Assembly: GCA_038248345.1 (NCBI GenBank)
Contig: JBBRXO010000002.1
Location: 6,506-70,505, forward strand
Direction of reading: 5' to 3'
Length of the DNA stretch: 64,000 nucleotides
Source: Armatimonadota bacterium
GTDB lineage: Bacteria; Armatimonadota; Hebobacteria; CAIYQO01
Below, piece by piece: positions 1 to 64,000 of this stretch. Below the pieces are notes generated by a model. It saw only the letters and a program-made list of their open reading frames with translations, searched no databases and was not told the origin of the DNA. Position 1 is the stretch's first letter; each line of letters opens with the position of its first letter. The position numbers and the translations under genes were made by a program.

Positions 1-323
1 CCACAGCCGCCGGCAGTGATCAATTTGATAATCCCCAACGTGGTGTAACCCATGTAGAAACGATCTACTCCCAGACCGCCGAGGAAGAAGGACAGCAATA
101 CTGCCGTCAGCCAATCGCGCTGCCCGGGCATCGCCCCGATCCCCCCCTGCTGCATGTTGGGACTGTTTAATCCAGCGCCACAATTCACACATGCAACTGC
201 AATAGGAGCAGTACCATTGCCACAATTCGGGCAAAATGCTCTCCCCGTACCTAGTGAAACGCCACATTTGACGCATACCGCCGCACCCGGCCCAGATTGT
301 TGACCGCAATTTCTGCAAAACAT
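1..323 (-). CDS. Zinc-ribbon + TM2-domain membrane protein (3' end cut by window edge); translation from ATG at 323..321 gives MFCRNCGQQSGPG...CPNCG...LGGLGVDRFYMGYTTLGIIKL
   Basis: My own minus-strand translation; double CxxC zinc-ribbon motifs followed by the TM2 DRFY(L/M)G motif; AGGAGG RBS 8 nt upstream of the ATG; not in the ORF track because it runs off the window. Confidence 0.5.
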   Translation of the reverse strand, partial: MFCRNCGQQSGPGAAVCVKCGVSLGTGRAFCPNCGNGTAPIAVACVNCGAGLNSPNMQQGGIGAMPGQRDWLTAVLLSFFLGGLGVDRFYMGYTTLGIIKLITAGGC

Positions 324-396
324 GACCTGATATACCTCCTTTAAAATTACGCCTGCATGATAGCACATTCTTTTGGCGCACTATCCAATACTTTTG

Positions 397-430
397 ACAT
401 TACTAATAGAATCCCTGCTATAAATAAAAT
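397..430 (+). promoter_or_regulatory. Candidate sigma70-type promoter (TTGACA-N19-TATAAA) upstream of the PHP/dipeptidase pair
   Basis: ttgacattactaatagaatccctgctataaat read directly; spacing slightly long. Confidence 0.3.
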
Positions 431-611
431 TTTTTATCACTAATTCTGACATTTTGCGCTATACCAGTATTACCCACCATGATTTATCCCCTTCATCTCG
501 CTTCGTGTCTTCGTGGTTCAATCTAAAAACCAAGCAGGACTTCCCCCCCAACACACGGAAAATCTAATTAGTGGCGATATCGCCTATTAAATCTCTGGAG
601 TTACAAACATC

Positions 612-1970
612 ATGGAAATACCCGCTAAATATTCATCTGCCATTGCCCGCCTGAATGCCCACACTTGCGCGGAAAGACTGATCGCCGCACGGGAACTGGC
701 TGCCGGGGTCGCCTGCGGTGATATCACCTTGCCAGTGCGCACCGTGGAGGTAAACAACCACGTCCACACCAGCTACTCCTTCAGCCCCTATTCGCCCACC
801 GCCGCTGCGTGGGGGGCGATGAGCGCCGGGCTGCAGGCGGTGGGGATCATGGATCATGACTCGGTGGCGGGCGTGGAGGAGATGCTGGCCGCGGGCGCTA
901 TCTTCGGCATCGCCACCACCGCCGGCTTCGAGGTACGTGTGCGTATGAATGACACCCCCTTCGCCGGGCGCGCGCTCAACGGCCCCGGTCTCACCGGCAT
1001 CGCCTACATCGCCATCCACGGCATCCCCGCCCCCATGGTGGGCCGCTGTGCGGAGTTCCTGCGCCCGGTGAATGCCGCCCGCAACGCCCGCAACCGCGCC
1101 ATGGTAGCCCGGCTGAATGAGCTGCTGGCTGAGCAAGGTGTCCCCGCCGTCGACTACGAGGCGGAGGTCTACGCGCACTCCTGCGCCGCCGAGGGGGGCA
1201 GCATCACCGAGCGGCACATCCTTGCAGCGCTCTCGCAAAAGCTCATCGACGAGTACGGCAAAGGCACAGCGCTGGTGACCATGTTGAAGGAGAAACTCAA
1301 GCTGGAACTGCCCGGCAAAATCCGTGGCTTTCTGCTTGACACTACCAACCCCCACTACCTGTATGATTTACTCGGCGTGCTCAAGTCGAGCTACACAGAT
1401 GCCTTCTTCATCGATCCCGGCCCGGACGAATGTCCCGATGTACGTGCAGCTCTGGCGCTAGCCGAGGAGATCGGCGCAATCTCCGCCTACGCCTACCTGG
1501 GCGATGTCACCGAGTCCCCCACGGGTGATAAGAAGGCGGAGAAGTTTGAGGATGAGTTCCTGGACGAGCTGATAATCTGCCTGCGCGAGTTAGGTTTCCG
1601 CGCCATCACCTACATGCCGCCGCGCAACACCCCGGCGCAACTTGCGCGTATCGGCGCCCTCTGCGAGGAAAACGGCCTGCTGCAGATCTCCGGCGTGGAC
1701 ATCAACAGCTCACGACAGAGCTTCAACTGCCCGGAGATATTGGACCCGCGCCACGCTGGCCTCATCAGCGCCACCTGGGCGCTCATCGGACACGAGAAAC
1801 TGGCCTCGGTAGCGCCACAATACGGATTCTTCCAACCGCTGGTCATCTCGAAATATCCGGCATTGACTGAGCGTTTGAAAGCCTTCGCTGAAGTCGGTAT
1901 GGCACTCGATCAACACCACCCTCAGAGAATGCCAGCGGCAGCGAAGAATGTCGGCTATCAACCATGCTGA
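612..1970 (+). CDS. PHP (polymerase/histidinol-phosphatase) domain metal-dependent phosphoesterase
   Basis: N-terminal VEVNNHVHTSYSFSPYSP motif typical of PHP domains; 4-nt overlap with the downstream dipeptidase gene. Confidence 0.55.
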   Translation: MEIPAKYSSAIARLNAHTCAERLIAARELAAGVACGDITLPVRTVEVNNHVHTSYSFSPYSPTAAAWGAMSAGLQAVGIMDHDSVAGVEEMLAAGAIFGIATTAGFEVRVRMNDTPFAGRALNGPGLTGIAYIAIHGIPAPMVGRCAEFLRPVNAARNARNRAMVARLNELLAEQGVPAVDYEAEVYAHSCAAEGGSITERHILAALSQKLIDEYGKGTALVTMLKEKLKLELPGKIRGFLLDTTNPHYLYDLLGVLKSSYTDAFFIDPGPDECPDVRAALALAEEIGAISAYAYLGDVTESPTGDKKAEKFEDEFLDELIICLRELGFRAITYMPPRNTPAQLARIGALCEENGLLQISGVDINSSRQSFNCPEILDPRHAGLISATWALIGHEKLASVAPQYGFFQPLVISKYPALTERLKAFAEVGMALDQHHPQRMPAAAKNVGYQPC

Positions 1971-2995
1971 TTATCGACGGACATCTAGACTTGGCGTGGA
2001 ATGCTCTCGCGTTGGGCCGAGATATAACCCAGCCGCTGGCTGTGATTCGCGCCCTTGAAGGTGAAGTACCCGCGCATGGTGCCGGGGTGGCCACCGTATG
2101 CCTCCCTTCCTTGCGTACTGCAGGCGTGCGCGTGGCAATAGCGACAATATTCGCCGCTCCGCACAGCGAGCACCAACCAGACGGATACCACACAGCAGAA
2201 GAAGCCTACGCGCAAGGCAAAGCACAACTTCGCTATTACCAGCAACTGGAAGATGACGGAGAAATACGCATCATCCGCACGCGGCAACAGCTCGCTGAGT
2301 CCATCGCTGGTGAAGGTGCCTCGCCCGGCATCGTCTTGCTCCTAGAGGGCGCGGAACCGCTTCGCACCCCCGCCGACCTGGTGGAGTACTTTGCCGTCGG
2401 TGTGCGCATTGTTGGGCCTGCCTGGCACGCCACCCGCTACGCCGGAGGTACCGGAGAACCGGGGCCACTCACCGTAATGGGAGGGGAATTGCTGCAGGAG
2501 ATGGATCGCCTGGGTGTCGCTTTGGATATCAGCCACCTGGCCGAGGAAGCCTGTACGCAGGCATTTGCGCTTTTCCCTGGCAATATCATCGCTTCCCACT
2601 GCAATGCCCGCCACATTACCGCGGTAGAGCGCAATCTCACCGACGCGCACATGCAGCAAATAGTGGCGCATGGTGGTGTAATCGGCCTCGTACTCTACAA
2701 CCGCTTCATTCGTAATGGTTGGAGCGAAAAAGATGGCAAGGATGCTGTTTCATTGAATCACCTGCTGGAACATGCTCGCTACATCGCGGCGACAATCGGC
2801 GCAAAACATTTGGCGCTCGGGAGTGACATGGACGGCGGGTTGGGGCGTGACGACATCCCATGCGAACTTGATTCCTGCGCTGATTACGCAAAAATTTCCG
2901 CCGCCCTGGCGATGAGCGGCTTCACCGACGAAGAAATTACGGGGATAATGGGCGGCAACTGGGCACGAGTGTTGGATCAACTGCTACCGAGTTAG
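1964..2995 (+). CDS. Membrane dipeptidase (peptidase M19, renal-dipeptidase family)
   Basis: Starts MLIIDGHLDLAWN..., the M19 signature DGHxDL; TAG stop. Confidence 0.7.
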   Translation: MLIIDGHLDLAWNALALGRDITQPLAVIRALEGEVPAHGAGVATVCLPSLRTAGVRVAIATIFAAPHSEHQPDGYHTAEEAYAQGKAQLRYYQQLEDDGEIRIIRTRQQLAESIAGEGASPGIVLLLEGAEPLRTPADLVEYFAVGVRIVGPAWHATRYAGGTGEPGPLTVMGGELLQEMDRLGVALDISHLAEEACTQAFALFPGNIIASHCNARHITAVERNLTDAHMQQIVAHGGVIGLVLYNRFIRNGWSEKDGKDAVSLNHLLEHARYIAATIGAKHLALGSDMDGGLGRDDIPCELDSCADYAKISAALAMSGFTDEEITGIMGGNWARVLDQLLPS

Positions 2996-4438
2996 CAGCG
3001 ATTGCCGTACGATGTCGATGAGCGGTGTAGCGAACAATGCTGCGGCCAATAACAACGCCGCCCCGATAAAGGCGGGGAATATCCCCCACCCGGCGCCATC
3101 CCGCAGGGAAGGCGTAGTCTGGTGTGCCAGCCAGCGCGGTAAAGTGAATCCCACAGCTATTGCCATTAACCCTAATGCGACCACCACTAGCCACGGAGCA
3201 TATAGGATAGGCCAATGGGATTTTAGCGCGATAAACCCCGGTGTTAATGGTACCGCGCAGAGGGACGCCAGTGCCACAATCATACTGACGATAACGACCA
3301 CCCGCTCACTTCGTTCCTTAAGGGTGAGCGCGGGCAATATACCGCCCCCCGCCAGCCACACCAGCATGGCCGATAACCAGGCGAATTGCGTCCAGAGGAT
3401 GCCGCTGATATTGTCTTTCACCCCTGCCCCACCGTGCGCCTGAAAACCTGCCGCCAGTCCCAATAGTAGCATCCCCCCGAGGACGAGCGCGAGCGGGTGC
3501 AGATATGCAAGCGAAATCCGGCGCTTGCGTGCCACTATCGCCAGATACACCTGCCAGATTACTCCACCATAAACGGCGAGCATCCCCCACCCGGCCAGCC
3601 ACACCAGAACCTTATTCAGCAGATATAGTTGATCAATATTCACATTCGGAAGTGCCTGTAACTCGGAACCGGGAAAGGTGAAACAGACCAACCGCACTAG
3701 CGTCAGTACGCCGGTGAGTGCGAGTATCCCCGCCGCCGGTTGCCAGACCATCCGGGCATCTTCACGGCGTAACCATAGCCACCAGGGAAGATATACTGCC
3801 GGGCACAGCATTCCCAGCATCACCATCAGCAAAGCGGCGCTGCTGGCACCTACAGACGAATTCAATAACACCTGCCATAGATTAGTAAGCGGGGCGCCGT
3901 TGGTGATACGCATAAGCCACCAGAGTCCCACCATGCCGAGAACTGCGCAGAGTAACAATACCAGACTGATCTCTACGTCGCGCCAACGCCAGTCAGGGCG
4001 GCAGATATACCACCAGAAGAGATATACCCCTACTGATAACAGCAGCCAGCAACAAAGAGTGAGGGGTTGATTGATACTGAAGAGGAGTAACTCAGCTAGG
4101 AATGTTATAATAAAGATGATGCCAAAGGGGAGAATAGTATTCGGCACCAGACTTCGCCGCGCGGCGGGCACCCAGGAAAGTAACGCCAACGTAAGACCGA
4201 GCAGTGCCGTCCCCCAACAGGAATAGCTATCCGCACGCAGGAGGGGGAATTGCTGTTGCTGCGATCCTATAAATATTGGCTCGATAATGCCAGGGAGCGC
4301 TGCCAGGGATAGCACGGAGATACCCAGGCCTATTGCCACTGCAAACCACGCAGGGGCACGAACTGCCTGCTGGTATTCATGTTCCGGCAAACGACGCAAT
4401 GCCCGGATGGAGAGCGCGTAGATTATCAATGCCCCCAC
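2984..4438 (-). CDS. Polytopic integral membrane protein, function unknown (about 12+ predicted TM helices, W/L-rich)
   Basis: Hydrophobicity pattern of the 484-aa translation; sits at the distal end of the pilus operon. Confidence 0.4.
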   Translation of the reverse strand: MGALIIYALSIRALRRLPEHEYQQAVRAPAWFAVAIGLGISVLSLAALPGIIEPIFIGSQQQQFPLLRADSYSCWGTALLGLTLALLSWVPAARRSLVPNTILPFGIIFIITFLAELLLFSINQPLTLCCWLLLSVGVYLFWWYICRPDWRWRDVEISLVLLLCAVLGMVGLWWLMRITNGAPLTNLWQVLLNSSVGASSAALLMVMLGMLCPAVYLPWWLWLRREDARMVWQPAAGILALTGVLTLVRLVCFTFPGSELQALPNVNIDQLYLLNKVLVWLAGWGMLAVYGGVIWQVYLAIVARKRRISLAYLHPLALVLGGMLLLGLAAGFQAHGGAGVKDNISGILWTQFAWLSAMLVWLAGGGILPALTLKERSERVVVIVSMIVALASLCAVPLTPGFIALKSHWPILYAPWLVVVALGLMAIAVGFTLPRWLAHQTTPSLRDGAGWGIFPAFIGAALLLAAALFATPLIDIVRQSLLTR

Positions 4439-4547
4439 CGCGAGTAGCGGGAAAAGCAGAATTATGATTACTAACAGATCAGCAGTAATGGCAGTATCTC
4501 CGTAAACCTGGGGCTTCTATTGCACTATGGATGACTACTCCCCATGT

Positions 4548-6263
4548 CTACTCGGCATATATGACGCGCAATGCCTCTTCCATGGTGGTGATACCTTCCA
4601 GAATCTTCCCCATGGCATCTTGCTTCAGCGATATCATACCTTCATCAAGGGCTGTCTGCCGGATAACATGTGTGGGAGCCTTCTGCAGCACCAACTCACG
4701 TACATCGTTAGTCATCTCCATAAATTCAAAGATGCCCAAACGACCCTTATACCCAGTGCCGCGGCAGAAACTGCACCCAGCTCCACGATAGAAGGTGGCA
4801 TCACTATCCAGCGAGATACCCAGGCGGTGCAATGCTTCTGGCGATGGCGTGTACGATTCTTTGCAACGTGGACAGATGCCGCGCACCAGTCGTTGTGCCA
4901 GGATACCGATAATGGAAGAAGACGAAAGGAACGGCTCAATGCCCATCTCTGTCAAACGTGCGATAGCCCCTGGAGCGTCATTAGTATGCAAGGTACTGAA
5001 TACCAGGTGACCGGTAAGCGCCGCCTCAATAGCGATGGTAGCTGTCTCCTGGTCACGCATTTCACCGACGAGAATAATATCCGGGTCCTGTCGGAGGAAG
5101 GTGCGTAGTACCGCCGGGAAGGTCATGCCCGCACGAACATTCACCGGGGCCTGCGTTAAACCCGCGAGCTGATACTCTACCGGGTCTTCCACAGTAAGGA
5201 TGTTTTTTTCTGGGCTATTGAGTGAGTTCAAGGTAGAATAGAGTGTTGTCGACTTACCCGAACCCGTCGGACCGGTGACAAGGATAATACCATAGCTGCG
5301 GTGTATAAGCCGATCGTAGATTTCCATCATTGCCGTGGGAATGCCGAGTTTACTTAAACTGACGGTGATACCACTCTTGTCGAGTACGCGCATAACGATC
5401 TTTTCGCCATGCACACTCGGGAGCGAAGATACACGAAAATCGTACTCTTTACGATTCATCTTTACTGAAATACGGCCATCCTGCGGGGCGCGTTTCTCGG
5501 AGATATCCATCTCAGCCATAACTTTAATACGGGATAATAACGCCGCCTGCGCCGATTTAGGTACGGTGGTCTCATCCTGCAGAATGCCGTCGATACGATA
5601 ACGTACCCGGACTTTCGTGGCCTCAGGCTGAATGTGAATATCCGAGGCTTTCTCATTCAACGCCTGCTGGATTATCATATTTACCAATTGGATAATTGGC
5701 GCATCGTCTACCAGTTCACGTAGTTTATCCAGCGAGATGTCATCGTCTTCCTTGGTTCCCTCGTAGGAGATCTCCTCACTATCCACGGTGGCTTCATTAA
5801 CAACACGTCGGATGGTTTCATCCATTCGGTCGCCCGAGGAGAATAGCGATGATATTGCGTTACTCAGATCCTCTTCTATAGTAATGACCGGGTCGATCTC
5901 TAACCCAGTAGTAAGGCGAATCTGGTCGATGCTGAAGATATCCAGTGGGTTCTGCATCGCAACAGTCAGACGATTGCCACGTTTGGCGATAGCCAAGGCG
6001 CGGCAACGCTGAATAAGATGCTTGGGAATAAGATTTACAATGTCCTGATCTAATTCGTCTTCACGGATTTCGACAAAAGGGACATTCCACTGCCTGCCCA
6101 AAGCCCGGATGCGATCCCGCTCGCTGATCAGACTCATTTTAACCAGCAGCTGCCCCAGCGGTTCGCGTGTACCTTTCTGCACTTGCAAGGCACGATCGAG
6201 ATCTTCCTGACTCAATCCGGTAAGCTCCATTATTACTGATCCATATAAACGATGTCCTGCCAA
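4548..6263 (-). CDS. pilB: Type IV pilus / type II secretion assembly ATPase (PilB/GspE family)
   Basis: GspE N-terminal domain (MELTGLSQEDLDRALQVQKG...), Walker A GPTGSGKSTTLY, tetracysteine motif CPRC...CSFC; likely TTG start at 6263 with an AGAGGGG RBS (in-frame ATG at 6230). Confidence 0.8.
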   Translation of the reverse strand: MAGHRLYGSVIMELTGLSQEDLDRALQVQKGTREPLGQLLVKMSLISERDRIRALGRQWNVPFVEIREDELDQDIVNLIPKHLIQRCRALAIAKRGNRLTVAMQNPLDIFSIDQIRLTTGLEIDPVITIEEDLSNAISSLFSSGDRMDETIRRVVNEATVDSEEISYEGTKEDDDISLDKLRELVDDAPIIQLVNMIIQQALNEKASDIHIQPEATKVRVRYRIDGILQDETTVPKSAQAALLSRIKVMAEMDISEKRAPQDGRISVKMNRKEYDFRVSSLPSVHGEKIVMRVLDKSGITVSLSKLGIPTAMMEIYDRLIHRSYGIILVTGPTGSGKSTTLYSTLNSLNSPEKNILTVEDPVEYQLAGLTQAPVNVRAGMTFPAVLRTFLRQDPDIILVGEMRDQETATIAIEAALTGHLVFSTLHTNDAPGAIARLTEMGIEPFLSSSSIIGILAQRLVRGICPRCKESYTPSPEALHRLGISLDSDATFYRGAGCSFCRGTGYKGRLGIFEFMEMTNDVRELVLQKAPTHVIRQTALDEGMISLKQDAMGKILEGITTMEEALRVIYAE

Positions 6264-6366
6264 CGTGAACTACCCCTCTTTATTACGGATACTGCCCCGG
6301 TAACATGATATCATACCGGGGCAACTACCGTGTGTCTTTATTTGTACCGATATCAACTCAATTTAG

Positions 6367-7203
6367 CTACAGATTTGGACTAGCCAAATCCTTGACTACA
6401 TTTACAATCATAGAGTTGATGCTGACATTCCCATCTGGTGTGCGGATTTTCACAGAAACTTTTACGGATATCGCCGGGTAGGTGAATCCACCCGCCGGGT
6501 TCGAAATAGGAGTCAACACCGGTGCTGTCCAACTCGGATTACGAATGTTAGCGTTGTCAAATGCGCCTACATCAGGTGTTGCCGACCACTCAAATGTAGC
6601 ATTCCCGTCGATCCCAATATCAGACATAATTGTTTCGGCAGGTTTACTGGCATCAAAAGGGATGTCCAACATCTTCACTCGCTTGCCCGACTCAACGTTT
6701 GAATACAGGAAAGGGTTCTTCGGTGGAACATAAGAATCCTTGAAGATGTTGTCATAGTCAAAGGCGAAATAGACTGAAGTACGCGGTATTACCCGAATAT
6801 TAAGTTCGGAAGTGGTTTCACCCCCAAGCTTCGTCTTCACATGCAGTTTCAACACAATATTTACCGGCTGTTCATCCTTACCAATATTTGGTGCTTGCCA
6901 TACATTCTGCAGCGAATATGGTGCAGTGACCAGAAATATACCCGTTTTAGCAGGATATAGGGGGTCTGGTATGATTGACCACTCAGCGTTTACTACACCG
7001 TTTTTGGTAGCGTCACTTACGGCAACGTCGGCCTTGATATTCAGGGTGGCACCAGAAGGGAAGTTCTGCAAATCCAGCGCATTATCCAAATTCCAGGTTA
7101 TCACCGGATCGAGATCCGGTGAAGGGCCAAAGCATCCGGTTACCCCTATCCCCAATATGAAGAGAGTCGCCGCTACAGATATAATCTTTTGCCATTGTTT
7201 CAT
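6367..7203 (-). CDS. Lipoprotein of unknown function (signal peptide plus lipobox VTGC)
   Basis: MKQWQKIISVAATLFILGIGVTGCFG; AAGGAGGG RBS; 12 nt downstream of the secretin gene, so it is an operon member. Confidence 0.45.
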   Translation of the reverse strand: MKQWQKIISVAATLFILGIGVTGCFGPSPDLDPVITWNLDNALDLQNFPSGATLNIKADVAVSDATKNGVVNAEWSIIPDPLYPAKTGIFLVTAPYSLQNVWQAPNIGKDEQPVNIVLKLHVKTKLGGETTSELNIRVIPRTSVYFAFDYDNIFKDSYVPPKNPFLYSNVESGKRVKMLDIPFDASKPAETIMSDIGIDGNATFEWSATPDVGAFDNANIRNPSWTAPVLTPISNPAGGFTYPAISVKVSVKIRTPDGNVSINSMIVNVVKDLASPNL

Positions 7204-7215
7204 AATAATCCCTCC

Positions 7216-10200
7216 TTAGTGGGCCGGCGGTGCCAATGCCGCCGGAATAGAGATAATTTGTCCTGTCGCGTTGGCCTTAGCCTGCGCATATTTGATGATA
7301 TTCGGTTGTACCACAATCAACAGCTCCTTACGTTGTGGAGATTTCTTTGTCGAGCTGAATAACCAGTTACCGATTAGCGGAATCTGGCCTAGCACCGGGA
7401 TGCTGGTACGGACAACACTATTAGTGGTCTGGATCATGCCGCCGATTACCAGCATCTCTCCGTCGCGAACCTTGACGGTGGTAGAACAGTTACTGGTGGT
7501 AATCACCGGCAGGTCAACCCCGTTATCTCTGCGGAAGGTCGGGTTATCTGTCACTGATGTGGTGATGTCCAAAGTGATGATACCATCGTTGGTAGTTTGC
7601 GGACGAACCTTCATTACTACACCAGTATCAATTGTTTGGGTGGTAAATACCGGCCCGTTATTCGTCTGATTGGTAACGGTCTGGTAGTAAATCTTACCGC
7701 CAGCCTGGAAGACCGTCTCTTTGCCTGACTGTACGGTAGTAGAAGGTCTACTTTCAATTCTCGCTTTATTCGTGGATGTTAGCGCCGCCAGACTAGTGCT
7801 GAAGGCGAGGGGGTCGCGGATTATACGCCCAAGCACTAACGGATTGCCACTCTGCGTTTCTCCGGTACCGATCGTGACCCCACCAGGCGTAACAACGCCG
7901 CCATTCACACCACCCCAGGTGATGCCCAGGTTCTTCACTTGACCTTCGTCAACACTGATAATCGTTGCCGTGATTTGAATCTGCGAAGGCTCAGTATCTG
8001 TCTCAAGTATCTTGGCTTCCGCTAATTTAACGATATCATCCGGACCCGATAGTTGCAAAATAACGTTATCGCTTGCGCCGGCAGTGGCACCGCCAAGTGA
8101 TGCAACTCCAGTACCTGAGTTCGTTGGAGTAGGCGTAGTGCCCATCGTATCAGGGCCAACCGATACCATCAGACCATCTTTGCCATACAGGTCGAGCAAC
8201 ATCGTTTTGGTACTATCAACTTTAACGAAGCGCAGGATCACTTGTCTGATCACTTTTCTCGGCCCATTGTCCAGACTGTTGAGCGTAGCCAAGGCCATCT
8301 CTACTGTCTCTTTGGGCCCCTGTAACTCAAACTTGCCAATCGGCTCTACAATGCTCAATGTCCCATCTGCCTTACGTACCACTGGCATCCCGAGTGAGCT
8401 GTTGCCCGCGGCTAGGCTGAAGATACTCGGCGGCAAGGTGATGATCGTCAACCCCTTAGCCTCATACTGCCCCAGCAGGTAGTTAATCGCCGTCGAGGCC
8501 GGGATGGAATCAACCTTGGTGACTACCTTGGCCATTGGGATATCGACATCCATAGTATTCAGTGATGCCAGCGCACTGTCGATGACATTCTTTGGGCCAT
8601 TCAAAATGATATCGTTGCTGGTCCAATTAGTACTCGTACCGCCAGGCATAGCTGCCCAGTTCGGATTAGGGAGGTAGGATACCTTCAAGCCAGCATCCTT
8701 ATAGCTGTTCTCCAGGTACTGCTTCACCTGTGCCGGAATAAGTGACTTGATATGGTATCTGCTCTCCACAATCGTTGCGGCTGTCGTATTGCCCGCGCCG
8801 GTAGTGGGGAGATCAATGGAGGCAATCAGACCTTTTGCTTCTGCAATGCTGCGCGCCGGACCGACAAGCATCAAGTGTGCATTGACTTCGGTTGCAATAA
8901 TATCCTTATAGGCAATTTTCAACGCCTCAATGGCTGCAGCAGGCGAAATATTTGTCAGTGTCAACACTGCATTGGTACTGGCATCTACATTTACACCCGG
9001 TGCGATATCAATTTTCGCCAGCAAAGTCTTAAGGGATTCGAGATTGTCTTTTGCTCCGACGATGTATATTCGATTGGTTCCCATCCCCATCACCTTCAGG
9101 TCTTTGTAGGTATTGGTGATGGCGGTAGTAGCCTCGGCAATAGTCAACTGCTGCAGTGTGTAGGTAAGATTACCTTCTACTTCAGGATTCCTGTCAATTA
9201 AGTCGAGGAAGTTTTTTGCGCTCTTTAAATTTAACACCGTGCCGATGAGCACGATTTGATTACCAGTCTCACCCACGGGAGCGCTTTTCACATCTTTATA
9301 GGGGAGCTCCAGCGCTTTGGCTACTTCTGCAGGACGCATATACTTCAATGTTACTAACATGTTGGTGATCGGTTCAGGTCCCTGTACCTTTTCAGTGTCA
9401 ATGAAATTAAGGAACTTCACCGCTTCCGCCAGACGTGGCGCGGTGCCCGCCAATACCAGCCGATCTACCGGCAGAAAAACGGTTTTAATGTCCTTATATA
9501 CGGTGCCTAATGCCGCGATGGCGTCCTCCTTGGATAACGCCTGCAGTCGATAGGTCACTGTTTCATCAGGTTGCGGCAAATTAACTGCCGCCGAGGAGGC
9601 GTCAATTAACTCCAGCAAGGATTTCGCCGCTTGAAGGCGCTCGGTAGAACCTAGCAGGAGTACCGTACCATTTGAGAAACCTTTCGCACGAACATCCCGC
9701 GCCGAGAGGCTTATCGCGGTTTCAGCATCAGCCGTCGTCATATTATGGAGCGTTACTACCTGTTGTGTCTCCAGCTGAGGATTTGTCCCGTTTGTACTTG
9801 GACTGTTTAGAACATTCAGGAAGGAGACGGCGGCCTTCAGCCGTGATGGCGCCCCCATGAGCACAATCCGACTATCCTTCATGGACTTTACCGTGACATC
9901 TTTGAAAACCACACCCAGTGCTGCTTCTGCATCCGCAGCAGTAACGTTATCCAGTTTCACTACCTGATATATCTCGGAAGCGCTTGTCCCGGAAATTGAG
10001 GCTGCGGTAAAATCCAACTGATCGATGAAAGATTTAGCGGCCTTGATTCGTGAAATTGAACCCACCAGCAGTACCCGGCCATCGACCGTCTTAACCTGCA
10101 CGTCCTTATACATTACCCCCAGCGCAGCCTCGACATCAGCCGGACTGATCTTTTGTAATGTCAAAATTGCGATCTGTTGATTTTGCACACCGTATTGGTC

Positions 10201-10539
10201 ATCGAGCGCCTTGGCGGTATTCACCACGTAGGTGCCATTGACACTTCGGTATGAATACTCGGTCATGCCGGTGATGACAGACAACGCTTCATCTACTGTC
10301 ATGTCGCTCAGGCGTAAGCTGATTGGGCCTTTGACCGTCGGTGAGATTACGATGTTTGTCCCCGTCGCGGTAGCCAGAGCCTGCAGTACTACCGGCAATT
10401 CAGCATTGACGAAATTCAATGACTGAATCTTCGTTTCTGCGTACGCCGAGCTTACTGCTACTGTCAATGCCAGAATAATTGCGACCTTAGCCGCCCGGCT
10501 CAATCGATAGAGATTTGCGATTATTCGTGCTCCTATCAT
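7216..10539 (-). CDS. pilQ: Type IV pilus secretin (PilQ/GspD family) with an N0-like domain followed by about 9-10 tandem 60-70-aa secretin-N-type repeats and a C-terminal secretin domain
   Basis: Signal peptide; recurring motif (A/I)ALG.VYKDV.V.....R(V/I)(L/V)L.G....L..AK.(F/L)(L/I)..(L/I)D about seven times; C-terminal ...SIPVLGQIPLIGNWLFSSTKKSPQRKELLIVVQPNII secretin signature; ATGA overlap with upstream pilP. Confidence 0.8.
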   Translation of the reverse strand: MIGARIIANLYRLSRAAKVAIILALTVAVSSAYAETKIQSLNFVNAELPVVLQALATATGTNIVISPTVKGPISLRLSDMTVDEALSVITGMTEYSYRSVNGTYVVNTAKALDDQYGVQNQQIAILTLQKISPADVEAALGVMYKDVQVKTVDGRVLLVGSISRIKAAKSFIDQLDFTAASISGTSASEIYQVVKLDNVTAADAEAALGVVFKDVTVKSMKDSRIVLMGAPSRLKAAVSFLNVLNSPSTNGTNPQLETQQVVTLHNMTTADAETAISLSARDVRAKGFSNGTVLLLGSTERLQAAKSLLELIDASSAAVNLPQPDETVTYRLQALSKEDAIAALGTVYKDIKTVFLPVDRLVLAGTAPRLAEAVKFLNFIDTEKVQGPEPITNMLVTLKYMRPAEVAKALELPYKDVKSAPVGETGNQIVLIGTVLNLKSAKNFLDLIDRNPEVEGNLTYTLQQLTIAEATTAITNTYKDLKVMGMGTNRIYIVGAKDNLESLKTLLAKIDIAPGVNVDASTNAVLTLTNISPAAAIEALKIAYKDIIATEVNAHLMLVGPARSIAEAKGLIASIDLPTTGAGNTTAATIVESRYHIKSLIPAQVKQYLENSYKDAGLKVSYLPNPNWAAMPGGTSTNWTSNDIILNGPKNVIDSALASLNTMDVDIPMAKVVTKVDSIPASTAINYLLGQYEAKGLTIITLPPSIFSLAAGNSSLGMPVVRKADGTLSIVEPIGKFELQGPKETVEMALATLNSLDNGPRKVIRQVILRFVKVDSTKTMLLDLYGKDGLMVSVGPDTMGTTPTPTNSGTGVASLGGATAGASDNVILQLSGPDDIVKLAEAKILETDTEPSQIQITATIISVDEGQVKNLGITWGGVNGGVVTPGGVTIGTGETQSGNPLVLGRIIRDPLAFSTSLAALTSTNKARIESRPSTTVQSGKETVFQAGGKIYYQTVTNQTNNGPVFTTQTIDTGVVMKVRPQTTNDGIITLDITTSVTDNPTFRRDNGVDLPVITTSNCSTTVKVRDGEMLVIGGMIQTTNSVVRTSIPVLGQIPLIGNWLFSSTKKSPQRKELLIVVQPNIIKYAQAKANATGQIISIPAALAPPAH

Positions 10540-11279
10540 TTGCTACCTCCTGCTATGATTTGCTTGTTACGTTTCCCATCCGTTACAGACATACTACTAT
10601 CTGTTATTCTAGTCACGCTCCACCCGGAACCGGGGATCGCCTGACCCTTAACCACTTGATAATACTGACCATTAAACATGCCGAATGCCATCGGGCGCGC
10701 CTCTGTCATAATGATTCCGCGGAGTCCAAAATCGGGCACCGGCGGCTCAACATCAGCTGCGAGTAACAGGTTGTACGCTTCTAACACTTCCATCGAAGGC
10801 CCTTCTAACGTGAGCATACCGTTTTTAATGGTAACAGTTACACCTGATTTTTCTACAACTGCTTTGGCTGTCTCGCCGTCAATCCACAACAGCTTGTGCG
10901 GTTCACTCTTCATTTTAATATCATCAGACGAATAGTCCGTCCTACCATCGGGCAATTTCCCTATTCCTGTTTTTGAGGTACCAGTTGTACCTTCCGAAAC
11001 CGGTGGTTCAACTGTCACAACATCGTCTTTTTTCTTCTCACCGACAAATGGATCACGAACTATCTCACCGACGAGATTATCTACACTCCTGTTGCGCGCC
11101 CAGTCTAAAGGGGCGGACGCTGGTAGAGCATCAACAGTTGTCGTAGATGTTGTAGCCGGCTTGGTTGCGTTAGAAGGTGCCGGGGTTGTCGGTTTGATGG
11201 TGAAATAAACTGCAACCAGCAATCCTACCAGCATTACTCCTAATACAATATATTGAATTGTCTGTTTATTCATGCTCAT
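10536..11279 (-). CDS. PilP-like pilus assembly protein (assigned mainly by position between pilO and pilQ; N-terminal TM anchor, low-complexity linker, C-terminal beta-rich domain)
   Basis: Gene order pilM-N-O-[this]-Q with ATGA overlaps on both sides. Confidence 0.45.
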   Translation of the reverse strand: MSMNKQTIQYIVLGVMLVGLLVAVYFTIKPTTPAPSNATKPATTSTTTVDALPASAPLDWARNRSVDNLVGEIVRDPFVGEKKKDDVVTVEPPVSEGTTGTSKTGIGKLPDGRTDYSSDDIKMKSEPHKLLWIDGETAKAVVEKSGVTVTIKNGMLTLEGPSMEVLEAYNLLLAADVEPPVPDFGLRGIIMTEARPMAFGMFNGQYYQVVKGQAIPGSGWSVTRITDSSMSVTDGKRNKQIIAGGSK

Positions 11280-11986
11280 TTCGCCTCCCCTCCCTTCAAC
11301 TTGGCCGCCTTAACTACATCAGATTCTTTCTGATTCTGCGAGGGAATAATAATCGCATACGTTTCGATCGATGTAGTTATCTGCATCTTGCCATCTTTAA
11401 TCCCGGAAGGAGTCACCGCAATCGACTTGACGTAAACTAGCTTCTGGAAATTTCGGAGACCATCAAGAAACTTCATCAAACTGGTGTAAGTTCCGTTAAT
11501 TGTAAGGCTTATCTTCATCACCTGCGTAGCATTAGCCGGAGCCTTCGGGGCTGCGGCGGGTGTCGCCGCGGCTGCATCCGTAGGTGCGGGTGGCGGCGGA
11601 GGTGCCTGGCTAGCGAATGGCCCCTTTGTAGGATCAAACGGTTTGATATCACCTGGGTTGATTACAATCAGGTCGTTCCCCGTATTAAAAGCGACTTTCT
11701 GAATCTGCTCCAAGTAGGTCGGGAGGTACTTAACGTCTGTTAGATCCTTGTCAAGCTCACCCTGTAATAATATGTTCCGCTCCAATTCCGCTTTCAATTC
11801 ACCTTTTTTGTCTAACTTCTCTTTTAACTCCTTGATCTGCTTCCTGGTGTCCGCATTGGCGGTCACCTTCTTGGTTACCTCAATCATCTGCATTTGATAA
11901 CCGACTACTCCAAGGGCCATAATAACCAGGCCTATGGCGATTATGATGACAAGTGCGATAGTGAAACGAGAATTACTCTTTTGCAT
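11276..11986 (-). CDS. pilO: PilO-like type IV pilus assembly protein (TM anchor, coiled coil, periplasmic domain, Pro/Ala-rich linker)
   Basis: Architecture and position in the pilMNOPQ operon. Confidence 0.55.
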   Translation of the reverse strand: MQKSNSRFTIALVIIIAIGLVIMALGVVGYQMQMIEVTKKVTANADTRKQIKELKEKLDKKGELKAELERNILLQGELDKDLTDVKYLPTYLEQIQKVAFNTGNDLIVINPGDIKPFDPTKGPFASQAPPPPPAPTDAAAATPAAAPKAPANATQVMKISLTINGTYTSLMKFLDGLRNFQKLVYVKSIAVTPSGIKDGKMQITTSIETYAIIIPSQNQKESDVVKAAKLKGGEAK

Positions 11987-12570
11987 TATAAGTCTCCTCC
12001 TTTCATATCTGCAATTGGAACCGTTACTTCAAAATGTACAGATTTTACTGTGTTGCCCGGGCCAGGCTCAATACTAATGGTACCGACTTTGGTCTTTTCG
12101 TTAGCGGCCCAGTCTGTCTTCGACAAGCTGACCATGTACTCTCCCAACGTTTTCTCATCTGGGGCAGAGCCAGCCATCTTGATATCGACACCTTTATCAG
12201 TGCTGTTAACAGTGAAACTTGTAATCGTTACACCTGGAAAAGCAAGGCTGATCTTACTGACATCCGCCAGAATGATCATCCACACTGCTTCGCTTACTCG
12301 CACTTGATTAATCAGCATAATGTGCGGTTTTATCTTATCAATTTCGCTCTGGATTGCATCGTATTCCTTCTTGGATTCCATCCTTGAATCAAGATCAGCT
12401 TTTTGGTATACCTGGTCTCTGCTCTATGTCGCCAAGGATATCCCCGCAGCCACATTGAGACCTATCATCGCAACGAGCACCACTACTACGAACATAGATG
12501 ACCATCTGATGATGTTCATCTCGCGCAATCGTTTGGCGCGGCGCTCGGCGATCAAGTTAATATTGATCAT
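11986..12570 (-). CDS. pilN: PilN-like pilus assembly protein whose reading frame contains one in-frame TAG stop (codon 49, at 12426..12424) between the TM anchor (MININLIAERRAKRLREMNIIRWSSMFVVVVLVAMIGL...) and the periplasmic domain (track ORF 11986..12381)
   Basis: My own translation of the minus strand from the ATG at 12570..12568 (ATGA overlap with the pilM stop); same frame as the 11986..12381 ORF; classic PilN N-terminus. Confidence 0.55.
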
Positions 12571-13715
12571 CGGCGTGGCTCCTTTTCAAATGCGAGCATC
12601 GGCTCCCGCAATGCGAGTCCCAAAGCCGTAGAAAGTAGCGGTAGCTGGGATTCCAGACCCTCAGCGCCTTCTGGCAAGAGTAGTGCGCCAGAATGGATTA
12701 CATTCAATACCTGCACCGGCACTCCGAGTTGTCCGGCAAGGTATTCGCACAGGCCATTCATTTTTGCAGTGCCGCCTGTAAGAATAACTCGCGAGACACC
12801 TTGGATGGCTGCTGAATCTGGCGTCCGCTGGTAATCATAGAAAGCGAAGGATCGGCGAATCTCGCGAACAAGCTCTTCCAACTCTGGCTCCAGCGCCCGG
12901 CTGGCTTCCTGCCCCAGTGGTGTTAGCATCGCCCGGTCGACTTCATCTGTTACCACCTTAACTTCGTTTTCCTTAACTTCTTCCGCTTGCGATGAACTAA
13001 TGCCCATTGCAGAAGCGATTGCCTCCGTTAGTGCATTGCCCGCAGATGCTACTGATCGTGTCAGTTTGAAGACTCCATCCGAGACGATAGTGATGGAAGT
13101 ATAGGTCGCGCCAATATCAACTAATGCCACGGTCTCCTGTACTTGCGACCCCTGCATTAATTCCACTGCGCTTCTCATCAAGGCAAACGGTTCCAGTTCG
13201 ATGGCAAGTGGTTCTAATCCAGCCTGTTCCAGCGCCTGGACACGACGATCCACCAGATCTCGCGGGGTGGCTGCCAACATGACGTCCATTTGCGGTGTAC
13301 CATCAGCTGCGCTGGTGCCCAGAATCTGCAACTCCACCAGGCTATCTTCTACCGGGAAGGTTATGTAATTACGCGCTTCCCAGTAAATTGATTTGCGTAA
13401 CTGGTTCTCTGGCATAGATGGTAGCAATACCTGACGTATTACCACCGAAGGCCCAGCCACCGCGGCAATTGCCAACGGAGTCTGAATCCCTAAAGTCTGC
13501 AACAGTGTATGAATTGCTTCAGCTACTGCCAACTGATTATCAACGACACCCAGCTTGATAGCGTCGGGCGGCGTTGGCGTGCTTCCGGCATGTGTCAGCA
13601 GGTAACCATTGCGTGTATATACGACTTCCACTACCTTAATTGAGTGGCTGCCGATATCAATTCCCACGGTCTCACTGGTGCCGGAGAATCTGCTCAACAG
13701 ATTCATATCTGGCAA
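12567..13715 (-). CDS. pilM: Type IV pilus assembly ATPase-fold protein PilM (actin/FtsA-like)
   Basis: MPDMNLLSRFSGTSETVGIDIGSHSIKVVEV... and overall PilM-like length and order. Confidence 0.8.
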   Translation of the reverse strand: MPDMNLLSRFSGTSETVGIDIGSHSIKVVEVVYTRNGYLLTHAGSTPTPPDAIKLGVVDNQLAVAEAIHTLLQTLGIQTPLAIAAVAGPSVVIRQVLLPSMPENQLRKSIYWEARNYITFPVEDSLVELQILGTSAADGTPQMDVMLAATPRDLVDRRVQALEQAGLEPLAIELEPFALMRSAVELMQGSQVQETVALVDIGATYTSITIVSDGVFKLTRSVASAGNALTEAIASAMGISSSQAEEVKENEVKVVTDEVDRAMLTPLGQEASRALEPELEELVREIRRSFAFYDYQRTPDSAAIQGVSRVILTGGTAKMNGLCEYLAGQLGVPVQVLNVIHSGALLLPEGAEGLESQLPLLSTALGLALREPMLAFEKEPRR

Positions 13716-13785
13716 CTCCTCTCCCGATGCGAATACTATGCATCAATCCTGACTCTAGAATATCAACTACTGACATACTACCAGG

Positions 13786-16506
13786 TTATTTCTTACTAAT
13801 CAACGCGTATGTACCACTCGTGGTATTGTAGGTAGCTTCCATATTCAGTGTCTTCGCCAGGAAGCTTAACGGAACCATTGTACGGTTTCCAACAATATGT
13901 GCCGGTCGTTTCAGGTCTATAATATCGCTATTCACCTTGGCTTGTGCTGATTCAATCTGGACATCAACAAATGACCCATTTGCCCAGGCATTCACTGCCT
14001 GATTCTTCTCTAACCAGACTACTACGCCACCCTTGGCTTCAATCAGCATACGCATCGGCACCATCGCTACGTCATTCACTACATACGGTGATGGGTAATA
14101 CGCGCCGCTGGCAATTACCGGCTTGTTATCTAAGTATATTCTTCCATTCGCCAACGGAACGATAATCTCCTTTTCCGGGACAAATTGAATTCCTGGGTTA
14201 AGCTGTTGTAACTCTACCGGGGAACTATGATATGCTTCTGCGATGGAATTGATCGAATCACCTTGTCTGATAATATAGCTGGACTGTGCGCTGATATTTG
14301 ACCCTATCGGGGTTACATCGATATTTGTTGCAACTGGCACACTAGCAATAATCGTTGTAAAGTAACTCGCTGCCTCGGTATCGTTGGCTTGATATGAGCG
14401 CGGTAGCTCACTGTAGCTGCTGATGCCAGGATAGTCAATGCTCATGTTAGCCGCACTGACTGATGGCAATGATGCTAATGACAACCAGGCAGGTCGGCTG
14501 AACGATGTGCCAGCTTTGGCATAGCCAGCAACTTCATTATGTCCCGGCTGGCCAGGGGTGATCTCATGGGTGCGGGTGGTAGAAGTGTAAGCGGCGTAAT
14601 TGTTGACTTCACCATTCCCTGTCTGGCGGCGGGGCGCGGCAAACATCCCTTGCACCGGGGCAATGATTGTTCTTTCCGCTACTCCTGGAGTATTGGGGGA
14701 TGCCGGTACACCGAAACTGGTTTCGCTCTTAATATTCCCAGCACCTACCGTTGAATATGCTTGCGGCGTCTTCGGCACATTCGGATTAATAGTCCGGGCA
14801 TTTGCAACATCAGAAATCACCGCATTGTGTGCAGGCATTTTACTTCCCGGCGTTACCGCCAGGATAGTCATCGTCGAATTGTATTGAGGGGTTCCTACAT
14901 TGGTTGATGCAGTGGCTACAGCTGGCGACATTGGAACAGCGTAGTTACTGCCTGAATAATTATTCCCGACTTTTATCGAGGCCATCAGTATCGGTAAGAC
15001 TTTTTCGTCTGGTGATATCGGCCTACTATTAACCGCGCCCGCCACTATTGCAACATTTCCGGGTAATCCGGCTACCGGCTGCTCGGTGAGATTCACCATC
15101 AAAGCATTATTTTGTGGGCTGCCCGAGGTGAGCAATTGGTGCGCTGGTGTGTCATTCAGGTTGATGTTCGGCATAGTTGTGGCCATTACCATTCCGAGTG
15201 GATTAGTCGAACCAATAGTTGTTCCACCGTTCGCAATGGCGGCATTCAGTACCGGTGTTGTAGCCAATGCCGGACTTACTTTGTTAACGATCTCCTTCGG
15301 CAATGTAGTATAGGTCGGAAATTCGCGGCCTAACATTGGATTCATGGCATCGACCGGAGCGCCGACCGTCAGCTGTGCTGGCGAATATGCATTGTAACCG
15401 ACCGCCGGGACAATGATCGGATTGCGCATCGGTGTATATGACGTATAGGTATTCAATGGAGCCAGAGAATTTCCCTTATATGCCAATGCCATCGGGGTAG
15501 TTAACCCATATGCGCGCAATGGTGATGAGCTGGCAAATACGTTGTTCAGTGACTTATTACTTACAGGTACCAGCGCGATGAGATCCTGCAAAATGCCGGG
15601 GGTATACATCTTCGGGCGTGCTGACAGGCCATAAGCCAGCATGGGGACGCCGTAATCTGCGCGGGAGGCGAAGGGCATGTCATTTACGCTACCGAGCATT
15701 GTCGGATGGGATAACCCCAGATAATCATTTAGATTGATCGATTTCGTCGAAGGGTACAGGTTGTTTAAGAACGTCTCAACTCTCTGTGATGGATCGTGCC
15801 CTACTCTTACTGCGACCACCGGGCTGACTGCACGGTTATCAGATATATCGAGAGCTGAGGCGGATAGAACATATTCGCCGGGAGTTAGTTTCGCTTTAAT
15901 TGGATCCCAGGAGATCGTGTATGGGTATTCACTGGTGATACCGTAGGGGACATTGTTGACATACACCGTGATATATTTGATGCCGGCATCACCTGATGCT
16001 TCTACTTTAATATTTACCGGGCCGACGATCTCTGCCCCATTTGTCGGGCTGATGATCCGCACAGTAGGAGGAGTGACCTTCTTGGGAGCGATGGTATTCT
16101 GCAGATAGAAACTCACCTGACGCTCCGCATAACGACCGCGGGTATCGGACAGGCGAATGTTAAATACGTGCGTACCAGGCTCCAACATCGGAGTATAGAC
16201 ACTTAGATCACCGTCGATGCGGAAGGAATAAGACTGCCCCGGCTGGGCTTTGGCTAGATTAACATCACCCTTTATGAAGCGACGCCCATCGATGGTAGTC
16301 TCGTAATGATTAATTTGTGCGTCAATGGGATTGACGAACTGCACGGCCACCGGAAAGGCCGAAGTGGAGATGGGATTATTGGGCAACGGCAGTAATAACT
16401 GCATTTGCATGCCACCATCTTGTGCCTGCACCGGAACGACCACGGCTAATAACGTGAGCGCGAGGGCAACTACAAACAACCCGAACTGAGATCGACTTCC
16501 CATCAT
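13786..16506 (-). CDS. Large secreted envelope protein: signal peptide, N-terminal Ig-like domains, about 400-aa S/T/A/P/N-rich low-complexity linker, LysM-like motif (YIIRQGDSINSIAEAY...), C-terminal copper-amine-oxidase-N-terminal-like (stalk) domain
   Basis: Domain motifs read from the translation; only about 70 bp upstream of pilM on the same strand; candidate sigma70 promoter (TTGACT-N17-TAATTT on the minus strand) about 100 nt upstream of its AGGAGG RBS. Confidence 0.5.
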   Translation of the reverse strand: MMGSRSQFGLFVVALALTLLAVVVPVQAQDGGMQMQLLLPLPNNPISTSAFPVAVQFVNPIDAQINHYETTIDGRRFIKGDVNLAKAQPGQSYSFRIDGDLSVYTPMLEPGTHVFNIRLSDTRGRYAERQVSFYLQNTIAPKKVTPPTVRIISPTNGAEIVGPVNIKVEASGDAGIKYITVYVNNVPYGITSEYPYTISWDPIKAKLTPGEYVLSASALDISDNRAVSPVVAVRVGHDPSQRVETFLNNLYPSTKSINLNDYLGLSHPTMLGSVNDMPFASRADYGVPMLAYGLSARPKMYTPGILQDLIALVPVSNKSLNNVFASSSPLRAYGLTTPMALAYKGNSLAPLNTYTSYTPMRNPIIVPAVGYNAYSPAQLTVGAPVDAMNPMLGREFPTYTTLPKEIVNKVSPALATTPVLNAAIANGGTTIGSTNPLGMVMATTMPNINLNDTPAHQLLTSGSPQNNALMVNLTEQPVAGLPGNVAIVAGAVNSRPISPDEKVLPILMASIKVGNNYSGSNYAVPMSPAVATASTNVGTPQYNSTMTILAVTPGSKMPAHNAVISDVANARTINPNVPKTPQAYSTVGAGNIKSETSFGVPASPNTPGVAERTIIAPVQGMFAAPRRQTGNGEVNNYAAYTSTTRTHEITPGQPGHNEVAGYAKAGTSFSRPAWLSLASLPSVSAANMSIDYPGISSYSELPRSYQANDTEAASYFTTIIASVPVATNIDVTPIGSNISAQSSYIIRQGDSINSIAEAYHSSPVELQQLNPGIQFVPEKEIIVPLANGRIYLDNKPVIASGAYYPSPYVVNDVAMVPMRMLIEAKGGVVVWLEKNQAVNAWANGSFVDVQIESAQAKVNSDIIDLKRPAHIVGNRTMVPLSFLAKTLNMEATYNTTSGTYALISKK

Positions 16507-16676
16507 AATTCCTCCTGGCGGCGCGGCTTACACCTGCGATCTATGACGTCTATTTTCCGACTCATAGCGGTTTGCCGATCCACTGGTTGTACACTATTGT
16601 TTAAATTATCATAAGAACGGGTCTAAGTCAATATCTTTTTCAATGTTTGAGAAAATAGACAAGTCTTCATTTTTTG

Positions 16677-16785
16677 TTGGGGCACATGGCATGTGCCCTC
16701 TATACGGGATATGGGATTATATGACCAATTGTAAGGTATGATTACGACATGGGCACAAGCCTTTTGCCCCTATAATCGGGTTGTT
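16677..16785 (+). repeat. Double-hairpin intergenic repeat, copy A (GGGGCACATGG/CATGTGCCC ... GGGCACAAGCC/TTTTGCCCC)
   Basis: About 90% identical to 43467..43575 and reverse-complement-similar to 19865..19958. Confidence 0.7.
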
Positions 16786-16856
16786 GTTTGCTTGCCGCTC
16801 AATTTTTCGGCTTACAATTATGTACAGATTCTCTGCGTGCCGATATTTCAACCCCA

Positions 16857-17960
16857 CTACCCCAGCACCTTCTCCAACGCGGCAACGAATTTTTTATTTT
16901 CCGCTTCCGTCCCGAAGGTCACCCTGATCATTGTCGGGTAGCCGAAGATGTCGCCAGTGCGTACGATCACTCCCTGTTTCAGCAACTGCTGGAACACCTC
17001 ACGGCACGGTTTGCCGGTATCTACCAGCACAAAGTTGGCCTCACTGGGGACGTAGGTAAGACCCAGCCGATCAAACGCGCCATAGAGCAGCACCTTGCCC
17101 GCTTCGTTGGCGGCGATACTACGCGGGATCTGCTCGGGATCGTTGAGGCTGGCGATGGCCGCCCACTGCGCCAGATTCGCCACGTTGAATGGCTCGCGCA
17201 CCTGGTTCAACGCCGTCATCACCTCCGGGCGGCTACTCACTCCATAGCCGACGCGCAAACCTGCGAGGGCGTAGATCTTCGAAAAGGTGTGCAACACGAT
17301 GACGTTTTTGCCCGCCTTCACATACTCCATCGCCGAACCAAAGGCCGGGTTGGTCGCATACTGATAATATGCCTCGTCCAGCACCACCAGCACGTGCTCC
17401 GGCACGCGTGCAATGAAGGAATCCACTTCCGCCTTAGTATTCACCGCTCCAGTGGGGTTGTGCGGGTTGGCGATATACAACAGTTTTGTGTTGGGGGTGA
17501 TCGCTGCCAGCATCCCCTCCAGATCATGAGCGAAATCAGCGCGCAGCTCCACCTTCACCGGGACAGCGCCCATCAATAAGGTGCTGATCTCGTACATACT
17601 GAAAGGCGGGTCGCCCATCACCACTTCGTCGCCCGGCTCCAGATAGGCAGTGGCGAGGAAATGCATTACCTCGTCGCTGCCGCGTCCGGCGATTATCTGC
17701 CCGGCTTCCACGCCGAGAGTAGCCGCCAGTGCTGTGCGTAATTCAAAGCTATCGTTATCGGGATAGAGGCGGACATCACGCAGGTGCTCCTGCATCGCCG
17801 CAACTGCCAGCGGTGACGGCCCCAGCGGGTTCTCGTTCGACGCCAGTTTGATGATCGACTTCGGATCCAGTCCCAACTCACGTGCCACTTCCTCAATCGG
17901 CTTCCCCGGCGAATACGGCGTAATCGCGTCAATAGCTGCTCTGTATGATGTCTTACTCAT
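16857..17960 (-). CDS. hisC: Histidinol-phosphate aminotransferase
   Basis: KLASNENPLGPSPLAV..., class II aminotransferase motifs, about 367 aa. Confidence 0.8.
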   Translation of the reverse strand: MSKTSYRAAIDAITPYSPGKPIEEVARELGLDPKSIIKLASNENPLGPSPLAVAAMQEHLRDVRLYPDNDSFELRTALAATLGVEAGQIIAGRGSDEVMHFLATAYLEPGDEVVMGDPPFSMYEISTLLMGAVPVKVELRADFAHDLEGMLAAITPNTKLLYIANPHNPTGAVNTKAEVDSFIARVPEHVLVVLDEAYYQYATNPAFGSAMEYVKAGKNVIVLHTFSKIYALAGLRVGYGVSSRPEVMTALNQVREPFNVANLAQWAAIASLNDPEQIPRSIAANEAGKVLLYGAFDRLGLTYVPSEANFVLVDTGKPCREVFQQLLKQGVIVRTGDIFGYPTMIRVTFGTEAENKKFVAALEKVLG

Positions 17961-18066
17961 TGGTTCTCCTATCGCATAACTCTTTGCACTATTTTATCTC
18001 TTTCTCCTTTTAGAAGCAAACCATAAGGTCTGGTCAATCATTCAATAAAATGCTCTCTGTGCTTCT

Positions 18067-18160
18067 AATTCACAGGATTTCAGGATACGACAAAGATATC
18101 AAGGATAAAATATATATCTTATCCTTCCAATACACACTATCCTGTATATCCTGTGAATTA
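18067..18160. promoter_or_regulatory. Nested palindromes upstream of amt (aattcacaggat ... atcctgtgaatt, inner aaggataa/ttatcctt); candidate operator
   Basis: 12-bp perfect inverted repeats about 70 bp apart, read directly from the sequence. Confidence 0.3.
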
Positions 18161-18314
18161 AAACTATACAATCAACTGCTACGTAACAAACATTTAACAA
18201 TTCGACACATCCCGGCAATCTGCGTACACAGCCGCGCAACATTGAGTGGATATCATATAAACGTAACCTTCACACTTGCGTGGAGATATTGTATCCAGAA
18301 AGGGAGGAGTAACG

Positions 18315-19841
18315 ATGAAAAAGATGAGAGAACACCTTGAAGGTATCTCGATGTGGCGACTGGCAATTCTGGTCGCTATGCTGCTGACGCTGGGCGCGGT
18401 AGCGATGGCACAGGGGGCAGGCGCTGATGTGCTGCCTATGGATGCGCAAGCCATTACCGATGCTGTAAAAGATGCGAAGTCCGCTGGTGTTTCAGCGGGA
18501 GATACCGCGTGGATGCTCATGGCCACCGCGCTGGTACTCCTCATGACTCCGGGGCTGGCGCTCTTCTACGCAGGTATGGTACGCCGCAAGAATGCACTCG
18601 GAACTATCATGCAAAGCTTTATGGCCATGGCAGTCATCAGCATTCAATGGGTATTGATCGGCTACACGCTGGCCTTTGGCCCCACCATTAACGGGTGGAT
18701 CGGCGGCATGTCGTGGGCAGGTTTGAACGGCGTCACCGGCGTGCCCAATGCCGATTATGCGGCGACCATTCCGCACTTGGTCTTTATGGCGTTCCAAATG
18801 ATGTTCGCCATCATCACCCCGGCGCTCATCTTCGGCGCAGTGGCAGAACGTATGAAGTTCAAGGCTTTCATAATCTTCCTGCTGCTCTGGGCGACCATTA
18901 TCTATGATCCGCTGGCACACTGGGTATGGGGCTTCAACGGCTTGTTGCGCCCTGGGCAATTATTCGCCCAACTTGGCTTCGGCAGTGGCGCCATGGCTTT
19001 GGACTTCGCTGGTGGTCTAGTAGTGCACATCTCGGCTGGTATCACCGCACTGGTGGCAGCGCTGGTACTCGGCAAGCGCCGCGGCTATCCGCATGAACCA
19101 ATGCCACCGCACAACCTGCCCATGACCGTTCTCGGCGCTGCTCTCTTATGGTTCGGTTGGTTCGGCTTCAATGCCGGCTCTGCTCTGGGAGCCAATGGAT
19201 TGGCGGGCTACGCCTTCGTCAACACCAATACCGCCACTGCCGCTGCAGTACTGGCCTGGGTATTTATCGAATGGATGCACCATGGCAAGCCGACTGTCCT
19301 CGGTGCGGCCTCCGGCGCGGTGGCTGGCCTGGTCGCCATTACCCCTGCTGCTGGCTTTATTCAACCGTGGGCGGCCATCCTTATCGGCCTGGCGGCTGGT
19401 GGTATCTGTTACGGAGCCGTCAATCTGCGCTTCAAGCTCGGATACGATGACAGCCTCGACGCTTTTGGCGTACACGGCATCGGTGGTATGCTCGGCGCTA
19501 TTCTCACCGGTGTCTTCGCCACCACCGCAGTCAACCCGGCGGGCGCCAACGGACTGCTCTACGGCAACCCGGCGCAATTGGGAATCCAATTGTTATCGGT
19601 TTTGATCTCGGTAGTATTCTGCGGCGTGGGCGCATTCCTGCTGCTCAAGCTTACCAGTCTGGTCACCGGCGGCCTGCGCCTCTCCAAGGCCGAGGAAGCC
19701 GAAGGTATGGATATCAGCGAACACGGCGAGAATGGCTACAACCTGGGCGACATCCCACTGGGACACGGCGGCAGCCCCGCCCCGGTAGGCCATCACCCCG
19801 CCCCCATTCCCTCGCTGGCAGCAGCGAAGGCCATGGAGTAA
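18315..19841 (+). CDS. amt: Ammonium transporter (Amt family)
   Basis: Amt-family motifs (DFAGGLVVHISAG..., GAVAERMKF); start chosen at MKKMREH with a GGGAGGAG RBS. Confidence 0.85.
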   Translation: MKKMREHLEGISMWRLAILVAMLLTLGAVAMAQGAGADVLPMDAQAITDAVKDAKSAGVSAGDTAWMLMATALVLLMTPGLALFYAGMVRRKNALGTIMQSFMAMAVISIQWVLIGYTLAFGPTINGWIGGMSWAGLNGVTGVPNADYAATIPHLVFMAFQMMFAIITPALIFGAVAERMKFKAFIIFLLLWATIIYDPLAHWVWGFNGLLRPGQLFAQLGFGSGAMALDFAGGLVVHISAGITALVAALVLGKRRGYPHEPMPPHNLPMTVLGAALLWFGWFGFNAGSALGANGLAGYAFVNTNTATAAAVLAWVFIEWMHHGKPTVLGAASGAVAGLVAITPAAGFIQPWAAILIGLAAGGICYGAVNLRFKLGYDDSLDAFGVHGIGGMLGAILTGVFATTAVNPAGANGLLYGNPAQLGIQLLSVLISVVFCGVGAFLLLKLTSLVTGGLRLSKAEEAEGMDISEHGENGYNLGDIPLGHGGSPAPVGHHPAPIPSLAAAKAME

Positions 19842-19864
19842 CCGGGGGAACCAAAAGGACGTAT

Positions 19865-20319
<455 letters not shown>

Positions 20320-20342
20320 CGAACAACTGAATACGGTCTGAA

Positions 20343-20385
20343 CAGCAGGGTCTACTCCATCGGGGTAGGCCCTGCTGGTTTGATG
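20343..20385 (+). terminator. Stem-loop after glnK (cagcagggtctac...gtaggccctgctg followed by a gttt run)
   Basis: Inverted repeat read directly from the sequence. Confidence 0.35.
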
Positions 20386-20544
20386 AACCCCTGAGAACGC
20401 CAATCTCCGCATTGGCCCGTAGCCCGCGCCCGCCGTGGCGCGTGTCAAGTTGCACGCAGGATGCGTGCGCTCCCAGCAACCTACCTCCCACCTCCAGTTG
20501 ACGTCACCCCCTCATTACCCGCATAATTTACCGGGGGACTTATT

Positions 20545-22293
20545 GTGGATTTAATATTGACGGGGAATCAGGCTATTGCGCGTGCTGCACGCGATGCGGG
20601 GGTGGCGTTGGGGGTCGGGTATCCGGGCACGCCCTCTACTGAGGTTTTGGAGACGCTGGTGACACTGGAGGGTGGACACGCGCAGTGGGCACCCAATGAG
20701 AAGGTGGCGCTGGAGGTGGGCATCGGGGTATCCTTCGGCGGGGCGCGCGCGCTGGTGACGATGAAGCATGTGGGCGTGAATGTCGCCGCGGACCCGCTTT
20801 TCACCGCTGCCTACACGGGCGTTGCCGGTGGACTGGTGGTGATGGCCGCCGATGACCCCGGCATGCACTCCTCGCAGAATGAGCAGGACAGCCGCCACTT
20901 CGCCCGCGCGGCCAAGCTGCCGATGCTGGAGCCGTCGGACTCGCAGGAGGCCTACGATTTCACCCGCCTGGCTTTCCAGCTCTCCGAAGAGTACGACACC
21001 CCGATAATGCTGCGCACCACCACACGCCTCTCGCACGGCAAAAGCACCGTCCACGAGGCACCCGCGGAGACTGACCTGCCGGCACCGGTAGCGCCGCAGA
21101 ACCCGCAGAAATACGTGATGGTCCCCGGCTTTGCCCGCGCCCGCCACCTGGTGGTGGAAGACCGGCAGGTGCGTATCCAGGAATGGGCGGAGAGCGCGGA
21201 TATCACCAAAACCGAATACCGCGATAAAAAGATCGGCATCATCACCAGCGGCGTCACCTACCAGTACGTGCGCGATGTCGCCCCGGAGGCGAGTACGCTG
21301 AAGCTGGGCATGGTGAACCCGCTGCCGATGGCGGCAATTATCGCTTTTGCCAAAGAGATTGAAACCTTATATGTAGTAGAGGAGCTGGACCCGATTATTG
21401 AAGAACAGGTACGCGCTGCCGGTATCACTGTCATCGGCAAGGCGAACTTCCCCATCTTCGGCGAGCTGCTCCCCGGCATTATTGCCAAAGGCTTGGGGCT
21501 AGAAGTGAAACCCTCTGCTACTGCCACCTCTGGTCTGCCCACGCGCCCGCCCAGCCTCTGCCCCGGCTGCCCGCATCGTGGCGTTTTCCTGCTGTTAAAG
21601 AAAAACGGGCTGACGGTGAGTGGTGACATCGGTTGCTATACGCTGGGCGTCTTCGCCCCTCTCAATGCCATGGACACCTGCGTCTGCATGGGCGCATCGG
21701 TCGGCGTGGCGCATGGGCTGGAGCGCGCGGGGCTGGATCCCGCGAAAATCGTTGGCGTCATCGGCGATAGCACTTTCCTGCATAGCGGCATCACCGGCGT
21801 GCTGGATATGGTGTACAACGGCTCCCACGGCACTATCATGATCCTGGACAATAGCATCACCGCCATGACGGGGCGGCAGCAGCATCCAGGCACCGGCAAG
21901 ACCCTCGACGGCATGCCCGCCCCCTCTGTTGACCTGGAAGGCCTACTGAAATCCCTCGGTGTACAGGATGTGACAGTGCTCGACCCCTACGATTTAGCCA
22001 ACACCGAGGCAGAGCTTAAGCGCGCGCTGGCCTATCCCGGTGTCTCGGTAATCATCGCCCGTCGTCCGTGTATGCTCATCCCGCATGAGATTCGGCCCAA
22101 GCTCACGGTAGACGCCGACCTCTGCAAGCGCTGCGGCAAGTGCCTACGCCTGGGGTGCCCGGCCACCGGCAAAATAGCCGAGGAGTACAACGGCAAAACC
22201 CGCTACCTGCCGGTAATTGACGCGCAACTCTGCAACGGTTGCGGCGTCTGTGCGCAACTGTGCGCCTTTGGGGCGTTGAAGGTAAAGGAATAA
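20545..22293 (+). CDS. iorA: Indolepyruvate:ferredoxin oxidoreductase alpha subunit (TPP-binding; C-terminal 2x[4Fe-4S] motifs)
   Basis: MDLILTGNQAIARAARDAGV... and CKRCGKC/CNGCGVC ferredoxin motifs; GTG start; TTGACG-N17-CATAAT promoter candidate at about 20497..20527. Confidence 0.8.
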   Translation: MDLILTGNQAIARAARDAGVALGVGYPGTPSTEVLETLVTLEGGHAQWAPNEKVALEVGIGVSFGGARALVTMKHVGVNVAADPLFTAAYTGVAGGLVVMAADDPGMHSSQNEQDSRHFARAAKLPMLEPSDSQEAYDFTRLAFQLSEEYDTPIMLRTTTRLSHGKSTVHEAPAETDLPAPVAPQNPQKYVMVPGFARARHLVVEDRQVRIQEWAESADITKTEYRDKKIGIITSGVTYQYVRDVAPEASTLKLGMVNPLPMAAIIAFAKEIETLYVVEELDPIIEEQVRAAGITVIGKANFPIFGELLPGIIAKGLGLEVKPSATATSGLPTRPPSLCPGCPHRGVFLLLKKNGLTVSGDIGCYTLGVFAPLNAMDTCVCMGASVGVAHGLERAGLDPAKIVGVIGDSTFLHSGITGVLDMVYNGSHGTIMILDNSITAMTGRQQHPGTGKTLDGMPAPSVDLEGLLKSLGVQDVTVLDPYDLANTEAELKRALAYPGVSVIIARRPCMLIPHEIRPKLTVDADLCKRCGKCLRLGCPATGKIAEEYNGKTRYLPVIDAQLCNGCGVCAQLCAFGALKVKE

Positions 22294-22296
22294 ATC

Positions 22297-22887
22297 ATGC
22301 CATTAACAACGAACATCTTGATAGTAGGCGTAGGCGGGCAGGGGATTGTGCTGGCCGGGGATGTCATCGGGCTGGCGGCGCGGCTGAGTGGGTTGGAGGC
22401 GAAAGCTTCCGAGATTCACGGTATGTCGCAACGCGGCGGGTCGGTGGTCTCCGAGGTGCGCTATGGGATACATGTCTCCTCGCCGCTGATTCCCCCGCCC
22501 GGCGCCAACTTTGTGCTGGCTTTCGAGATGCTGGAGGCGCTGCGCGGGCTGGAGCGGATGCGCCCCGGCGGGCTGGTTATCGCCAACCGGCAGCGCATCA
22601 CCCCGGCGTCGGTCACCTACGGCAGCGCCGTCTACCCGGAGGACGCCGAGGAGCAACTGCTGGCCGCCTGCCCCAAAGCGGTGATCATCGACGCACTGGC
22701 GGAGGCGCAAGCCGCGGGCAACGCGCGCGCCGTAAATAGCGTACTGCTGGGGATGCTGGCGCACCACACGGCACTACCGCGCCAGAACTGGGAAACAGCG
22801 CTGGCGCAGACCGTGAAGCCACAGTATGTAGAGGTAAACCTCGCCGCTTTCGCGCGCGGGTATGAGCGGGCGGAGCGTAATGTATAG
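22297..22887 (+). CDS. iorB: Indolepyruvate oxidoreductase beta subunit
   Basis: MPLTTNILIVGVGGQGIVLAG... about 196 aa, directly after iorA. Confidence 0.75.
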   Translation: MPLTTNILIVGVGGQGIVLAGDVIGLAARLSGLEAKASEIHGMSQRGGSVVSEVRYGIHVSSPLIPPPGANFVLAFEMLEALRGLERMRPGGLVIANRQRITPASVTYGSAVYPEDAEEQLLAACPKAVIIDALAEAQAAGNARAVNSVLLGMLAHHTALPRQNWETALAQTVKPQYVEVNLAAFARGYERAERNV

Positions 22888-23022
22888 TGCATAACAGACC
22901 CAACTACCGCTATGCGGTAGTTGGGTTCACTGCACATAGCGATGATTTTTTGCCATTTCCTCCACAAACTTTTAAATACCGTGATATAATATTGCATTAG
23001 TATCCTACCCGGGAGGTCTATC

Positions 23023-23799
23023 ATGCGATACAAGATATCCATGCCACGCGGCTTCGGCGTTGTAGAGGCGATTATTGTCGTTGCTGCGTTGGTGATAGTA
23101 GCCGTTATCCTGTTCCCGGTATTAACGCCAAGCAATCAAAAAAATACCACGGCACTTCACTGCACGAATAACCAACGCCAGATCGCCCTTGCATGGTCGG
23201 AGTATGTCCAACGACATGATGAAACCTTCCCTGATGCCAGTATTGCCTGGACCCTATTTAAAAAAGAAAATGCACCAGTTTATAGATGCCCAGATCATAG
23301 TGCTGCAGTGAATGGATACGTGTTCAATGCGAGACTCAGCTAAAGAAAGCTGAGCGATCTTAGCTATCCCCTCTCAACCACTTGTTTCTTAACTGCTGAC
23401 GGAAAAAGCAGTGAAATTTCTGGGACATACGCCAATGTAGCCTATGATCAAACGAATATTGATATGAAGCGGCACAAACCTTATTTTTGTAGTAGCTTCT
23501 TAGATGGTCATGTAGAATATTTGAAGGGGAAGGATATCACCACCTGGCTCTCAGCAAAGAGCCAGCAATACACGTCGCAGACTTGCCCAGCCGGGGTGGC
23601 ACAGCCGGTTACCACCACCTTCGCATCGGCAACCTGGGCTGTGACCAGTGGCGTGGTGGATGACGTGAGCGGGCTGCCGAAGGCGGATATGCTGGGTGGG
23701 GACGTGACCTTTAGCAAGGCGGGTAGCTATACCATTACCGCCACCGGGTCGGCGGTGGTTGCGCCACCTACTACGGTTTATGAGTTCAGGGTGAAGTAA
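23023..23799 (+). pseudogene. DUF1559 / H-X9-DG family protein with a prepilin-type N-terminal helix (RGFGVVEAIIVV...), interrupted by a single in-frame TAA at 23341..23343 (track ORFs 23023..23343 and 23464..23799 are in the same frame)
   Basis: My own in-frame translation across the gap: ...VFNARLS*RKLSDLSYPLSTTCFLTADGKSS...YFCSSFLDGHVEYL matches the DUF1559 C-terminal H-X9-DG-like FxDGHV motif; perfect TATAAT -10 plus GGGAGG RBS upstream. Confidence 0.5.
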
Positions 23800-23844
23800 G
23801 AAGTCCCCGTAGCATGGGCGTCCCACCCATGAGAACGGGGATTA

Positions 23845-23990
23845 ACACCACGCGCTAAAGCACGTGGCTATAAGATCATGCATCCTGAAGGGCGCTGGAC
23901 ATTCGATTCCGAAAAGTCCGCGAAGGCGAACGAACGGCGCGTAGCGCCCTGCAGCCGGGATTTCAATCCCAGCGGAAAGAGGTTTTGCAT
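23845..23990 (-). repeat. Modular hairpin repeat family 2, copy a (reverse orientation)
   Basis: Reverse complement aligns to 31940..32070 (gggattgaaatcccgg, gtccgccttcgcggac modules). Confidence 0.6.
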
Positions 23991-24203
23991 TTACCTCAAA
24001 TGTGGTATGGCAGGAATATCGTTTTTAGCGATAATCCGTCCTCCCTGGCCTGACCATGAACGACCAGGCGAACAGGAGGGACGCTAAAAAATCTATACTT
24101 GGGGGAGGTATGGACAGTATCTCATATTGCTGATATTCTATCCTTATTATGTGGACGAGATATCTCTATATAATGTTATTGTTATATTTCTCTATGGGGT
24201 GAA

Positions 24204-24325
24204 AATCTGATGTCGCAGAAACCCTTAGCCCAGCCGTTCACGAATATGCGCCAGGCTATCGTATTGAACACTCGAAAACCAGCCTTGAAACTTGGGACTT
24301 AAAACTGTCTTGCAGGAGAAAAGCC
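24204..24325 (+). promoter_or_regulatory. Conserved upstream leader element (aatctgatgtcgcRgaaWccctt ... ttgaacact.aaaacc ... CTTGRAA heptamer array) immediately 5' of paaK
   Basis: Aligns with 31362..31515 and the minus strand of 33877..34010. Confidence 0.5.
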
Positions 24326-25645
24326 ATGTCAAACACCGGCCATAGTTCAACCATTTACAACCCTCTATATGAATGCATGGAACGCGAGGAGATGCGGGCG
24401 CTGCAACTGCGCCGCATGAAGGACGTGGTCTCGCGCGTCTACAATCATATCCCGGCCTACCGCCAGAAATGCGAGGAGCTGGGCGTCACTCCGATGCACA
24501 TGCAGACGCTGGCCGATATCGCTCACTTTCCCTTCACCATCAAGACAGACTTCCGCGATAATTACCCCTACGGCATGTTCAGTGTGCCCATTGAGGAAGT
24601 AATCCGCATTCACATGTCCAGTGGCACCACCGGCAAACCCACAGTGGTAGGCTATACCAGGAACGACATCGACCTGTGGTCACAGGTGATCGCGCGTTCC
24701 CTCGGATGCGCAGGCGTCACCCGCAAAGACATCGTGCAAGTATGCTACGGCTACGGGCTTTTTACCGGTGGCCTGGGCATACATTACGGGGCGGAGTTGT
24801 ACGGCGCCACCGTTATCCCGGTTTCGGGTGGTAACACTGCCCGCCAGGTGATGTTGATGGAGGATTTCGCCTCCACCGTCATCGCCTCCACTCCCAGCTA
24901 TGCGCTGTATCTGGCCGAGGTCGCCGCCGAAGCGGGGGTACTCGACAAGCTGAAACTACGCATCGGCATCTTCGGCGCCGAGCCGTGGTCAGAGGGGATG
25001 CGCCGGGAGCTGGAGAGCAAACTGAAGCTGAAGGCGCTGGATATTTACGGCATGTGCGAGCTGATAGGCCCGGGAGTGAGCAATGAATGCGAACACCAGC
25101 AGGGACTGCACATCTTCGAGGATCACTTCTACCCGGAGATCATCAACCCGGATACCGGTGAAGTACTCCCCGAAGGGAGCATCGGTGAGCTGGTGGTGAC
25201 CACCATGACCAAAGAGGCGGTGCCCATCATCCGCTACCGCACGCGCGATATCACCTCGCTCAACTACGAGAAATGCTCCTGTGGCCGCACCATGGTGCGT
25301 ATGGATCGCGTCACCGGGCGCAGCGATGATATGCTCATCATTCGCGGCGTCAACGTCTTCCCGTCGCAGATTGAGGATGTCTTAACAACCATCGAAGGAA
25401 CCGCACCGCACTACCAGCTACATGTGCGTCGCGAAGGCAACCTGGATGAGATGGAGCTATGGGTAGAGGTAACCGAGGCGGTGCTCAACGACGAAATCCG
25501 CTCGCTGGAAACCCTCAGCCGTCGTATCGGCAACGCGCTACAAAGCGTCCTCAACGTCTCCTGCCGCATAAAACTGGTAGAGCCAAAGTCAATCCAGCGC
25601 AGCGAAGGCAAAGCGAAACACGTTATTGACCATCGCGTGCTGTAA
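24326..25645 (+). CDS. paaK: Phenylacetate-CoA ligase family (aryl-acetate CoA ligase)
   Basis: N-terminal [22 protein letters not shown] and [16 protein letters not shown]-binding motif typical of PaaK. Confidence 0.75.
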
Positions 25646-25743
25646 ATCATGTTTGAAGGTTCGGAGACATGACCACTTGAAATATACGGTAACAACCAGG
25701 GTAACAGCCATCGATAACCACCTCGTATGCGGGGTGGCATAAA

Positions 25744-26328
25744 GTGAGTCAGTTACTCTTCCCTTGCGCAGTTATCATCTTTTTTGGCATCACCTTTTTT
25801 CTGCGTTGGCGTCGAAAACAAATAGAAGATGCTATGCGACGGGAAGATTATGCCAAATGCCAGCGTATTCTGGCGCGTGATCCACGCAACGCAGCGGCCT
25901 ACGCTATGCTGGGGGAGTTACTGGAACGGGACGGCAAACCTGCAGAGGCGTTGAAGGCCTACGAGGCGTCGTTGGCTAACGACCCCAAACAAATAAATAT
26001 GAATTACCGTGTGGAGTGCCTGCAGGATGAGCAGGCATTGCGGGAAAGTGGGCAAATACGGTGCCCGCTTTGCCGCACCATTCAGGTAAAAAGCCCCGGC
26101 AGATGCTGGCAATGCGGCACTGTGTTGCACATGCGCGGTGCCGTGCTGCAAAGCTTGGGGTATCGCGGTATTATTATATTCGCTCTGCTGCTTATTTGCC
26201 TGGTTTCAGCATACGTTTTTGCTGCTCTGCATAAACCTGATCTGGCTTATGGAGCAATAGGCGGCTTTCTCTTCTGCATATTGGGGTTGATCATCAACCA
26301 TAGATTTGGACGACGTAAAAACAATTAG
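25744..26328 (+). CDS. Membrane protein with TPR-like segment and CxxC...CxxC zinc ribbon, two C-terminal TM helices; function unknown
   Basis: Translation features only. Confidence 0.3.
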   Translation: MSQLLFPCAVIIFFGITFFLRWRRKQIEDAMRREDYAKCQRILARDPRNAAAYAMLGELLERDGKPAEALKAYEASLANDPKQINMNYRVECLQDEQALRESGQIRCPLCRTIQVKSPGRCWQCGTVLHMRGAVLQSLGYRGIIIFALLLICLVSAYVFAALHKPDLAYGAIGGFLFCILGLIINHRFGRRKNN

Positions 26329-26338
26329 GAGGCTAGTT

Positions 26339-27004
26339 ATGCGCTACTTGTATATACTTTTGCTTTTCACCTGTGGAATAATCGTCGATGCTATACCCAC
26401 CCAACTTGGCCCCACCGGCGCGGTAACCCTGCCGGGGGCAGAGTGTCTCACCGGCTTTGTGACGGCGGCAGATATCATCGATAATACTAACCAACGCGGG
26501 CGTTTATTGCGCGTCAATTATGGCACAGGTGATGCCGAGGTCGGCCTGCTCTATGGCGCAGATGACGGCAGCACTAGCGGTGTGAATGGCAAACTACGCC
26601 TCACCCCGCACAACGCCGAATTCCCGGCTGCCGTTGGGATTGCCTACCGTGAATACCCCTATTTCAATGAACGCGTCATCTATGCGGCGGTCGAGCATCA
26701 GTTCATCTCCGATGTCAAAGCCACCGTCGGCGTCCAACACGCCCAGATTCATGCCATAACTGGAAATGTCACCGGAACCCGCGGCTACCTCGCCGTGACC
26801 GTGCGAATGCCACGTAACGAAGAAGTCTGCGGAGAAATCCAGACCTTTGGCGATTCACTCTATGAAAGTAGGGCCATCGCCTCAGTGCGCTACACCAAAC
26901 ATTATCGCCTTTATGACTATTCCATCGGCACCACCAACGCCAACGGAATCCTCGGTGGCGACCGCCAGAACCTCTTCGCCGGGATGAGCGTGGCGTGGCG
27001 CTAG
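26339..27004 (+). CDS. Secreted hypothetical protein (signal peptide; beta-rich, possibly a small outer-membrane barrel)
   Basis: MRYLYILLLFTCGIIVDA signal peptide; alternating hydrophobic pattern; weak. Confidence 0.3.
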   Translation: MRYLYILLLFTCGIIVDAIPTQLGPTGAVTLPGAECLTGFVTAADIIDNTNQRGRLLRVNYGTGDAEVGLLYGADDGSTSGVNGKLRLTPHNAEFPAAVGIAYREYPYFNERVIYAAVEHQFISDVKATVGVQHAQIHAITGNVTGTRGYLAVTVRMPRNEEVCGEIQTFGDSLYESRAIASVRYTKHYRLYDYSIGTTNANGILGGDRQNLFAGMSVAWR

Positions 27005-27052
27005 CGCTTTTCTCTACTTGCCCTTTCCCTCCCCGCATGGGTACAATGAAAC

Positions 27053-28105
27053 ATGCTTATCGATGCCAATGGATTGTGTTTGCGGGAGCAGATTGAAGCG
27101 CGGGAGGATCTTATGCTGGCGCCGGAAGCTGCGCGCAGCATCTACTCGCGTGGGCGGCAACGCCCTGAGCTACCCTGTCCTTTTCGCACCGACTTCCAAC
27201 GTGACCGTGACCGGATATTGCATAGCAAATCATTTCGTCGCCTGGCGGGGAAGACGCAGGTCTTCGTCTCCCCGCGCAATGACCACGACCGCACCCGCCT
27301 GACACACAGCTTGGAGGTATGCCAGGTGGCGCGCACGGTAGCGCGGGTATTGCGACTGAACGAAGATTTAACCGAGGCAATAGCGCTGGGACATGATCTG
27401 GGACACAGCGCCTTCGGTCATGCGGGCGAGACGGCGTTGAATTTAATTTATCAGGAGTATGACCCGGACGCGCACTTCCACCATGCCGAGCAGAGCCTGC
27501 GCATGGTAGACCTGCTGGAGCGTGACGGGCGCGGGCTGAACCTTACCTGGGAAGTACGCAACGGCATTGCCCATCACAGCAAAGGTGAAAAAGACTGGCC
27601 ACAAAAGAGCAGCTGGCGTGCGGCAACACTAGAGGGGCAGCTGGTCGCACTGGCAGATCGTATCGCCTACAGCAGCCACGATATCGACGACGCCATGCGT
27701 GCCGGGCTGCTCACCCTCGATCAATTCCCCGCTTTCATCGTGAATAGCCTGGGCACCACCCACTCCGCCCGCCTCACCGCGATGATCGGCGATATCATCA
27801 ATGCCAGCCGTGACCTCTTCTTCATCCGCATGACGCCGGAGATGACGGAGATCACCAACGAATTGAAGAACTTCATGTATCTGAATCTCTACCTGTCCCG
27901 CAGCATGGCCCCCCGCGTGCGCCGTAGCGTGGATGAGACCATCACTGGCCTCTTCCGCCATTACATGGATCACCCCACCGAGGCAGACATCTCCCCCGAT
28001 AACGACACCAGAGCCCGTGCCCGCCTGGTCTGCGACTTTATCGCCGGGATGACCGATGACTATGCCCGCGACGCCTGGCGCGGGGTGAAAAGGAAAACAC
28101 GGTGA
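27053..28105 (+). CDS. dgt: dGTP triphosphohydrolase-like HD-domain phosphohydrolase
   Basis: FQRDRDRILHSKSFRRL, HDLGHSAFGH HD motifs. Confidence 0.75.
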   Translation: MLIDANGLCLREQIEAREDLMLAPEAARSIYSRGRQRPELPCPFRTDFQRDRDRILHSKSFRRLAGKTQVFVSPRNDHDRTRLTHSLEVCQVARTVARVLRLNEDLTEAIALGHDLGHSAFGHAGETALNLIYQEYDPDAHFHHAEQSLRMVDLLERDGRGLNLTWEVRNGIAHHSKGEKDWPQKSSWRAATLEGQLVALADRIAYSSHDIDDAMRAGLLTLDQFPAFIVNSLGTTHSARLTAMIGDIINASRDLFFIRMTPEMTEITNELKNFMYLNLYLSRSMAPRVRRSVDETITGLFRHYMDHPTEADISPDNDTRARARLVCDFIAGMTDDYARDAWRGVKRKTR

Positions 28106-28758
28106 GTTTACCAACAATAAAATCCCCTCTCATCCTCACCGGCGCTTATGGCAGCGGGAAGACGGAGTGTGCGCTGGCGCTCTCGATTACACTGGCGCGT
28201 GATGAAGCGGTGACATTGATCGATATGGATTTCGTCACCCCCTATTTCCGTGCGCAGGATCTGCGGGCTGAGTTGGGCGCGGAGGGCGTTACGGTAATTT
28301 CGTCGGATCTGCGCACCGCTGCCATTGATTCTCCCAGCATCCCCCCGGAGGCGGCGGAACATATCCTGCATCCGCGCGGGCACACGGTGATCGACCTGGG
28401 CGGTGACCCGACGGGCGCGGTGGTGCTGGGGCAATACGCGCCCTACCTGCACAACTATGATATGTGGGCGGTGGTGAACTTCAGCCGCCCCACCACCCCT
28501 ACCCCGGCCATAGCCTCAGTACTGCTGCAGGAGATTATGTCGCAAACCCGCATGAAAATCACCGGCATCGTCAGCAACACCCACCTTGGCCAATTCACCA
28601 CCGCTGAAGATGTGCTGGAAGGGCTGGCGGGTGCCCAAATTCTGGCCAAACTCCTCCACATACCGGTGAAACTATTATGCCTGCCACCGCATATTACGGT
28701 AGAAACTGACTTGCCCACACTACCTATTACACCGCGATTACTAAGGCCGTGGGAATAG
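28102..28758 (+). CDS. Small P-loop NTPase of unknown function (Walker A GAYGSGKTE, hhhhD Walker B LIDMD)
   Basis: 4-nt overlap with the dgt stop, so probably co-translated. Confidence 0.4.
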   Translation: MSLPTIKSPLILTGAYGSGKTECALALSITLARDEAVTLIDMDFVTPYFRAQDLRAELGAEGVTVISSDLRTAAIDSPSIPPEAAEHILHPRGHTVIDLGGDPTGAVVLGQYAPYLHNYDMWAVVNFSRPTTPTPAIASVLLQEIMSQTRMKITGIVSNTHLGQFTTAEDVLEGLAGAQILAKLLHIPVKLLCLPPHITVETDLPTLPITPRLLRPWE

Positions 28759-29068
28759 TCTTAACCCGGATTTTCTTGATTATTAGGATTTTCCTGATAA
28801 TTTACTGCTTGGGGGAGTATCTCATCGACCCAACGGTCCAGTTATCAGGTAAATCCTTAAAATCCTACAAATCTGGGTTCTGACAAAATCCTACCCACCA
28901 CTAGTGTCTCCCACGCCTAGCGCGCACATTAGTAGCGTATCAAAAGAATAAAATGGTTTGCAAAGCTTGACTCGTGCATCCGCTACGTGCTAAGCTAATA
29001 CTGGTTTGGGCGATTTAGAGATCGTCAAAACCATCGTGTTGAGGTATTTTTCTCAACACAATTAGGAG

Positions 29069-29827
29069 GTGCAAGTTTTGCATTTGGTAAAAAATAACAG
29101 TAAGCTCGCCGCGATTTACGGCGTTTTTGTAATATTGATGATGATCTTAAGTCCGTTTCTCACGGACATTGACACTACCGTTAAGCATGGTGGCGCACTG
29201 GCGATGATCTCCCAGGGATTCGCTGCTCCCATCGAACCATTACAGGCGGAAAACATAGCTCCCATAGCCGGGCCGCAAATGACGGCATCAGCAACCTCAA
29301 CTGTCACCGTCGCCCTTCCCTCTGTAGATACCGCTACTCCAGTAACTGTCGCCCCGCCGGCACCAGTTGCCGAGGTGATTCCTCCAGAGGCTAAAAAGAC
29401 CATCGTATCTGCTAGTGAGCTCTTTGCCGAACGTACCCGCATAATTCAGGAACGGGCAGCTAAAGACAGCGGTGAAGTACTGGTAGCCAGCGCCCGTGAA
29501 TTCACCGGCACACCCTATTCGTGGGGCGGCACTTCTTCACGCGGCATTGACTGCAGCGGTCTGGTAGTGCGCGCCATGCAAGCACAAGGGATCGAAGTCC
29601 CCCACCGCGCCGCCGAACTATACAACATGGGCACCTCCATCTCCCGCAGCGACCTTAAAGCCGGCGATCTGGTCTTCTTCGAGACCGGCGGCAACGGCGT
29701 CTCCCATGTCGGCATCTACATCAGCAACAACACCTTCATCCACGCCAGTTCCAAAGCAGGCGTGAAGGAATCGGAGTTAAGCGGCTACTACGCCGATCAT
29801 TACCTGGGAGCAAGAAGGCTGAATTAG
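29069..29827 (+). CDS. NlpC/P60 family cell-wall peptidase (secreted; Pro/Ala/Thr-rich linker)
   Basis: C-terminal GTPYSWGGTSSRGIDCSGLV...HVGIY...HAS catalytic Cys/His arrangement; GTG/TTG start preceded by a hairpin and an AGGAGG RBS. Confidence 0.7.
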   Translation: MQVLHLVKNNSKLAAIYGVFVILMMILSPFLTDIDTTVKHGGALAMISQGFAAPIEPLQAENIAPIAGPQMTASATSTVTVALPSVDTATPVTVAPPAPVAEVIPPEAKKTIVSASELFAERTRIIQERAAKDSGEVLVASAREFTGTPYSWGGTSSRGIDCSGLVVRAMQAQGIEVPHRAAELYNMGTSISRSDLKAGDLVFFETGGNGVSHVGIYISNNTFIHASSKAGVKESELSGYYADHYLGARRLN

Positions 29828-29856
29828 TTCCAAATTCCAAATTCCAAGTTCCAAGG
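29828..29856 (+). repeat. Tandem heptamer array (TTCCAAR x4) immediately after the NlpC/P60 stop
   Basis: ttccaaattccaaattccaagttccaagg read directly from the sequence. Confidence 0.7.
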
Positions 29857-29893
29857 GGCGGCGCGTATGCGCCGCCCTTTTTTTATTATTTGA
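29855..29893 (+). terminator. Rho-independent terminator (GGGGCGGCGCG-tat-GCGCCGCCC followed by T8)
   Basis: Perfect GC-rich hairpin followed by a T-run. Confidence 0.65.
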
Positions 29894-29905
29894 ATCAGCA
29901 CATGG

Positions 29906-29927
29906 CTTGGAACTTGGAACTTGGAAC
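29906..29927 (+). repeat. Inverted heptamer array (CTTGGAA x3) mirroring the 29828..29856 array, just upstream of radA
   Basis: cttggaacttggaacttggaacc is the reverse complement of the upstream array. Confidence 0.7.
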
Positions 29928-29948
29928 CAAATATGCTACCATACCTCC

Positions 29949-31322
29949 ATGCCGAAGAACATCATTTATGTCTGCTCGGAATGTGGCTGCCAGCAACCGC
30001 GCTGGGCGGGGCGCTGCCCGGACTGCGGGGCGTGGGGCGCGCTGGTAGAGGAGGCCGTTGCGGCTGTGGTGAAGACCAAGTCCGTCAGCGGCAAGCCGAT
30101 AAATGTCCTCCGCGCCTCCTCCGCCATTGCCATCAGCGATGTGCCGCCGGGGACAGAGCCACGCCGTGAAACAAAGCTGAGCGAGTTTGACCGCGTGCTG
30201 GGCGGCGGCGCGGTGCCGGGGTCATCCATCCTGCTCGCCGGTACTCCAGGGGTGGGCAAATCCACTTTATTGCTCCAGGTGGGCTACGCGCTGGCGTGTG
30301 CCGGGCATCGTGCGCTCTATGTCACCGGGGAGGAATCGCTGCCGCAACTGCGCATGCGTGCGGAACGGCTGCGCACCATCCATGAGGAAATGCTGGCACT
30401 GGCGGAGACCGAGCTGGAGTCTATCCTGCAGCACATCGCGCTGCTGCAGCCGGCCTTTGTGGTGGTGGATTCCATCCAGACCACCTTCGACGCCGATATC
30501 GAATCCGCGCCGGGCGCAGTGAGCCAGGTGCGCAATGCCGCTATGCGGCTCATCCGCGCCGCCAAAGAATCGGGGGCGACAATCCTGCTCATCGGGCATG
30601 TTACCAAAGAGGGGCAGATCGCCGGGCCGCGCGTACTCGAGCATATGGTCGACGTAGTGCTGGAGCTGGAGGGCGACCGCGACTTCAGCTACCGCATCTT
30701 GCGCGCGGTAAAGAACCGCTTCGGCTCCACGCATGAGCTGGGCATCTTCACCATGAATGACCGCGGTATGGTGGAGGTCCCCAACCCCTCCGCCGCTTTC
30801 CTCAGCGAGCGCCAGACTGGCATGAGTGGTTCGGCGGTGGTGGCGATGATGGAGGGGACGCGGGCATTGCTAGCCGAGGTGCAGGCGCTGGTGACGCCCA
30901 GCGGTGGGTTCGGCGCACCACGGCGCAACGCCAACGGCATCGACATCCGCCGCGTAGCGCATATCCTGGCCGTGCTGGAGAAGCGCGCGGGGATGCCACT
31001 CGGGCAATACGATGTATTCATCAATGTTCCCGGCGGGTTGAAATTGACCGAGCCGGCCGCTGACCTGGCGGTGGCGCTGGCGGTGGCGAGTAGTTTCCGT
31101 GACGTACCGGTGCAGGCGGGCATGGTCTGCTTCGGCGAAGTAGGGCTGACCGGGGAGATCCGCACAGTATCGCACGCCGACCGCCGCCTCGCCGAGACTG
31201 CGCGGCTAGAGTTCACCAGCTGCCTGACCCCGCCGGGCAAATACCCCGGCAAAAAACCCGGCGTCAAATGCCATGCTCTCCACAATATCGAGCAGGCCTT
31301 TGAGCTGGCATTGATAAGGTGA
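29949..31322 (+). CDS. radA: DNA repair protein RadA/Sms (zinc finger, RecA-like ATPase, Lon-like C-terminal domain)
   Basis: MPKNIIYVCSECGCQQPRWAGRCPDCGAWG zinc finger; Walker A GTPGVGKSTLLLQ; KNRFG motif. Confidence 0.85.
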   Translation: MPKNIIYVCSECGCQQPRWAGRCPDCGAWGALVEEAVAAVVKTKSVSGKPINVLRASSAIAISDVPPGTEPRRETKLSEFDRVLGGGAVPGSSILLAGTPGVGKSTLLLQVGYALACAGHRALYVTGEESLPQLRMRAERLRTIHEEMLALAETELESILQHIALLQPAFVVVDSIQTTFDADIESAPGAVSQVRNAAMRLIRAAKESGATILLIGHVTKEGQIAGPRVLEHMVDVVLELEGDRDFSYRILRAVKNRFGSTHELGIFTMNDRGMVEVPNPSAAFLSERQTGMSGSAVVAMMEGTRALLAEVQALVTPSGGFGAPRRNANGIDIRRVAHILAVLEKRAGMPLGQYDVFINVPGGLKLTEPAADLAVALAVASSFRDVPVQAGMVCFGEVGLTGEIRTVSHADRRLAETARLEFTSCLTPPGKYPGKKPGVKCHALHNIEQAFELALIR

Positions 31323-31361
31323 GGAATTAGTGGTAAAGTACGCTTTATTACTTGGCAATAA

Positions 31362-31515
31362 TAATCTGATGTCGCGGAATCCCTTCTCCCCGCCCTGAAG
31401 GACGATCGGCGTAGCCCACTAGCCCTGTCGTTTACGGCTGGGCGATAGGCTGGCGGGTTTGAACACTATAAAACCTGACTTGGAACTTGAAACTATTTTA
31501 ACAAGGAGGAAACCC
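31362..31515 (+). promoter_or_regulatory. Conserved upstream leader element, copy 5' of the osmC-like gene (tgatgtcgcggaatccctt ... ccctgtcgtttacggctgggcga ... ttgaacactataaaacc ... cttggaacttgaaactatttt ... AGGAGG)
   Basis: High similarity to the fhs-upstream element (minus strand) and the paaK-upstream element. Confidence 0.5.
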
Positions 31516-31905
31516 ATGAAGATCACGAGTAAACTAACTGGCCCGATGCGCTTCGACACCGATATCCGTGGCCATACAGTAATCGTCGGGCAACCGATGA
31601 AGAGTGGCGGTGACGACTCCGGCCCCACCCCACCGGAGCTGCTCGCCACCTCTCTCGGCACCTGCGTCGGCGTCTATGCGCTCTATTTCTGCACTAAACA
31701 CGACATCGACCCTACCGGCATGGAGGTCACCACCGAGTACGCCAAAGCCGAACATCCCGCCCGCCTGGTAGACTTTGTAGTGACCATAACCGTACCGGCT
31801 GGCATCGCCGAAGAAATGAAAGAGCCGTTTTTAGCGACGGTAGAAAAATGCCTGATCCACAATACCCTGCATGAGCCACCGGCGGTGGAGATTAAGGTGG
31901 GATGA
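31516..31905 (+). CDS. OsmC/Ohr family peroxiredoxin-like protein
   Basis: MKITSKLTGPMRFDTDIRGH...GPTPPELLATSLGTCVG OsmC signature; AGGAGG RBS. Confidence 0.7.
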   Translation: MKITSKLTGPMRFDTDIRGHTVIVGQPMKSGGDDSGPTPPELLATSLGTCVGVYALYFCTKHDIDPTGMEVTTEYAKAEHPARLVDFVVTITVPAGIAEEMKEPFLATVEKCLIHNTLHEPPAVEIKVG

Positions 31906-31939
31906 AGGGGTAGATCATAAGAGAGAGGTGTTTGCAATA

Positions 31940-32130
31940 CTCTTTCCCGCTGGGATTGAAATCCCGGCTGCAGGGCGCTGCGCGCCGGTCGTCCGCCTTC
32001 GCGGACTTTTCTGAATCGAATGATAGCGCGCTTTAGCGTACTTGCCGTTGTTAGCCACCTCTTTCAGGGGGTGGCGCCGGGAATCGCAATCCCGCTCTAA
32101 TGGGCGGGACGCCACTGCTACGGGTAGCGG
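31940..32130 (+). repeat. Modular hairpin repeat family 2, copy b (longest copy: gggattgaaatcccgg, gtccgccttcgcggac, atgatagcgcgctttagcgtacttgccgttgttagccacctctttcagggggtggc modules)
   Basis: Modules recur at 23845, 41465, 44868 and 49700/49818. Confidence 0.65.
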
Positions 32131-32163
32131 AACCATGACCATTTGCATTGACGTGGTCTATCC

Positions 32164-33876
32164 TTAGCTCAACCCCACAATCTCCCCGTTCTCATCGATA
32201 TCAATATGCGTGCCAGCCGGGTTGCTGGGCAACGAGGGCATGGTGGCCATTTCTCCGACTAGCGGGTAGAGGAAGCCGGCACCAGCGGCGGGGCGGATGT
32301 CGCGGATGGGGATGGTGAAGCCGGTGGGACGGCCTTTCAGCTTGGGGTCATGCGAGAGCGAGAGGTGGGTCTTGGCCATGCAGATGGGCAGTTTGTCCAG
32401 TCCCCAGGCGGTGTAGCGTTTGATGCGCTCCTCGGCCAGCGGGGTGTAGCTGACGCCTGCAGCGCCGTAGATATTCGTGGCGATGGCTTCGATCTTCTCC
32501 TTGATGGTGTCATCGTCGGCGTAGAGCAACTTGAACTCCGATGGTTGTGCGCAGGCGGCGACCACGGCGTCCGCCAGCTCGATACCACCTTCTCCGCCAC
32601 GTGCCCAGACATCGCTGACGCAGGCGGCAAATGCCCCGGCGGCCAGTGCGCGCTCGCGGATGTAGGCCACCTCGGCAGGGGTGTCGGTGGGGAAGCTGTT
32701 GAGCGCTACCACCACCGGGATGCCGAAGAGCAGCATGTTCTCCACCTGCTTCTCCAGGTTGCCGATACCGGCGGCCAGCGCCTCCATATCCTCCTGGCCC
32801 AGGCGTGGGTCGAGCGGTTTACCCGGCGTCACAGTATATTTGCCGCTATGCATCTTCAATGCGCGCACTGTCGCCACCACCACCGCGCAGCTGGGGCGCA
32901 GCCCGCTCTGCCGGCACTTGATATTGAAGAACTTCTCGGCACCCAGATCCGCGCCGAAGCCCGCCTCGGTGACCACGTAGTCGGCCAACTTCAGAGCGAT
33001 GCGGTCGGCCAGTACGCTGTTGTTGCCGTGGGCGATGTTGGCGAATGGGCCGGCGTGTACCAGCACCGGCGTACCCTCCAGCGTCTGGATCAGGTTCGGC
33101 TTGATGGCGTCGCGCAACAGCACCGTCATGGCTCCGGCACAGCGCAAGTCCTCGGCAGTCACCGGTTCGCCGTCGACGTTAGTGGCGACGATGATGCGCC
33201 CCAGACGTTTGCGCAGGTCGTGGATATCGCTGGTGAGCGCCAGCGCCGCCATGGCCTCGCTGGCGACGGTGATATCAAAACCGGTCTCGCGCGGCACCCC
33301 GCCACGCCGCTGTACCGGCAGATCAGCACCCAGCCCCACTACGATGTTGCGCAGCGCCCAGCCGTCGCTGATATCCACCACGCGCTTCCAGGTGATTGTT
33401 TGCGGGTCAATGCGCAGGGGATTGCCGTGCTTCAGCGAGGCATCGATGAAGGCGGCCAGCAGGTTATTGGCTGCGCCAATAGCATGGATATCGCCGGTGA
33501 AGTGCAGGTTGACATCCTCCATGGGCAGCACCTGTGAATATCCGCCCCCCGCCGCCCCACCCTTGATGCCGAAGACCGGCCCCAGCGAGGGTTGCCGCAG
33601 CGTGATGCAGGCGCGCCGCCCGGTCTTCGCCAACGCCTGCCCGAGGCCTATTGTGGTTACGGTTTTGCCCTCGCCCAGCGGCGTGGGGGTGATGGCGGTG
33701 ACCACCACCAGCTTCCCCTCCGGCACCTCCGCCAGCCGCTGCAGGATGCTCAGCTCAATCTTCGCCTTCACACGTCCATATTGCTCCAGCTCCGTGTCCA
33801 GAATCCCCAGCACCCCGGCGATCTCGGTGATAGGCCGCGCGGTGTGCGCATGTACGATATCTAAATCAGTCAGCAA
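32164..33876 (-). CDS. fhs: Formate-tetrahydrofolate ligase
   Basis: Full-length FTHFS-like translation (EGKTVTTIGL P-loop and others); TTG start preceded by a GGAGG RBS. Confidence 0.9.
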   Translation of the reverse strand: MLTDLDIVHAHTARPITEIAGVLGILDTELEQYGRVKAKIELSILQRLAEVPEGKLVVVTAITPTPLGEGKTVTTIGLGQALAKTGRRACITLRQPSLGPVFGIKGGAAGGGYSQVLPMEDVNLHFTGDIHAIGAANNLLAAFIDASLKHGNPLRIDPQTITWKRVVDISDGWALRNIVVGLGADLPVQRRGGVPRETGFDITVASEAMAALALTSDIHDLRKRLGRIIVATNVDGEPVTAEDLRCAGAMTVLLRDAIKPNLIQTLEGTPVLVHAGPFANIAHGNNSVLADRIALKLADYVVTEAGFGADLGAEKFFNIKCRQSGLRPSCAVVVATVRALKMHSGKYTVTPGKPLDPRLGQEDMEALAAGIGNLEKQVENMLLFGIPVVVALNSFPTDTPAEVAYIRERALAAGAFAACVSDVWARGGEGGIELADAVVAACAQPSEFKLLYADDDTIKEKIEAIATNIYGAAGVSYTPLAEERIKRYTAWGLDKLPICMAKTHLSLSHDPKLKGRPTGFTIPIRDIRPAAGAGFLYPLVGEMATMPSLPSNPAGTHIDIDENGEIVGLS

Positions 33877-34010
33877 ATTATTACCTCCAAAAATAGTTCA
33901 GGTTCCAATTTCCAAGTTTCGAGGTTGGTTTTGAGTGTTCAACTCGCCCAGCCGTGAACGATAGGGCTTGTGGGCTACACTTATTATCCGCCTATGCGGA
34001 CTTTTTTGCT
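33877..34010 (-). promoter_or_regulatory. Conserved upstream leader element, copy 5' of fhs (minus strand: ...gtccgcataggcggat...gtagcccacaagccctatcgttcacggctgggcgag ttgaacactcaaaacc ... cttggaaattggaacctgaactattttt GGAGG)
   Basis: Aligns module by module with the osmC-upstream copy. Confidence 0.5.
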
Positions 34011-34224
34011 ACTACGATTACCTGTGTCTATTTGTTCGCCACCATGCACGTCGGTTCCTGTTTTTTAAATGTGGGCTTCGCGCTACCCGGTATTCTATTA
34101 TCTTTTACCTATTTTTCAGAAATATCGTTGAAAATAGTGGCAAATATTGACCCAAAATACCCGCCATTTTATCGACAAAACCGTTATAATATAAGCAATC
34201 AGTAACCAGAAAGTATTTGTTGTC

Positions 34225-35157
34225 ATGATAAAATTACAAGTTGCAGTAATAATGGGCGGAGTATCCAGCGAACGGGCGATTTCACTGCGTAGCGGGGCAA
34301 ATGCCGCCGCCGCGTTAGATCGGGAAAAATTTGACGTTACCATGGTGGATTTTACCGGTGATGTTGCACAGATTACCGCGTTGGCCGGGGTGGTCGACGT
34401 GGCATTGCTGATGTTGCATGGCCCCGGAGGGGAAGACGGGCGTATCCAGGGGCTGCTCGATTTATTACATATCCCCTACACCGGCAGTGGTGTACTCGGG
34501 AGCGCATTGGCTATGCATAAGGGTGTAGCAAAGGCGATCTACCGCGATGCAGGGATACCGACACCCCGCGGTATAGTGGCAGAAGCGGGTGACCGATGTC
34601 TATCCGAGGCGGTCTTTAGTAATATCGGCTACCCCTGTGTGGTGAAACCCGCCAACGAAGGATCAACTATCGGCATCTCACTGGTGCAGGATGTCGAAGA
34701 GCTGGAGGAGGCGCTGGAGCGAGCTTTCCAGTTCGACAGCGAGCTGGTGATCGAGGAGTTCGTGCGCGGCATGGAGATCAGCGTACCGGTGCTGGGCACT
34801 GAGGTATTGCGTGCATTACCAGCAGTAGAGATCATCCCGCAAAGCGGGTGGTATGATTACGAGATGAAATACACTGCCGGAGCCACCGAGGAGATATGTC
34901 CGGCACGGCTGACGGAAGAGCAGGCAGCACGCGCCGCGGAATTGGCGCTGAAAGCACACCGCGCCTTATGCCTGAAGGGTATCTCACGGACTGACATGAT
35001 CGTCACCGATTATGACCTCATTGTGCTGGAGACTAACACCTTGCCGGGGATGACCGACACCAGCTTGGTGCCGCTTTGTGCGCGTACTGTGGGTATCAGT
35101 TTCAGTGAATTACTAGAAATACTTATCGCCGATGCGCGGGGAATACATAACGGATAA
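34225..35157 (+). CDS. ddl: D-alanine--D-alanine ligase
   Basis: MIKLQVAVIMGGVSSERAISLRSG... ATP-grasp motifs; TATAAT -10 at about 34183. Confidence 0.85.
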   Translation: MIKLQVAVIMGGVSSERAISLRSGANAAAALDREKFDVTMVDFTGDVAQITALAGVVDVALLMLHGPGGEDGRIQGLLDLLHIPYTGSGVLGSALAMHKGVAKAIYRDAGIPTPRGIVAEAGDRCLSEAVFSNIGYPCVVKPANEGSTIGISLVQDVEELEEALERAFQFDSELVIEEFVRGMEISVPVLGTEVLRALPAVEIIPQSGWYDYEMKYTAGATEEICPARLTEEQAARAAELALKAHRALCLKGISRTDMIVTDYDLIVLETNTLPGMTDTSLVPLCARTVGISFSELLEILIADARGIHNG

Positions 35158-36101
35158 TGCGACACAATAACGGGTATAAGCAAAATACGCCATCGGGTAA
35201 TACTGTAGCTCGTGAGCTAGGGGATCGTGGTATGTCTACCGCTGGTGAGGAAAATAATAATATACCGGGGGAATACCTGGAATCACAACAGGTAACCGCT
35301 AACATGCGCTGGCGTCGCCAGCGGTTGGCGTTGTATCGCCGCGTGTGGGCAGTGGCATGGACATTGATACTCGCCTTCCTGGTGGAGGCATGGATCGCGG
35401 CGTGGTTTTCGCCGCGCAATTACATCTATCGATTGGAGACACGTAATACTGACTCCATGACGGAAGAAGAAGTTATCCGTCTCGCGGCTGTGAAACCGAA
35501 GACAAACTACTTCCGTGTTCCCTTGCAGGAAATCGCTACCCGGATCAAGTCGCAAGATCCGCGCGTGGATAACGTCATCGTTGAGCGTGGAGCCATGGGG
35601 ACGCTGATATTGACGGTGAACGAGCGCAAAGCGGTATGCCGTCTGGGTACCAGCGAACCGCCGATGTACCTGGATGAAAAGGGCTACCTATTCACGCGAC
35701 CAATACCAACGCCAAACCTGGTGCCAATTGTCACCGCCATTGAAGCGCCCACGGAGAAAAAAATGGGAGAAAAGCTGACAGAGGCCTACGTTGTGCCGGT
35801 GTTGAAAGCGGTCGTGGCATTGCCCGCCAAAACTAACAAAGGCTTCCTTATTGAAGCTGCCAGCTTGAAGGTAGACGAGAAGAGTGGCGCCACCTATGAA
35901 TTAAGCAATGGCATCATCATCGAATATGGTACCCTCACCTACCCGGAACAGAAGGCGGAGGTAATTAAGAACTTGATCGACAATGCGATAGAAGCAGGCA
36001 ATGCACCGGAGAATATATTATCCTTGAATGTCACCGGCGTGGATAACAAAATGTTAAGAGGGTCGTACACCCCGCGGACCCCGACTGGGGGGACAAATTG
36101 A
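35157..36101 (+). CDS. ftsQ: Cell division protein FtsQ/DivIB-like (TM anchor plus POTRA-like domain)
   Basis: Position after ddl, single TM (VWAVAWTLILAFLV), POTRA-like region; exact start uncertain. Confidence 0.5.
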   Translation: MRHNNGYKQNTPSGNTVARELGDRGMSTAGEENNNIPGEYLESQQVTANMRWRRQRLALYRRVWAVAWTLILAFLVEAWIAAWFSPRNYIYRLETRNTDSMTEEEVIRLAAVKPKTNYFRVPLQEIATRIKSQDPRVDNVIVERGAMGTLILTVNERKAVCRLGTSEPPMYLDEKGYLFTRPIPTPNLVPIVTAIEAPTEKKMGEKLTEAYVVPVLKAVVALPAKTNKGFLIEAASLKVDEKSGATYELSNGIIIEYGTLTYPEQKAEVIKNLIDNAIEAGNAPENILSLNVTGVDNKMLRGSYTPRTPTGGTN

Positions 36102-36871
36102 TGAGAGTTTATGTTCCTATAAGTAAACCACAACCATGGGTGTTGCCGGTGACGTTAGTCTGCCTAGCGTTGGGTGCCCTGATCGCCTTGATGATCATCA
36201 GCTCCAGCGTGAAAGATGACGCCACCACTAGCGCTTCACTCGGTAAAACACCACAGGAGATCACCGCGCTGCAACAGGAGAACAAGCAGTACGAAGATGA
36301 GATCGCCAAGCTACGGGCAGAAAAAGATGAAGCCGTGAAAAAATCATCCACCGCCGCCGAGACCAACCAAGGGATTCAAAAGGAGATGGACGATCTGCGC
36401 ATGCGCGCTGGCACCGCCTCCATGATCGGCCCGGGCATCGCCATCACTCTCGACGACACCAATAACACCAAATTCCCCTCGGATACCGGAGGCATGAAGG
36501 CATTGATCGTGCACGACTGGGACATGCTGATGCTGGTTAATGAGCTGCGTGCCGCTGGCGCAGAGGCCATCAGCGTCAACAACGAACGCGTGGCGGGCGA
36601 AAGCCCCATCCGCTGTGTCGGCCCGGTAATAATGGTAAATAGCCACCAGGTGGCCCCCCCTTTCAAGGTTTTGGCCATCGGTAAAACGGACACCCTCTAC
36701 GGTGCAGTGAAACTGCCGCAAGGGGTGCTGGACAATCTGATGCTGCTGGGCATCCAGGTGCAGGTAGACAAAAAAACCAACATCACCATACCCGCGCTGA
36801 ATGTGCTACCTCCTATCGAATCCGGTAAAATAGCAACTGACGTTAAGAAGGAGGGTGGCCCCGGCCGTTGA
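36098..36871 (+). CDS. DUF881-family membrane protein (YlxW/YlxX-like; coiled coil plus MIGPGIAITLDD motif)
   Basis: DUF881 signature G.GI.ItLdD; ATGA overlap with ftsQ. Confidence 0.55.
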   Translation: MMRVYVPISKPQPWVLPVTLVCLALGALIALMIISSSVKDDATTSASLGKTPQEITALQQENKQYEDEIAKLRAEKDEAVKKSSTAAETNQGIQKEMDDLRMRAGTASMIGPGIAITLDDTNNTKFPSDTGGMKALIVHDWDMLMLVNELRAAGAEAISVNNERVAGESPIRCVGPVIMVNSHQVAPPFKVLAIGKTDTLYGAVKLPQGVLDNLMLLGIQVQVDKKTNITIPALNVLPPIESGKIATDVKKEGGPGR

Positions 36872-36894
36872 CGCCGCTGCCAATACTAATATAA

Positions 36895-37284
36895 ATGTGG
36901 CTCCCCATCCTTGCACTTTTCATCGGCTTTATGGCGGTATTCCTGCCGCAACAGCATCTGAATAATATGCTGAAGCCGGAATATACCCCGTACATCGGCA
37001 TCGCCCTGGTGGCGGGCATCGACTCGATCGTCGGTGCCATCCGCGCGCTGGCCGAGGGGCACTTCAACGACCGCGTCTTCGTCAGCGGCTTTTTCACCAA
37101 CGCCATTCTGGCCGCTGGCCTGCTTTACCTGGGAAATACACTCCGTATCGAACACGTGGCCGTGGCCATCATGGTGGCACTGGTCTTCCGGATATTCAAC
37201 AACTTTGGCTTCGTCCGCCGCTTCGTCTTCGCCCGCCTCTTCGAAAAGAAACTAAGCGCAGACAATTCATTCCCGGAGCCGTAG
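36895..37284 (+). CDS. sbp: Small basic protein Sbp (DUF1290) membrane protein
   Basis: About 129 aa, two TM helices; follows DUF881 as in the Bacillus ylxW-ylxX-sbp arrangement. Confidence 0.5.
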   Translation: MWLPILALFIGFMAVFLPQQHLNNMLKPEYTPYIGIALVAGIDSIVGAIRALAEGHFNDRVFVSGFFTNAILAAGLLYLGNTLRIEHVAVAIMVALVFRIFNNFGFVRRFVFARLFEKKLSADNSFPEP

Positions 37285-37309
37285 CATGGGGAAAGTGAAA
37301 AGGCTTTAA

Positions 37310-38704
37310 ATGGGTATTCTCACCAGTCAGGGAAGGATTATCGGCATCTGGTTCCTCGTAACCAGCCTGATCGGCTTCGTGCATGCATCAGCCATCATGT
37401 ACATCTTTTCTGTCGTCATCATTGGCGGCTTACTTACCGCCTGGGTGCTGGCCTTATGGGGGGCCAAAGACATTACTATCTCACGTGAGGTTCACGCTTC
37501 CACCGTCACCAGTGGTGATCCACTGCCCACTAAACTGAGTATCCATGAGTCCAAAGCGCGCTGGCGCATGCTGGAATTGCACGATAACCACACAAACCTG
37601 ATTAACAATGAAGCCAGCCATCGGCAGCTGACGCTATTATTGGAAGATACCCGCTCCACCACCGCCACCATTGGCGGCAAAAGACAGCAGATGACGCAAC
37701 TGGGTGGGAAGAAGCGCGAACTGCTGATACCTGACATGCTCCGCTTCCCCTACCGCGGCCTCTATCGCCTGGGGCCGATTGAACTGCAGAGCTATGACCC
37801 CTTCGGCCTTATCTACGTTGTCCGTAAGATTGAAATAAATAAGGAAGTGATCGTCTACCCACGCGCGCTCTCCATGCCCGACGCCCTCCTCACCGGGGCG
37901 GGCGGACGGCAGGAATCGGCTATTCGCCCCTCCGGGCGCGCGGGCGAAAGTGCGGAGTTCCACAGTATCCGCCCCTACACCGAAGGCGACGACCTGCGCC
38001 GCGTACACTGGAAAGCCTCGGCCCACTCGGATAAAATGGTGGTAAAAGAGTACGAATATCGCAACGCCGGGGCAGTACAGGTGATCCTCGACTTGCAGGG
38101 GAACGTCCACGCGGGCAGCAGCTACAATTCGACACTGGAGAAGGCTATCACTCTCTCCTCCTCAATTCTCACCCACGTCATCGCCGCAGGCAACCAGATA
38201 GGTCTGTTCACCACTGGCGAGAAGATCATCCAGCTACCGCAGGAATCCGGGCAGCGGCAACTACACCGAGCATTGGAGACGCTGGCGTTGGCAAAAGCCG
38301 ACGGCACCGCCACCTTGGCACAAACACTATTGAGCAATGAGGCCCCTTCCTCACGTCGCTGTACCACCATCGTTATCACACCTTCGCTGGATGTCAATCT
38401 CATTGGCGCACTCTTAAATCTACGCGGCAAATCCGCCCAGCTCTTGTTAGTGCTCCTTGATCCCAGTCAATACCTGATCAATGAGCAACCCGATCCCGCC
38501 GCCCGCCCCAATACGCTGAAGGGCATAAGCAATTATTTCGAGGGCCTTGACCTGTTGAAAACCGATTCAAAAAAAGTTGAAGCCCAACGCAATGAACACA
38601 AACGCCTGCTGAACGCCGCCATCGCCGCTGGCATCGAGGTAGTATCGCTGGATTCCGAAGCACCGCTAAATAAAGCGCTGCAAGCGATTGGACGGTTTAC
38701 CTGA
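37310..38704 (+). CDS. DUF58 domain protein (vWA-like; N-terminal TM helices)
   Basis: GRAGESAEFHSIRPYTEGDDLRRVHWKASAHSDKMVVKEYE is the DUF58 core motif. Confidence 0.6.
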   Translation: MGILTSQGRIIGIWFLVTSLIGFVHASAIMYIFSVVIIGGLLTAWVLALWGAKDITISREVHASTVTSGDPLPTKLSIHESKARWRMLELHDNHTNLINNEASHRQLTLLLEDTRSTTATIGGKRQQMTQLGGKKRELLIPDMLRFPYRGLYRLGPIELQSYDPFGLIYVVRKIEINKEVIVYPRALSMPDALLTGAGGRQESAIRPSGRAGESAEFHSIRPYTEGDDLRRVHWKASAHSDKMVVKEYEYRNAGAVQVILDLQGNVHAGSSYNSTLEKAITLSSSILTHVIAAGNQIGLFTTGEKIIQLPQESGQRQLHRALETLALAKADGTATLAQTLLSNEAPSSRRCTTIVITPSLDVNLIGALLNLRGKSAQLLLVLLDPSQYLINEQPDPAARPNTLKGISNYFEGLDLLKTDSKKVEAQRNEHKRLLNAAIAAGIEVVSLDSEAPLNKALQAIGRFT

Positions 38705-38861
38705 TTCAGGTCTGCAAGTTGATTCTATCATTGTACTCCAACTCCTTGCCTTCCAATCGCCCAACGGGTACACTGAATGTGTGAATGATATAGAAGTTCT
38801 TGATTCCTCATGTTGGCGCGTGCCTGGTACCACTCCGCCGGTCAATTCTCCAGCGTTGCCG

Positions 38862-40628
38862 ATGACGCGGGCGGAGATGACGGCGCGGGGGTGGGAATGT
38901 TGCGACATTATCCTCGTCACCGGTGATGCCTACGTCGATCACCCATCTTTCGGCACGGCGATTATCGGACGCTGGCTGGAATATCTGGGTTACCGCGTGG
39001 GGGTTATCGCGCAACCAGACCCCAAAAATGTCGATGCTTTTCGCGCGTTAGGACGACCTGCCCTCTGCTGGGGGGTAACTGCAGGGAACCTGGACAGCCA
39101 ACTGATGAAATACACTGCTATGCGCAAAATGCGTAGCGATGACGCCTACACCCCCGGCGGGCAAGCAGGAAACCGCCCCGCCAATGCCTCTATGGTCTAC
39201 ACCAGTTGCGTACGGCACGCCTACAAGGGTGTACCGGTGATCCTCGGTGGCGTGGAGGCCTCATTGCGGCGCTTCGCCTATTACGATTTCTGGTCGGATG
39301 CTGTACGCCGTTCGGTGCTGGTGGATGCCAAAGCCGACCTCATTGTCTACGGGATGGGCGAGCGCGCCATGGCGGAGATCGCGCAACGCCTGCGCAACAA
39401 CGAACCACTGACCGACATCCGCGGCACCGCCGAGATGCGCAAGTCACTGGACGACCTAACCGACGTGCATGTACTACCTGCCTTTGAAGAGGTAAGTCAG
39501 CCGACTCCGGAAGGTAAGCTGGCCTTCTCGCGCATGGCACGTGATATCGACAACTTCACCAATCCTGACCTGGCTACCATGTTGGCACAGCGCCATAATG
39601 AGCGCTATCTGCTGGTGCATCCGCCCGCGGCGCCGCTGAGCACCGCCGAGATCGACGTGGTCTATGACTTGCCCTTCACCAGACACCCACACCCGGCCTA
39701 CGCGGGGAAGAATATCCCCGCCTATGAGATGATCAAGGACAGTATCACCACCCACCGTGGCTGCTACAGCGGGTGCAGCTTTTGCGCATTGGGGGCACAT
39801 CAGGGTACGGCGATCAGCTCACGTAGCGCGGATAATGTGCTGCATGAAATAGCCCGGTTGACGCATGACCCCGAATTCCACGGCACGGTGAGTGACCTGG
39901 GCGGCCCGACCGCCAACATGTATGGTACCGGTTGCACACTGGGGCGCGCACGTTGCGCCGAGAAGAGCTGCCTCTTCCCCACCCTTTGTACAAATTTGCG
40001 CACCGACCACGGCCCACTGCTAGCGCTAATGCAAGCGGCCAGTGCGGTACCGGGGGTCAAGCATCTCTTCATCACCAGCGGTATCCGTTGCGACCTGGCT
40101 TTGTCGCCGGGCGGAAAGGGATACATCGAGGAGCTGGTAAAGTCACACGTTGGAGGGCGGTTGAAGATCGCCCCGGAGCATATCTCCACGCGCGTGCTAC
40201 GTGCCATGCACAAATATCCGCCGGAGATCTACCGGCAATTTCTATCACACTTCCGTAGTTGCGCCACAAAATCAGGCCGCCCCTATCAGGTGATAGAATA
40301 TTTCATCAGCGGCCACCCTGGCAGCACACTGGCCGATATGATCGAGCTAGCCGTTTACCTACGTCGTGAGCGCATCGCCCCCGAGCAGGTGCAGGACTTC
40401 TACCCCACCCCGCTCACGCTGGCAACGGCAATGTTCTACACCGGCCTCGACCCCACCACCGAGAAGCCCATCTATGTGGCGCGTAGTGACCGGGAAAAGG
40501 CCCTGCAGCGTGCCCTGCTGCTCTGCCAGAAGCCGGAATTCCACAACAAAGCCCGCACCGCCCTCCGCGCCGCTAAACGCGGGGATTTAATCGGAAACGG
40601 GCCTAATTGCCTGGTGCCAGAAAAGTAG
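38862..40628 (+). CDS. ygiQ: YgiQ family (UPF0313) radical SAM protein
   Basis: N-terminal MTRAEMTARGWECCDIILVTGDAYVDHPSFG and CYSGCSFCAL radical-SAM cysteine cluster. Confidence 0.7.
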   Translation: MTRAEMTARGWECCDIILVTGDAYVDHPSFGTAIIGRWLEYLGYRVGVIAQPDPKNVDAFRALGRPALCWGVTAGNLDSQLMKYTAMRKMRSDDAYTPGGQAGNRPANASMVYTSCVRHAYKGVPVILGGVEASLRRFAYYDFWSDAVRRSVLVDAKADLIVYGMGERAMAEIAQRLRNNEPLTDIRGTAEMRKSLDDLTDVHVLPAFEEVSQPTPEGKLAFSRMARDIDNFTNPDLATMLAQRHNERYLLVHPPAAPLSTAEIDVVYDLPFTRHPHPAYAGKNIPAYEMIKDSITTHRGCYSGCSFCALGAHQGTAISSRSADNVLHEIARLTHDPEFHGTVSDLGGPTANMYGTGCTLGRARCAEKSCLFPTLCTNLRTDHGPLLALMQAASAVPGVKHLFITSGIRCDLALSPGGKGYIEELVKSHVGGRLKIAPEHISTRVLRAMHKYPPEIYRQFLSHFRSCATKSGRPYQVIEYFISGHPGSTLADMIELAVYLRRERIAPEQVQDFYPTPLTLATAMFYTGLDPTTEKPIYVARSDREKALQRALLLCQKPEFHNKARTALRAAKRGDLIGNGPNCLVPEK

Positions 40629-40651
40629 AATCGGCGTATCACATTGATCCA

Positions 40652-41110
40652 TCATTGCGTGAGCGGCAGATACTCATCCAGCGTGATAACCATATGCTGC
40701 GTCCCTATCAGCTTGCGTGCGAGCGCCATATCTGCTGTCAATAATGGTACACTCTTCTGCTCCGCCAGCGCCACATAAACGGCGTCGTAGGCAGAGATAT
40801 TCAACTCGCAGGCCAGCTGCAGCGCGCGTTTGCTCAATTGTTTGAGTGGGGTGGTTATCAGTCCTAAAGCTGATAATTCATCAACTCTGCTCGCTCCAGT
40901 TGCGGTATCAATTTCCCCACGCTGAGCTTTTTTCCAGAGAATGTTAGCACATTCAATATAGAGGAGATCTGGGACAAAAAGAACAAATCCGTCACTCTCA
41001 AACATGTTTTCGAGAAGTTCGCGAAGTTCATGACTTCCGCGCTCTGGCGCTACATACTTGATAAGTACGCTGGCATCATATACACAACGCGGTGGCAACT
41101 CAGTTCTCAT
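40652..41110 (-). CDS. vapC: PIN-domain toxin (VapC family)
   Basis: 152-aa PIN-like protein with conserved acidic residues; overlaps the upstream small RHH gene by 4 nt. Confidence 0.6.
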   Translation of the reverse strand: MRTELPPRCVYDASVLIKYVAPERGSHELRELLENMFESDGFVLFVPDLLYIECANILWKKAQRGEIDTATGASRVDELSALGLITTPLKQLSKRALQLACELNISAYDAVYVALAEQKSVPLLTADMALARKLIGTQHMVITLDEYLPLTQ

Positions 41111-41355
41111 CGTTCCCGATCCTCACGCAACAAATCAGTTGTAGTTTTGCCATCAATTGAAGGCTTAAACAGGTAGTCGCTCTCTCTAAGACGTGTTAAT
41201 GATGCCAGACGCTCACTTTTTATCCGCTTCTTCTCCAATTCGACTTCCACGAGTTTGATTACTTCAGTACCGACAGATTTTTTTTCTGCTTTCGCCATCG
41301 CTTTCAACGCCTGATACATCTCATCAGGAAAGTCTCGTACATATAATGTCGCCAT
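41107..41355 (-). CDS. vapB: Antitoxin, ribbon-helix-helix (CopG/Arc-like)
   Basis: MATLYVRDFPDEMYQALKAMAKAEKKSVGTEVIKLVE; AAGGAG RBS; start chosen at MATLY rather than the track's 41406. Confidence 0.5.
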   Translation of the reverse strand: MATLYVRDFPDEMYQALKAMAKAEKKSVGTEVIKLVEVELEKKRIKSERLASLTRLRESDYLFKPSIDGKTTTDLLREDRER

Positions 41356-41464
41356 AGTAGATTCTCCTTTGACAGTATTATACCCATAATAATTGCAAAT
41401 GTGCAATCGTATTTGTGTGATAATGCAAGCAATAGTAAAGAGTTACGCTGGGACTAAAGTACCG

Positions 41465-41595
41465 GCTGCGTGGCATTAATGCCGGTAGTCCGCCTTCGCG
41501 GACTTTACATATATGGTAATAGCGCGCTTCAGCGTGCTTGCAGTTGTTAGCCACCTCGTTTACGGGGCGGGACGCCCATGCCACGACTATCTCTT
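41465..41595 (+). repeat. Modular hairpin repeat family 2, copy c
   Basis: gtccgccttcgcggac plus atagcgcgcttcagcgtgcttgcagttgttagccacctcgtttacggggcgggacgcc. Confidence 0.6.
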
Positions 41596-43380
41596 CGTCT
41601 GTGCCCACACCTCTTCTGCCTTTGTCACCAGCTCGTCGATCATCTGCAGGCCGTCGTCCCAGAAGGTGGGGTCGTTGATGTCGATGCCTGCCTTTGCCAT
41701 GATGTCTGCCGGGCGCGCGGAGCCGCCGGCGCGGAGGATATCCTGGTAATGCGGGACGAAGGAGGCGCCCTCTTTTTTATAGCGTGCGTAAAGCGCCATC
41801 ACCATCAGCTGGCCGAAGGCATAGGCGTAGACGTAGAAGGGCGTGTGGATGAAGTGCGGGATATACATCCAGAAGCAGGCGTGTCCTTCGCCTAACTCTA
41901 CCGAGTCGCCGAACATCTCTTGCAGGTTCGTCTGCCAGATTTCATTTACCTGTGCGGGGGTCAGCTCTCCCTTTGCACGGCGTTCGGTGTGTACCCCTTG
42001 CTCGAAGCGGTACATGGCGGTCTGGCGGAAGACAGTGGCGAAGACGTCCTCGATTTTGCCGGTGAGCAGTGCCAACTCCGCCATCGGCTCATGCTCTTCG
42101 GCTAAAAGTTCGTTGAAGGTGAGCATCTCGCCGAAGACGCTGGCCGTCTCCGCTGCTGCCAGCGAGGGGTAGTACTGCAGGAACTTCTGCCCGCCCGCGT
42201 AGAGGTCGTGGATGCCGTGGCCCAGCTCATGCGCCAGCGTCATCACGTCGCGCTTTTTGCCGAGGAAGTTCATCAGCACGTAGGGGTGCCAGTCCGGTGC
42301 CAGCCCGGCGCAGAAGGCTCCGCTGCGCTTGCCGTGACGCGGTTCGGCATCCACCCACTTCTCATTGATAAAGCGATCGACCATCTCACCCATCTCGGGG
42401 GCAAAGGCAGTGTAGGAATCGCGCACAATCTTCACCGAGTCATCCCAGCTTATGGTGGCGGTATCGCTGAGAATAGGCGCGTAGCGGTCATAATGGTAGA
42501 GCTTATCCAACCCCATGATCTCGCGCTTCAGCTTATAGTACCGGGCCACAGTATCATAGTGTTCTACCACCGAGTTGATCATAGTGTGTACGGTATCGGT
42601 ATCCACTTCGTCAGAGAGGTGACGTGATTCCTCCGCGTGATTGAAGTGTGTCAGGCGGTCGTTCACCGATTTGTCATAGGCCAGCACGTTGGTAACGTAG
42701 GTGAAGAACTTCTCATTTTTGCTCAACGCGGCGGATATCCCCTCAGCGGCGGCTTTGCGCACGGCGCGGTCGGGATCGTAGGATTTATTCAGGATCTCGG
42801 ACTCAGATAGTTCGACGGTCTCACCATTCAGCGTCATGGTGAAGGTCATGGCGGCGATGGTCTCATCGAAGAGGCGCGAGAAGGCCTGCCCGCTGGTGAC
42901 GGATTTCTCCATCAGGATTCGCTCTTCCGCCTCGCTCAGACGGTGCGGACGTGCAGCGCGCTCATGCTCCAGGTAGTGCCGATAGGCAGCGGTACCCGTA
43001 TCGGAGAGCAATTCGGCAAACTTCTCCTCGGATAACTCCACTAGCTCCAACTCAAAGAATAGCAACTGCTGCGCTGCTGCTACCGACCGCTCCTGCATCC
43101 GCTGCATCAGCGCCCCATGCGCCGGGTTACTCGTATCGCCACTGAAAAGCAACTCGGAATAAGCCGCCGGAAAGGCCAACGTCCGCTGAATCCCCTCATA
43201 TTCACCCAGGGCTACCGCGAACTCCGCCGGCGACAACTGCCCCACCCGCCCCGCGCAGGAGACAGCAAATGACGCCACGCGCACATCCACCTCCGCTAGC
43301 GCACTATCAATCTTCGGGTCCGTCACCCCCGCAAACAAATCCGTCAAATCCCAGGTAACTGGTGTATTACTCATCATCAT
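41587..43380 (-). CDS. pepF: Oligoendopeptidase F (M3 family metallopeptidase)
   Basis: HELGHGIHD zinc-binding motif, about 597 aa. Confidence 0.8.
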   Translation of the reverse strand: MMMSNTPVTWDLTDLFAGVTDPKIDSALAEVDVRVASFAVSCAGRVGQLSPAEFAVALGEYEGIQRTLAFPAAYSELLFSGDTSNPAHGALMQRMQERSVAAAQQLLFFELELVELSEEKFAELLSDTGTAAYRHYLEHERAARPHRLSEAEERILMEKSVTSGQAFSRLFDETIAAMTFTMTLNGETVELSESEILNKSYDPDRAVRKAAAEGISAALSKNEKFFTYVTNVLAYDKSVNDRLTHFNHAEESRHLSDEVDTDTVHTMINSVVEHYDTVARYYKLKREIMGLDKLYHYDRYAPILSDTATISWDDSVKIVRDSYTAFAPEMGEMVDRFINEKWVDAEPRHGKRSGAFCAGLAPDWHPYVLMNFLGKKRDVMTLAHELGHGIHDLYAGGQKFLQYYPSLAAAETASVFGEMLTFNELLAEEHEPMAELALLTGKIEDVFATVFRQTAMYRFEQGVHTERRAKGELTPAQVNEIWQTNLQEMFGDSVELGEGHACFWMYIPHFIHTPFYVYAYAFGQLMVMALYARYKKEGASFVPHYQDILRAGGSARPADIMAKAGIDINDPTFWDDGLQMIDELVTKAEEVWAQTKR

Positions 43381-43466
43381 CCGCCTTTATTGGTTTACTG
43401 TTGGGTTTATAATTGGCTGTTGATGTGGGGAACTCCTGCTGATTTTATATTTTGGAGATAAATGGG

Positions 43467-43575
43467 TAGGGGCACATGGCATGTGCCCTCAATACGGGGT
43501 ATGAGATACATGACCAATTGAAGGTATGGTTACGATGTGGGCACAAGCCTTGTGCCCCTACAATCGGGTTGTGGG
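43467..43575 (+). repeat. Double-hairpin intergenic repeat, copy C
   Basis: About 90% identical to 16677..16785. Confidence 0.7.
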
Positions 43576-44679
43576 CGAAGACCACTTTAGTACATCTCTC
43601 CCTGTTGTAGCACATACCTCTTCTGCTGGCGTCAGTACCTCCCCGCGTCCCTGCACGCGCAACGCTATCCCACGCAGCCAGGGGGTGAACATGGGGGTGC
43701 ATTTGAGTATCTCTGTCTTGATCGCCTGCCGCAACGGCTGGGTGGCGGTGGCGTAGCGGGGGGCGGCGAACTCCAGTGCGGGCTCTAGCGCGGCGGCCAG
43801 TGCCTGCGCGCTGCGAAAGGCGTAGCTGAAGCCTTCGGCGGTGCTGGGGCTAATCCATCCTGCCGCCTCGCCGACCAGCAACACGCGGCCCGCGCCGGTG
43901 CAGAGCTGGCTGCCGTGGCGGGGACGCTCCAGCAGCGCGCCTTCACGCCAGCGCAGTTTGCCAGGAGAGATGCCATATTCCGCCAGTTTTACCAACAGCG
44001 CGGCGAAGTGTGCGTGGGGATTATCATGCGGGGTGAAGGCCGCTCCTATAGCCAGCAGGCCGCCTTTGGGGATTGCCCAGCCATAATAGTTGGTGACAGC
44101 GCGATCGAAGATGGCGATGTGGTCGGCAGGCAGCGCATCCATCTCATACCACCCCTGCAATGCAATGTACTTCTGCGGGGCGGTGGCCGTCGGGAAACAG
44201 CGCCACCGCACCTGCGAGTTAGCGCCATCGGCGCCGATGAGCAACCGCGTCCGCTCGCTATAGTTGTGCCCACCGGCGGTGAAATGAACCGTCACCCCAT
44301 CGGCGTCAGTCTCGATGTTACCTGTTACCACACCGCAACGGATATCCACCGTTGCCGGCGCCAGCGAGAGCAGCCAGCGGTCGAGCAACTCGCGGTGGCA
44401 GTTGATGTACGAACGCGGGTGCGTGCCGGTGATGCCGTTGTCCGCGTCGATCAAGTACACCTGCTGCGGTTGTTCACGTGTCATGATAGCGGACGGCGCC
44501 GCCAGCCCCATATCCGCCAGCGCCCGCTGCGCATTGGCGCTCAGCAACCCGCCACAGCACTTGCCCGGCTTCTCCGGCACCGGCGGTGTATCCAGCGTCC
44601 GCCGCTCCAGCAGCAACACCCGGTATTTCTCCCCCAACAAACGGGCCAGCGTCGCCCCGATAATCGCTATATCGTACAC
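43558..44679 (-). CDS. FAD-dependent oxidoreductase (geranylgeranyl-reductase / FAD-monooxygenase-like)
   Basis: N-terminal dinucleotide-binding segment MYDIAIIGA...; GTG start with an AAGGAGG RBS. Confidence 0.45.
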   Translation of the reverse strand: MYDIAIIGATLARLLGEKYRVLLLERRTLDTPPVPEKPGKCCGGLLSANAQRALADMGLAAPSAIMTREQPQQVYLIDADNGITGTHPRSYINCHRELLDRWLLSLAPATVDIRCGVVTGNIETDADGVTVHFTAGGHNYSERTRLLIGADGANSQVRWRCFPTATAPQKYIALQGWYEMDALPADHIAIFDRAVTNYYGWAIPKGGLLAIGAAFTPHDNPHAHFAALLVKLAEYGISPGKLRWREGALLERPRHGSQLCTGAGRVLLVGEAAGWISPSTAEGFSYAFRSAQALAAALEPALEFAAPRYATATQPLRQAIKTEILKCTPMFTPWLRGIALRVQGRGEVLTPAEEVCATTGRDVLKWSSPTTRL

Positions 44680-44731
44680 ATCTGCCTCCTTCGAGAAAAT
44701 ATTTTGCGGACACTTTGCCCCACTAGTCTAC

Positions 44732-44841
44732 CTAACCCCCAGCCCCTTCTCTGCGCGGGAAGGGGTGTCGATTCAATGATTATCTATTGAAGAACGATCA
44801 TTCTCCCCCTTCCCGCGCCGGGAAGGGGGTCGGGGGGTTAG
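44732..44841. repeat. Large GC-rich palindrome in the divergent promoter region (arms ctaacccccagccccttctctgcgcgggaagggg / ccccttcccgcgccgggaagggggtcggggggttag around an inner ttcaatgat...attgaa palindrome)
   Basis: Read directly from the sequence; each arm is also a local hairpin. Confidence 0.6.
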
Positions 44842-44867
44842 GTCGACCAAGGCTTTTCATCCCCAAA

Positions 44868-44932
44868 CTATGATAGCGCGCTTCAGCGTGCTTGCCGTTG
44901 TTAGCCACCTCCTTCAGGGGGTGGCTTTCCCT
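44868..44932 (+). repeat. Modular hairpin repeat family 2, copy d (tgatagcgcgcttcagcgtgcttgccgttgttagccacctccttcagggggtggc)
   Basis: Near-identical to the core module of 31940..32130. Confidence 0.65.
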
Positions 44933-45040
44933 ATCCCTCATAATCCTACCGCTTCCCTCTCCCCCGTTCCACCCACTGAGGCCACTATTTCGCGCACTTG
45001 GGTGCTTGGTGGCTGGGGTGGTTTGGCATATACTATTGGC

Positions 45041-45775
45041 ATGTACGATATTCTGCTGGTGGAAGATAACGCGCGGTTGCGCCCGGCGCTGGTGAGTGGA
45101 TTGAACGCTACCGGCAAAGTGCGGTTGGCGCACGCCTGCGCGAGCGGGGAAGAGGCGCTGGCGTGGTGTCGCGAGCACACGGCGCAGGCGATATTGATGG
45201 ACGTGCAACTGGCCGGGGAGATGAACGGCATCGCGGCGGCGGTGGCAATACGACGCGAATATGCGCGTATGCCGGTAGTCTTCTACAGCATCCAGGATGA
45301 CGACGCCTACTACCGCGCCTTCCGCCACGCGGGCATCCTCAGCCATTACGCCTACGTGCGCAAGTCGAACTACTTGCTACCGCAGTTGATCGTGCCCTTG
45401 CTGCAGGATGCCATCTCCGGGCGCAGTTTCATCGACCCGGATATCGAGGCGCGTGTGCAGGAAGTACGCCACAAAGACGCGCGCGACCCGATGGCGCTGC
45501 TGGAGCCGAACGAGCAAGAGGTGGCGCGCATGATCGCACGGGGGATGACCAACGAGCAAATCGCCGCGCAACTGGGCTTCCGCGATAAGCGCACCATCAG
45601 CCGCACCGACGGGCAGATATATGCCAGTTGGGGGCTGGACGCCAGCAACACTGATGAAAAAATAGCCCGCACCCGCGCAGTGATTATCATGCAGTCAGGC
45701 CGGTTGCTGGCCTGGGATACCGACGGCACCCCACGCGTGGAGGCAGAGAATGGCGAATGGGTGGTGTGGGAGTAG
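45041..45775 (+). CDS. Two-component response regulator, NarL/LuxR family (receiver plus LuxR-type HTH)
   Basis: MYDILLVEDNARLR..., phospho-acceptor Asp in ILMDVQL, C-terminal ...EQEVARMIARGMTNEQIAAQLGFRDKRTI... Confidence 0.7.
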   Translation: MYDILLVEDNARLRPALVSGLNATGKVRLAHACASGEEALAWCREHTAQAILMDVQLAGEMNGIAAAVAIRREYARMPVVFYSIQDDDAYYRAFRHAGILSHYAYVRKSNYLLPQLIVPLLQDAISGRSFIDPDIEARVQEVRHKDARDPMALLEPNEQEVARMIARGMTNEQIAAQLGFRDKRTISRTDGQIYASWGLDASNTDEKIARTRAVIIMQSGRLLAWDTDGTPRVEAENGEWVVWE

Positions 45776-45790
45776 GTTATGCCTTCACCT

Positions 45791-46576
45791 TCACCGCAAT
45801 TGCTGCGCTGCAGTGAAGCTCTGTCGGATAGTGCCGATGATGGCAATTACCGCGGTAAACATGCTGGCGGCGGTGATCATATAGACCACCATGATCTGGT
45901 AATGCACCGCCTGCAACGGATTCTGCCCGGCGATTATCTGCCCGGTCATCATGCCGGGGAGTGAGACAATCCCCACCACCAGCATACTATTGACGCTGGG
46001 CATGATGGCTGTGCGCAACGCGTCGCGGCGCAGCGGATGTACTGCCTGCGCGGGAGTGGCACCCAGCGCCAGCGCCGTCTCCACCTCATTGCGGCGCGTG
46101 CGCAGGTCGCCGACAAAGCGGCTCACCGCTACCGCCCCGGCGTTCATGGCATTGCCGGTGATCATCCCCGCCAGCGGCAGCACGTACTGCGCCTTCAGCC
46201 ATGGTTGATACTGGTGCAGCACCAACACCAGCACAAAAAGCAGCACCGAGACGCTGCCGCTGACAATGGCGACGGTGAAAACCAGCGCCTTGCCGGGCAA
46301 CGGCTCTTTGATACGCCCCTGCGCGGTATGCACCGCCACCCCCAGCATGATGCCCAACGCCAGCAACACCCAGTACCACTCGCCCAGCCCGGCACGATTG
46401 ATGACGAAGAGTAACACGTAGCCGGTGGCGGAAAGCTGCAGGAAGGAACGGATGATCCCCCAGAACAACTCCTTCTCCAGCCCCAGTTGCAGCCGCCAGG
46501 AGACGGCCATACTGGCGAAAACGAGCGTACCGGCAATGAGCAAATCCAGGTAACTGATGGGGATAGTCGGTTCCAT
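45791..46576 (-). CDS. ABC-type exporter permease, FetB/YbbM (UPF0014) family
   Basis: 261 aa with about 7 TM helices, LALGATP motif; immediately downstream of its ABC ATPase partner. Confidence 0.5.
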   Translation of the reverse strand: MEPTIPISYLDLLIAGTLVFASMAVSWRLQLGLEKELFWGIIRSFLQLSATGYVLLFVINRAGLGEWYWVLLALGIMLGVAVHTAQGRIKEPLPGKALVFTVAIVSGSVSVLLFVLVLVLHQYQPWLKAQYVLPLAGMITGNAMNAGAVAVSRFVGDLRTRRNEVETALALGATPAQAVHPLRRDALRTAIMPSVNSMLVVGIVSLPGMMTGQIIAGQNPLQAVHYQIMVVYMITAASMFTAVIAIIGTIRQSFTAAQQLR

Positions 46577-47305
46577 CTATGCCACCTCCAGCCGACGTTG
46601 TGTCACCACTGCCAGCGCGCTCTCCGCATCGGGGTAAAGCTCTGCCGTGCCCCCGCTCAGCAGCAACGTGGGGCAGGCCAGTCGCAGCAACACCTCACGC
46701 GTGTGTGTCACCATCACCAGCGTCAGCCCACTCTCCGCATTACGGCGCAACAACGCGGCCAGCAACGCAGCGGTGGACTCCTCGTCCAGCGCCGAGGTCG
46801 GCTCGTCGAGGAGCAACACCTCCGGCGACAGCGCCAGTGCCCGCGCCAGCGCCACCCGCTGCTGCTGCCCGCCGGATAATTGCCGCGCACGGCGTTCCAG
46901 CAACTCATCTGGCAGGCCAACCTCAACCAGCAGCGTCGCCGCCTCCTCCGTTGACAACGTCCGCCCCGCCAGCTTCAGTGGATAGGCGAGGTTGGCGAGC
47001 ACGGTATCATCGAAGAGCGTCGGCTGCTGAAATAACATGGCCACCCGGCGGCGCAGCGCCACCGGCTCCAGTTGTGGCAGGGGTACGCCGTCAAGGAGGA
47101 TCTCCCCGCTCGCCGGGTCATCCAGGCGGTTCAGTAGCCGCAGCAGACTGCTCTTACCACTGCCCGAAGGCCCGATAATCGCCAGCCTGCCGCCCGCTGG
47201 CGCCACGAGCGAGACGTCGCGCAGGATCTGCAACACCTGCATCTCCTCCCCCACCAGCGCCGGACGCGCCACTGTCACCCCCCGCAAAGTTATCTTATCA
47301 GCCAT
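46577..47305 (-). CDS. ABC transporter ATP-binding protein (FetA/YbbL-like)
   Basis: Walker [27 protein letters not shown] signature, Walker B LLLDEPTSALD; start chosen at MADKITLRGV. Confidence 0.7.
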   Translation of the reverse strand: MADKITLRGVTVARPALVGEEMQVLQILRDVSLVAPAGGRLAIIGPSGSGKSSLLRLLNRLDDPASGEILLDGVPLPQLEPVALRRRVAMLFQQPTLFDDTVLANLAYPLKLAGRTLSTEEAATLLVEVGLPDELLERRARQLSGGQQQRVALARALALSPEVLLLDEPTSALDEESTAALLAALLRRNAESGLTLVMVTHTREVLLRLACPTLLLSGGTAELYPDAESALAVVTQRRLEVA

Positions 47306-47408
47306 GCTGTTTATTTTCGGGTATGCGGTGGGGTTCTCCTGCAAATGGGGAGACGTATCTGGTATCCACCGCTTCGCGGTGGATACCATGTATTTATATA
47401 TTATTCTC

Positions 47409-47476
47409 TCTTCGTGTCTTCGTGCCTTCGTGGTTCACAATAACTAGGAACTAGGAACTAGAAACTACGAACTCCC
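47409..47476 (+). repeat. Two adjacent tandem arrays upstream of the sensor kinase: (T/C)CTTCGTG x3 then AACTNNN x5
   Basis: tcttcgtgtcttcgtgccttcgtg ... aactaggaactaggaactagaaactacgaactccc; the cttcgtgtcttcgtggttca core recurs at 491..520. Confidence 0.65.
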
Positions 47477-47557
47477 CCGCACTCAAGTGCTTGGTAACTC
47501 CCGCTGATTCTCCTATACTATGGGCATGTACACTAACATCGGGCAGGTAGGTGGATA

Positions 47558-49639
47558 ATGGACGTGCTGGGTTGGGGGTTGCTGGCTATCTCGCTCTTTA
47601 TCGTCTGCCTGCTCGTCTGGCTGGCGGTCACCGTGTTCCTCACCGCAGAGCGGCGTGATCGGTATGTCTGGCTTATCTGTCTGGCCATGCTGGTGGGGGC
47701 GGCTTTCTTCGGCGTGCATGCCGTGTTGATGAGCAATGGGCATAACTCGGGCACCGCGCTGGCGCTGGCCCAGTGGCCGCTGGTATGGGTGGTGGGGGTG
47801 CTATTGCCCTGCGCCTGGTATATGGCGGTGCTCTGGCACACCGGCTTCTGGGAAAGTCGCCGTGCTATGCGACACCGGGCGCTGCACACCATCGCCTATT
47901 ATGCGCTAGTGGTTTTTCTCTTCACCTGTGCCATACTGGTGTTCTCTGATCCCACTATCCGTGCTCATCCCTGGGCATTGTTATCCCCTTTCAACCCGGC
48001 ATACATCCTCGCCGGGCCATATTTTCACCGGGTGCCGGTGCTGGCGCTCATCTTCATCACCGTCATGGTGCTCTGCATTGCGCTGGCGCTCGATGTGCTC
48101 TATCATCCGGCACCCTCGGCACGGCTGATGGGCGACACCGCCCGCATGCGCGCACGGCCATATCTGGTGGGCATCACTCTGGCGCCCTTTGCCGTCAGTC
48201 TGCTGGTGTGCGGTACGTTGCTGCACTTCATGCCGGAGATACTCTACATTCACTCACGTACCCTCGCACCGGCGACCGCCCTGCAGATGAGTTGGATTGA
48301 CCTCGCTATTGTCACGCTGATTGCAGCCACCGTCTTCCTTATGGGGCAGGCCATCGTCTCCTACGAGATCTTCACCGGCAATGCGCTGTTACGTCAGGGG
48401 TTGCGCCGGCGCTGGTACAGCGCGGTGACGCTGGCCGCTGGCTTCAGCGCACTGCTCGGCGCACTGGTGGTTTTTGATTTGCCCATCGTCTTCGGCGCGC
48501 TCATCATCTGCGCGGTGGTGGGGGCGCTCTACGCCGTCAACACCTGGCGCAGCTTCGCCGAACACGAGGCCGCTATCGCCAATATCCGCCTTTTTACCAC
48601 CGGGAACCTCGCCTACGACGCCCCCGCGGAGCATGAGCTGTACTTCCAGCAACTCTGCGAGAAGTTCCTCGGCGTGCGCAGCGCCGGCCTGCTACCGCTG
48701 GGGTCGTATGCGCTGCTCCTGCGCCCGCTGGCCTACCCGACGGATAGCCAGTTGCCGGATTCCGTGACCGCCCTCGCTGCGCAGTTCACTGACCCACAGA
48801 CGCTCTGCCTGCCGATTGCGACGCCTCCATTTTCCTGGGCCGTGCCGCTCTGGCACGAGCGCGGTCTGAATGGACTGCTGCTGCTGGGCGCGAAGCGCGA
48901 CGACGGCCTCTACACGCAGGAGGAGATGGAGGTGGCGCGCGCCATCGGCGAGCAATTGCTGGAACGGCTGGCGGGCAATGAATTGACGCGGCGGTTGGTG
49001 CTGCTGCAACGCACGCGCATGATGGAGGAACAGGTGGTAGATCAGCGCACGCGGCGCACGCTGCATGATGAAGTGCTACCCAGTGTGCAGACGCTGATGA
49101 TCGCCTTGAGCGCCGGGCAACTGGACACCCCGGCGCTGCTGACACAACTTACGGAGGTGCATCAGCAGATCGCCGATATCCTGCACGCCATGCCCACCGC
49201 CAGCAACAACACCCTGCAGGAGAAAGGCATCGTCGGCGCGCTGCAGCAGTTCATCGAGGTCGACCTGCGCGACAGTTTCGCGAACGTCAGCTGGGAGCTA
49301 TGCCCCGGCTACGGTGAGCGGCTGGCCGCCCTCCCTCCGCTCACCACCGAGGTGCTCTTCGGCGCCGCGCGCGAAGCCGTGCGCAACGCCGCCCGCCACG
49401 CCGCCGGTGGCGATACCTCTCGCCCCATTCAGCTGCACCTGCGTGTAACGGATACCGACGGCCTGCTACGCCTCATCATCGAAGACGACGGCATCGGCCA
49501 CGCCGCCCCCCAGGTAACCACCAGCACCGGCCACGGCGTCATGCTGCACAGCACGCTGCTGGCGGTAATTGGAGGTAGCTGGGAGATGACCAGTACGGCA
49601 GGAACGGGTACGCGGGTTTCATTGCGAGTGAGTGGGTAA
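47558..49639 (+). CDS. Sensor histidine kinase (polytopic N-terminal membrane domain; HisKA_3-type dimerisation, HATPase_c)
   Basis: H-box LHDEVLPSVQTL, C-terminal ATPase motifs; partner of the LuxR-type regulator. Confidence 0.65.
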   Translation: MDVLGWGLLAISLFIVCLLVWLAVTVFLTAERRDRYVWLICLAMLVGAAFFGVHAVLMSNGHNSGTALALAQWPLVWVVGVLLPCAWYMAVLWHTGFWESRRAMRHRALHTIAYYALVVFLFTCAILVFSDPTIRAHPWALLSPFNPAYILAGPYFHRVPVLALIFITVMVLCIALALDVLYHPAPSARLMGDTARMRARPYLVGITLAPFAVSLLVCGTLLHFMPEILYIHSRTLAPATALQMSWIDLAIVTLIAATVFLMGQAIVSYEIFTGNALLRQGLRRRWYSAVTLAAGFSALLGALVVFDLPIVFGALIICAVVGALYAVNTWRSFAEHEAAIANIRLFTTGNLAYDAPAEHELYFQQLCEKFLGVRSAGLLPLGSYALLLRPLAYPTDSQLPDSVTALAAQFTDPQTLCLPIATPPFSWAVPLWHERGLNGLLLLGAKRDDGLYTQEEMEVARAIGEQLLERLAGNELTRRLVLLQRTRMMEEQVVDQRTRRTLHDEVLPSVQTLMIALSAGQLDTPALLTQLTEVHQQIADILHAMPTASNNTLQEKGIVGALQQFIEVDLRDSFANVSWELCPGYGERLAALPPLTTEVLFGAAREAVRNAARHAAGGDTSRPIQLHLRVTDTDGLLRLIIEDDGIGHAAPQVTTSTGHGVMLHSTLLAVIGGSWEMTSTAGTGTRVSLRVSG

Positions 49640-49699
49640 GCCTCTCAGGAGTATCGTTTTTAGCGCCAGTCACTAAAAACGATACTCCGGGGTTTCCGA

Positions 49700-49762
49700 T
49701 CCTTTACCACGCGCTAAAGCACATGGCTATAAGATCAAGCACCCTGAAGGGCGCTGCTAATC
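49700..49762 (-). repeat. Modular hairpin repeat family 2, copy e (inverted relative to copy f)
   Basis: Reverse complement cagcgcccttcagggtgcttgatcttatagccatgtgctttagcgcgtggt aligns with 49818..49885. Confidence 0.6.
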
Positions 49763-49817
49763 CAATAATTACTTCCTTTATCTGCCCATGCCACGAAAAG
49801 CCATAACGTTTATTCTC

Positions 49818-49885
49818 AATTAGATGATAGAGCGCTTTAGCGTGCTTGATCTTATAGCCACGTCCTTTAGGGCGTGGAGGTGTCA
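49818..49885 (+). repeat. Modular hairpin repeat family 2, copy f
   Basis: gatagagcgctttagcgtgcttgatcttatagccacgtcctttagggcgtgga. Confidence 0.6.
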
Positions 49886-49963
49886 CAGCATCGGGGTGCG
49901 GATATCTAAATACGATAATCCCTCACCCTTGCGCCTCGCCCCCGCCAGTGATAAAATATTCAT

Positions 49964-50587
49964 ATGGCTGACTACATCGTTATCGGTGATATCCACGGCA
50001 TGGATGGAATGCTGGACAAGCTGCTGGGGTGCCTGCCGGAGGCGGGGACACTGGTGTTTCTCGGCGACTATATCGACCGCGGGCCGGGATCGCGCAAAGT
50101 GCTTGAGCGGCTGCTGGAGCTGGAACAACAGCGCACGTGCGTCTTCCTGCGCGGCAACCATGAGATGCTGGCGCTGGATGCCCTGAAAGGTGACCAGCAG
50201 GCGGAGCTGACCTGGATATTTAACGGCGGCGCAGAGACTATCACTGAATACGACGACGGGATTTTTCCGCCCGAGCACCTTGATTTCATCAAGCGCACGC
50301 AGCTTTACCACCTCACCCCCGAGACGATATTTGTCCACGCTGGGCTGGAGCCGGGTATCCCGATAGAATTGAATGAAGAGCGTACCTTCTGCTGGATGCG
50401 CGAACCATTCCTGAGCAGCGCCTATCACTGGGGCCGTCTGGTCGTTCACGGCCATACGCCTAACCATGCTTATAAAACAGAAATTCGCCCCAACCGCATT
50501 AACATCGACACCGGGGCCGTATACGGTGGGGCGCTGACAGCGCTACTGCTCCCAGAACGTGAGTTCATTGCAGTGACGAGTGGATAG
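49964..50587 (+). CDS. Metallophosphoesterase (PPP-family Ser/Thr phosphatase / ApaH-like)
   Basis: GDIHG ... GDYIDRG ... RGNHE motifs. Confidence 0.65.
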   Translation: MADYIVIGDIHGMDGMLDKLLGCLPEAGTLVFLGDYIDRGPGSRKVLERLLELEQQRTCVFLRGNHEMLALDALKGDQQAELTWIFNGGAETITEYDDGIFPPEHLDFIKRTQLYHLTPETIFVHAGLEPGIPIELNEERTFCWMREPFLSSAYHWGRLVVHGHTPNHAYKTEIRPNRINIDTGAVYGGALTALLLPEREFIAVTSG

Positions 50588-50627
50588 CAAATATACTTCT
50601 GACGTGAGCGTATAACCTTTTAAGCAG

Positions 50628-51722
50628 CTACCGCCCCATCCCAGCGAGGTCGCGCTCCACTGTCCCACAGATGCAATGCAGTAGCGCCATGTGCGCCAAC
50701 TGAATATTGGGGGTATCCGTGGTGGGCACATCAAAAATGATATCACACATACCCGCAAGGGCGCTTGGATTCCCACCGGTAAAGGCGATCACTTTCATTT
50801 GCCGTTCCCGTGCTGCTTCGGCGGCGGCGACGATATTGGGGGTGTTGCCGCTGGTGGAGACCGCAATTAATATGTCACCTGCATAGCCCAACGCCTCCAC
50901 CTGGCGGGAGAAGATATGCTTAAACCCGTAATTATTGCTCAATGAAGTCACCACCGAGGAGTCAGCAGTGAGGGCAATCACAGGCCAGCCACGCCGCTCC
51001 AGCTTATGGCGCCCCACTAGCTCTGCGGCGAAATGCTGGGCTTCCGCTGCACTACCGCCGTTGCCACAGGTAAGGACTTTGCTGCCTGTCCGCAGTGCTG
51101 CTGAAATTACTTCCGCCGCGCGCGCCACTTCGCCCGCCAGCTTATAGGCCGTCTGGCGTAGCATATTACTCGCGGTGAGTAATTCATCGGAGATTGAACA
51201 GATCACCTCGGCATCAGCATCCTCGGGCGCCAGCAATCTACTGATGATCTTCGAGGTGCTCACGCCCTCAATCAACGGAAGAATACAAACTTCCCCACCC
51301 CCGGCGCGGACTACGGATGTCTCCGGCAGACTCTCCACCGTGTAGTCACCGGATTTGCAGTGAATATGCGGCATAATCGCGGCTAGCCACGCATCTGGCA
51401 CGGCATCGCTGAAGACAATCACATAATCCACCGCCCGCAACGCCGCCAGCTGGATAGCCCGATCCTGCTCATTGATGATAGGGCGCCCGGCCCCCTTCAA
51501 CCGCTGTACCGAGCTGTCACTGTTCAGTCCCACAATCAGCAAATCGCCCTGCGCGCGCGCCGCTTGAAGCGAGGAGATATGCCCGGCATGGAGCAGGTCA
51601 AAGCATCCGTTAGTAGTAACGATCACTTCACCGCGCTCACGACGAGTAGCGATTTCCCCCAGCAATTCATCCAGGGGGAGCGGCAGCGGGTTAATAGCGG
51701 ATATCACATATGGGTAGTTCAT
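50628..51722 (-). CDS. Fusion protein: N-terminal RfaE-domain-II-type nucleotidyltransferase (HldE C-terminal-like, GCFDLLHAGH) plus C-terminal SIS domain (GmhA-like sedoheptulose-7-P isomerase)
   Basis: Both domain signatures read in one 364-aa translation. Confidence 0.6.
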   Translation of the reverse strand: MNYPYVISAINPLPLPLDELLGEIATRRERGEVIVTTNGCFDLLHAGHISSLQAARAQGDLLIVGLNSDSSVQRLKGAGRPIINEQDRAIQLAALRAVDYVIVFSDAVPDAWLAAIMPHIHCKSGDYTVESLPETSVVRAGGGEVCILPLIEGVSTSKIISRLLAPEDADAEVICSISDELLTASNMLRQTAYKLAGEVARAAEVISAALRTGSKVLTCGNGGSAAEAQHFAAELVGRHKLERRGWPVIALTADSSVVTSLSNNYGFKHIFSRQVEALGYAGDILIAVSTSGNTPNIVAAAEAARERQMKVIAFTGGNPSALAGMCDIIFDVPTTDTPNIQLAHMALLHCICGTVERDLAGMGR

Positions 51723-51796
51723 AGTTAGTATATTTCCCCATCAAACCACAAAATCCTTTTTATCATTATTCCTCTTCTATTCGCTTTTGTCTGTGG

Positions 51797-51818
51797 TTAA
51801 TTAACAGTTTCCTAACAG
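51797..51818 (+). promoter_or_regulatory. PhoP-type direct repeats (TTAACAgtttccTAACAG, 11-12-bp periodicity) upstream of the porin gene
   Basis: Resembles the TT(A/T/C)ACA-N5 repeats bound by PhoP-family regulators; additional (C/T)TAACA copies further downstream. Confidence 0.35.
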
Positions 51819-52053
51819 ATAGTCCAGCTTGTATATCGTCAAATTCACGCGTGGTTGAACGGTTCTTAACATAACAAATACCAGCATCATTCTATGTCAA
51901 CAAAATACGAATTAAAAATTAACATGCGCACAATGATGTGCTAACCGAGTCCTAACAAAACTCTTGCATTCTACTAATGTAGCAACGCGGAAGGTGAATT
52001 TTGAAAACATCCGCACGTCAAAAAACTCTGGCTTTTTGAAAGGAGCAGAAGAG

Positions 52054-53211
52054 ATGAACAGATCATGGAAAATAGCCGTCGTTCTCGGCATGGCACTTGT
52101 TGCCGCCGGGGCAGTACAGGCACAGTCGGCCACGGCGGCCAAACCGGTGGCCGTGGCCGTGGTTCCGTCAGTTGACACCACCATCATTAAAATTGATGGC
52201 CGGATGTACTCCGGGCTAGTAGTCACGGGCCGCGATGGCGCGTACAGCAATCGCAGCATCATTATCCCTGATGCCAAGCTTCGCTTTACCATCAACCCAA
52301 GCAAGAACATAACCATCGTCAACCGTTTCGACACCAAAAACGCTGCAACTAATGGATTTGATTACTTCTATATGGACGTAAAAAACTATGATGGCGCCAA
52401 AACCGGCAACGTGCTCCGCGTTGGCAAAATTAAAGCCGACTTCGGCGAAGAGACCTGGACCGACAATCCGGTAGAAAACTACCTGGTTTCCAACTCCGTG
52501 GCCTCGATAGGCGGCTATGATGAAGGCGTGAACTTCCGCGGCGCCATCCCCGGTTCCACCCCCGCCACCTACTCCTTCGCCCTGCTCAACGCCAGCAAGG
52601 ATGTCGCTATCTCTGCAAAAGGTATGGCCACTGCTACCAAGGTATCTGTTGCCCCTACCAAGGATCTGTACTTCTCCGGCAGCTATTATCAAACCGGCGA
52701 CCTGGTAAAGACTGATGGCACGCTTGCCGATAGCGATCTAAAAATTGCCGGTATGCAAAAGGCCCCGGCCGGAGCCACCAGCTGGAAACGGAATGTATGG
52801 GAAGCCGATATGCGCTGGAACTACGGCGCCACCGGGCAGAAAGCGGCCATCGGCGGCAAATTCACCACCCCATTTCAGTTCGCCGCCGCCTTCGGTCAAT
52901 TCGATGACCAGGCTACCGGGACGGCCACAGCCGACCGTAAAGGCGACTACTGGTATGCCGAAGGTCAGTATAACGTTAACAAAAAGCTTTACTTCGCCAC
53001 GCGTTACAGCGTAACCAGTCTTAAAAATGGCGCTAAAGAAAAATTGGCCGACAGCCCGGTGGCCGTTAGCGAATATCGCCGCTTTTCCGTAGGCGGTGGG
53101 TACCGCATGAGCGCTATGACCCAGCTAAAACTGGAAGTGAGCAACAACGACGCACGCGACAGCAAAAAGATGCTGAACCAGTATTCCCTCGGCATCGCAA
53201 CAAAATTCTAA
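52054..53211 (+). CDS. Outer-membrane beta-barrel porin-like protein (signal peptide; C-terminal ...IATKF), likely a phosphate-regulon porin
   Basis: Signal peptide MNRSWKIAVVLGMALVAAGAVQAQ, amphipathic beta pattern, sequence ends in Phe, location directly upstream of pstS. Confidence 0.5.
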   Translation: MNRSWKIAVVLGMALVAAGAVQAQSATAAKPVAVAVVPSVDTTIIKIDGRMYSGLVVTGRDGAYSNRSIIIPDAKLRFTINPSKNITIVNRFDTKNAATNGFDYFYMDVKNYDGAKTGNVLRVGKIKADFGEETWTDNPVENYLVSNSVASIGGYDEGVNFRGAIPGSTPATYSFALLNASKDVAISAKGMATATKVSVAPTKDLYFSGSYYQTGDLVKTDGTLADSDLKIAGMQKAPAGATSWKRNVWEADMRWNYGATGQKAAIGGKFTTPFQFAAAFGQFDDQATGTATADRKGDYWYAEGQYNVNKKLYFATRYSVTSLKNGAKEKLADSPVAVSEYRRFSVGGGYRMSAMTQLKLEVSNNDARDSKKMLNQYSLGIATKF

Positions 53212-53233
53212 CGACACCTACAACTCACACTGC

Positions 53234-53258
53234 CCTAACAAATCCCTAACATTACAAC
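53234..53258 (+). promoter_or_regulatory. PhoP-type direct repeats (CCTAACAaatcCCTAACAttacaa) upstream of pstS
   Basis: 11-bp spaced CTAACA repeats. Confidence 0.35.
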
Positions 53259-53381
53259 TTTAAAATATGGTTGTAATCAATACAGTGTCAGCATAGGTGA
53301 GTACGGCATCGCCGACCACCATCCCATGAATGACCGCTAACGGTCATTCATGGGAAACGAAACAAACGGAGGAGAGATCAG

Positions 53382-54503
53382 ATGAAGACCCTGAAATTGG
53401 CTGGATGGATGAAAGTATCAGCTATCGCAGCAATCTGCTTACTAACCGCATTTATCTTGAGTTCATGCGGCGAAAAGCCAACCCCAACCCCTGGAAGCGA
53501 AGGCGCCACCGGGACGCCCGTTGAATTGATGGGCGCCGGCGCTACCTTCCCTAATCCGCTGTACGTCAAGTGGATGGATGCCTACGCCAAGGCTAATCCT
53601 GACGTAAAGATCAACTACCAGTCCGTTGGCTCCGGCGCGGGCATCAAGCAACTCCAGGAAGGCACCGTCGACTTCGGCGGCAGCGATGCTCCCCTGAACG
53701 CTGAAGAAACGACTGGTATGAAGGGCGGCTCGGTAGTCCATTTACCGATGGTTGCTGGCGCAGTGGTACTGGCTTACAACCTCCCGGGAATTAATTCCGG
53801 CCTGAAGCTGACCCCTGAAGTTGTTGCAAACATCTACCTCGGCAAAATTAAAAAATGGAATGACAAGCAGATCACCGCGCTGAACCCGGACATGAAGTTA
53901 CCTGATTCTGAAATCGGTACTGTACATCGCAGCGACGGTTCCGGCACCACCTACATCTTCACTTCCTACTTGGCCGCTGTGAACGATGACTGGAACAAAA
54001 TCGGCGCCAATAAATCACCAAAATGGCCAGAAGGCATCGGCATCGGCGGCAAAGGCAACGACGGTATTGCTGCTGAACTGAAGAAGGGTGAAGGCTCTAT
54101 CGGCTACGTAGAATTATCCTACGCCGTGCAGAACAAGTTGACCTTCGCTTCGATCAAAAATAAGGCTGGCAACTTCATCGAGCCAACCATCAAGTCAACC
54201 ACCGCCGCTATGGCCGGTAAGGCTGCCGATTTGGCAAAAGACATCAAGTCCCCGATCATCAATTCGGATGACAAAGATGCTTATCCCATAGCTGGCATCA
54301 CCTATATCATGATCTACACCGACCAGAAGGATCCCAAAAAAGGCCAGGCACTGGTTAATTACCTGAACTGGGCAATTCACGACGGCGAGAAGATGGCCGA
54401 AGAATTACTCTATGCGCCACTACCTGACGCGCTGGTGAAGGTAAACGAGAAAACCCTGGAAACCATCACTACCGGTGGCAAGCCCATCAAAGCCGGGAAA
54501 TAG
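53382..54503 (+). CDS. pstS: Phosphate ABC transporter substrate-binding protein
   Basis: Lipoprotein-like signal peptide (LSSCG); GAGATFPNPLYVKWMDAY PstS motif. Confidence 0.85.
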   Translation: MKTLKLAGWMKVSAIAAICLLTAFILSSCGEKPTPTPGSEGATGTPVELMGAGATFPNPLYVKWMDAYAKANPDVKINYQSVGSGAGIKQLQEGTVDFGGSDAPLNAEETTGMKGGSVVHLPMVAGAVVLAYNLPGINSGLKLTPEVVANIYLGKIKKWNDKQITALNPDMKLPDSEIGTVHRSDGSGTTYIFTSYLAAVNDDWNKIGANKSPKWPEGIGIGGKGNDGIAAELKKGEGSIGYVELSYAVQNKLTFASIKNKAGNFIEPTIKSTTAAMAGKAADLAKDIKSPIINSDDKDAYPIAGITYIMIYTDQKDPKKGQALVNYLNWAIHDGEKMAEELLYAPLPDALVKVNEKTLETITTGGKPIKAGK

Positions 54504-54620
54504 TTTATCATAGCAATATGATCAGACTGGGTGAGGGTCGGTATAACTACCTTCCCTCACCCGCTAACTTGCCTGATAACACAAAAATGTAATATTATAG
54601 GATGTTCACGCGGAGGTTTT

Positions 54621-55586
54621 ATGGCACTAGATGCGGACAAGCGAAGTTTAAAACGTCAGGGGATTTTCGGTTCCGGTATTGTAGACCGCTATTTTCGTTC
54701 CATAACCTTTCTACTAGCTATTATCGTACCTATCCTGATCATTGTGTTGGTGTATGTGCTAGGTAAAGAGTCTTCAGCTGCCTGGTTCAAATTCAACTGG
54801 TCATTCCTCACTTCTTCCAATTGGGATCCGGGTAAAAACGACTATCACGTCTTTTTTGCCATCTATGGTACCATCGTTTCTTCGATACTGGCGTTGATCA
54901 TCGCCGTACCACTTAGTCTGGGGGCAGCCGTCTGTCTGTCCGAGCTAGCACCCCGCTGGCTTCGTGAGCCGGCCTCGTTTTTTATCGAATTACTTGCTGC
55001 TGTTCCTAGTATCGTCTATGGTCTCTGGGGTATCTTCGTGATGGCGCCTGTCCTTAAAAACTGTGAAGTGTGGTTAGGACAGAAATTCCCCTATATACCA
55101 CTTTTTGCAGGCACGCCACGTGGCGCTGACATGCTTGCCGCTGGGGTTATCCTGGCTATCATGATATTGCCCTATATCACCAGTGTCTCACGTGATGTAA
55201 TCCAGGCAGTACCTGCCACCCAACGCGAGGCAGCCCTGGCGCTTGGCGCCACACAATGGGAAGCTATCCGCGGACCGGTATTTAAATATGCACGCTCCGG
55301 TATCATCGGGGCTATCATCCTGGGGCTGGGGCGGGCGCTGGGCGAAACTATGGCGGTGACGATGGTGATCGGCAATATGCCCAATGTCTCCGCCTCCCTC
55401 TTCAGTCCGGCCTATACCATGCCCAGCTTGCTGGCTAACCAATTCAACGAGGCCTCGAACATGCAATTATCCGCGCTGACGTTAGTGGCGCTAGTGCTGG
55501 TGGTGATAACGATAATAATCAATATCATCGCCCGACTGCTTATCTGGAGCGTCTCCAGCAAGGGCGAAAATAAGGGGGCCTGCTGA
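54621..55586 (+). CDS. pstC: Phosphate ABC transporter permease PstC
   Basis: Start at MALDADKRS with a GGAGG RBS; permease EAA-like loop. Confidence 0.8.
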   Translation: MALDADKRSLKRQGIFGSGIVDRYFRSITFLLAIIVPILIIVLVYVLGKESSAAWFKFNWSFLTSSNWDPGKNDYHVFFAIYGTIVSSILALIIAVPLSLGAAVCLSELAPRWLREPASFFIELLAAVPSIVYGLWGIFVMAPVLKNCEVWLGQKFPYIPLFAGTPRGADMLAAGVILAIMILPYITSVSRDVIQAVPATQREAALALGATQWEAIRGPVFKYARSGIIGAIILGLGRALGETMAVTMVIGNMPNVSASLFSPAYTMPSLLANQFNEASNMQLSALTLVALVLVVITIIINIIARLLIWSVSSKGENKGAC

Positions 55587-56455
55587 TGAATAGACCGCCA
55601 TTGCGACAGGCAGGGTTGGCGTTCCGCCGGAATCTCACCAATAAACTGATGTGGATATTCTGCATCGGCGCGACGTTGATTGCCATCGTCCCGCTGGGGA
55701 TGATCCTCTTCTACTTGCTCGAAAAAGGGCTTCCGAATCTCTCGCTTAACTTCTTCACCCAGCTTCCCAAACCGATGGGAGAGACCGGCGGAGGCATGAA
55801 ACACGCCATCATCGGGACGATAGAGTTGATCGCCATAGCCAGTTCTTTCGGGCTGCCTACCGGCCTACTGGGTGGGATATATCTGGCTGAATTCGGCAAT
55901 AATAAGATTGGCGGCATAATCCGCTTCACTGCCGATATCCTCGCCAGTGTCCCTTCTATTGTCATCGGTATGCTCGTATATACCATCGTAGTACTCCCCC
56001 GGCATCAATTCTCCGCACTAGCAGGCGGCATCGCACTGGGCATCATGATGATCCCCACGGTGACGCGCACTACCGAGGAGATGGTAAAGATGGTACCGAT
56101 GGAACTGCGCGAGTCAGCGCTCTCCCTGGGCGTTACGCGTGTGCGTACTATCTTCACCGTGGTGATAACCGCCGCACGCGGTGGTATTATTACCGGGGTG
56201 TTGCTGGCAATTGCTCGTATCGCTGGCGAGACCGCGCCATTGCTGTTCACAGCTTTCGGTAGTAGGTATTTGAGTACGGATATCAACAAACCTATTGCCA
56301 GTCTACCAAAACAAATCTATGATTATGCATCTGGTCCCTATGAGGCTGAACATGCACAAGCTTGGACTGGTGCGCTGGTTCTGGTAACATTGATATTGGT
56401 GTTAAGCGCAACGGCCAGATATGCGACACGCGGCCGTTATCGTATGGTGAGGTAA
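55586..56455 (+). CDS. pstA: Phosphate ABC transporter permease PstA
   Basis: Overlapping start with the pstC stop; typical PstA length. Confidence 0.8.
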
Positions 56456-57270
56456 TGATGAGTCTTACGATAAATCCGGTTATGAGTACCATTATGAACG
56501 AAAACAATGTTGAAACTGATGTTAAGATGTCAATTAAGAATCTGAACTTCCTCTATGGGAAGAAACAGACGCTTTTTGATGTCAATATCGAAATCCGCGA
56601 ACGGGAGATCACCGCTTTGATCGGGCCTTCCGGCTGCGGTAAATCGACTTTTCTTCGTACGCTGAATCGCATGAATGATGTCATCGAAGACACACATGTG
56701 CAAGGTACGGTGCTGCTGGATGGCGAGGATATCTTCGCCCCGGATGTCGACGTGGTAGCGCTTCGTCGCCGCGTGGGCATGGTCTTCCAACGCCCTACCC
56801 CCTTCCCCATGTCTATCTTCGACAACGTCGCCTATGGCGCCCGCATCAACGGGTTGGCAAAAGGCGCAAACCTTCGTGACCTGGTCGAGAAAAGTCTGAA
56901 GCGCGCCGCCCTCTTTGATGAGGTTAAAGACCTGTTACATCAGCCCGCCACCGCACTGTCCGGCGGACAACAACAACGGCTGTGCATCGCCCGTGTGCTG
57001 GCGGTAGAGCCGGAGATGGTGCTGATGGACGAGCCGTGTTCGGCACTGGATCCTATCTCGACGGCGCGTATTGAAGAGCTAATGGTCGAGTTGAAACAGG
57101 AATATACTATCGTCATCGTCACGCATAACATGCAGCAAGCGGCGCGTGTCTCCGACCGTACCGGCTTCTTCCTCACCGGCGAACTGGTGGAATTCGACTA
57201 CTCCACAAAACTATTCACCGACCCTCGCGACAAACGCACAGAAGATTATATAACTGGTCGCTTCGGCTGA
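56455..57270 (+). CDS. pstB: Phosphate import ATP-binding protein PstB
   Basis: Walker [32 protein letters not shown]. Confidence 0.85.
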
Positions 57271-57286
57271 TCCAGATTGGAGAAAA

Positions 57287-57955
57287 ATGATATCTCGTCA
57301 TCTAGACCGTAGTATGGAAAAACTGAAAAAAATGATTTTGGAGCTGAGTGCCGCCGTGGAACAGGATGTGCAAATGGCGGTGCAAGCTGTGAGCGAGCGC
57401 AGCCCGCGCCTGGCGCAACAGGTGATCGACAGCGATAATGATATCGACAAGCTGGAGGTGGATATCGAAGAGGAATGTCTGCAAATCCTCGCCCTCCATC
57501 AACCGGTAGCCATAGACCTGCGTTTCGTCATCTCCGTACTCAAAATTAATAATGATCTGGAACGCGTCGGAGATGAAGCGGTAAATATCGCCGAACGCGC
57601 CTTATATCTGGCACACAGCCAGGTATTTGAGATACCTTTCGACTTCACCATCATGCTGGAAAAAACGAAACTGATGCTCCAGCATTCACTTGATGCGCTG
57701 ATGGATATGAATGCCAAACTGGCGCACCAGGTAGGTGCACAGGATGAAGAAATTGATGAGTTGAACCGACAGATGTACGCCTATGTACAGGATAGCATCC
57801 GTGCCCAGCCTGAGCATGTGGAAGCCCTCATCCACTTGCTCTCCGTCTCACGGCACCTGGAGCGCATCGCCGATTACGCCACCAACATCGCGGAAGATAT
57901 CATCTACATGATCGAAGGTGAAATCATCCGCCATAAGCCAGAAATATTCGGCTGA
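57287..57955 (+). CDS. phoU: Phosphate signalling protein PhoU
   Basis: Two PhoU repeats (E/DxxxD motifs), 222 aa, directly after pstB. Confidence 0.85.
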   Translation: MISRHLDRSMEKLKKMILELSAAVEQDVQMAVQAVSERSPRLAQQVIDSDNDIDKLEVDIEEECLQILALHQPVAIDLRFVISVLKINNDLERVGDEAVNIAERALYLAHSQVFEIPFDFTIMLEKTKLMLQHSLDALMDMNAKLAHQVGAQDEEIDELNRQMYAYVQDSIRAQPEHVEALIHLLSVSRHLERIADYATNIAEDIIYMIEGEIIRHKPEIFG

Positions 57956-57964
57956 AGTTAAAGT

Positions 57965-57995
57965 CCCAGGCATTCGCCTGGGACTTACTTTTCTA
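57965..57995. terminator. Bidirectional stem-loop between convergent phoU and the 57993..59273 gene (AAGTCCCAGGC-attc-GCCTGGGACTT)
   Basis: Perfect 11-bp stem, T-rich flank on the plus side. Confidence 0.5.
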
Positions 57996-59273
57996 TGCCG
58001 GATAGAATTTGTCTATCTCCTGTCGAGCAATATCCACCGCGCGGCGCGGCTTGTCGAGGTTACCGTGCATGGTGTAGACATCTCGCACCACGAATTCGAG
58101 CATGACGTTTTTGCCGGCAGTAAGCTCCAGCGTCTCGCGGATCTCCGCCGCCCAGGCTTCTTCATTCAATTCCACATCCAGCCCCAGTAGATTGGGATTG
58201 GGTTTGCGTGAGAAGATAATGCCAGTACCGGCAAGCTCATCTGCCATATAGCTTTGGTCGGCCCAGCGGGAGATTGACACCGCTTTGAGATTCGGCAACT
58301 TACATAGGGAGGTCGCCCAGATGGGATCCGCCGGTTCGCAACACCCCCAATATACCAGCCCGAACATCTCCGCCATATCGCGATAATACGGAAAGACAAA
58401 TTCATGGAAGAGTTCGGGGGAAACGCCTACTGTCTCCTGACTATCCATTCCGACCCACATGTCTGACAGCTTCACATGGCCGGGTTTAACTTCATTTTTG
58501 GGGAGTAGCGTGGTGAAATTGAAACAACTTCCACATGTTTGCTGGTTGCCATTGTTCAGCTCCAGTAGACCCTCCGCCTCGGCCCAGCGCGCCATGCTGA
58601 TGGCGTTATCGCGCAGATAGCCCATCAATGCGTGCAGCTTATCCGGGCAGTCGTACATGGCCATGAAGAAGGTCTCCATACTCATCAGCCGCATCATCCG
58701 CTGCGTCAGGCAGGTGTTGGCATAGACGCCAGAACGCAGTACTACCGGCAGAATATCGCCAAAAGTAACCTCCAGAAATGCCTTCTCCGCCAACGTTCCT
58801 TCCCGGTCAACACCGAAGGTAGAAGGTTTCACCATCTCGAAACCATCATCCAGATCAGTGATCGGACATTCGAAATGGTAACCAGTGGTGACCCCTTCAG
58901 CGTCCTTGGCATAGTCGGTAGGAATGTCGATACCAAATTCATTACTCCAGACGTGCCAGCTTATATCGAGAGTAGAAGGGCAGACATGGTCATCGTTGAG
59001 TAGCTCATGATGGCGAATATTGCGCAGAAAATGCGACTCCCAGCGTTTGCCATAATCTGAGGTACACTGATAGATGGAATCGGGCATGAAGTCGCGATCG
59101 AACGTCCAGGTTTCAATCACAAACGGTGGGCGTGTGCCAGGTTTGCCGTCGTTCATGTCCGTCCACATCTGCTCCCGCTGTCGCATTACCGGCATCGCAG
59201 CGATCTCCGCCTGCCTCCGGGCCAACTCACGCAAGTACGCCCGCTCGCTATCGGGGAAATAGAAATCAGTCAT
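57993..59273 (-). CDS. Hypothetical protein (possibly a URO-D/MetE-like fold enzyme; not confidently recognised)
   Basis: 426-aa ORF in an operon with glmM and dtd; no clear motif. Confidence 0.3.
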   Translation of the reverse strand: MTDFYFPDSERAYLRELARRQAEIAAMPVMRQREQMWTDMNDGKPGTRPPFVIETWTFDRDFMPDSIYQCTSDYGKRWESHFLRNIRHHELLNDDHVCPSTLDISWHVWSNEFGIDIPTDYAKDAEGVTTGYHFECPITDLDDGFEMVKPSTFGVDREGTLAEKAFLEVTFGDILPVVLRSGVYANTCLTQRMMRLMSMETFFMAMYDCPDKLHALMGYLRDNAISMARWAEAEGLLELNNGNQQTCGSCFNFTTLLPKNEVKPGHVKLSDMWVGMDSQETVGVSPELFHEFVFPYYRDMAEMFGLVYWGCCEPADPIWATSLCKLPNLKAVSISRWADQSYMADELAGTGIIFSRKPNPNLLGLDVELNEEAWAAEIRETLELTAGKNVMLEFVVRDVYTMHGNLDKPRRAVDIARQEIDKFYPA

Positions 59274-59285
59274 AGCTTCGTCCCT

Positions 59286-60644
59286 TTATACCATACTCTT
59301 TTTAACAATGTCCGCGGTCAACGGCGTCCAGTAGTCTACTTTAGCCTGGTCTAACGCCTCGATCATCACGCGTATCTTCGGCTCGGTGCCGCTGGCGCGT
59401 ACCAATATACGACCCTCGTCGCCCAGGTCGGCTTCGGCTGCGGCAATGGCGTTGGTGATGTCGGTGTGCTTTTCCCAGCCTTTCACCGAGGCTACCGTGA
59501 CGTTGATGAGCTTTTGCGGGTAGTCCTTCATTAGGTCATGGAAATGCGAGAGGGGTTTGCCGGAGGCGCGCAGCATGGAGAGCAGCAGCAGCGCCGTCAC
59601 CAGCCCGTCGCCAGTGGTGCTTTCCTGCAGGAAGATCAGATGGCCGGACTGCTCACCGCCGATGATCGCCCCACGGCGCTGCATTTCCTCCAGCACGTAG
59701 CGGTCGCCCACCTGCGTGCGCACCATCTCGATGCCCATCCCCTGCAACGCGCGCTCGAAGCCCAGGTTGCTCATCACCGTGCCCACGATGCAGTCGCACG
59801 CCAGCTTCCCTTGTTGATGCAGGATGTAGCCGGCCATCGCCATGATATGGTCGCCGTCCATCTTCTGCCCCAGCTCATCTGCCATCATCAGCCGGTCAGC
59901 ATCGCCGTCGAAGGACAGCCCGGCGTCCGCGCCCAGCTCCTTCACCTTGTTCATCACCACGTCAACGTGGGTCGCGCCGCAACCGTCATTGATATTGATG
60001 CCGTCCGGGTCGCAATGCAGCGCGGTGACCTTGGCGCCAAGTTCGCGCAGTAACTGCGGGGCAATGTGCGACACCGCGCCGTTGGCGCAGTCCACCACCA
60101 GGTGCAACCCGTGCAGCCCTTCGGGGGCCAGTTTGCGCAGGTAGTCCAGGTACTTCTCCGCGTAGCCATCAGCGGGGATCAAACGCCCGATCCCTATGCC
60201 CGTCGGGTGATCCAGATGCTCGGTAGAATTGACCTTCTCTTCGATTGCCAACTCGACGTCATCGGGCAGCTTAAAGCCTTTGTGGCTGAAGAATTTGATG
60301 CCGTTGAACTCATAGGGATTATGCGAAGCGGAGATCACCGCGCCCAGATCGACATCCAGCACCCGCGCCAGGTAGGCGATGCCTGCGGTCGGCATCACGC
60401 CCAGGTCGATGACATCCGCGCCCGCGGAGCAGAAACCCGCCGTCATCGCCGCGGCGATCATCTCGCCGGAGATGCGCGTGTCACGCCCCATCACCACGCA
60501 GGGCCGGGCATCCCCCTGCCGCCGCAACACTGTAGCTGCAGCGCGGGCGATGCGCAGACTCAGGTGTACGCTCAGCTCTTTGTTAGCCACGCCGCGCACG
60601 CCGTCAGTGCCAAACAATTCACGTTTCTTCATACTATATACCAA
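59286..60644 (-). CDS. glmM: Phosphoglucosamine mutase
   Basis: LFGTDGVRGVAN..., active-site SASHNP. Confidence 0.85.
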   Translation of the reverse strand: MVYSMKKRELFGTDGVRGVANKELSVHLSLRIARAAATVLRRQGDARPCVVMGRDTRISGEMIAAAMTAGFCSAGADVIDLGVMPTAGIAYLARVLDVDLGAVISASHNPYEFNGIKFFSHKGFKLPDDVELAIEEKVNSTEHLDHPTGIGIGRLIPADGYAEKYLDYLRKLAPEGLHGLHLVVDCANGAVSHIAPQLLRELGAKVTALHCDPDGININDGCGATHVDVVMNKVKELGADAGLSFDGDADRLMMADELGQKMDGDHIMAMAGYILHQQGKLACDCIVGTVMSNLGFERALQGMGIEMVRTQVGDRYVLEEMQRRGAIIGGEQSGHLIFLQESTTGDGLVTALLLLSMLRASGKPLSHFHDLMKDYPQKLINVTVASVKGWEKHTDITNAIAAAEADLGDEGRILVRASGTEPKIRVMIEALDQAKVDYWTPLTADIVKKSMV

Positions 60645-60727
60645 TCTTTCATGGGTGAAATACTCACCCGATAATAACTTCTCTTATTGTTATTCTCTCT
60701 CCGCACAGGTTTTTCCTGCAGGAATAT

Positions 60728-61174
60728 TTAACGCTCCGGCGTCTCCACCAGCAACGTCACCGGGCCATCATTGGTCAACGTCACCGACATGTGCGCCTGG
60801 AAGACGCCCCTTGCTGTATATATTCCATATCCAGCCAGCAACTCGCAGAACAACTCATACAGCCGATTCGCCTCCTCCGGCCCCGCTGCATCAGTAAAAG
60901 ATGGCCGCCGCCCCATGCGCGCGTCGCCGTAGAGGGTGAATTGTGATACCACCAGCGCGGATCCACCGGTCTCCAGCAGGCTCAGATTCATCTTCCCCTG
61001 CGCGTCGGTAAAGATGCGCAAATTAGCCACCTTCTCCGCCAGCCAGACAGCCTCAGCAGTGTCGTCCCCCTGCCCCACTCCCAACAAAACCAGCAACCCA
61101 GCCTCGATCTCGCCGACGACCACGCCGTCAACCTCCACCTTCGCCACAGAAACCCGCTGCACCAACGTCCGCAT
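60728..61174 (-). CDS. dtd: D-aminoacyl-tRNA deacylase
   Basis: [17 protein letters not shown]... and SQFTLYGD motif, 148 aa. Confidence 0.8.
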
Positions 61175-61210
61175 GATATTACCTCGTGATGATTATACGA
61201 TATTTGTGAT

Positions 61211-61418
61211 TAGGTTCCAACGAGGCTATTGTCTTAGAACCTTGATTCACCTGATTAGAGGATTAGCATAAGGATATTGCCTCTGCTGTTGGATAGCGCA
61301 TAATTGAATGTAGGTAAAAACATTACTGCAGAGGCTATCCAACAGTGTAGACAAATAGCGCAGCAATAAATCCTTTAATCAGGCGAATCAAGGTTCTAAG
61401 ACAATGAAGGCGTTCCCA
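61211..61418. repeat. About 200-bp nested inverted-repeat element (outer arms about 45 nt, ...attgtcttagaaccttgattcRcctgattaRaggatt; inner arms ctgctgttggatagc / gctatccaacag)
   Basis: Read directly from the sequence; lies in the divergent gap between dtd and the FGE pseudogene. Confidence 0.6.
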
Positions 61419-61598
61419 GGGAGTTATATACCCCCCATTTTTAACGCGCCACGGCGGGCGCGGGCTACAACTCTTTGTACGCCGCCGTCCCTATTTTCTA
61501 TTTTCTACTTTCTACTTCCTCTCGCCCCCCATTGCCGAACCCCCACCATAAGATGAATCATCAGCCAAATACTATTCTAGAAATGGAGGAACCATACC

Positions 61599-62662
61599 AT
61601 GCAATTCCGAACTCTGCTGACCATCGCTCTGCCTCGCCAGTGCCCTCGCCTGGGGAGCCACAGCTCCGACGATCACCACCTGCGTTATCGAAGATAGGTC
61701 ATTCGGACGAGTAGCGCTAATATCAGGAACAACCTCAGTGGGGTGAAGGAAGTTAAATTCAATGAGTTTGCCACCGTTCATATCGTTAATAACGCCACCT
61801 CATTGTCTACTATTGTTCCTGCGGATGTCATCTACAAGGATTACACCATCACCCTTATCTCACAGGATGGAACTGCAACCGCAACTGTCAAACCGCCAGT
61901 GAACTATAACTGAGTAGACGGTGCCGAGATGATCTGGGTACCCGGCGCTACCTTCACCATGGGAAGTGCTGATGGTGTAGGTTTCGCTGATGAACACCCC
62001 GCTCAACAGGTCACCCTCTCCAGCTACTGGATATACAAATATGATGTCACTGTAGCACAGTATCGCACCTTCTGTGTCGCCACCGGGCGGGCGATGCCAC
62101 AGTGGCCAGGTGATGGCTATAGTTGGAAAAATAAAAAGAGCTGGGAGCACGACGATTTACAACAAAACCCCATCGTCAATGTCAGTTGGAACGATGCCAA
62201 AGCCTACGCCGAGTGGGCGGGAGTGAAACTACCCACTGAAGCACAATGGGAATACGCCGCCCGTGGGCCGAAAGGCAACAACAACCCAAGGGCGGTAATG
62301 CTACAAAAGATGACCGCTACAACGGGTGGGATGCGACAAAGTGTGCTAACAGCAAAAACTCACATCAAGTTGGTATGAGCACCTGGTCGGTTGGCAGTTT
62401 CCCCGTGGGTGGCAGCTGGTGCGGGGCGCAGGATATGGCGGGTAATGTCTGGCAGTGGTGTGAGGACTGGTATGGCGCTAACTCCGCCACCCTTGGCAAT
62501 GACCCAACAGGGCCGGTAAGTGGCAAATACCGCGTGTTACGAAGGCGGTTCGTGACTTACATCCGCAACGACTACCGTGGCGCGTATCGCGTCGAGTCTC
62601 GCCCTGATGAGGGTGTCTTCTTCTTCGGCTTCCGTTGTGCATCAACTGCGCCGGGGCCGTAG
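61599..62662 (+). pseudogene. Formylglycine-generating-enzyme (FGE-sulfatase / SUMF1) family gene disrupted by at least one frameshift (near 62280-62300, in an aacaacaaccc run) and further frame breaks in the signal-peptide/N-terminal region
   Basis: Track ORFs 61929..62378 and 62246..62662 carry consecutive halves of the FGE domain (...WEYAARGPKGNN | ...GSFPVGGSWCGAQDMAGNVWQWCEDWY...GFRCA) in different frames. Confidence 0.55.
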
Positions 62663-62664
62663 TC

Positions 62665-63047
62665 TAAACCCAGATTTACTGGATTTGAAGGAAGGCATCG
62701 TTCGCTGGCAGAGTGCCTACGGCAAGGATAAGATCAAAATGGTGGTCACCGACCGTGGCTTCGACGGTGAGGATTCGCGAAATGCGCTGGCGGAAGCGGG
62801 TATCGGCAATGGTATGTGCCCGCGCAGCCCAAATCTGCTGGCAGATAAGTTGGCCGATCCGGTCTTTCGCGAGTTGCAACGTCGCCGCAGCCAGACCGAA
62901 GGACGCATCGCCATCATCAAAAACAACTTTTTAGACGGCAGATTGAGTACAAAATGGCATGAGAATCACGAAACCGAGGTAGCCTGGGCGATCCTATCGC
63001 ACAATCTATGGGTGCTAGCCCGCCTTCCGACAGTCAGAAAGCAATAA
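62665..63047 (+). mobile_element. 3' fragment of an IS5-like (DDE) transposase gene
   Basis: ...VVTDRGFDGEDSRNALAEAGIG...QTEGRIAIIKNNF...WAILSHNLWVLARL resembles the C-terminal DDE/K-containing part of IS4/IS5-family transposases; no N-terminal half present. Confidence 0.45.
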
Positions 63048-63557
63048 CCGAGGGTCGGAAACGGAAAATAGAATAGAAATCAGACACAAAAAGCGCCAAA
63101 CCAAAGGCGCTGTTGATGAAACACGCCTATCCGGCGGTAAAAACTGGAATATTGGGCATAAGCAAGCCATTTTGGGGATGGCGAGCTTAAAAATAAGCCA
63201 AAATTAAACAACTCGCCACCCCCAAACGAATCCCAAGGTGGGGACTCTGGGACAGTGCCTAGGGACGACAAACAGCAGAAAACTAAAAATTATTATTTTG
63301 AGTTTTAGTGATGTGCAGGGCGTCCGTTTATTTTCCTGCCACCTTTGTAGCGATAACGTTAACCAATGTGAGGTGATAGCAAACCTCATTAGCGCTGAAA
63401 TAGAAATGAACTGATGCCCAGCATCGTCTCATTTTTTGACAAAATGCACCAAAAACCGGTAAGCTAAGGTATCTTTTGCATTTTTGGCAGGACAAACACG
63501 TTCGTGCTGGAAAATAGTAATGGGAAATCGAAAGAAATCCGACGGAGGATAGAAATT

Positions 63558-64000
63558 ATGGTAACTGTTTACTACGACAATGATGCGGATCTGAAATTGC
63601 TCGCGGGCAAAAAAGTCGCGATCATTGGCTATGGCGCTCAAGGGCGCTGCCAGGCGCTAAACCTGCGCGACAGCGGTGTTGACGTTATCGTCTCGGAATT
63701 ACCCGGCACGGTGAACTATGCCCAGGCGGTGGAAGACGGCTTCACCCCGGTAACCGCTATCGAAGCGGCCAAAGAGGGAACCCTAATCCAGATGCTGGTG
63801 CAGGATCACGTGCAGCCGATCGTGTACAAAGCGATTCTGGAGCACCTGGGCAAAGGCAAAACGCTCATCTTCTCCCACGGTTTCAACATCCATTACAACC
63901 AGATTCTGCCGGCTGCTGATGTAGACGTCTTCATGGTCGCTCCGAAGAGCCCGGGCACCCTGGTACGCAGCGAATACGAAGCCGGCCGCGGCGTCCCCTG
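63558..64000 (+). CDS. ilvC: Ketol-acid reductoisomerase (5' part; continues beyond the window)
   Basis: My own translation: MVTVYYDNDADLKLLAGKKVAIIGYGAQGRCQALNLRDSG...; GGAGG RBS; not in the ORF track because it is open at the window edge. Confidence 0.85.
   Translation, partial: MVTVYYDNDADLKLLAGKKVAIIGYGAQGRCQALNLRDSGVDVIVSELPGTVNYAQAVEDGFTPVTAIEAAKEGTLIQMLVQDHVQPIVYKAILEHLGKGKTLIFSHGFNIHYNQILPAADVDVFMVAPKSPGTLVRSEYEAGRGVP

Follow-up and report, generated by a model that had tools for sequence, protein, structure and literature searches.

A Modular Hairpin Repeat between Genes

The window, that is, the whole 64-kb stretch of Armatimonadota DNA analyzed here, carries six copies of a modular hairpin repeat, all of them intergenic (six in 64 kb). 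An earlier note had described six modular copies, and each is present at or beside the place given there, with two ends extended: the left end of copy A lies at 23806 and the right end of copy B at 32124, since both carry an extra hairpin module (CCCCGTTCTCATGGGCGGGACGCCCATGCTACGGG). Copy A is a near-complete composite on the minus strand (23806–23990) and comprises M6 (23806–23840), hairpin 4b (ATAG-CCACGTGC-TTTA-GCGCGTGG; 23848–23871), a variant core (CCAGCGCCCTTCAGGATGCATG; 23877–23898), H2 (23913–23931), H1b (23934–23949), and H1 (CTGGGATTGAAATCCCGG; 23955–23972). The most complete composite of the six is copy B (31950–32124, plus strand), with H1 (31950–31967), H1b (31973–31988), a terminator-like H2 (GTCCGCCTTCGCGGACTTTT; 31991–32009), the core hairpin (32023–32044), hairpin 4a (TTAG-CCACCTCT-TTCA-GGGGGTGG; 32051–32075), H5 (32077–32094), and M6 (32090–32124). 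Copy C (41448–41585, plus strand) is a partly degenerate composite that retains a degenerate H1, an H1b variant (GTGGCATTAATGCCGG; 41470–41485), H2 (41488–41506), the core (41519–41540), a degenerate hairpin 4a (41547–41571), and half of M6. Copy D (44873–44925, plus strand) is minimal and consists of the two-hairpin unit alone, with the core at 44873–44894 and hairpin 4a at 44901–44925. The last two copies are two-hairpin units that form a doublet: copy E, the left arm (49707–49757, minus strand), contains hairpin 4b (49707–49730) and a variant core (GCAGCGCCCTTCAGGGTGCTTG; 49736–49757), and copy F, the right arm (49827–49877, plus strand), contains a core (ATAGAGCGCTTTAGCGTGCTTG; 49827–49848) and hairpin 4b (49854–49877).

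The modules recur in differing subsets among the copies, as had been noted before; they are recombined among copies, and copies A–C are mosaics. A repeat search combined with BLAST gave pairwise identities of 94.7% over 76 nt (A/B), 94.6% over 56 nt (B/D), and 94.1% over 51 nt (A/E), and detected no further copies elsewhere in the 64-kb window. The pattern ATAGCGCGCTTYAGCGTRCTTG, allowing up to three mismatches, matched at 32023, 41519, 44873, and 49827, with an expectation of 0 in 100 shuffles. The inverted pair that had been reported at 49700–49885 was also borne out: the facing arms of E and F (49707–49755 and 49829–49877) are 86% complementary across a 73-nt spacer, and the pair folds as ssDNA at −40.7 kcal/mol, compared with −20.6 ± 3.2 kcal/mol for shuffled sequences (z = −6.3). 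The doublet is thus a tail-to-tail, REPIN-like palindrome with the TAG feet inside.

Fold, Covariation, and Strand

In the invariant unit, two hairpins follow each other in tandem; both have an (A/T)TAG foot on the 5′ side, a stem of 7–8 bp, and a TTCA or TTTA loop. The first hairpin is a 22-base core (ATAGYGCGCTTYAGCGTRCTTG) with a 7-bp stem and a 4-nt loop, and the second has an 8-bp stem and a 4-nt loop. Among 17 distinct copies of the unit, 97.3% of the cells were paired, as compared with 30–68% in slid controls; changes on both sides occurred at 5 of 15 pairs, and the covariation score was reached in none of 500 shuffles. A G·T at pair 6/17 was kept in all 17 copies and a T·G at pair 38/47 in 15 of them. 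In 122 metagenome cores, positions 5/18 were C-G in 98, T-A in 22, and mismatched in two. Since the stems covary and the G·T wobbles are kept on a single strand, one strand is the one that folds. With DNA parameters, the ATAG...CTTG strand folded better than its complement in 8 of 9 Armatimonadota-type copies and in 68 of 84 other copies in which the strands differed. On the reverse strand, the soil composites contain C(UNCG)G tetraloops, which might suggest RNA; they are uninformative, because the same letters on the forward strand are equally d(C-GNA-G) mini-hairpins.

Every copy in the window has ATAG or TTAG as its foot. In the 122 metagenome cores the base before TAG was T in 55, G in 26, A in 25, and C in 16, so that the TAG is conserved and a leading G is not. 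A generic scan of the window for TAG followed by a hairpin gave 63 matches versus 66.8 in shuffles, i.e., no enrichment, and the foot alone is therefore unusable as a detector.

Neighboring Genes and Overlapping Reading Frames

The genes around the copies are unrelated housekeeping genes in all orientations. Copy B lies between a convergent OsmC-like gene and FTHFS, and copies A and C are each antisense to both flanking genes, which for copy C are those of a FitA-like antitoxin and an M3 peptidase. About 115 nt separate copy D from the probable start of a response regulator downstream, at 45041. An ATG at 44870 falls within copy D, with the response-regulator domain beginning at residue 61, and the true start is likely MYDILLVEDN at 45041.

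Several open reading frames had been regarded in the earlier note as translated repeats, and our searches agree. The ORFs over the repeats, at 31915–32148 (−), 41378–41608 (−), 41513–41749 (+), and 44798–45346 (−), had no Pfam match at E ≤ 1 and had nothing in common but a short repeat-encoded stretch. In cross-phylum loci, conservation outside the 22-mer follows the hairpins and not codons. A coding reading was rejected, as the repeat ORFs had neither a Pfam match nor a common frame beyond the core. Fragments of tRNA or rRNA were likewise rejected: no tRNA was found, and Rfam at the gathering threshold gave no match in the window or in 18 cross-phylum loci. At E ≤ 10, Rfam returned nothing usable for copy B (the best sub-threshold match was isrK, at 19.3 bits versus 50). 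The core 16-mers were absent from a literature text search. No consistent promoter was found inside or before the copies. A terminator score was reached by one copy alone, namely copy B, in which H2 forms a stem and T-run directly after the OsmC-like gene.

Distribution of the Core Hairpin in Other Phyla

The 22-mer was found in metagenome-assembled genomes (MAGs) of Armatimonadota, Desulfobacterales, Caldilineaceae, Blastocatellia, Bacteroidota, and Sumerlaeota, as a rule with several occurrences in a genome, and thus in at least six phyla (Armatimonadota, Acidobacteriota, Chloroflexota, Desulfobacterota, Bacteroidota, and Sumerlaeota). The closest element-bearing Armatimonadota MAG has at least eight loci with the exact core, and at least 120 metagenome contigs carry it; the viral contigs scanned gave no match. 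One contig (L150) diverges exactly at a core. Tail-to-tail doublets like that at 49707–49877 also occur in L029, L108, and L115 and in Desulfobacterales loci, in one of which doublets bracket a small MazF-like toxin–antitoxin cassette. Flanking genes could be called at 56 metagenome loci; the strand that folds better ran antisense to both of them at 24 loci and in the sense direction of both at only eight.

Three relatives with a 79%-identical FTHFS had no copy in 54 kb, a patchy distribution that is typical of REP families; the neighbors of FTHFS are not conserved in these relatives. In the sole syntenic relative locus (L012), synteny breaks off at the element, and no pair of filled and empty sites with intact flanks was found.

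A Y1 Transposase Gene beside the Core in Other Lineages

The earlier note had suggested looking for the gene of a REP-associated tyrosine transposase (RAYT). In the window this was negative, whereas elsewhere a Y1 gene of an IS200-like subclass, not a classical RAYT, stands beside the core. No classical RAYT was found in the window or in L001–L025 with an approximate E. coli YafM query and an HUH...Y..NP regular expression. Y1 transposase genes were likewise missing from the 64-kb window, from loci of the closest element-bearing MAG totaling about 55 kb, and from 54 kb belonging to three further relatives. Among 120 metagenome contigs picked by the 20-nt core alone, 13 had a Y1 transposase gene beside the core, as did one Bacteroidota MAG. 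In 12 of these 14 loci a reverse-complement core starts 5–35 nt past the stop codon (15–17 nt in nine), and in nine of 14 the transposase start is immediately preceded by a core-like hairpin in forward orientation, with the outer modules inverted too. The contig set also contained three Y1 genes that are more distant, and none of these had a core nearby. The transposase with inverted cores occurs in two lineages, one high-GC and of Acidobacteriota type and the other low-GC Bacteroidota, and in both the core hairpin with its flanking Y1 gene has a REPtron-like layout.

The linked protein is about 145 aa long and matches Pfam Y1_Tnp (1.1e-21) and NCBIfam transpos_IS200 (71.8 bits versus a cut-off of 55). 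The 145-aa protein of locus L114 contains THVH, DWQTGYG, and YIRNQKEHH, and the catalytic motifs among the linked proteins are YIRNQKEHH, YIKNQDKHH, and YIENQDKHH. TnpAY1 subclass 1.2 has the signature Y---Q--HH, a WQ motif, HuH, and a length of ~148 aa (Table 1 of Quentin et al. 2018, PMC6006769). Judged by its motifs, the protein linked to the core in these other lineages is a member of this subclass. No tnpB was found beside the linked gene, and tnpA copies were frameshifted or degraded in three loci (L099, L103, and L149); a protein search with the degraded L103 fragment gave a single match. Homologues numbered 1985 at E ≤ 1e-5 and 1267 representatives at E ≤ 1e-10 and were abundant in Acidobacteriota; nearly all distinct homologues were on a single contig each, a low copy-number signal. 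An Armatimonadota transposase was not reached through these searches, in which the cluster names carry almost no taxonomy. The L114 and L048 proteins are 80% identical, and the same glyA-like gene precedes both, suggesting vertical descent. Two cultured Cytophagales megaplasmids carry subclass-1.2-like genes between other inverted hairpins, which are TAG-footed or TGAA-looped.

Discussion

The best example of replicators that persist for long within bacterial genomes by vertical inheritance is provided by REP/RAYT systems, which are known mainly from Proteobacteria and with genus-specific repeats. We consider it probable that the repeats described here are REP/REPIN/BIME-type ssDNA hairpin elements recognized by a subclass-1.2-like transposase. 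The functional unit would be a hairpin that has NTAG as its 5′ foot, a 7–8 bp stem with one conserved non-Watson–Crick position, and a T-N-N-A tetraloop, and such units are dispersed in intergenic DNA as singletons, inverted REPIN-like doublets, and mosaics with other hairpin modules. The folding strand, once single-stranded (e.g., at a replication fork), may be the substrate that a small HUH/Y1 transposase binds and cuts or joins. That enzyme would be an IS200-like TnpAY1 of subclass 1.2 that copies or moves units and doublets in trans, and a small IS200-like HUH transposase probably spreads such elements as ssDNA. Biochemical experiments have demonstrated such activity for E. coli TnpA(REP) and IS608 TnpA. 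We infer that a transposase exists, or once existed, in this genome and acts on these hairpins; because neither the window nor the relatives' DNA that was searched contained a Y1 gene, its link to this genome rests on the identity of the 22-nt hairpin. Secondary effects on the host are possible, e.g., H2 of copy B may serve as a terminator of the OsmC-like gene. The noncanonical NTAG foot and the lack of the Y---NP of classical RAYTs in the linked protein count against our preferred reading, and the G·T pairs and the terminator-like H2 are equally compatible with a role as RNA.

A broader form of the hypothesis, to which we give even chances, is that the repeats are an unrecognized pan-phylum class of REP, with an NTAG foot, a T-N-N-A tetraloop, and a conserved mismatched T, and that this class is the cognate substrate of subclass 1.2, apparently a domesticated IS200-like transposase reported without REPs. 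The 22-nt hairpin would then have stayed nearly unchanged through a very strong enzyme–substrate constraint or repeated horizontal transfer of REPtrons.

One alternative is that the repeats act mainly as RNA, namely as 3′-UTR stabilizers, terminators, or a small RNA family, with an incidental transposase linkage. The confinement of G·U-compatible wobbles to one strand and the canonical stem and T-run of H2 right after the OsmC-like gene agree with it, as does the published view that many REPs are transcribed (PMC3733652), which is also compatible with the transposase-based explanation. We regard it as unlikely, as no Rfam family was recovered, promoters are not consistent and a single copy scores as a terminator, copies A and C run antisense to both neighbors, as does the better-folding strand at 24 of the 56 metagenome loci versus eight in sense, and the conserved foot and the fixed position beside the transposase gene would be left unexplained. 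More doubtful still is an origin of the hairpins from an ordinary, autonomous IS200/IS605 element (palindrome-associated transposable element), of which they would be solo ends or derivatives by deletion; no REP system, in which the transposase is domesticated and single-copy, would then be involved. The NCBIfam assignment, the resemblance of soil composites to the transposase locus minus its ORF, and the decayed tnpA copies point that way; against it, the flanks of tnpA are inverted and IS200/IS605 hairpins direct, Y---Q--HH marks the low-copy, not IS-like subclass 1.2 (PMC6006769), each homologue is mostly confined to one contig, the shared glyA-like gene suggests vertical descent, and an adjacent tnpB is lacking.

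The palindromes and intergenic positions would also suit duplex sites for a host protein (a transcription factor, a nucleoid protein, or a recombinase, as in integron attC) or a TIR-type MITE such as Correia, and the doublets around the MazF-like cassette superficially resemble an integron cassette. This is very improbable: strand-asymmetric G·T pairs and compensatory stem changes are unexpected of duplex sites, the neighbors are unrelated, and the attC idea was dropped, as there are no R″/R′ core sites and no integrase. An alignment of eight full copies with their flanks showed neither a TIR nor a duplicated flank at the copy boundaries. Of the earlier comparison with BIME/REP or Correia-type mosaics, the first half holds, in view of the foot, palindromes, intergenic positions, mosaics, both orientations, and doublets and of the inverted cores around a Y1 gene in other lineages, and the Correia/TIR-MITE half is unsupported, as terminal inverted repeats with target duplication were not seen.

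If the preferred reading is true, an uncharacterized IS200-like subclass gains a testable substrate, REP biology comes to include Armatimonadota, Acidobacteriota, and other phyla that have received little study, and an oligonucleotide and enzyme pair is ready for the biochemistry of ssDNA recognition. We know of no TnpAY1 subclass 1.2 protein with demonstrated transposition activity. In practice, spurious ORFs and false start codons (e.g., at 44870) arise from the elements, which can also cause breaks or wrong joins in metagenome assemblies (e.g., L150).

Comparison with Known Systems

The IS200/IS605 enzymes are the closest to the linked protein in sequence (NCBIfam IS200 model), and elements such as IS608 and ISDra2 share ssDNA hairpins with an unpaired or mismatched T and a ~150-aa HUH/Y1 enzyme. 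At their ends the hairpins point the same way on one strand, and each of many identical copies brings the gene along; here the flanks are inverted and the gene is far outnumbered by the hairpins. In TIRYT/TIRtron elements, a Y1 gene lies between long, composite, partly self-complementary inverted repeats (Di Nocera et al. 2013, PMC3733652) that also form moderately abundant families, with Acidobacteria among the hosts. Composite inverted flanks that double as repeat families are thus a shared feature; however, TIRYT proteins fall mainly into class 2.1 and have an HTH domain at the C-terminus, and GGGGWSAS is common to their TIRs (PMC3733652), neither of which was seen here.

Subclass 1.2 has been found mostly in Cyanobacteria and Bacteroidetes, is listed with "REP: no", and generally lacks terminal IS200 structures (PMC6006769). 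The linked protein agrees with it in YI(K/R)NQ(K/D)(E/K)HH, the WQ motif, its length, and a low apparent copy number. Unlike the published subclass, the genes here have inverted hairpins on both sides, and these hairpins also lie scattered through the genome.

Like the REP/REPIN/BIME elements such as E. coli REP-yafM and the Pseudomonas REPINs, the repeats are imperfect palindromes of 20–30 nt whose 5′ foot, a conserved tetranucleotide, ends in TAG/AG and whose stem has a conserved irregularity. They are intergenic and multi-copy, and they occur singly, as inverted dimers spaced by 10–100 nt, and in mosaic clusters that include other motifs. As in REPtrons, a Y1/HUH gene lies between inverted repeats in the Acidobacteriota-type and Bacteroidota loci, and one genome can hold several REP families. 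The differences are the foot, which is NTAG (T>G~A>C in soil copies) and not the GT[AG]G of the GTAG super-family, the T-N-N-A tetraloops, and the subclass-1.2 partner with Y---Q--HH in place of the Y---NP of RAYTs (TnpAY1 class 2). Classical REPs are species- or genus-specific, whereas the core hairpin described here is nearly identical across six phyla.

Six Intergenic Copies of a Modular Hairpin Repeat

All six repeat copies located by the earlier note are present in the window sequence, namely copies A (23806-23990, minus strand), B (31950-32124), C (41448-41585), D (44873-44925), E (49707-49757, minus strand) and F (49827-49877), and no further copies of the family were found elsewhere in the 64 kb window. 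A degenerate 22-mer of the central motif gave four plus-strand matches (32023, 41519, 44873 and 49827), as compared with none in 100 shuffles, and the minus-strand copies carry a structurally equivalent variant of it (23848-23898 and 49707-49757). Segments shared between copies show pairwise identities of 92-97%. Every copy is intergenic: the neighbors are a hypothetical ORF and a phenylacetate-CoA-ligase-like gene for A, convergent genes for an OsmC-like protein and formate-tetrahydrofolate ligase (FTHFS) for B, a FitA/PIN toxin-antitoxin pair and an M3 peptidase gene for C, and a histidine kinase and a metallophosphoesterase for E and F; D lies upstream of a response regulator. The ATG at 44870 falls within copy D, and 45041 is the most likely start of the response regulator. 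The window belongs to an Armatimonadota genome: its FTHFS is 100% identical to one NCBI protein, and the matches that come next, at 74-79% identity, include several named Armatimonadota MAGs.

The composite repeat, defined by aligning full copies from the window and a related MAG, is about 175-185 nt long. Its modules follow the order H1 (CTGGGATTGAAATCCCGG), H1b (GGCGC...GCGCC or GGCAT...ATGCC, a compensatory variant pair), H2 (GTCCGCCTTCGCGGAC followed by TTTT), a linker, the core hairpin (ATAG-CGCGC-TTYA-GCGTR-CTTG), a second hairpin of one of two types (TTAG-CCACCTCC-TTCA-GGGGGTGG or ATAG-CCACGTSC-TTTA-GSGCGTGG), sometimes H5, and the long hairpin M6. Copies D, E and F are made up solely of the two central hairpins, indicating that this pair is the invariant unit, and copy A joins the left half of the B type to the right half of the E type, indicating that modules have been reshuffled. 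The inverted arrangement described for E and F was also borne out: the two copies are inverted, with the TAG feet on the inner side, and one strand folds as a long hairpin (-40.7 kcal/mol, as compared with -20.6 ± 3.2 for shuffles).

Other features were seen in the window. The toxin-antitoxin pair directly left of copy C (40652-41406) consists of a PIN-domain toxin and a FitA-like ribbon-helix-helix antitoxin. A 46-nt inverted pair (31400-31445/33944-33989, 83% complementary) brackets the OsmC-like gene, copy B and the FTHFS gene; it contains CTAGCCCTGTCGTTTACGGCTGGG, a sequence similar to the outer hairpin module CTAGACCAGCCGTTTTACGGCTGGG of acidobacterial transposase loci, and an H2-like hairpin comes after it (33986-34004). 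Just upstream of copy D is a separate palindrome family (44736-44765/44806-44835; CCCCTTCCCGCGCCGGGAAGGGG then GGTTAGGT), found also in the related MAG (locus L019, 7496-7539) and in a Logan contig (L150, about 11180-11290). A further repeat, atcgtttttagcgataatccgtcctccctggcc (24011-24069), is 85% identical between the window and the related MAG (locus L014, 5535-5593), and a hairpin related to it, gtatcgtttttagcgccagtcactaaaaacgatac, stands right after the kinase gene (49650-49690); both adjoin copies of the family studied here. Three doublets of a GGGCACA(A/T)GGC(A/T)TGTGCCC hairpin (16676-16784, 19862-19960 and 43466-43572), in which the two units are inverted, about 70 nt apart and each doublet has an outward (G/A/T)TAG foot, resemble canonical head-to-head REP dimers of the GTAG type and are probably the first family of the earlier note. 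A 37-nt inverted repeat with arms 104 nt apart (61228-61264/61369-61405, 95% complementary) and a perfect 25-nt inverted match starting GTAGCCCGCGCC, 41 kb apart (20419-20443/61444-61468), were also seen.

Fold, Covariation and Strand Preference

In 17 distinct two-hairpin units, 97.3% of the cells are standard pairs, and 5 of the 15 pairs show changes on both sides, e.g., G-C/C-G at 8/15 and C-G/G-C at 37/48. The covariation score was reached by none of 500 shuffles, and pairing fell to 30-68% in slid-partner controls. Two wobbles are kept, G.T at pair 6/17 in all 17 units and T.G at pair 38/47 in 15 of them; on the complementary strand these become C.A mismatches. In keeping with this, RNA and DNA parameters alike give the ATAG...CTTG strand the better fold of the two strands, in 8 of 9 Armatimonadota-type copies and in most of the others. 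What is selected is thus one single strand, not the duplex. At the two positions that the search pattern did not fix, covariation among 122 metagenome cores is nearly perfect (C-G in 98, T-A in 22, other combinations in 2). Under relaxed core matching the stem changes by compensation, and the T at position 17 is kept even opposite G, T or C.

The Core Hairpin in Other Phyla

An exact scan for the 22-mer, with each species represented by one genome, gave 25 loci. Eight of these are in the Armatimonadota MAG JBBQQW01, with the same modules as in the window, and the others, often several per genome, are in Desulfobacterales, Caldilineaceae, Blastocatellia, Bacteroidota and Sumerlaeota MAGs. A metagenome scan added at least 120 contigs, mostly from soil; viral sequences gave no match. 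The hairpins around the core differ by lineage, nearly all of them with T-N-N-A loops closed by C-G and many TAG-footed.

Locus L012, 83% identical to window positions 22953-23839, retains M6 and has none of the remainder of copy A; synteny stops at that point. The Logan contig L150 (SRR19962012), an independent assembly, matches window positions 60850-49827 at 99.96% and is unrelated from the exact first base of core F on, where it carries a different core variant, ATAGGAGCGCCCTTTAGGGTGCTTG; either a strain has been rearranged at the repeat or the assembly was mis-joined through it. In a Desulfobacterales MAG (L015, 5880-6760), a small antitoxin and MazF/PemK-like toxin pair stands between two tail-to-tail core doublets in a cassette-like manner, with neither an integrase nor attC core sites seen there.

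Coding and RNA Readings

The ORFs over the copies, which the earlier note took for translated repeats, have no Pfam match and share just the repeat-encoded peptide, and protein-coding repeats were rejected on this basis. ARAGORN found no tRNA. No Rfam family reached its gathering score, either in the window or across 18 related loci, and copy B gave only sub-threshold noise. Pfam, ARAGORN and Rfam thus all came out blank for fragments of a protein-coding family or of rRNA or tRNA, the alternative considered in the earlier note. The copies may still have an RNA role, which is compatible with a REP-type reading; the H2 module of copy B is well suited as the terminator of the OsmC-like gene. As the main role, however, RNA is disfavored by the lack of promoters accompanying the copies, by copies A and C being antisense to both neighboring genes, and by the metagenome loci, in which the better-folding strand is antisense to both flanking genes in 24 and sense in 8.

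A Y1 Transposase Gene Adjoins the Core in Other Lineages

In 13 of the 120 metagenome contigs listed, the core is directly adjoined by a gene (tnpA) for a protein of about 145 aa matching Pfam Y1_Tnp (1.1e-21) and, above cut-off, the NCBIfam IS200/IS605 model. Since background Y1 genes are rare, 13 such genes in about 24 kb of core-proximal sequence are not a matter of chance. The reverse-complement core starts 5-35 nt past the tnpA stop codon in 12 of 14 loci (15-17 nt in nine), and the start codon is closely preceded by a forward core or by NAG-CCCGC-TTTA-GCGGG-CTT, a variant in which every stem position is paired; the modules further out mirror each other as well. This inverted layout was also found in one low-GC contig and in one Bacteroidota MAG with a decaying gene. 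The metagenome set includes three more distant Y1 genes, none of them with a core nearby. The L114 and L048 proteins, 80% identical, both follow the same glyA-like gene, and for nearly all homologues just one contig was seen, suggesting low copy number and vertical descent. Searches for a Y1 gene gave none in the 64 kb window, none in the loci examined from the element-bearing MAG and none in 54 kb of three relatives, which also lack the hairpin elements.

The motifs of the linked protein, (T/D)H(V/I)H, WQ and YI(R/K/E)NQ(K/D)(E/K)HH, match TnpAY1 subclass 1.2 as defined by Quentin et al. 2018 (PMC6006769), a low-copy group near IS200 yet not IS-like, found chiefly in Cyanobacteria and Bacteroidetes and entered there as "REP: no". 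No later work on this subclass was found in the literature searched. A profile-free search of 1.84 billion representatives returned 1267 clusters at E<=1e-10, most with the subclass 1.2 signature. Many representatives of the family (P0242, P0244, P0250, P0261, P0266 and others) are 270-320 aa long with two tandem Y1 domains, each having its own HuH and Y..Q..HH motifs, and could be a covalently linked form of the usual dimer. On two cultured Cytophagales megaplasmids, of Bernardetia (NZ_CP147018.1, 478467-478934; YILNQPEHH) and Persicobacter (CP012861.1, about 286.9 kb; YIQNQKFHH), the hairpins on either side of a subclass-1.2-like tnpA are likewise inverted, TAG-footed or TGAA-looped, and of different sequence, e.g., TTAG-CGATGGGT-GTTA-ACCCATCG. 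These two loci suggest that flanking hairpins are general for subclass 1.2.

Discussion

The window repeats are REP-like, of a type with an NTAG foot and T-N-N-A loops, and TnpAY1 subclass 1.2 is their probable cognate enzyme. The window feature alone belongs to an ordinary class of genome furniture. What appears to be new is a recognition hairpin conserved across phyla and its link to a subclass thought to be without REPs, both of which are open to direct test.

What the sequences show is the fold, its strand preference and covariation, its distribution and, in other lineages, the linkage to the gene; we infer that the enzyme is present and acts in this genome, and that the units are mobile. 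By analogy with IS608 TnpA and E. coli TnpA-REP, the biochemically studied relatives (summarised in PMC6006769), the forward strand, once single-stranded, would form the footed hairpin; a subclass 1.2 enzyme would recognise the TAG foot together with the irregular stem position and would cleave and rejoin nearby, and this would copy units or tail-to-tail doublets into new intergenic sites. The remaining modules may hitch-hike or be separate families clustered with the units, as in BIMEs.

The REP/BIME interpretation of the earlier note was right. The elements share the architecture of classical REP/RAYT systems. The inverted flanks of the core-linked tnpA match the REPtron layout (PMC3733652), in contrast to the directly oriented ends of IS200/IS605. 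However, the window elements lack the strict GT[AG]G foot of classical REPs, and the linked protein is not the Y---NP enzyme of classical RAYTs.

Follow-up and report, generated by a model that had tools for sequence, protein, structure and literature searches.

Diverged copies of a modular repeat with heptamer tails in front of paaK, osmC and fhs in an Armatimonadota genome

The repeat family and its setting

The window analysed here is a 64-kb stretch of an Armatimonadota MAG, and copies of the element were counted within it (n = 3). They lie in front of paaK, an osmC-like gene (osmC) and fhs, which belong to unrelated families according to Pfam; the genes upstream of each also differ. Related heptamer arrays occur in the spacer between an nlpC/P60 gene and radA. 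The features are as follows.

24106..24196, plus strand: conserved paaK promoter block, upstream of the element
24111-24139, plus strand: sigma70-like TGGACA-17-TATTCT, within the paaK promoter block
24166-24173, plus strand: TATATAAT box, within the paaK promoter block
24204..24325, plus strand: paaK copy, the paaK 5' leader; orthologous leaders carry the same element
24208-24226 and 24264-24280, plus strand: module 1 and TTGAACACTCGAAAACC of the paaK copy
24284-24311, plus strand: degenerate heptamers cttgaaa/cttggga/cttaaaa/ctgtctt of the paaK copy
24314-24318, plus strand: paaK Shine-Dalgarno (SD) sequence AGGAG; ATG at 24326
29828..29855, minus strand: reversed array (TTCCAAR x4 on the plus strand), directly after the nlpC/P60 stop codon
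29906-29926, plus strand: CTTGGAA x3 array before radA, preceded by TTGAAT at 29892-29897
31311..31339, plus strand: sigma70-like TTGATA-17-TAAAGT with TG just before it, a consensus match only
31362..31515, plus strand: osmC copy, the most complete; an insertion compared with relatives
31367-31385, 31411-31445 and 31459-31475, plus strand: module 1, module 2 and TTGAACACTATAAAACC of the osmC copy
31479-31499, plus strand: heptamers cttggaa/cttgaaa/ctatttt of the osmC copy
31504-31509, plus strand: osmC SD AGGAGG; ATG at 31516
34035..34065, minus strand: conserved bipartite box ACAGGAAC-N15-GGCGAA upstream of fhs
33877..34010, minus strand: fhs copy, an insertion compared with relatives
34001-33986, minus strand: hairpin GTCCGC-ATAG-GCGGAT of the fhs copy
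33978-33944 and 33942-33927, minus strand: module 2 and TTGAACACTC-AAAACC of the fhs copy
33923-33889, minus strand: heptamers ctcgaaa/cttggaa/attggaa/cctgaac/tattttt of the fhs copy
33888-33884, minus strand: fhs SD GGAGG; TTG start at 33876

The three loci hold diverged copies of one repeat family. All module positions given in an initial annotation of this DNA were recovered. Module 1, TGATGTCGCRGAAWCCCTT, has two matches in the window (paaK and osmC copies) against 0.06 expected, and module 2, GTAGCCCACWAGCCCTRTCGTTYACGGCTGGGCGA, also two (osmC and fhs copies) against 0.00, while module 3, TTGAACACT..AAAACC, is present in all three copies with a 1-nt deletion at fhs. In copy-against-copy nhmmer searches the paaK-fhs pair was the weakest (E about 2e-4), and the better-matching pairs reached E-values of 3e-7 to 4e-9. 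Identities in blastn were 69-84% over 32-104 nt (best blocks 72%/75 nt, 84%/32 nt, 83%/42 nt and 69%/104 nt), and the copies are thus too diverged for a recent burst, a point taken against the repeat reading.

Tandem CTTGRAA-type heptamers gave eight matches in the window against 0.19 expected, a count equalled in none of 100 shuffles; lone CTTGRAA showed no enrichment (11 against 11.9 expected), so that the unusual feature is the tandem arrangement only. The heptamer runs within the three copies are degenerate and failed a strict tandem-repeat test. TTGAA is the best-kept piece across all copies, and a profile of the 3' half also retrieves the radA array (E 4.7e-5) and the reversed array. The proposal that pieces of the element are shared with the family-2 repeats proved correct, with four GTCCGC-N4-GCGRAY sites in the window against 0.02 expected and six occurrences of CCTGAAGG against 1.5. 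Elsewhere, a contig scan of genomes returned two chance matches only (Flavobacterium and Spirochaetota), one metagenome scan likewise two, in an AT-rich organism, and one scan of viral sequences none.

Orthologous sites and heptamer arrays in the genus

Comparison with congeneric genomes (86-90% coding nucleotide identity) revealed presence/absence polymorphism at orthologous sites, the osmC site being empty in two relatives and the fhs site in three. In L008 and L006, osmC starts 11-12 nt past the radA stop codon. At fhs, only about 20-27 nt separate the conserved GGCGAA box from GGAGG in L008, L009 and L006, and the leaders are shorter by about 150 nt; the left boundary of the insertion is blurred in the alignment with these relatives. 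In the more distant L003-L005 (79% identity) the element was not found at fhs, and only the ACAGGAAC..GGCGAA box is common. This box occurs in seven Armatimonadota genomes, without RNA structure; it is older than the fhs insertion, and it is probably the fhs promoter or operator. The TTGATA-17-TAAAGT site lies where the radA 3' end meets the inserted DNA and is possibly a new osmC promoter. GAGGAA flanks the osmC insertion and would be a candidate target-site duplication, this word being short and SD-like.

Two of the copies are thus insertions missing from sister species, which argues for an ordinary spreading intergenic repeat rather than a shared switch. These insertions, together with the modules common to other repeat families, sustain the earlier suggestion that a mosaic repeat system has been recruited into leaders or regulatory regions.

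Of the three, the paaK copy is the oldest, and at least three congeneric species have inherited it at the same position. The element was recognized in the orthologous leaders of L014 and L015 (E 3e-23) and L013 (E 2e-12) and in part in L010; it is absent from L016, where paaK lies 10 nt after iorB. Among the orthologues it drifts at a roughly neutral rate: element blocks share 54-92% identity, compared with 68-80% at third codon positions, and the block from the heptamers to the SD 67-81%. The window, L014 and L013 share 95-97% identity in the promoter block upstream. The TTGAA..AAACC core (16-17 of 19 positions) is somewhat better kept than third codon positions, a point that we counted against the repeat reading. 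It was also considered whether the osmC SD-to-ATG spacer had been copied from paaK; 11 of 19 positions match paaK and 10 of 19 its own orthologue, which is non-discriminating.

The radA array ends 22 nt before the ATG at 29949; it is conserved in L008, and GACTAGC x2.9 stands in its place in L006. The reversed array faces the nlpC/P60 3' end and abuts a terminator hairpin (29853-29880), with a degenerate counterpart after the nlpC stop codon in L008. The initial annotation held that the element always faces the downstream gene. This is true of the three copies and of radA, but not of the reversed array, nor of an orphan half-copy in L010 (9566-9664), which faces the 3' end of a NERD-domain gene. 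Each of the three full copies is directed towards a start codon and stops at the SD; this arrangement could reflect function and was likewise counted against the repeat reading.

Strict period-7/8 arrays were intergenic in 14 of 14 cases (5/5 in the window, 9/9 in relatives), and the window holds four strict period-7 arrays against 0.3 expected. Their units differ between loci and species, at least eight being found in the roughly 155 kb of the genus scanned. Throughout this genus, intergenic DNA tends to carry tandem arrays with units of 7-8 nt.

Origin and possible function

With moderate confidence, we regard the element as a modular, lineage-specific repeat that is dispersed among gene leaders, ends in a heptamer tail and belongs with the 'putative mobile promoters'; we take it for neither a regulon signal nor a riboswitch. 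Its modules run from an optional 5' module through a GC-rich, hairpin-like module and TTGAAY-N6-7-AAACC to a (YTTGRAA)n-CTATTTT tail that ends at the SD. The osmC and fhs copies were added after the paaK copy, in this lineage only, each landing between signals already present upstream and the ribosome-binding site. Together with the gene behind it, the cassette is most likely transcribed from promoters a short way upstream, and it would make up most of the 5' UTR. The tail is one case of a genus-wide building and replacing of 7-8-nt arrays, probably by replication slippage. An effect on translation is possible; any function would most plausibly be a modest, sequence-tolerant influence on translation initiation, in which the unstructured A/U- and GGA-rich tract beside the SD may serve as a ribosome stand-by site or, alternatively, be recognized by an RNA-binding protein, as has been suggested for the TAACTGA repeats.

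A shared cis-regulatory signal appears unlikely. A protein reading CTTGRAA (through GGA motifs as for CsrA, or a Csp/S1 protein) would then co-regulate paaK, osmC, fhs and radA, post-transcriptionally or at the promoter. The forward-oriented arrays 0-22 nt from the SD or start codon at these four genes are consistent with such a role, as are the retention of the paaK array in four species with constant unit number and of the radA array in L008, and the substitutions within units, which are mostly G/A; the analogous TAACTGA repeats have been proposed to bind a post-transcriptional regulator (PMC4679880). However, osmC and fhs orthologues in three relatives do without the array, radA in L006 has a different heptamer, the same array type is found reversed after a stop codon and in the orphan copy, the heptamer-to-SD block has diverged at about the neutral rate, and the functions of the genes are unrelated. 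Retention at orthologues is confined to paaK, plus radA in L008, and the common regulon signal first suggested for these genes is not borne out.

A mobile cassette with its own non-sigma70 promoter, for example GGAAC in the heptamers or TTGAAC as an ECF-type -35 element, is quite improbable. Sigma70-like sites were found upstream of each copy and none inside the element in any of the three, and the shared promoter proposed in the initial annotation is unsupported in the sigma70 sense. As these sites lie upstream and the copies end at the SD, the element is probably transcribed as 5' UTR, which its layout makes more likely than a promoter. When TTGAAC, TTGGAA and TATTTT were paired by hand, a 16-18-nt spacing was never obtained, and a consistent ECF-like pairing of GGAAC with a -10 partner at fixed distance was absent from the copies. 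GGAAC(TT) in the heptamers resembles ECF -35 boxes and was counted in favour of the cassette promoter, together with the conservation of TTGAA and with the osmC insertion, which separates osmC from radA and could allow independent transcription. On the other side, a strong SD follows directly, so that transcripts beginning within the heptamers would have a very short leader or none, and paaK already has a strongly conserved upstream promoter.

Very improbable, too, is a mobile 5'-leader module that homes just upstream of SDs and brings unrelated genes under a common heptamer-reading post-transcriptional regulator, the inverted arrays at spacer ends then representing a new class of foldback-like element. 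At the nlpC-radA spacer the inverted arrays change together at both ends, being CTTGGAA in the window and GACTAGC in L006.

The arrays at 29906 and 29828 close a long hairpin (z -6.4), the nlpC-radA spacer in L006 is bracketed by its own heptamer (z -9.0), and the paaK spacer in L010 is also bracketed by inverted arrays. Foldback-type mobile-element remnants, in which heptamer arrays would be inverted ends and the arrays in front of genes solo ends, could explain these spacers. Such an origin is nevertheless highly improbable: in L008 some 2 kb, including a gene, lie between the two arrays, the three full copies have no inverted partner, and transposase association is absent. A search for inverted pairs of >=9 nt (seed 6) that span a copy gave none for any of the three, and the insertions show no convincing target-site duplication; both results were also counted against the repeat reading.

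A structured leader RNA common to the three genes (riboswitch or attenuator), as the initial annotation proposed with a check by covariation, is largely refuted and extremely unlikely: a hairpin can form in module 2, a 20-bp stem arises in the folded osmC copy and the first heptamer (CCUU or CCUC) pairs weakly with the SD in some copies, but RNAalifold on the three copies gave a consensus of -6.8 kcal/mol with 0 compensatory pairs and no covariation, single copies folded no better than shuffles (z +1.1, -0.9 and -1.6), the osmC stem is impossible in the fhs copy, which is 12 nt short, and the element is absent from orthologous leaders. Rfam searches at the gathering threshold and at E<=5 returned sub-threshold matches only, mostly in the radA terminator region and without counterpart in the other copies. 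Sequestering of the SD by CCUU/CCUC before the first heptamer was rejected, the stems being of 3-5 bp with large loops and inconsistent across copies.

Relation to known repeats

Putative mobile promoters (PMPs) are homologous 50-150-nt sequences upstream of non-homologous genes in one genome (Matus-Garcia et al., 2012, PMC3488235). Conservation sets in a few nt away from the start codon; in many families there is no transposase, and the mechanisms proposed include duplication by non-autonomous elements or recombination (PMC3488235). The copies described here likewise join homologous upstream regions to non-homologous coding sequences, with non-homologous coding sequences upstream, although they do not reach the >=80% identity over >=50 nt required of PMPs (PMC3488235) and would count only as 'diverged' members. 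They differ further in that the evidence favours a 5' UTR over a promoter and that insertion polymorphism against sister species is seen directly. The empty sites reveal that, in an uncultured Armatimonadota lineage, a leader cassette of about 150 nt was placed directly beside the ribosome-binding sites of two housekeeping genes; this is a clear case in nature of a leader or promoter being used again.

TAACTGA direct repeats of marine Beggiatoaceae, some Cyanobacteria and Bacteroidetes form intergenic, mostly forward arrays of two to six tandem 7-nt units a few nt from start codons (MacGregor, 2015, PMC4679880). The genes behind them have no function in common, involvement in translation is suspected, and the arrays overlap the expected ribosome-binding site, canonical SDs being rare (PMC4679880). 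The present arrays, too, have at least two tandem 7-nt units and are intergenic, forward and near a start codon, but the unit is CTTGRAA, a canonical SD follows, and the array belongs, as its tail, to a longer dispersed repeat; moreover, at least eight units coexist in the genus instead of one dominant heptamer. The range of start-codon-proximal heptamer arrays is thereby widened to another phylum. If they bind a protein or tune translation, the genus provides natural comparisons of the same genes with and without an array; otherwise the element represents ordinary repeat turnover, not to be annotated as a regulon motif or riboswitch.

Cyanobacterial STRR heptamer repeats are intergenic tandem arrays with several unit families per genome. 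For long simple sequence repeats, polymerase slippage has been invoked (Mrazek, 2007, as summarised in PMC4679880). The likeness to both lies in intergenic tandem heptanucleotide arrays, by description and not by unit sequence; the arrays in Armatimonadota, a new phylum for them, are short (3-4 units) and adjoin gene boundaries.

BOX and BIME are mosaic interspersed repeats that can sit in 5' UTRs. Correia/CREE and ERIC elements are cited with PMPs (PMC3488235). Like such mosaic repeats and MITEs, the element is short, modular, non-coding, multi-copy, probably co-transcribed with its neighbours and variably present between close relatives, whereas neither the terminal inverted repeats of Correia and ERIC nor a convincing target duplication was found in the three copies and there is no sequence relationship.

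At ctxAB, the TTTTGAT heptads precede the -35 box. Both systems have tandem heptamers near the start of a gene, but the arrays described here stand between the likely promoter and the SD. In the account of the Vibrio cholerae ctxAB promoter (bioRxiv 10.1101/2021.05.14.444153), the heptads recruit transcriptional regulators. The iorA array in L010 is the only one with a ctx-like position.

Homology of the three copies

The three stretches named in the initial annotation upstream of paaK, osmC and fhs proved to be real and homologous, on both the module counts and the nhmmer searches. There are exactly two occurrences of module 1 (TGATGTCGCRGAAWCCCTT), at 24208 and 31367 (0.06 expected), and exactly two of the 35-nt module 2, at 31411 (+) and 33978 (-) (0.00 expected). 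Every copy carries the TTGAACACT..AAAACC core, the fhs copy having lost 1 nt, and eight tandem CTTGRAA-type heptamers were found against 0.19 expected; lone CTTGRAA is not enriched in the window. With the copies as nhmmer queries, the better pairs matched each other at E-values of 3e-7 to 4e-9, and no further match was recovered within the window. In pairwise comparison the copies are 69-84% identical over 32-104 nt. None is as complete as the osmC copy, of which those of paaK and fhs look like variants that have lost different internal segments.

Scans of genome, metagenome and viral collections for the element returned chance matches only, or none. Clustering of Fhs and PaaK at 90% identity supplied syntenic congeneric loci: L006, L007 and L010 come from ENA and Logan assemblies, GCA_038215455.1 provides L008 and L013, GCA_037140675.1 provides L014 and L015, and one JGI sample provides L009 and L016. 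Congeneric coding DNA is 85-90% identical to that of the window, and third codon positions 65-75%. The next relatives of the window Fhs stand at 74-79% identity, several labelled Armatimonadota MAGs among them.

Gain and age of the copies

In L008 and L006, osmC starts 11-12 nt past the radA stop (TAA-aGGAG-N7-ATG); the corresponding distance in the window is 193 nt. Upstream of fhs, a box ACAGGAAC-N15-GGCGAA is common to all genomes compared. Merely 20-27 nt or so separate it from GGAGGTAATAATTTG in L008, L009 and L006, and at the same point the window carries about 150 additional nucleotides, which constitute the element. The osmC and fhs copies are insertions, a single gain in the window's lineage being more parsimonious than several precise losses.

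Signals upstream of the copies (window coordinates unless a locus is named)
24106-24196: paaK promoter block, containing TGGACA-17-TATTCT and a TATATAAT box
24111-24139: sigma70-like site just upstream of the paaK copy
31311-31339: sigma70-like site just upstream of the osmC copy
34119-34092 (-): sigma70-like site just upstream of the fhs copy
34035-34065 (-): bipartite box ACAGGAA(C)-N14/15-G(G/T)CGAA upstream of fhs; also L003 ~1352-1380, L004 ~9919-9947, L005 ~9934-9962, and in L006, L008 and L009

The fhs bipartite box is kept in seven Armatimonadota genomes, relatives at 79% identity included. No RNA structure was found at it, and it looks like a candidate alternative-sigma (ECF-like GGAAC ... 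CGAA) promoter or operator. The sigma70-like site before osmC (TTGATA-17-TAAAGT, with TG just before) was created by the insertion and its -35 box falls within the last radA codons, so that it may be a new promoter uncoupling osmC from radA.

The paaK copy, unlike those of osmC and fhs, is old: L014/L015 (E 3e-23) and L013 (E 2e-12) carry it at the orthologous site. The L010 paaK leader retains 'aaaccctt' and the heptamer tail alone, and in L016 paaK lies 10 nt after iorB, without a leader. Among paaK orthologues, identity is 54-92% in the blocks of the element itself and 67-81% in the heptamer-to-SD block, a roughly neutral level; the TTGAA..AAACC core alone is somewhat better kept (16-17 of 19 positions). 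The 91-nt promoter block upstream of the element shows 95-97% identity between three species (68-80% for third codon positions), and it is this block, not the element, that is the conserved paaK promoter region. Two similar boxes (TGGAC..ATCTC..ATAT) lie about 45 nt apart in it and could be regulator sites.

Transcription, orientation and origin of the element

Each copy ends 1-4 nt ahead of the SD, a sigma70-like site lies upstream of each, and none was found inside the three copies scanned; the element would thus be transcribed as 5' UTR, together with the downstream gene. No terminator was predicted in the radA-osmC interval. A structured leader RNA, as initially proposed, is not supported, given a consensus fold of -6.8 kcal/mol with no compensatory pair and z-scores of +1.1, -0.9 and -1.6; the element matched no known RNA family. 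Nor did the idea of a common regulon signal hold, as osmC and fhs orthologues lack the element. What stands of the initial interpretation is the mosaic repeat reading.

The element was also said always to face the downstream gene. Copies often, but not invariably, point toward a real start codon: an orphan 3' half-copy (L010 9566-9664, -) comprises TTGAAT..AAACC, three heptamers, CTATTTT, AAGGAGG and ATG, beyond which there is just an 11-codon ORF that extends into a NERD-domain gene at its 3' end.

The element is probably a lineage-specific, modular dispersed repeat copied into leader regions. It might have spread by illegitimate recombination at SD-like microhomology, or as a non-autonomous element that lacks inverted ends, and its heptamer tail would arise and drift through slippage-type processes common in the genus. 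The three copies have no terminal inverted repeats, and a classical MITE was rejected on that ground. It could plausibly affect translation initiation mildly, along the lines proposed for TAACTGA repeats (PMC4679880). The 'putative mobile promoter' (PMC3488235) is the concept that comes nearest to the cassette as a whole; the present copies fall under the identity cut-off of that study. Dispersed leader or promoter repeats and heptamer arrays are known kinds, seen here in Armatimonadota.

Inverted heptamer arrays bracket several spacers.

Spacers bracketed by inverted heptamer arrays
29826-29951: window
17515-17750 (-): L006
9593-9979: L010

A reversed CTTGGAA array directly follows the nlpC/P60 stop, before its terminator (window 29828-29855), and is degenerate in L008. 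The arrays can close the entire nlpC-radA spacer as a hairpin (z -6.4 in the window, -9.0 in L006), and the bracketing unit differs by species (CTTGGAA or GACTAGC) with the inverted symmetry retained. An extra gene lies between the two arrays in L008, so this stem is not obligatory. It is improbable that the copies impose common post-transcriptional control as a leader cassette that homes to SDs, or as a foldback element whose ends are heptamer arrays.

Heptamer arrays and other repeats

Strict period-7/8 arrays are all intergenic (5/5 in the window, 9/9 in ~91 kb of relatives), the intergenic share of this DNA being about 13%; four period-7 arrays were found in the window against 0.3 expected. 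Their units vary by locus and species (CTTGGAA, AACTAGG, CTATTTT, TCTTCGTG, GACTAGC, CCTACTT, TTTAGGTC, TTGTTAGG), and orthologous spacers show complete turnover of content. Before glnB, GACTAGC x2.7 in L010 stands against GGGCACA..TGTGCCC palindromes in the window; 5' of radA, GGAACTT-type units occur in the window and L008, and GACTAGC in L006. CCTACTT x3.7 upstream of iorA in L010 is directly followed by a TTGACG -35 box. Octamer arrays (TTTAGGTC, then TTGTTAGG) begin at the paaK stop codon in L010 (11314-11369) and L016 (11302-11470); none follows paaK in the window.

Other repeats
501-520, 47409-47473, 61491-61517: tandem arrays (TCTTCGTG octamers + GTTCA, then AACTAGG x4.6; CTATTTT x3.4)
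23800-23995, 31930-32150, 41430-41575, 44870-44925, 49700-49880: family-2, ~200-nt multi-hairpin repeats in both orientations
16680-16772, 19867-19959, 43470-43560, and L006 ~17575-17640: paired intergenic REP-like palindromes GGGCACAAGGCTTGTGCCCC, ~70 nt apart
61228-61405: inverted repeat of 37 nt (95% complementary) enclosing a second one (61277-61354), in a 750-nt spacer

The GTCCGC-N4-GCGGAC hairpin of family-2 occurs at four sites (0.02 expected) and also within the fhs copy. The inverted repeat at 61228-61405 is MITE- or foldback-like. The stretch 501-540 (..GGTTCAATCTAAAAACC..) is similar to the TTGAACACTATAAAACC module.
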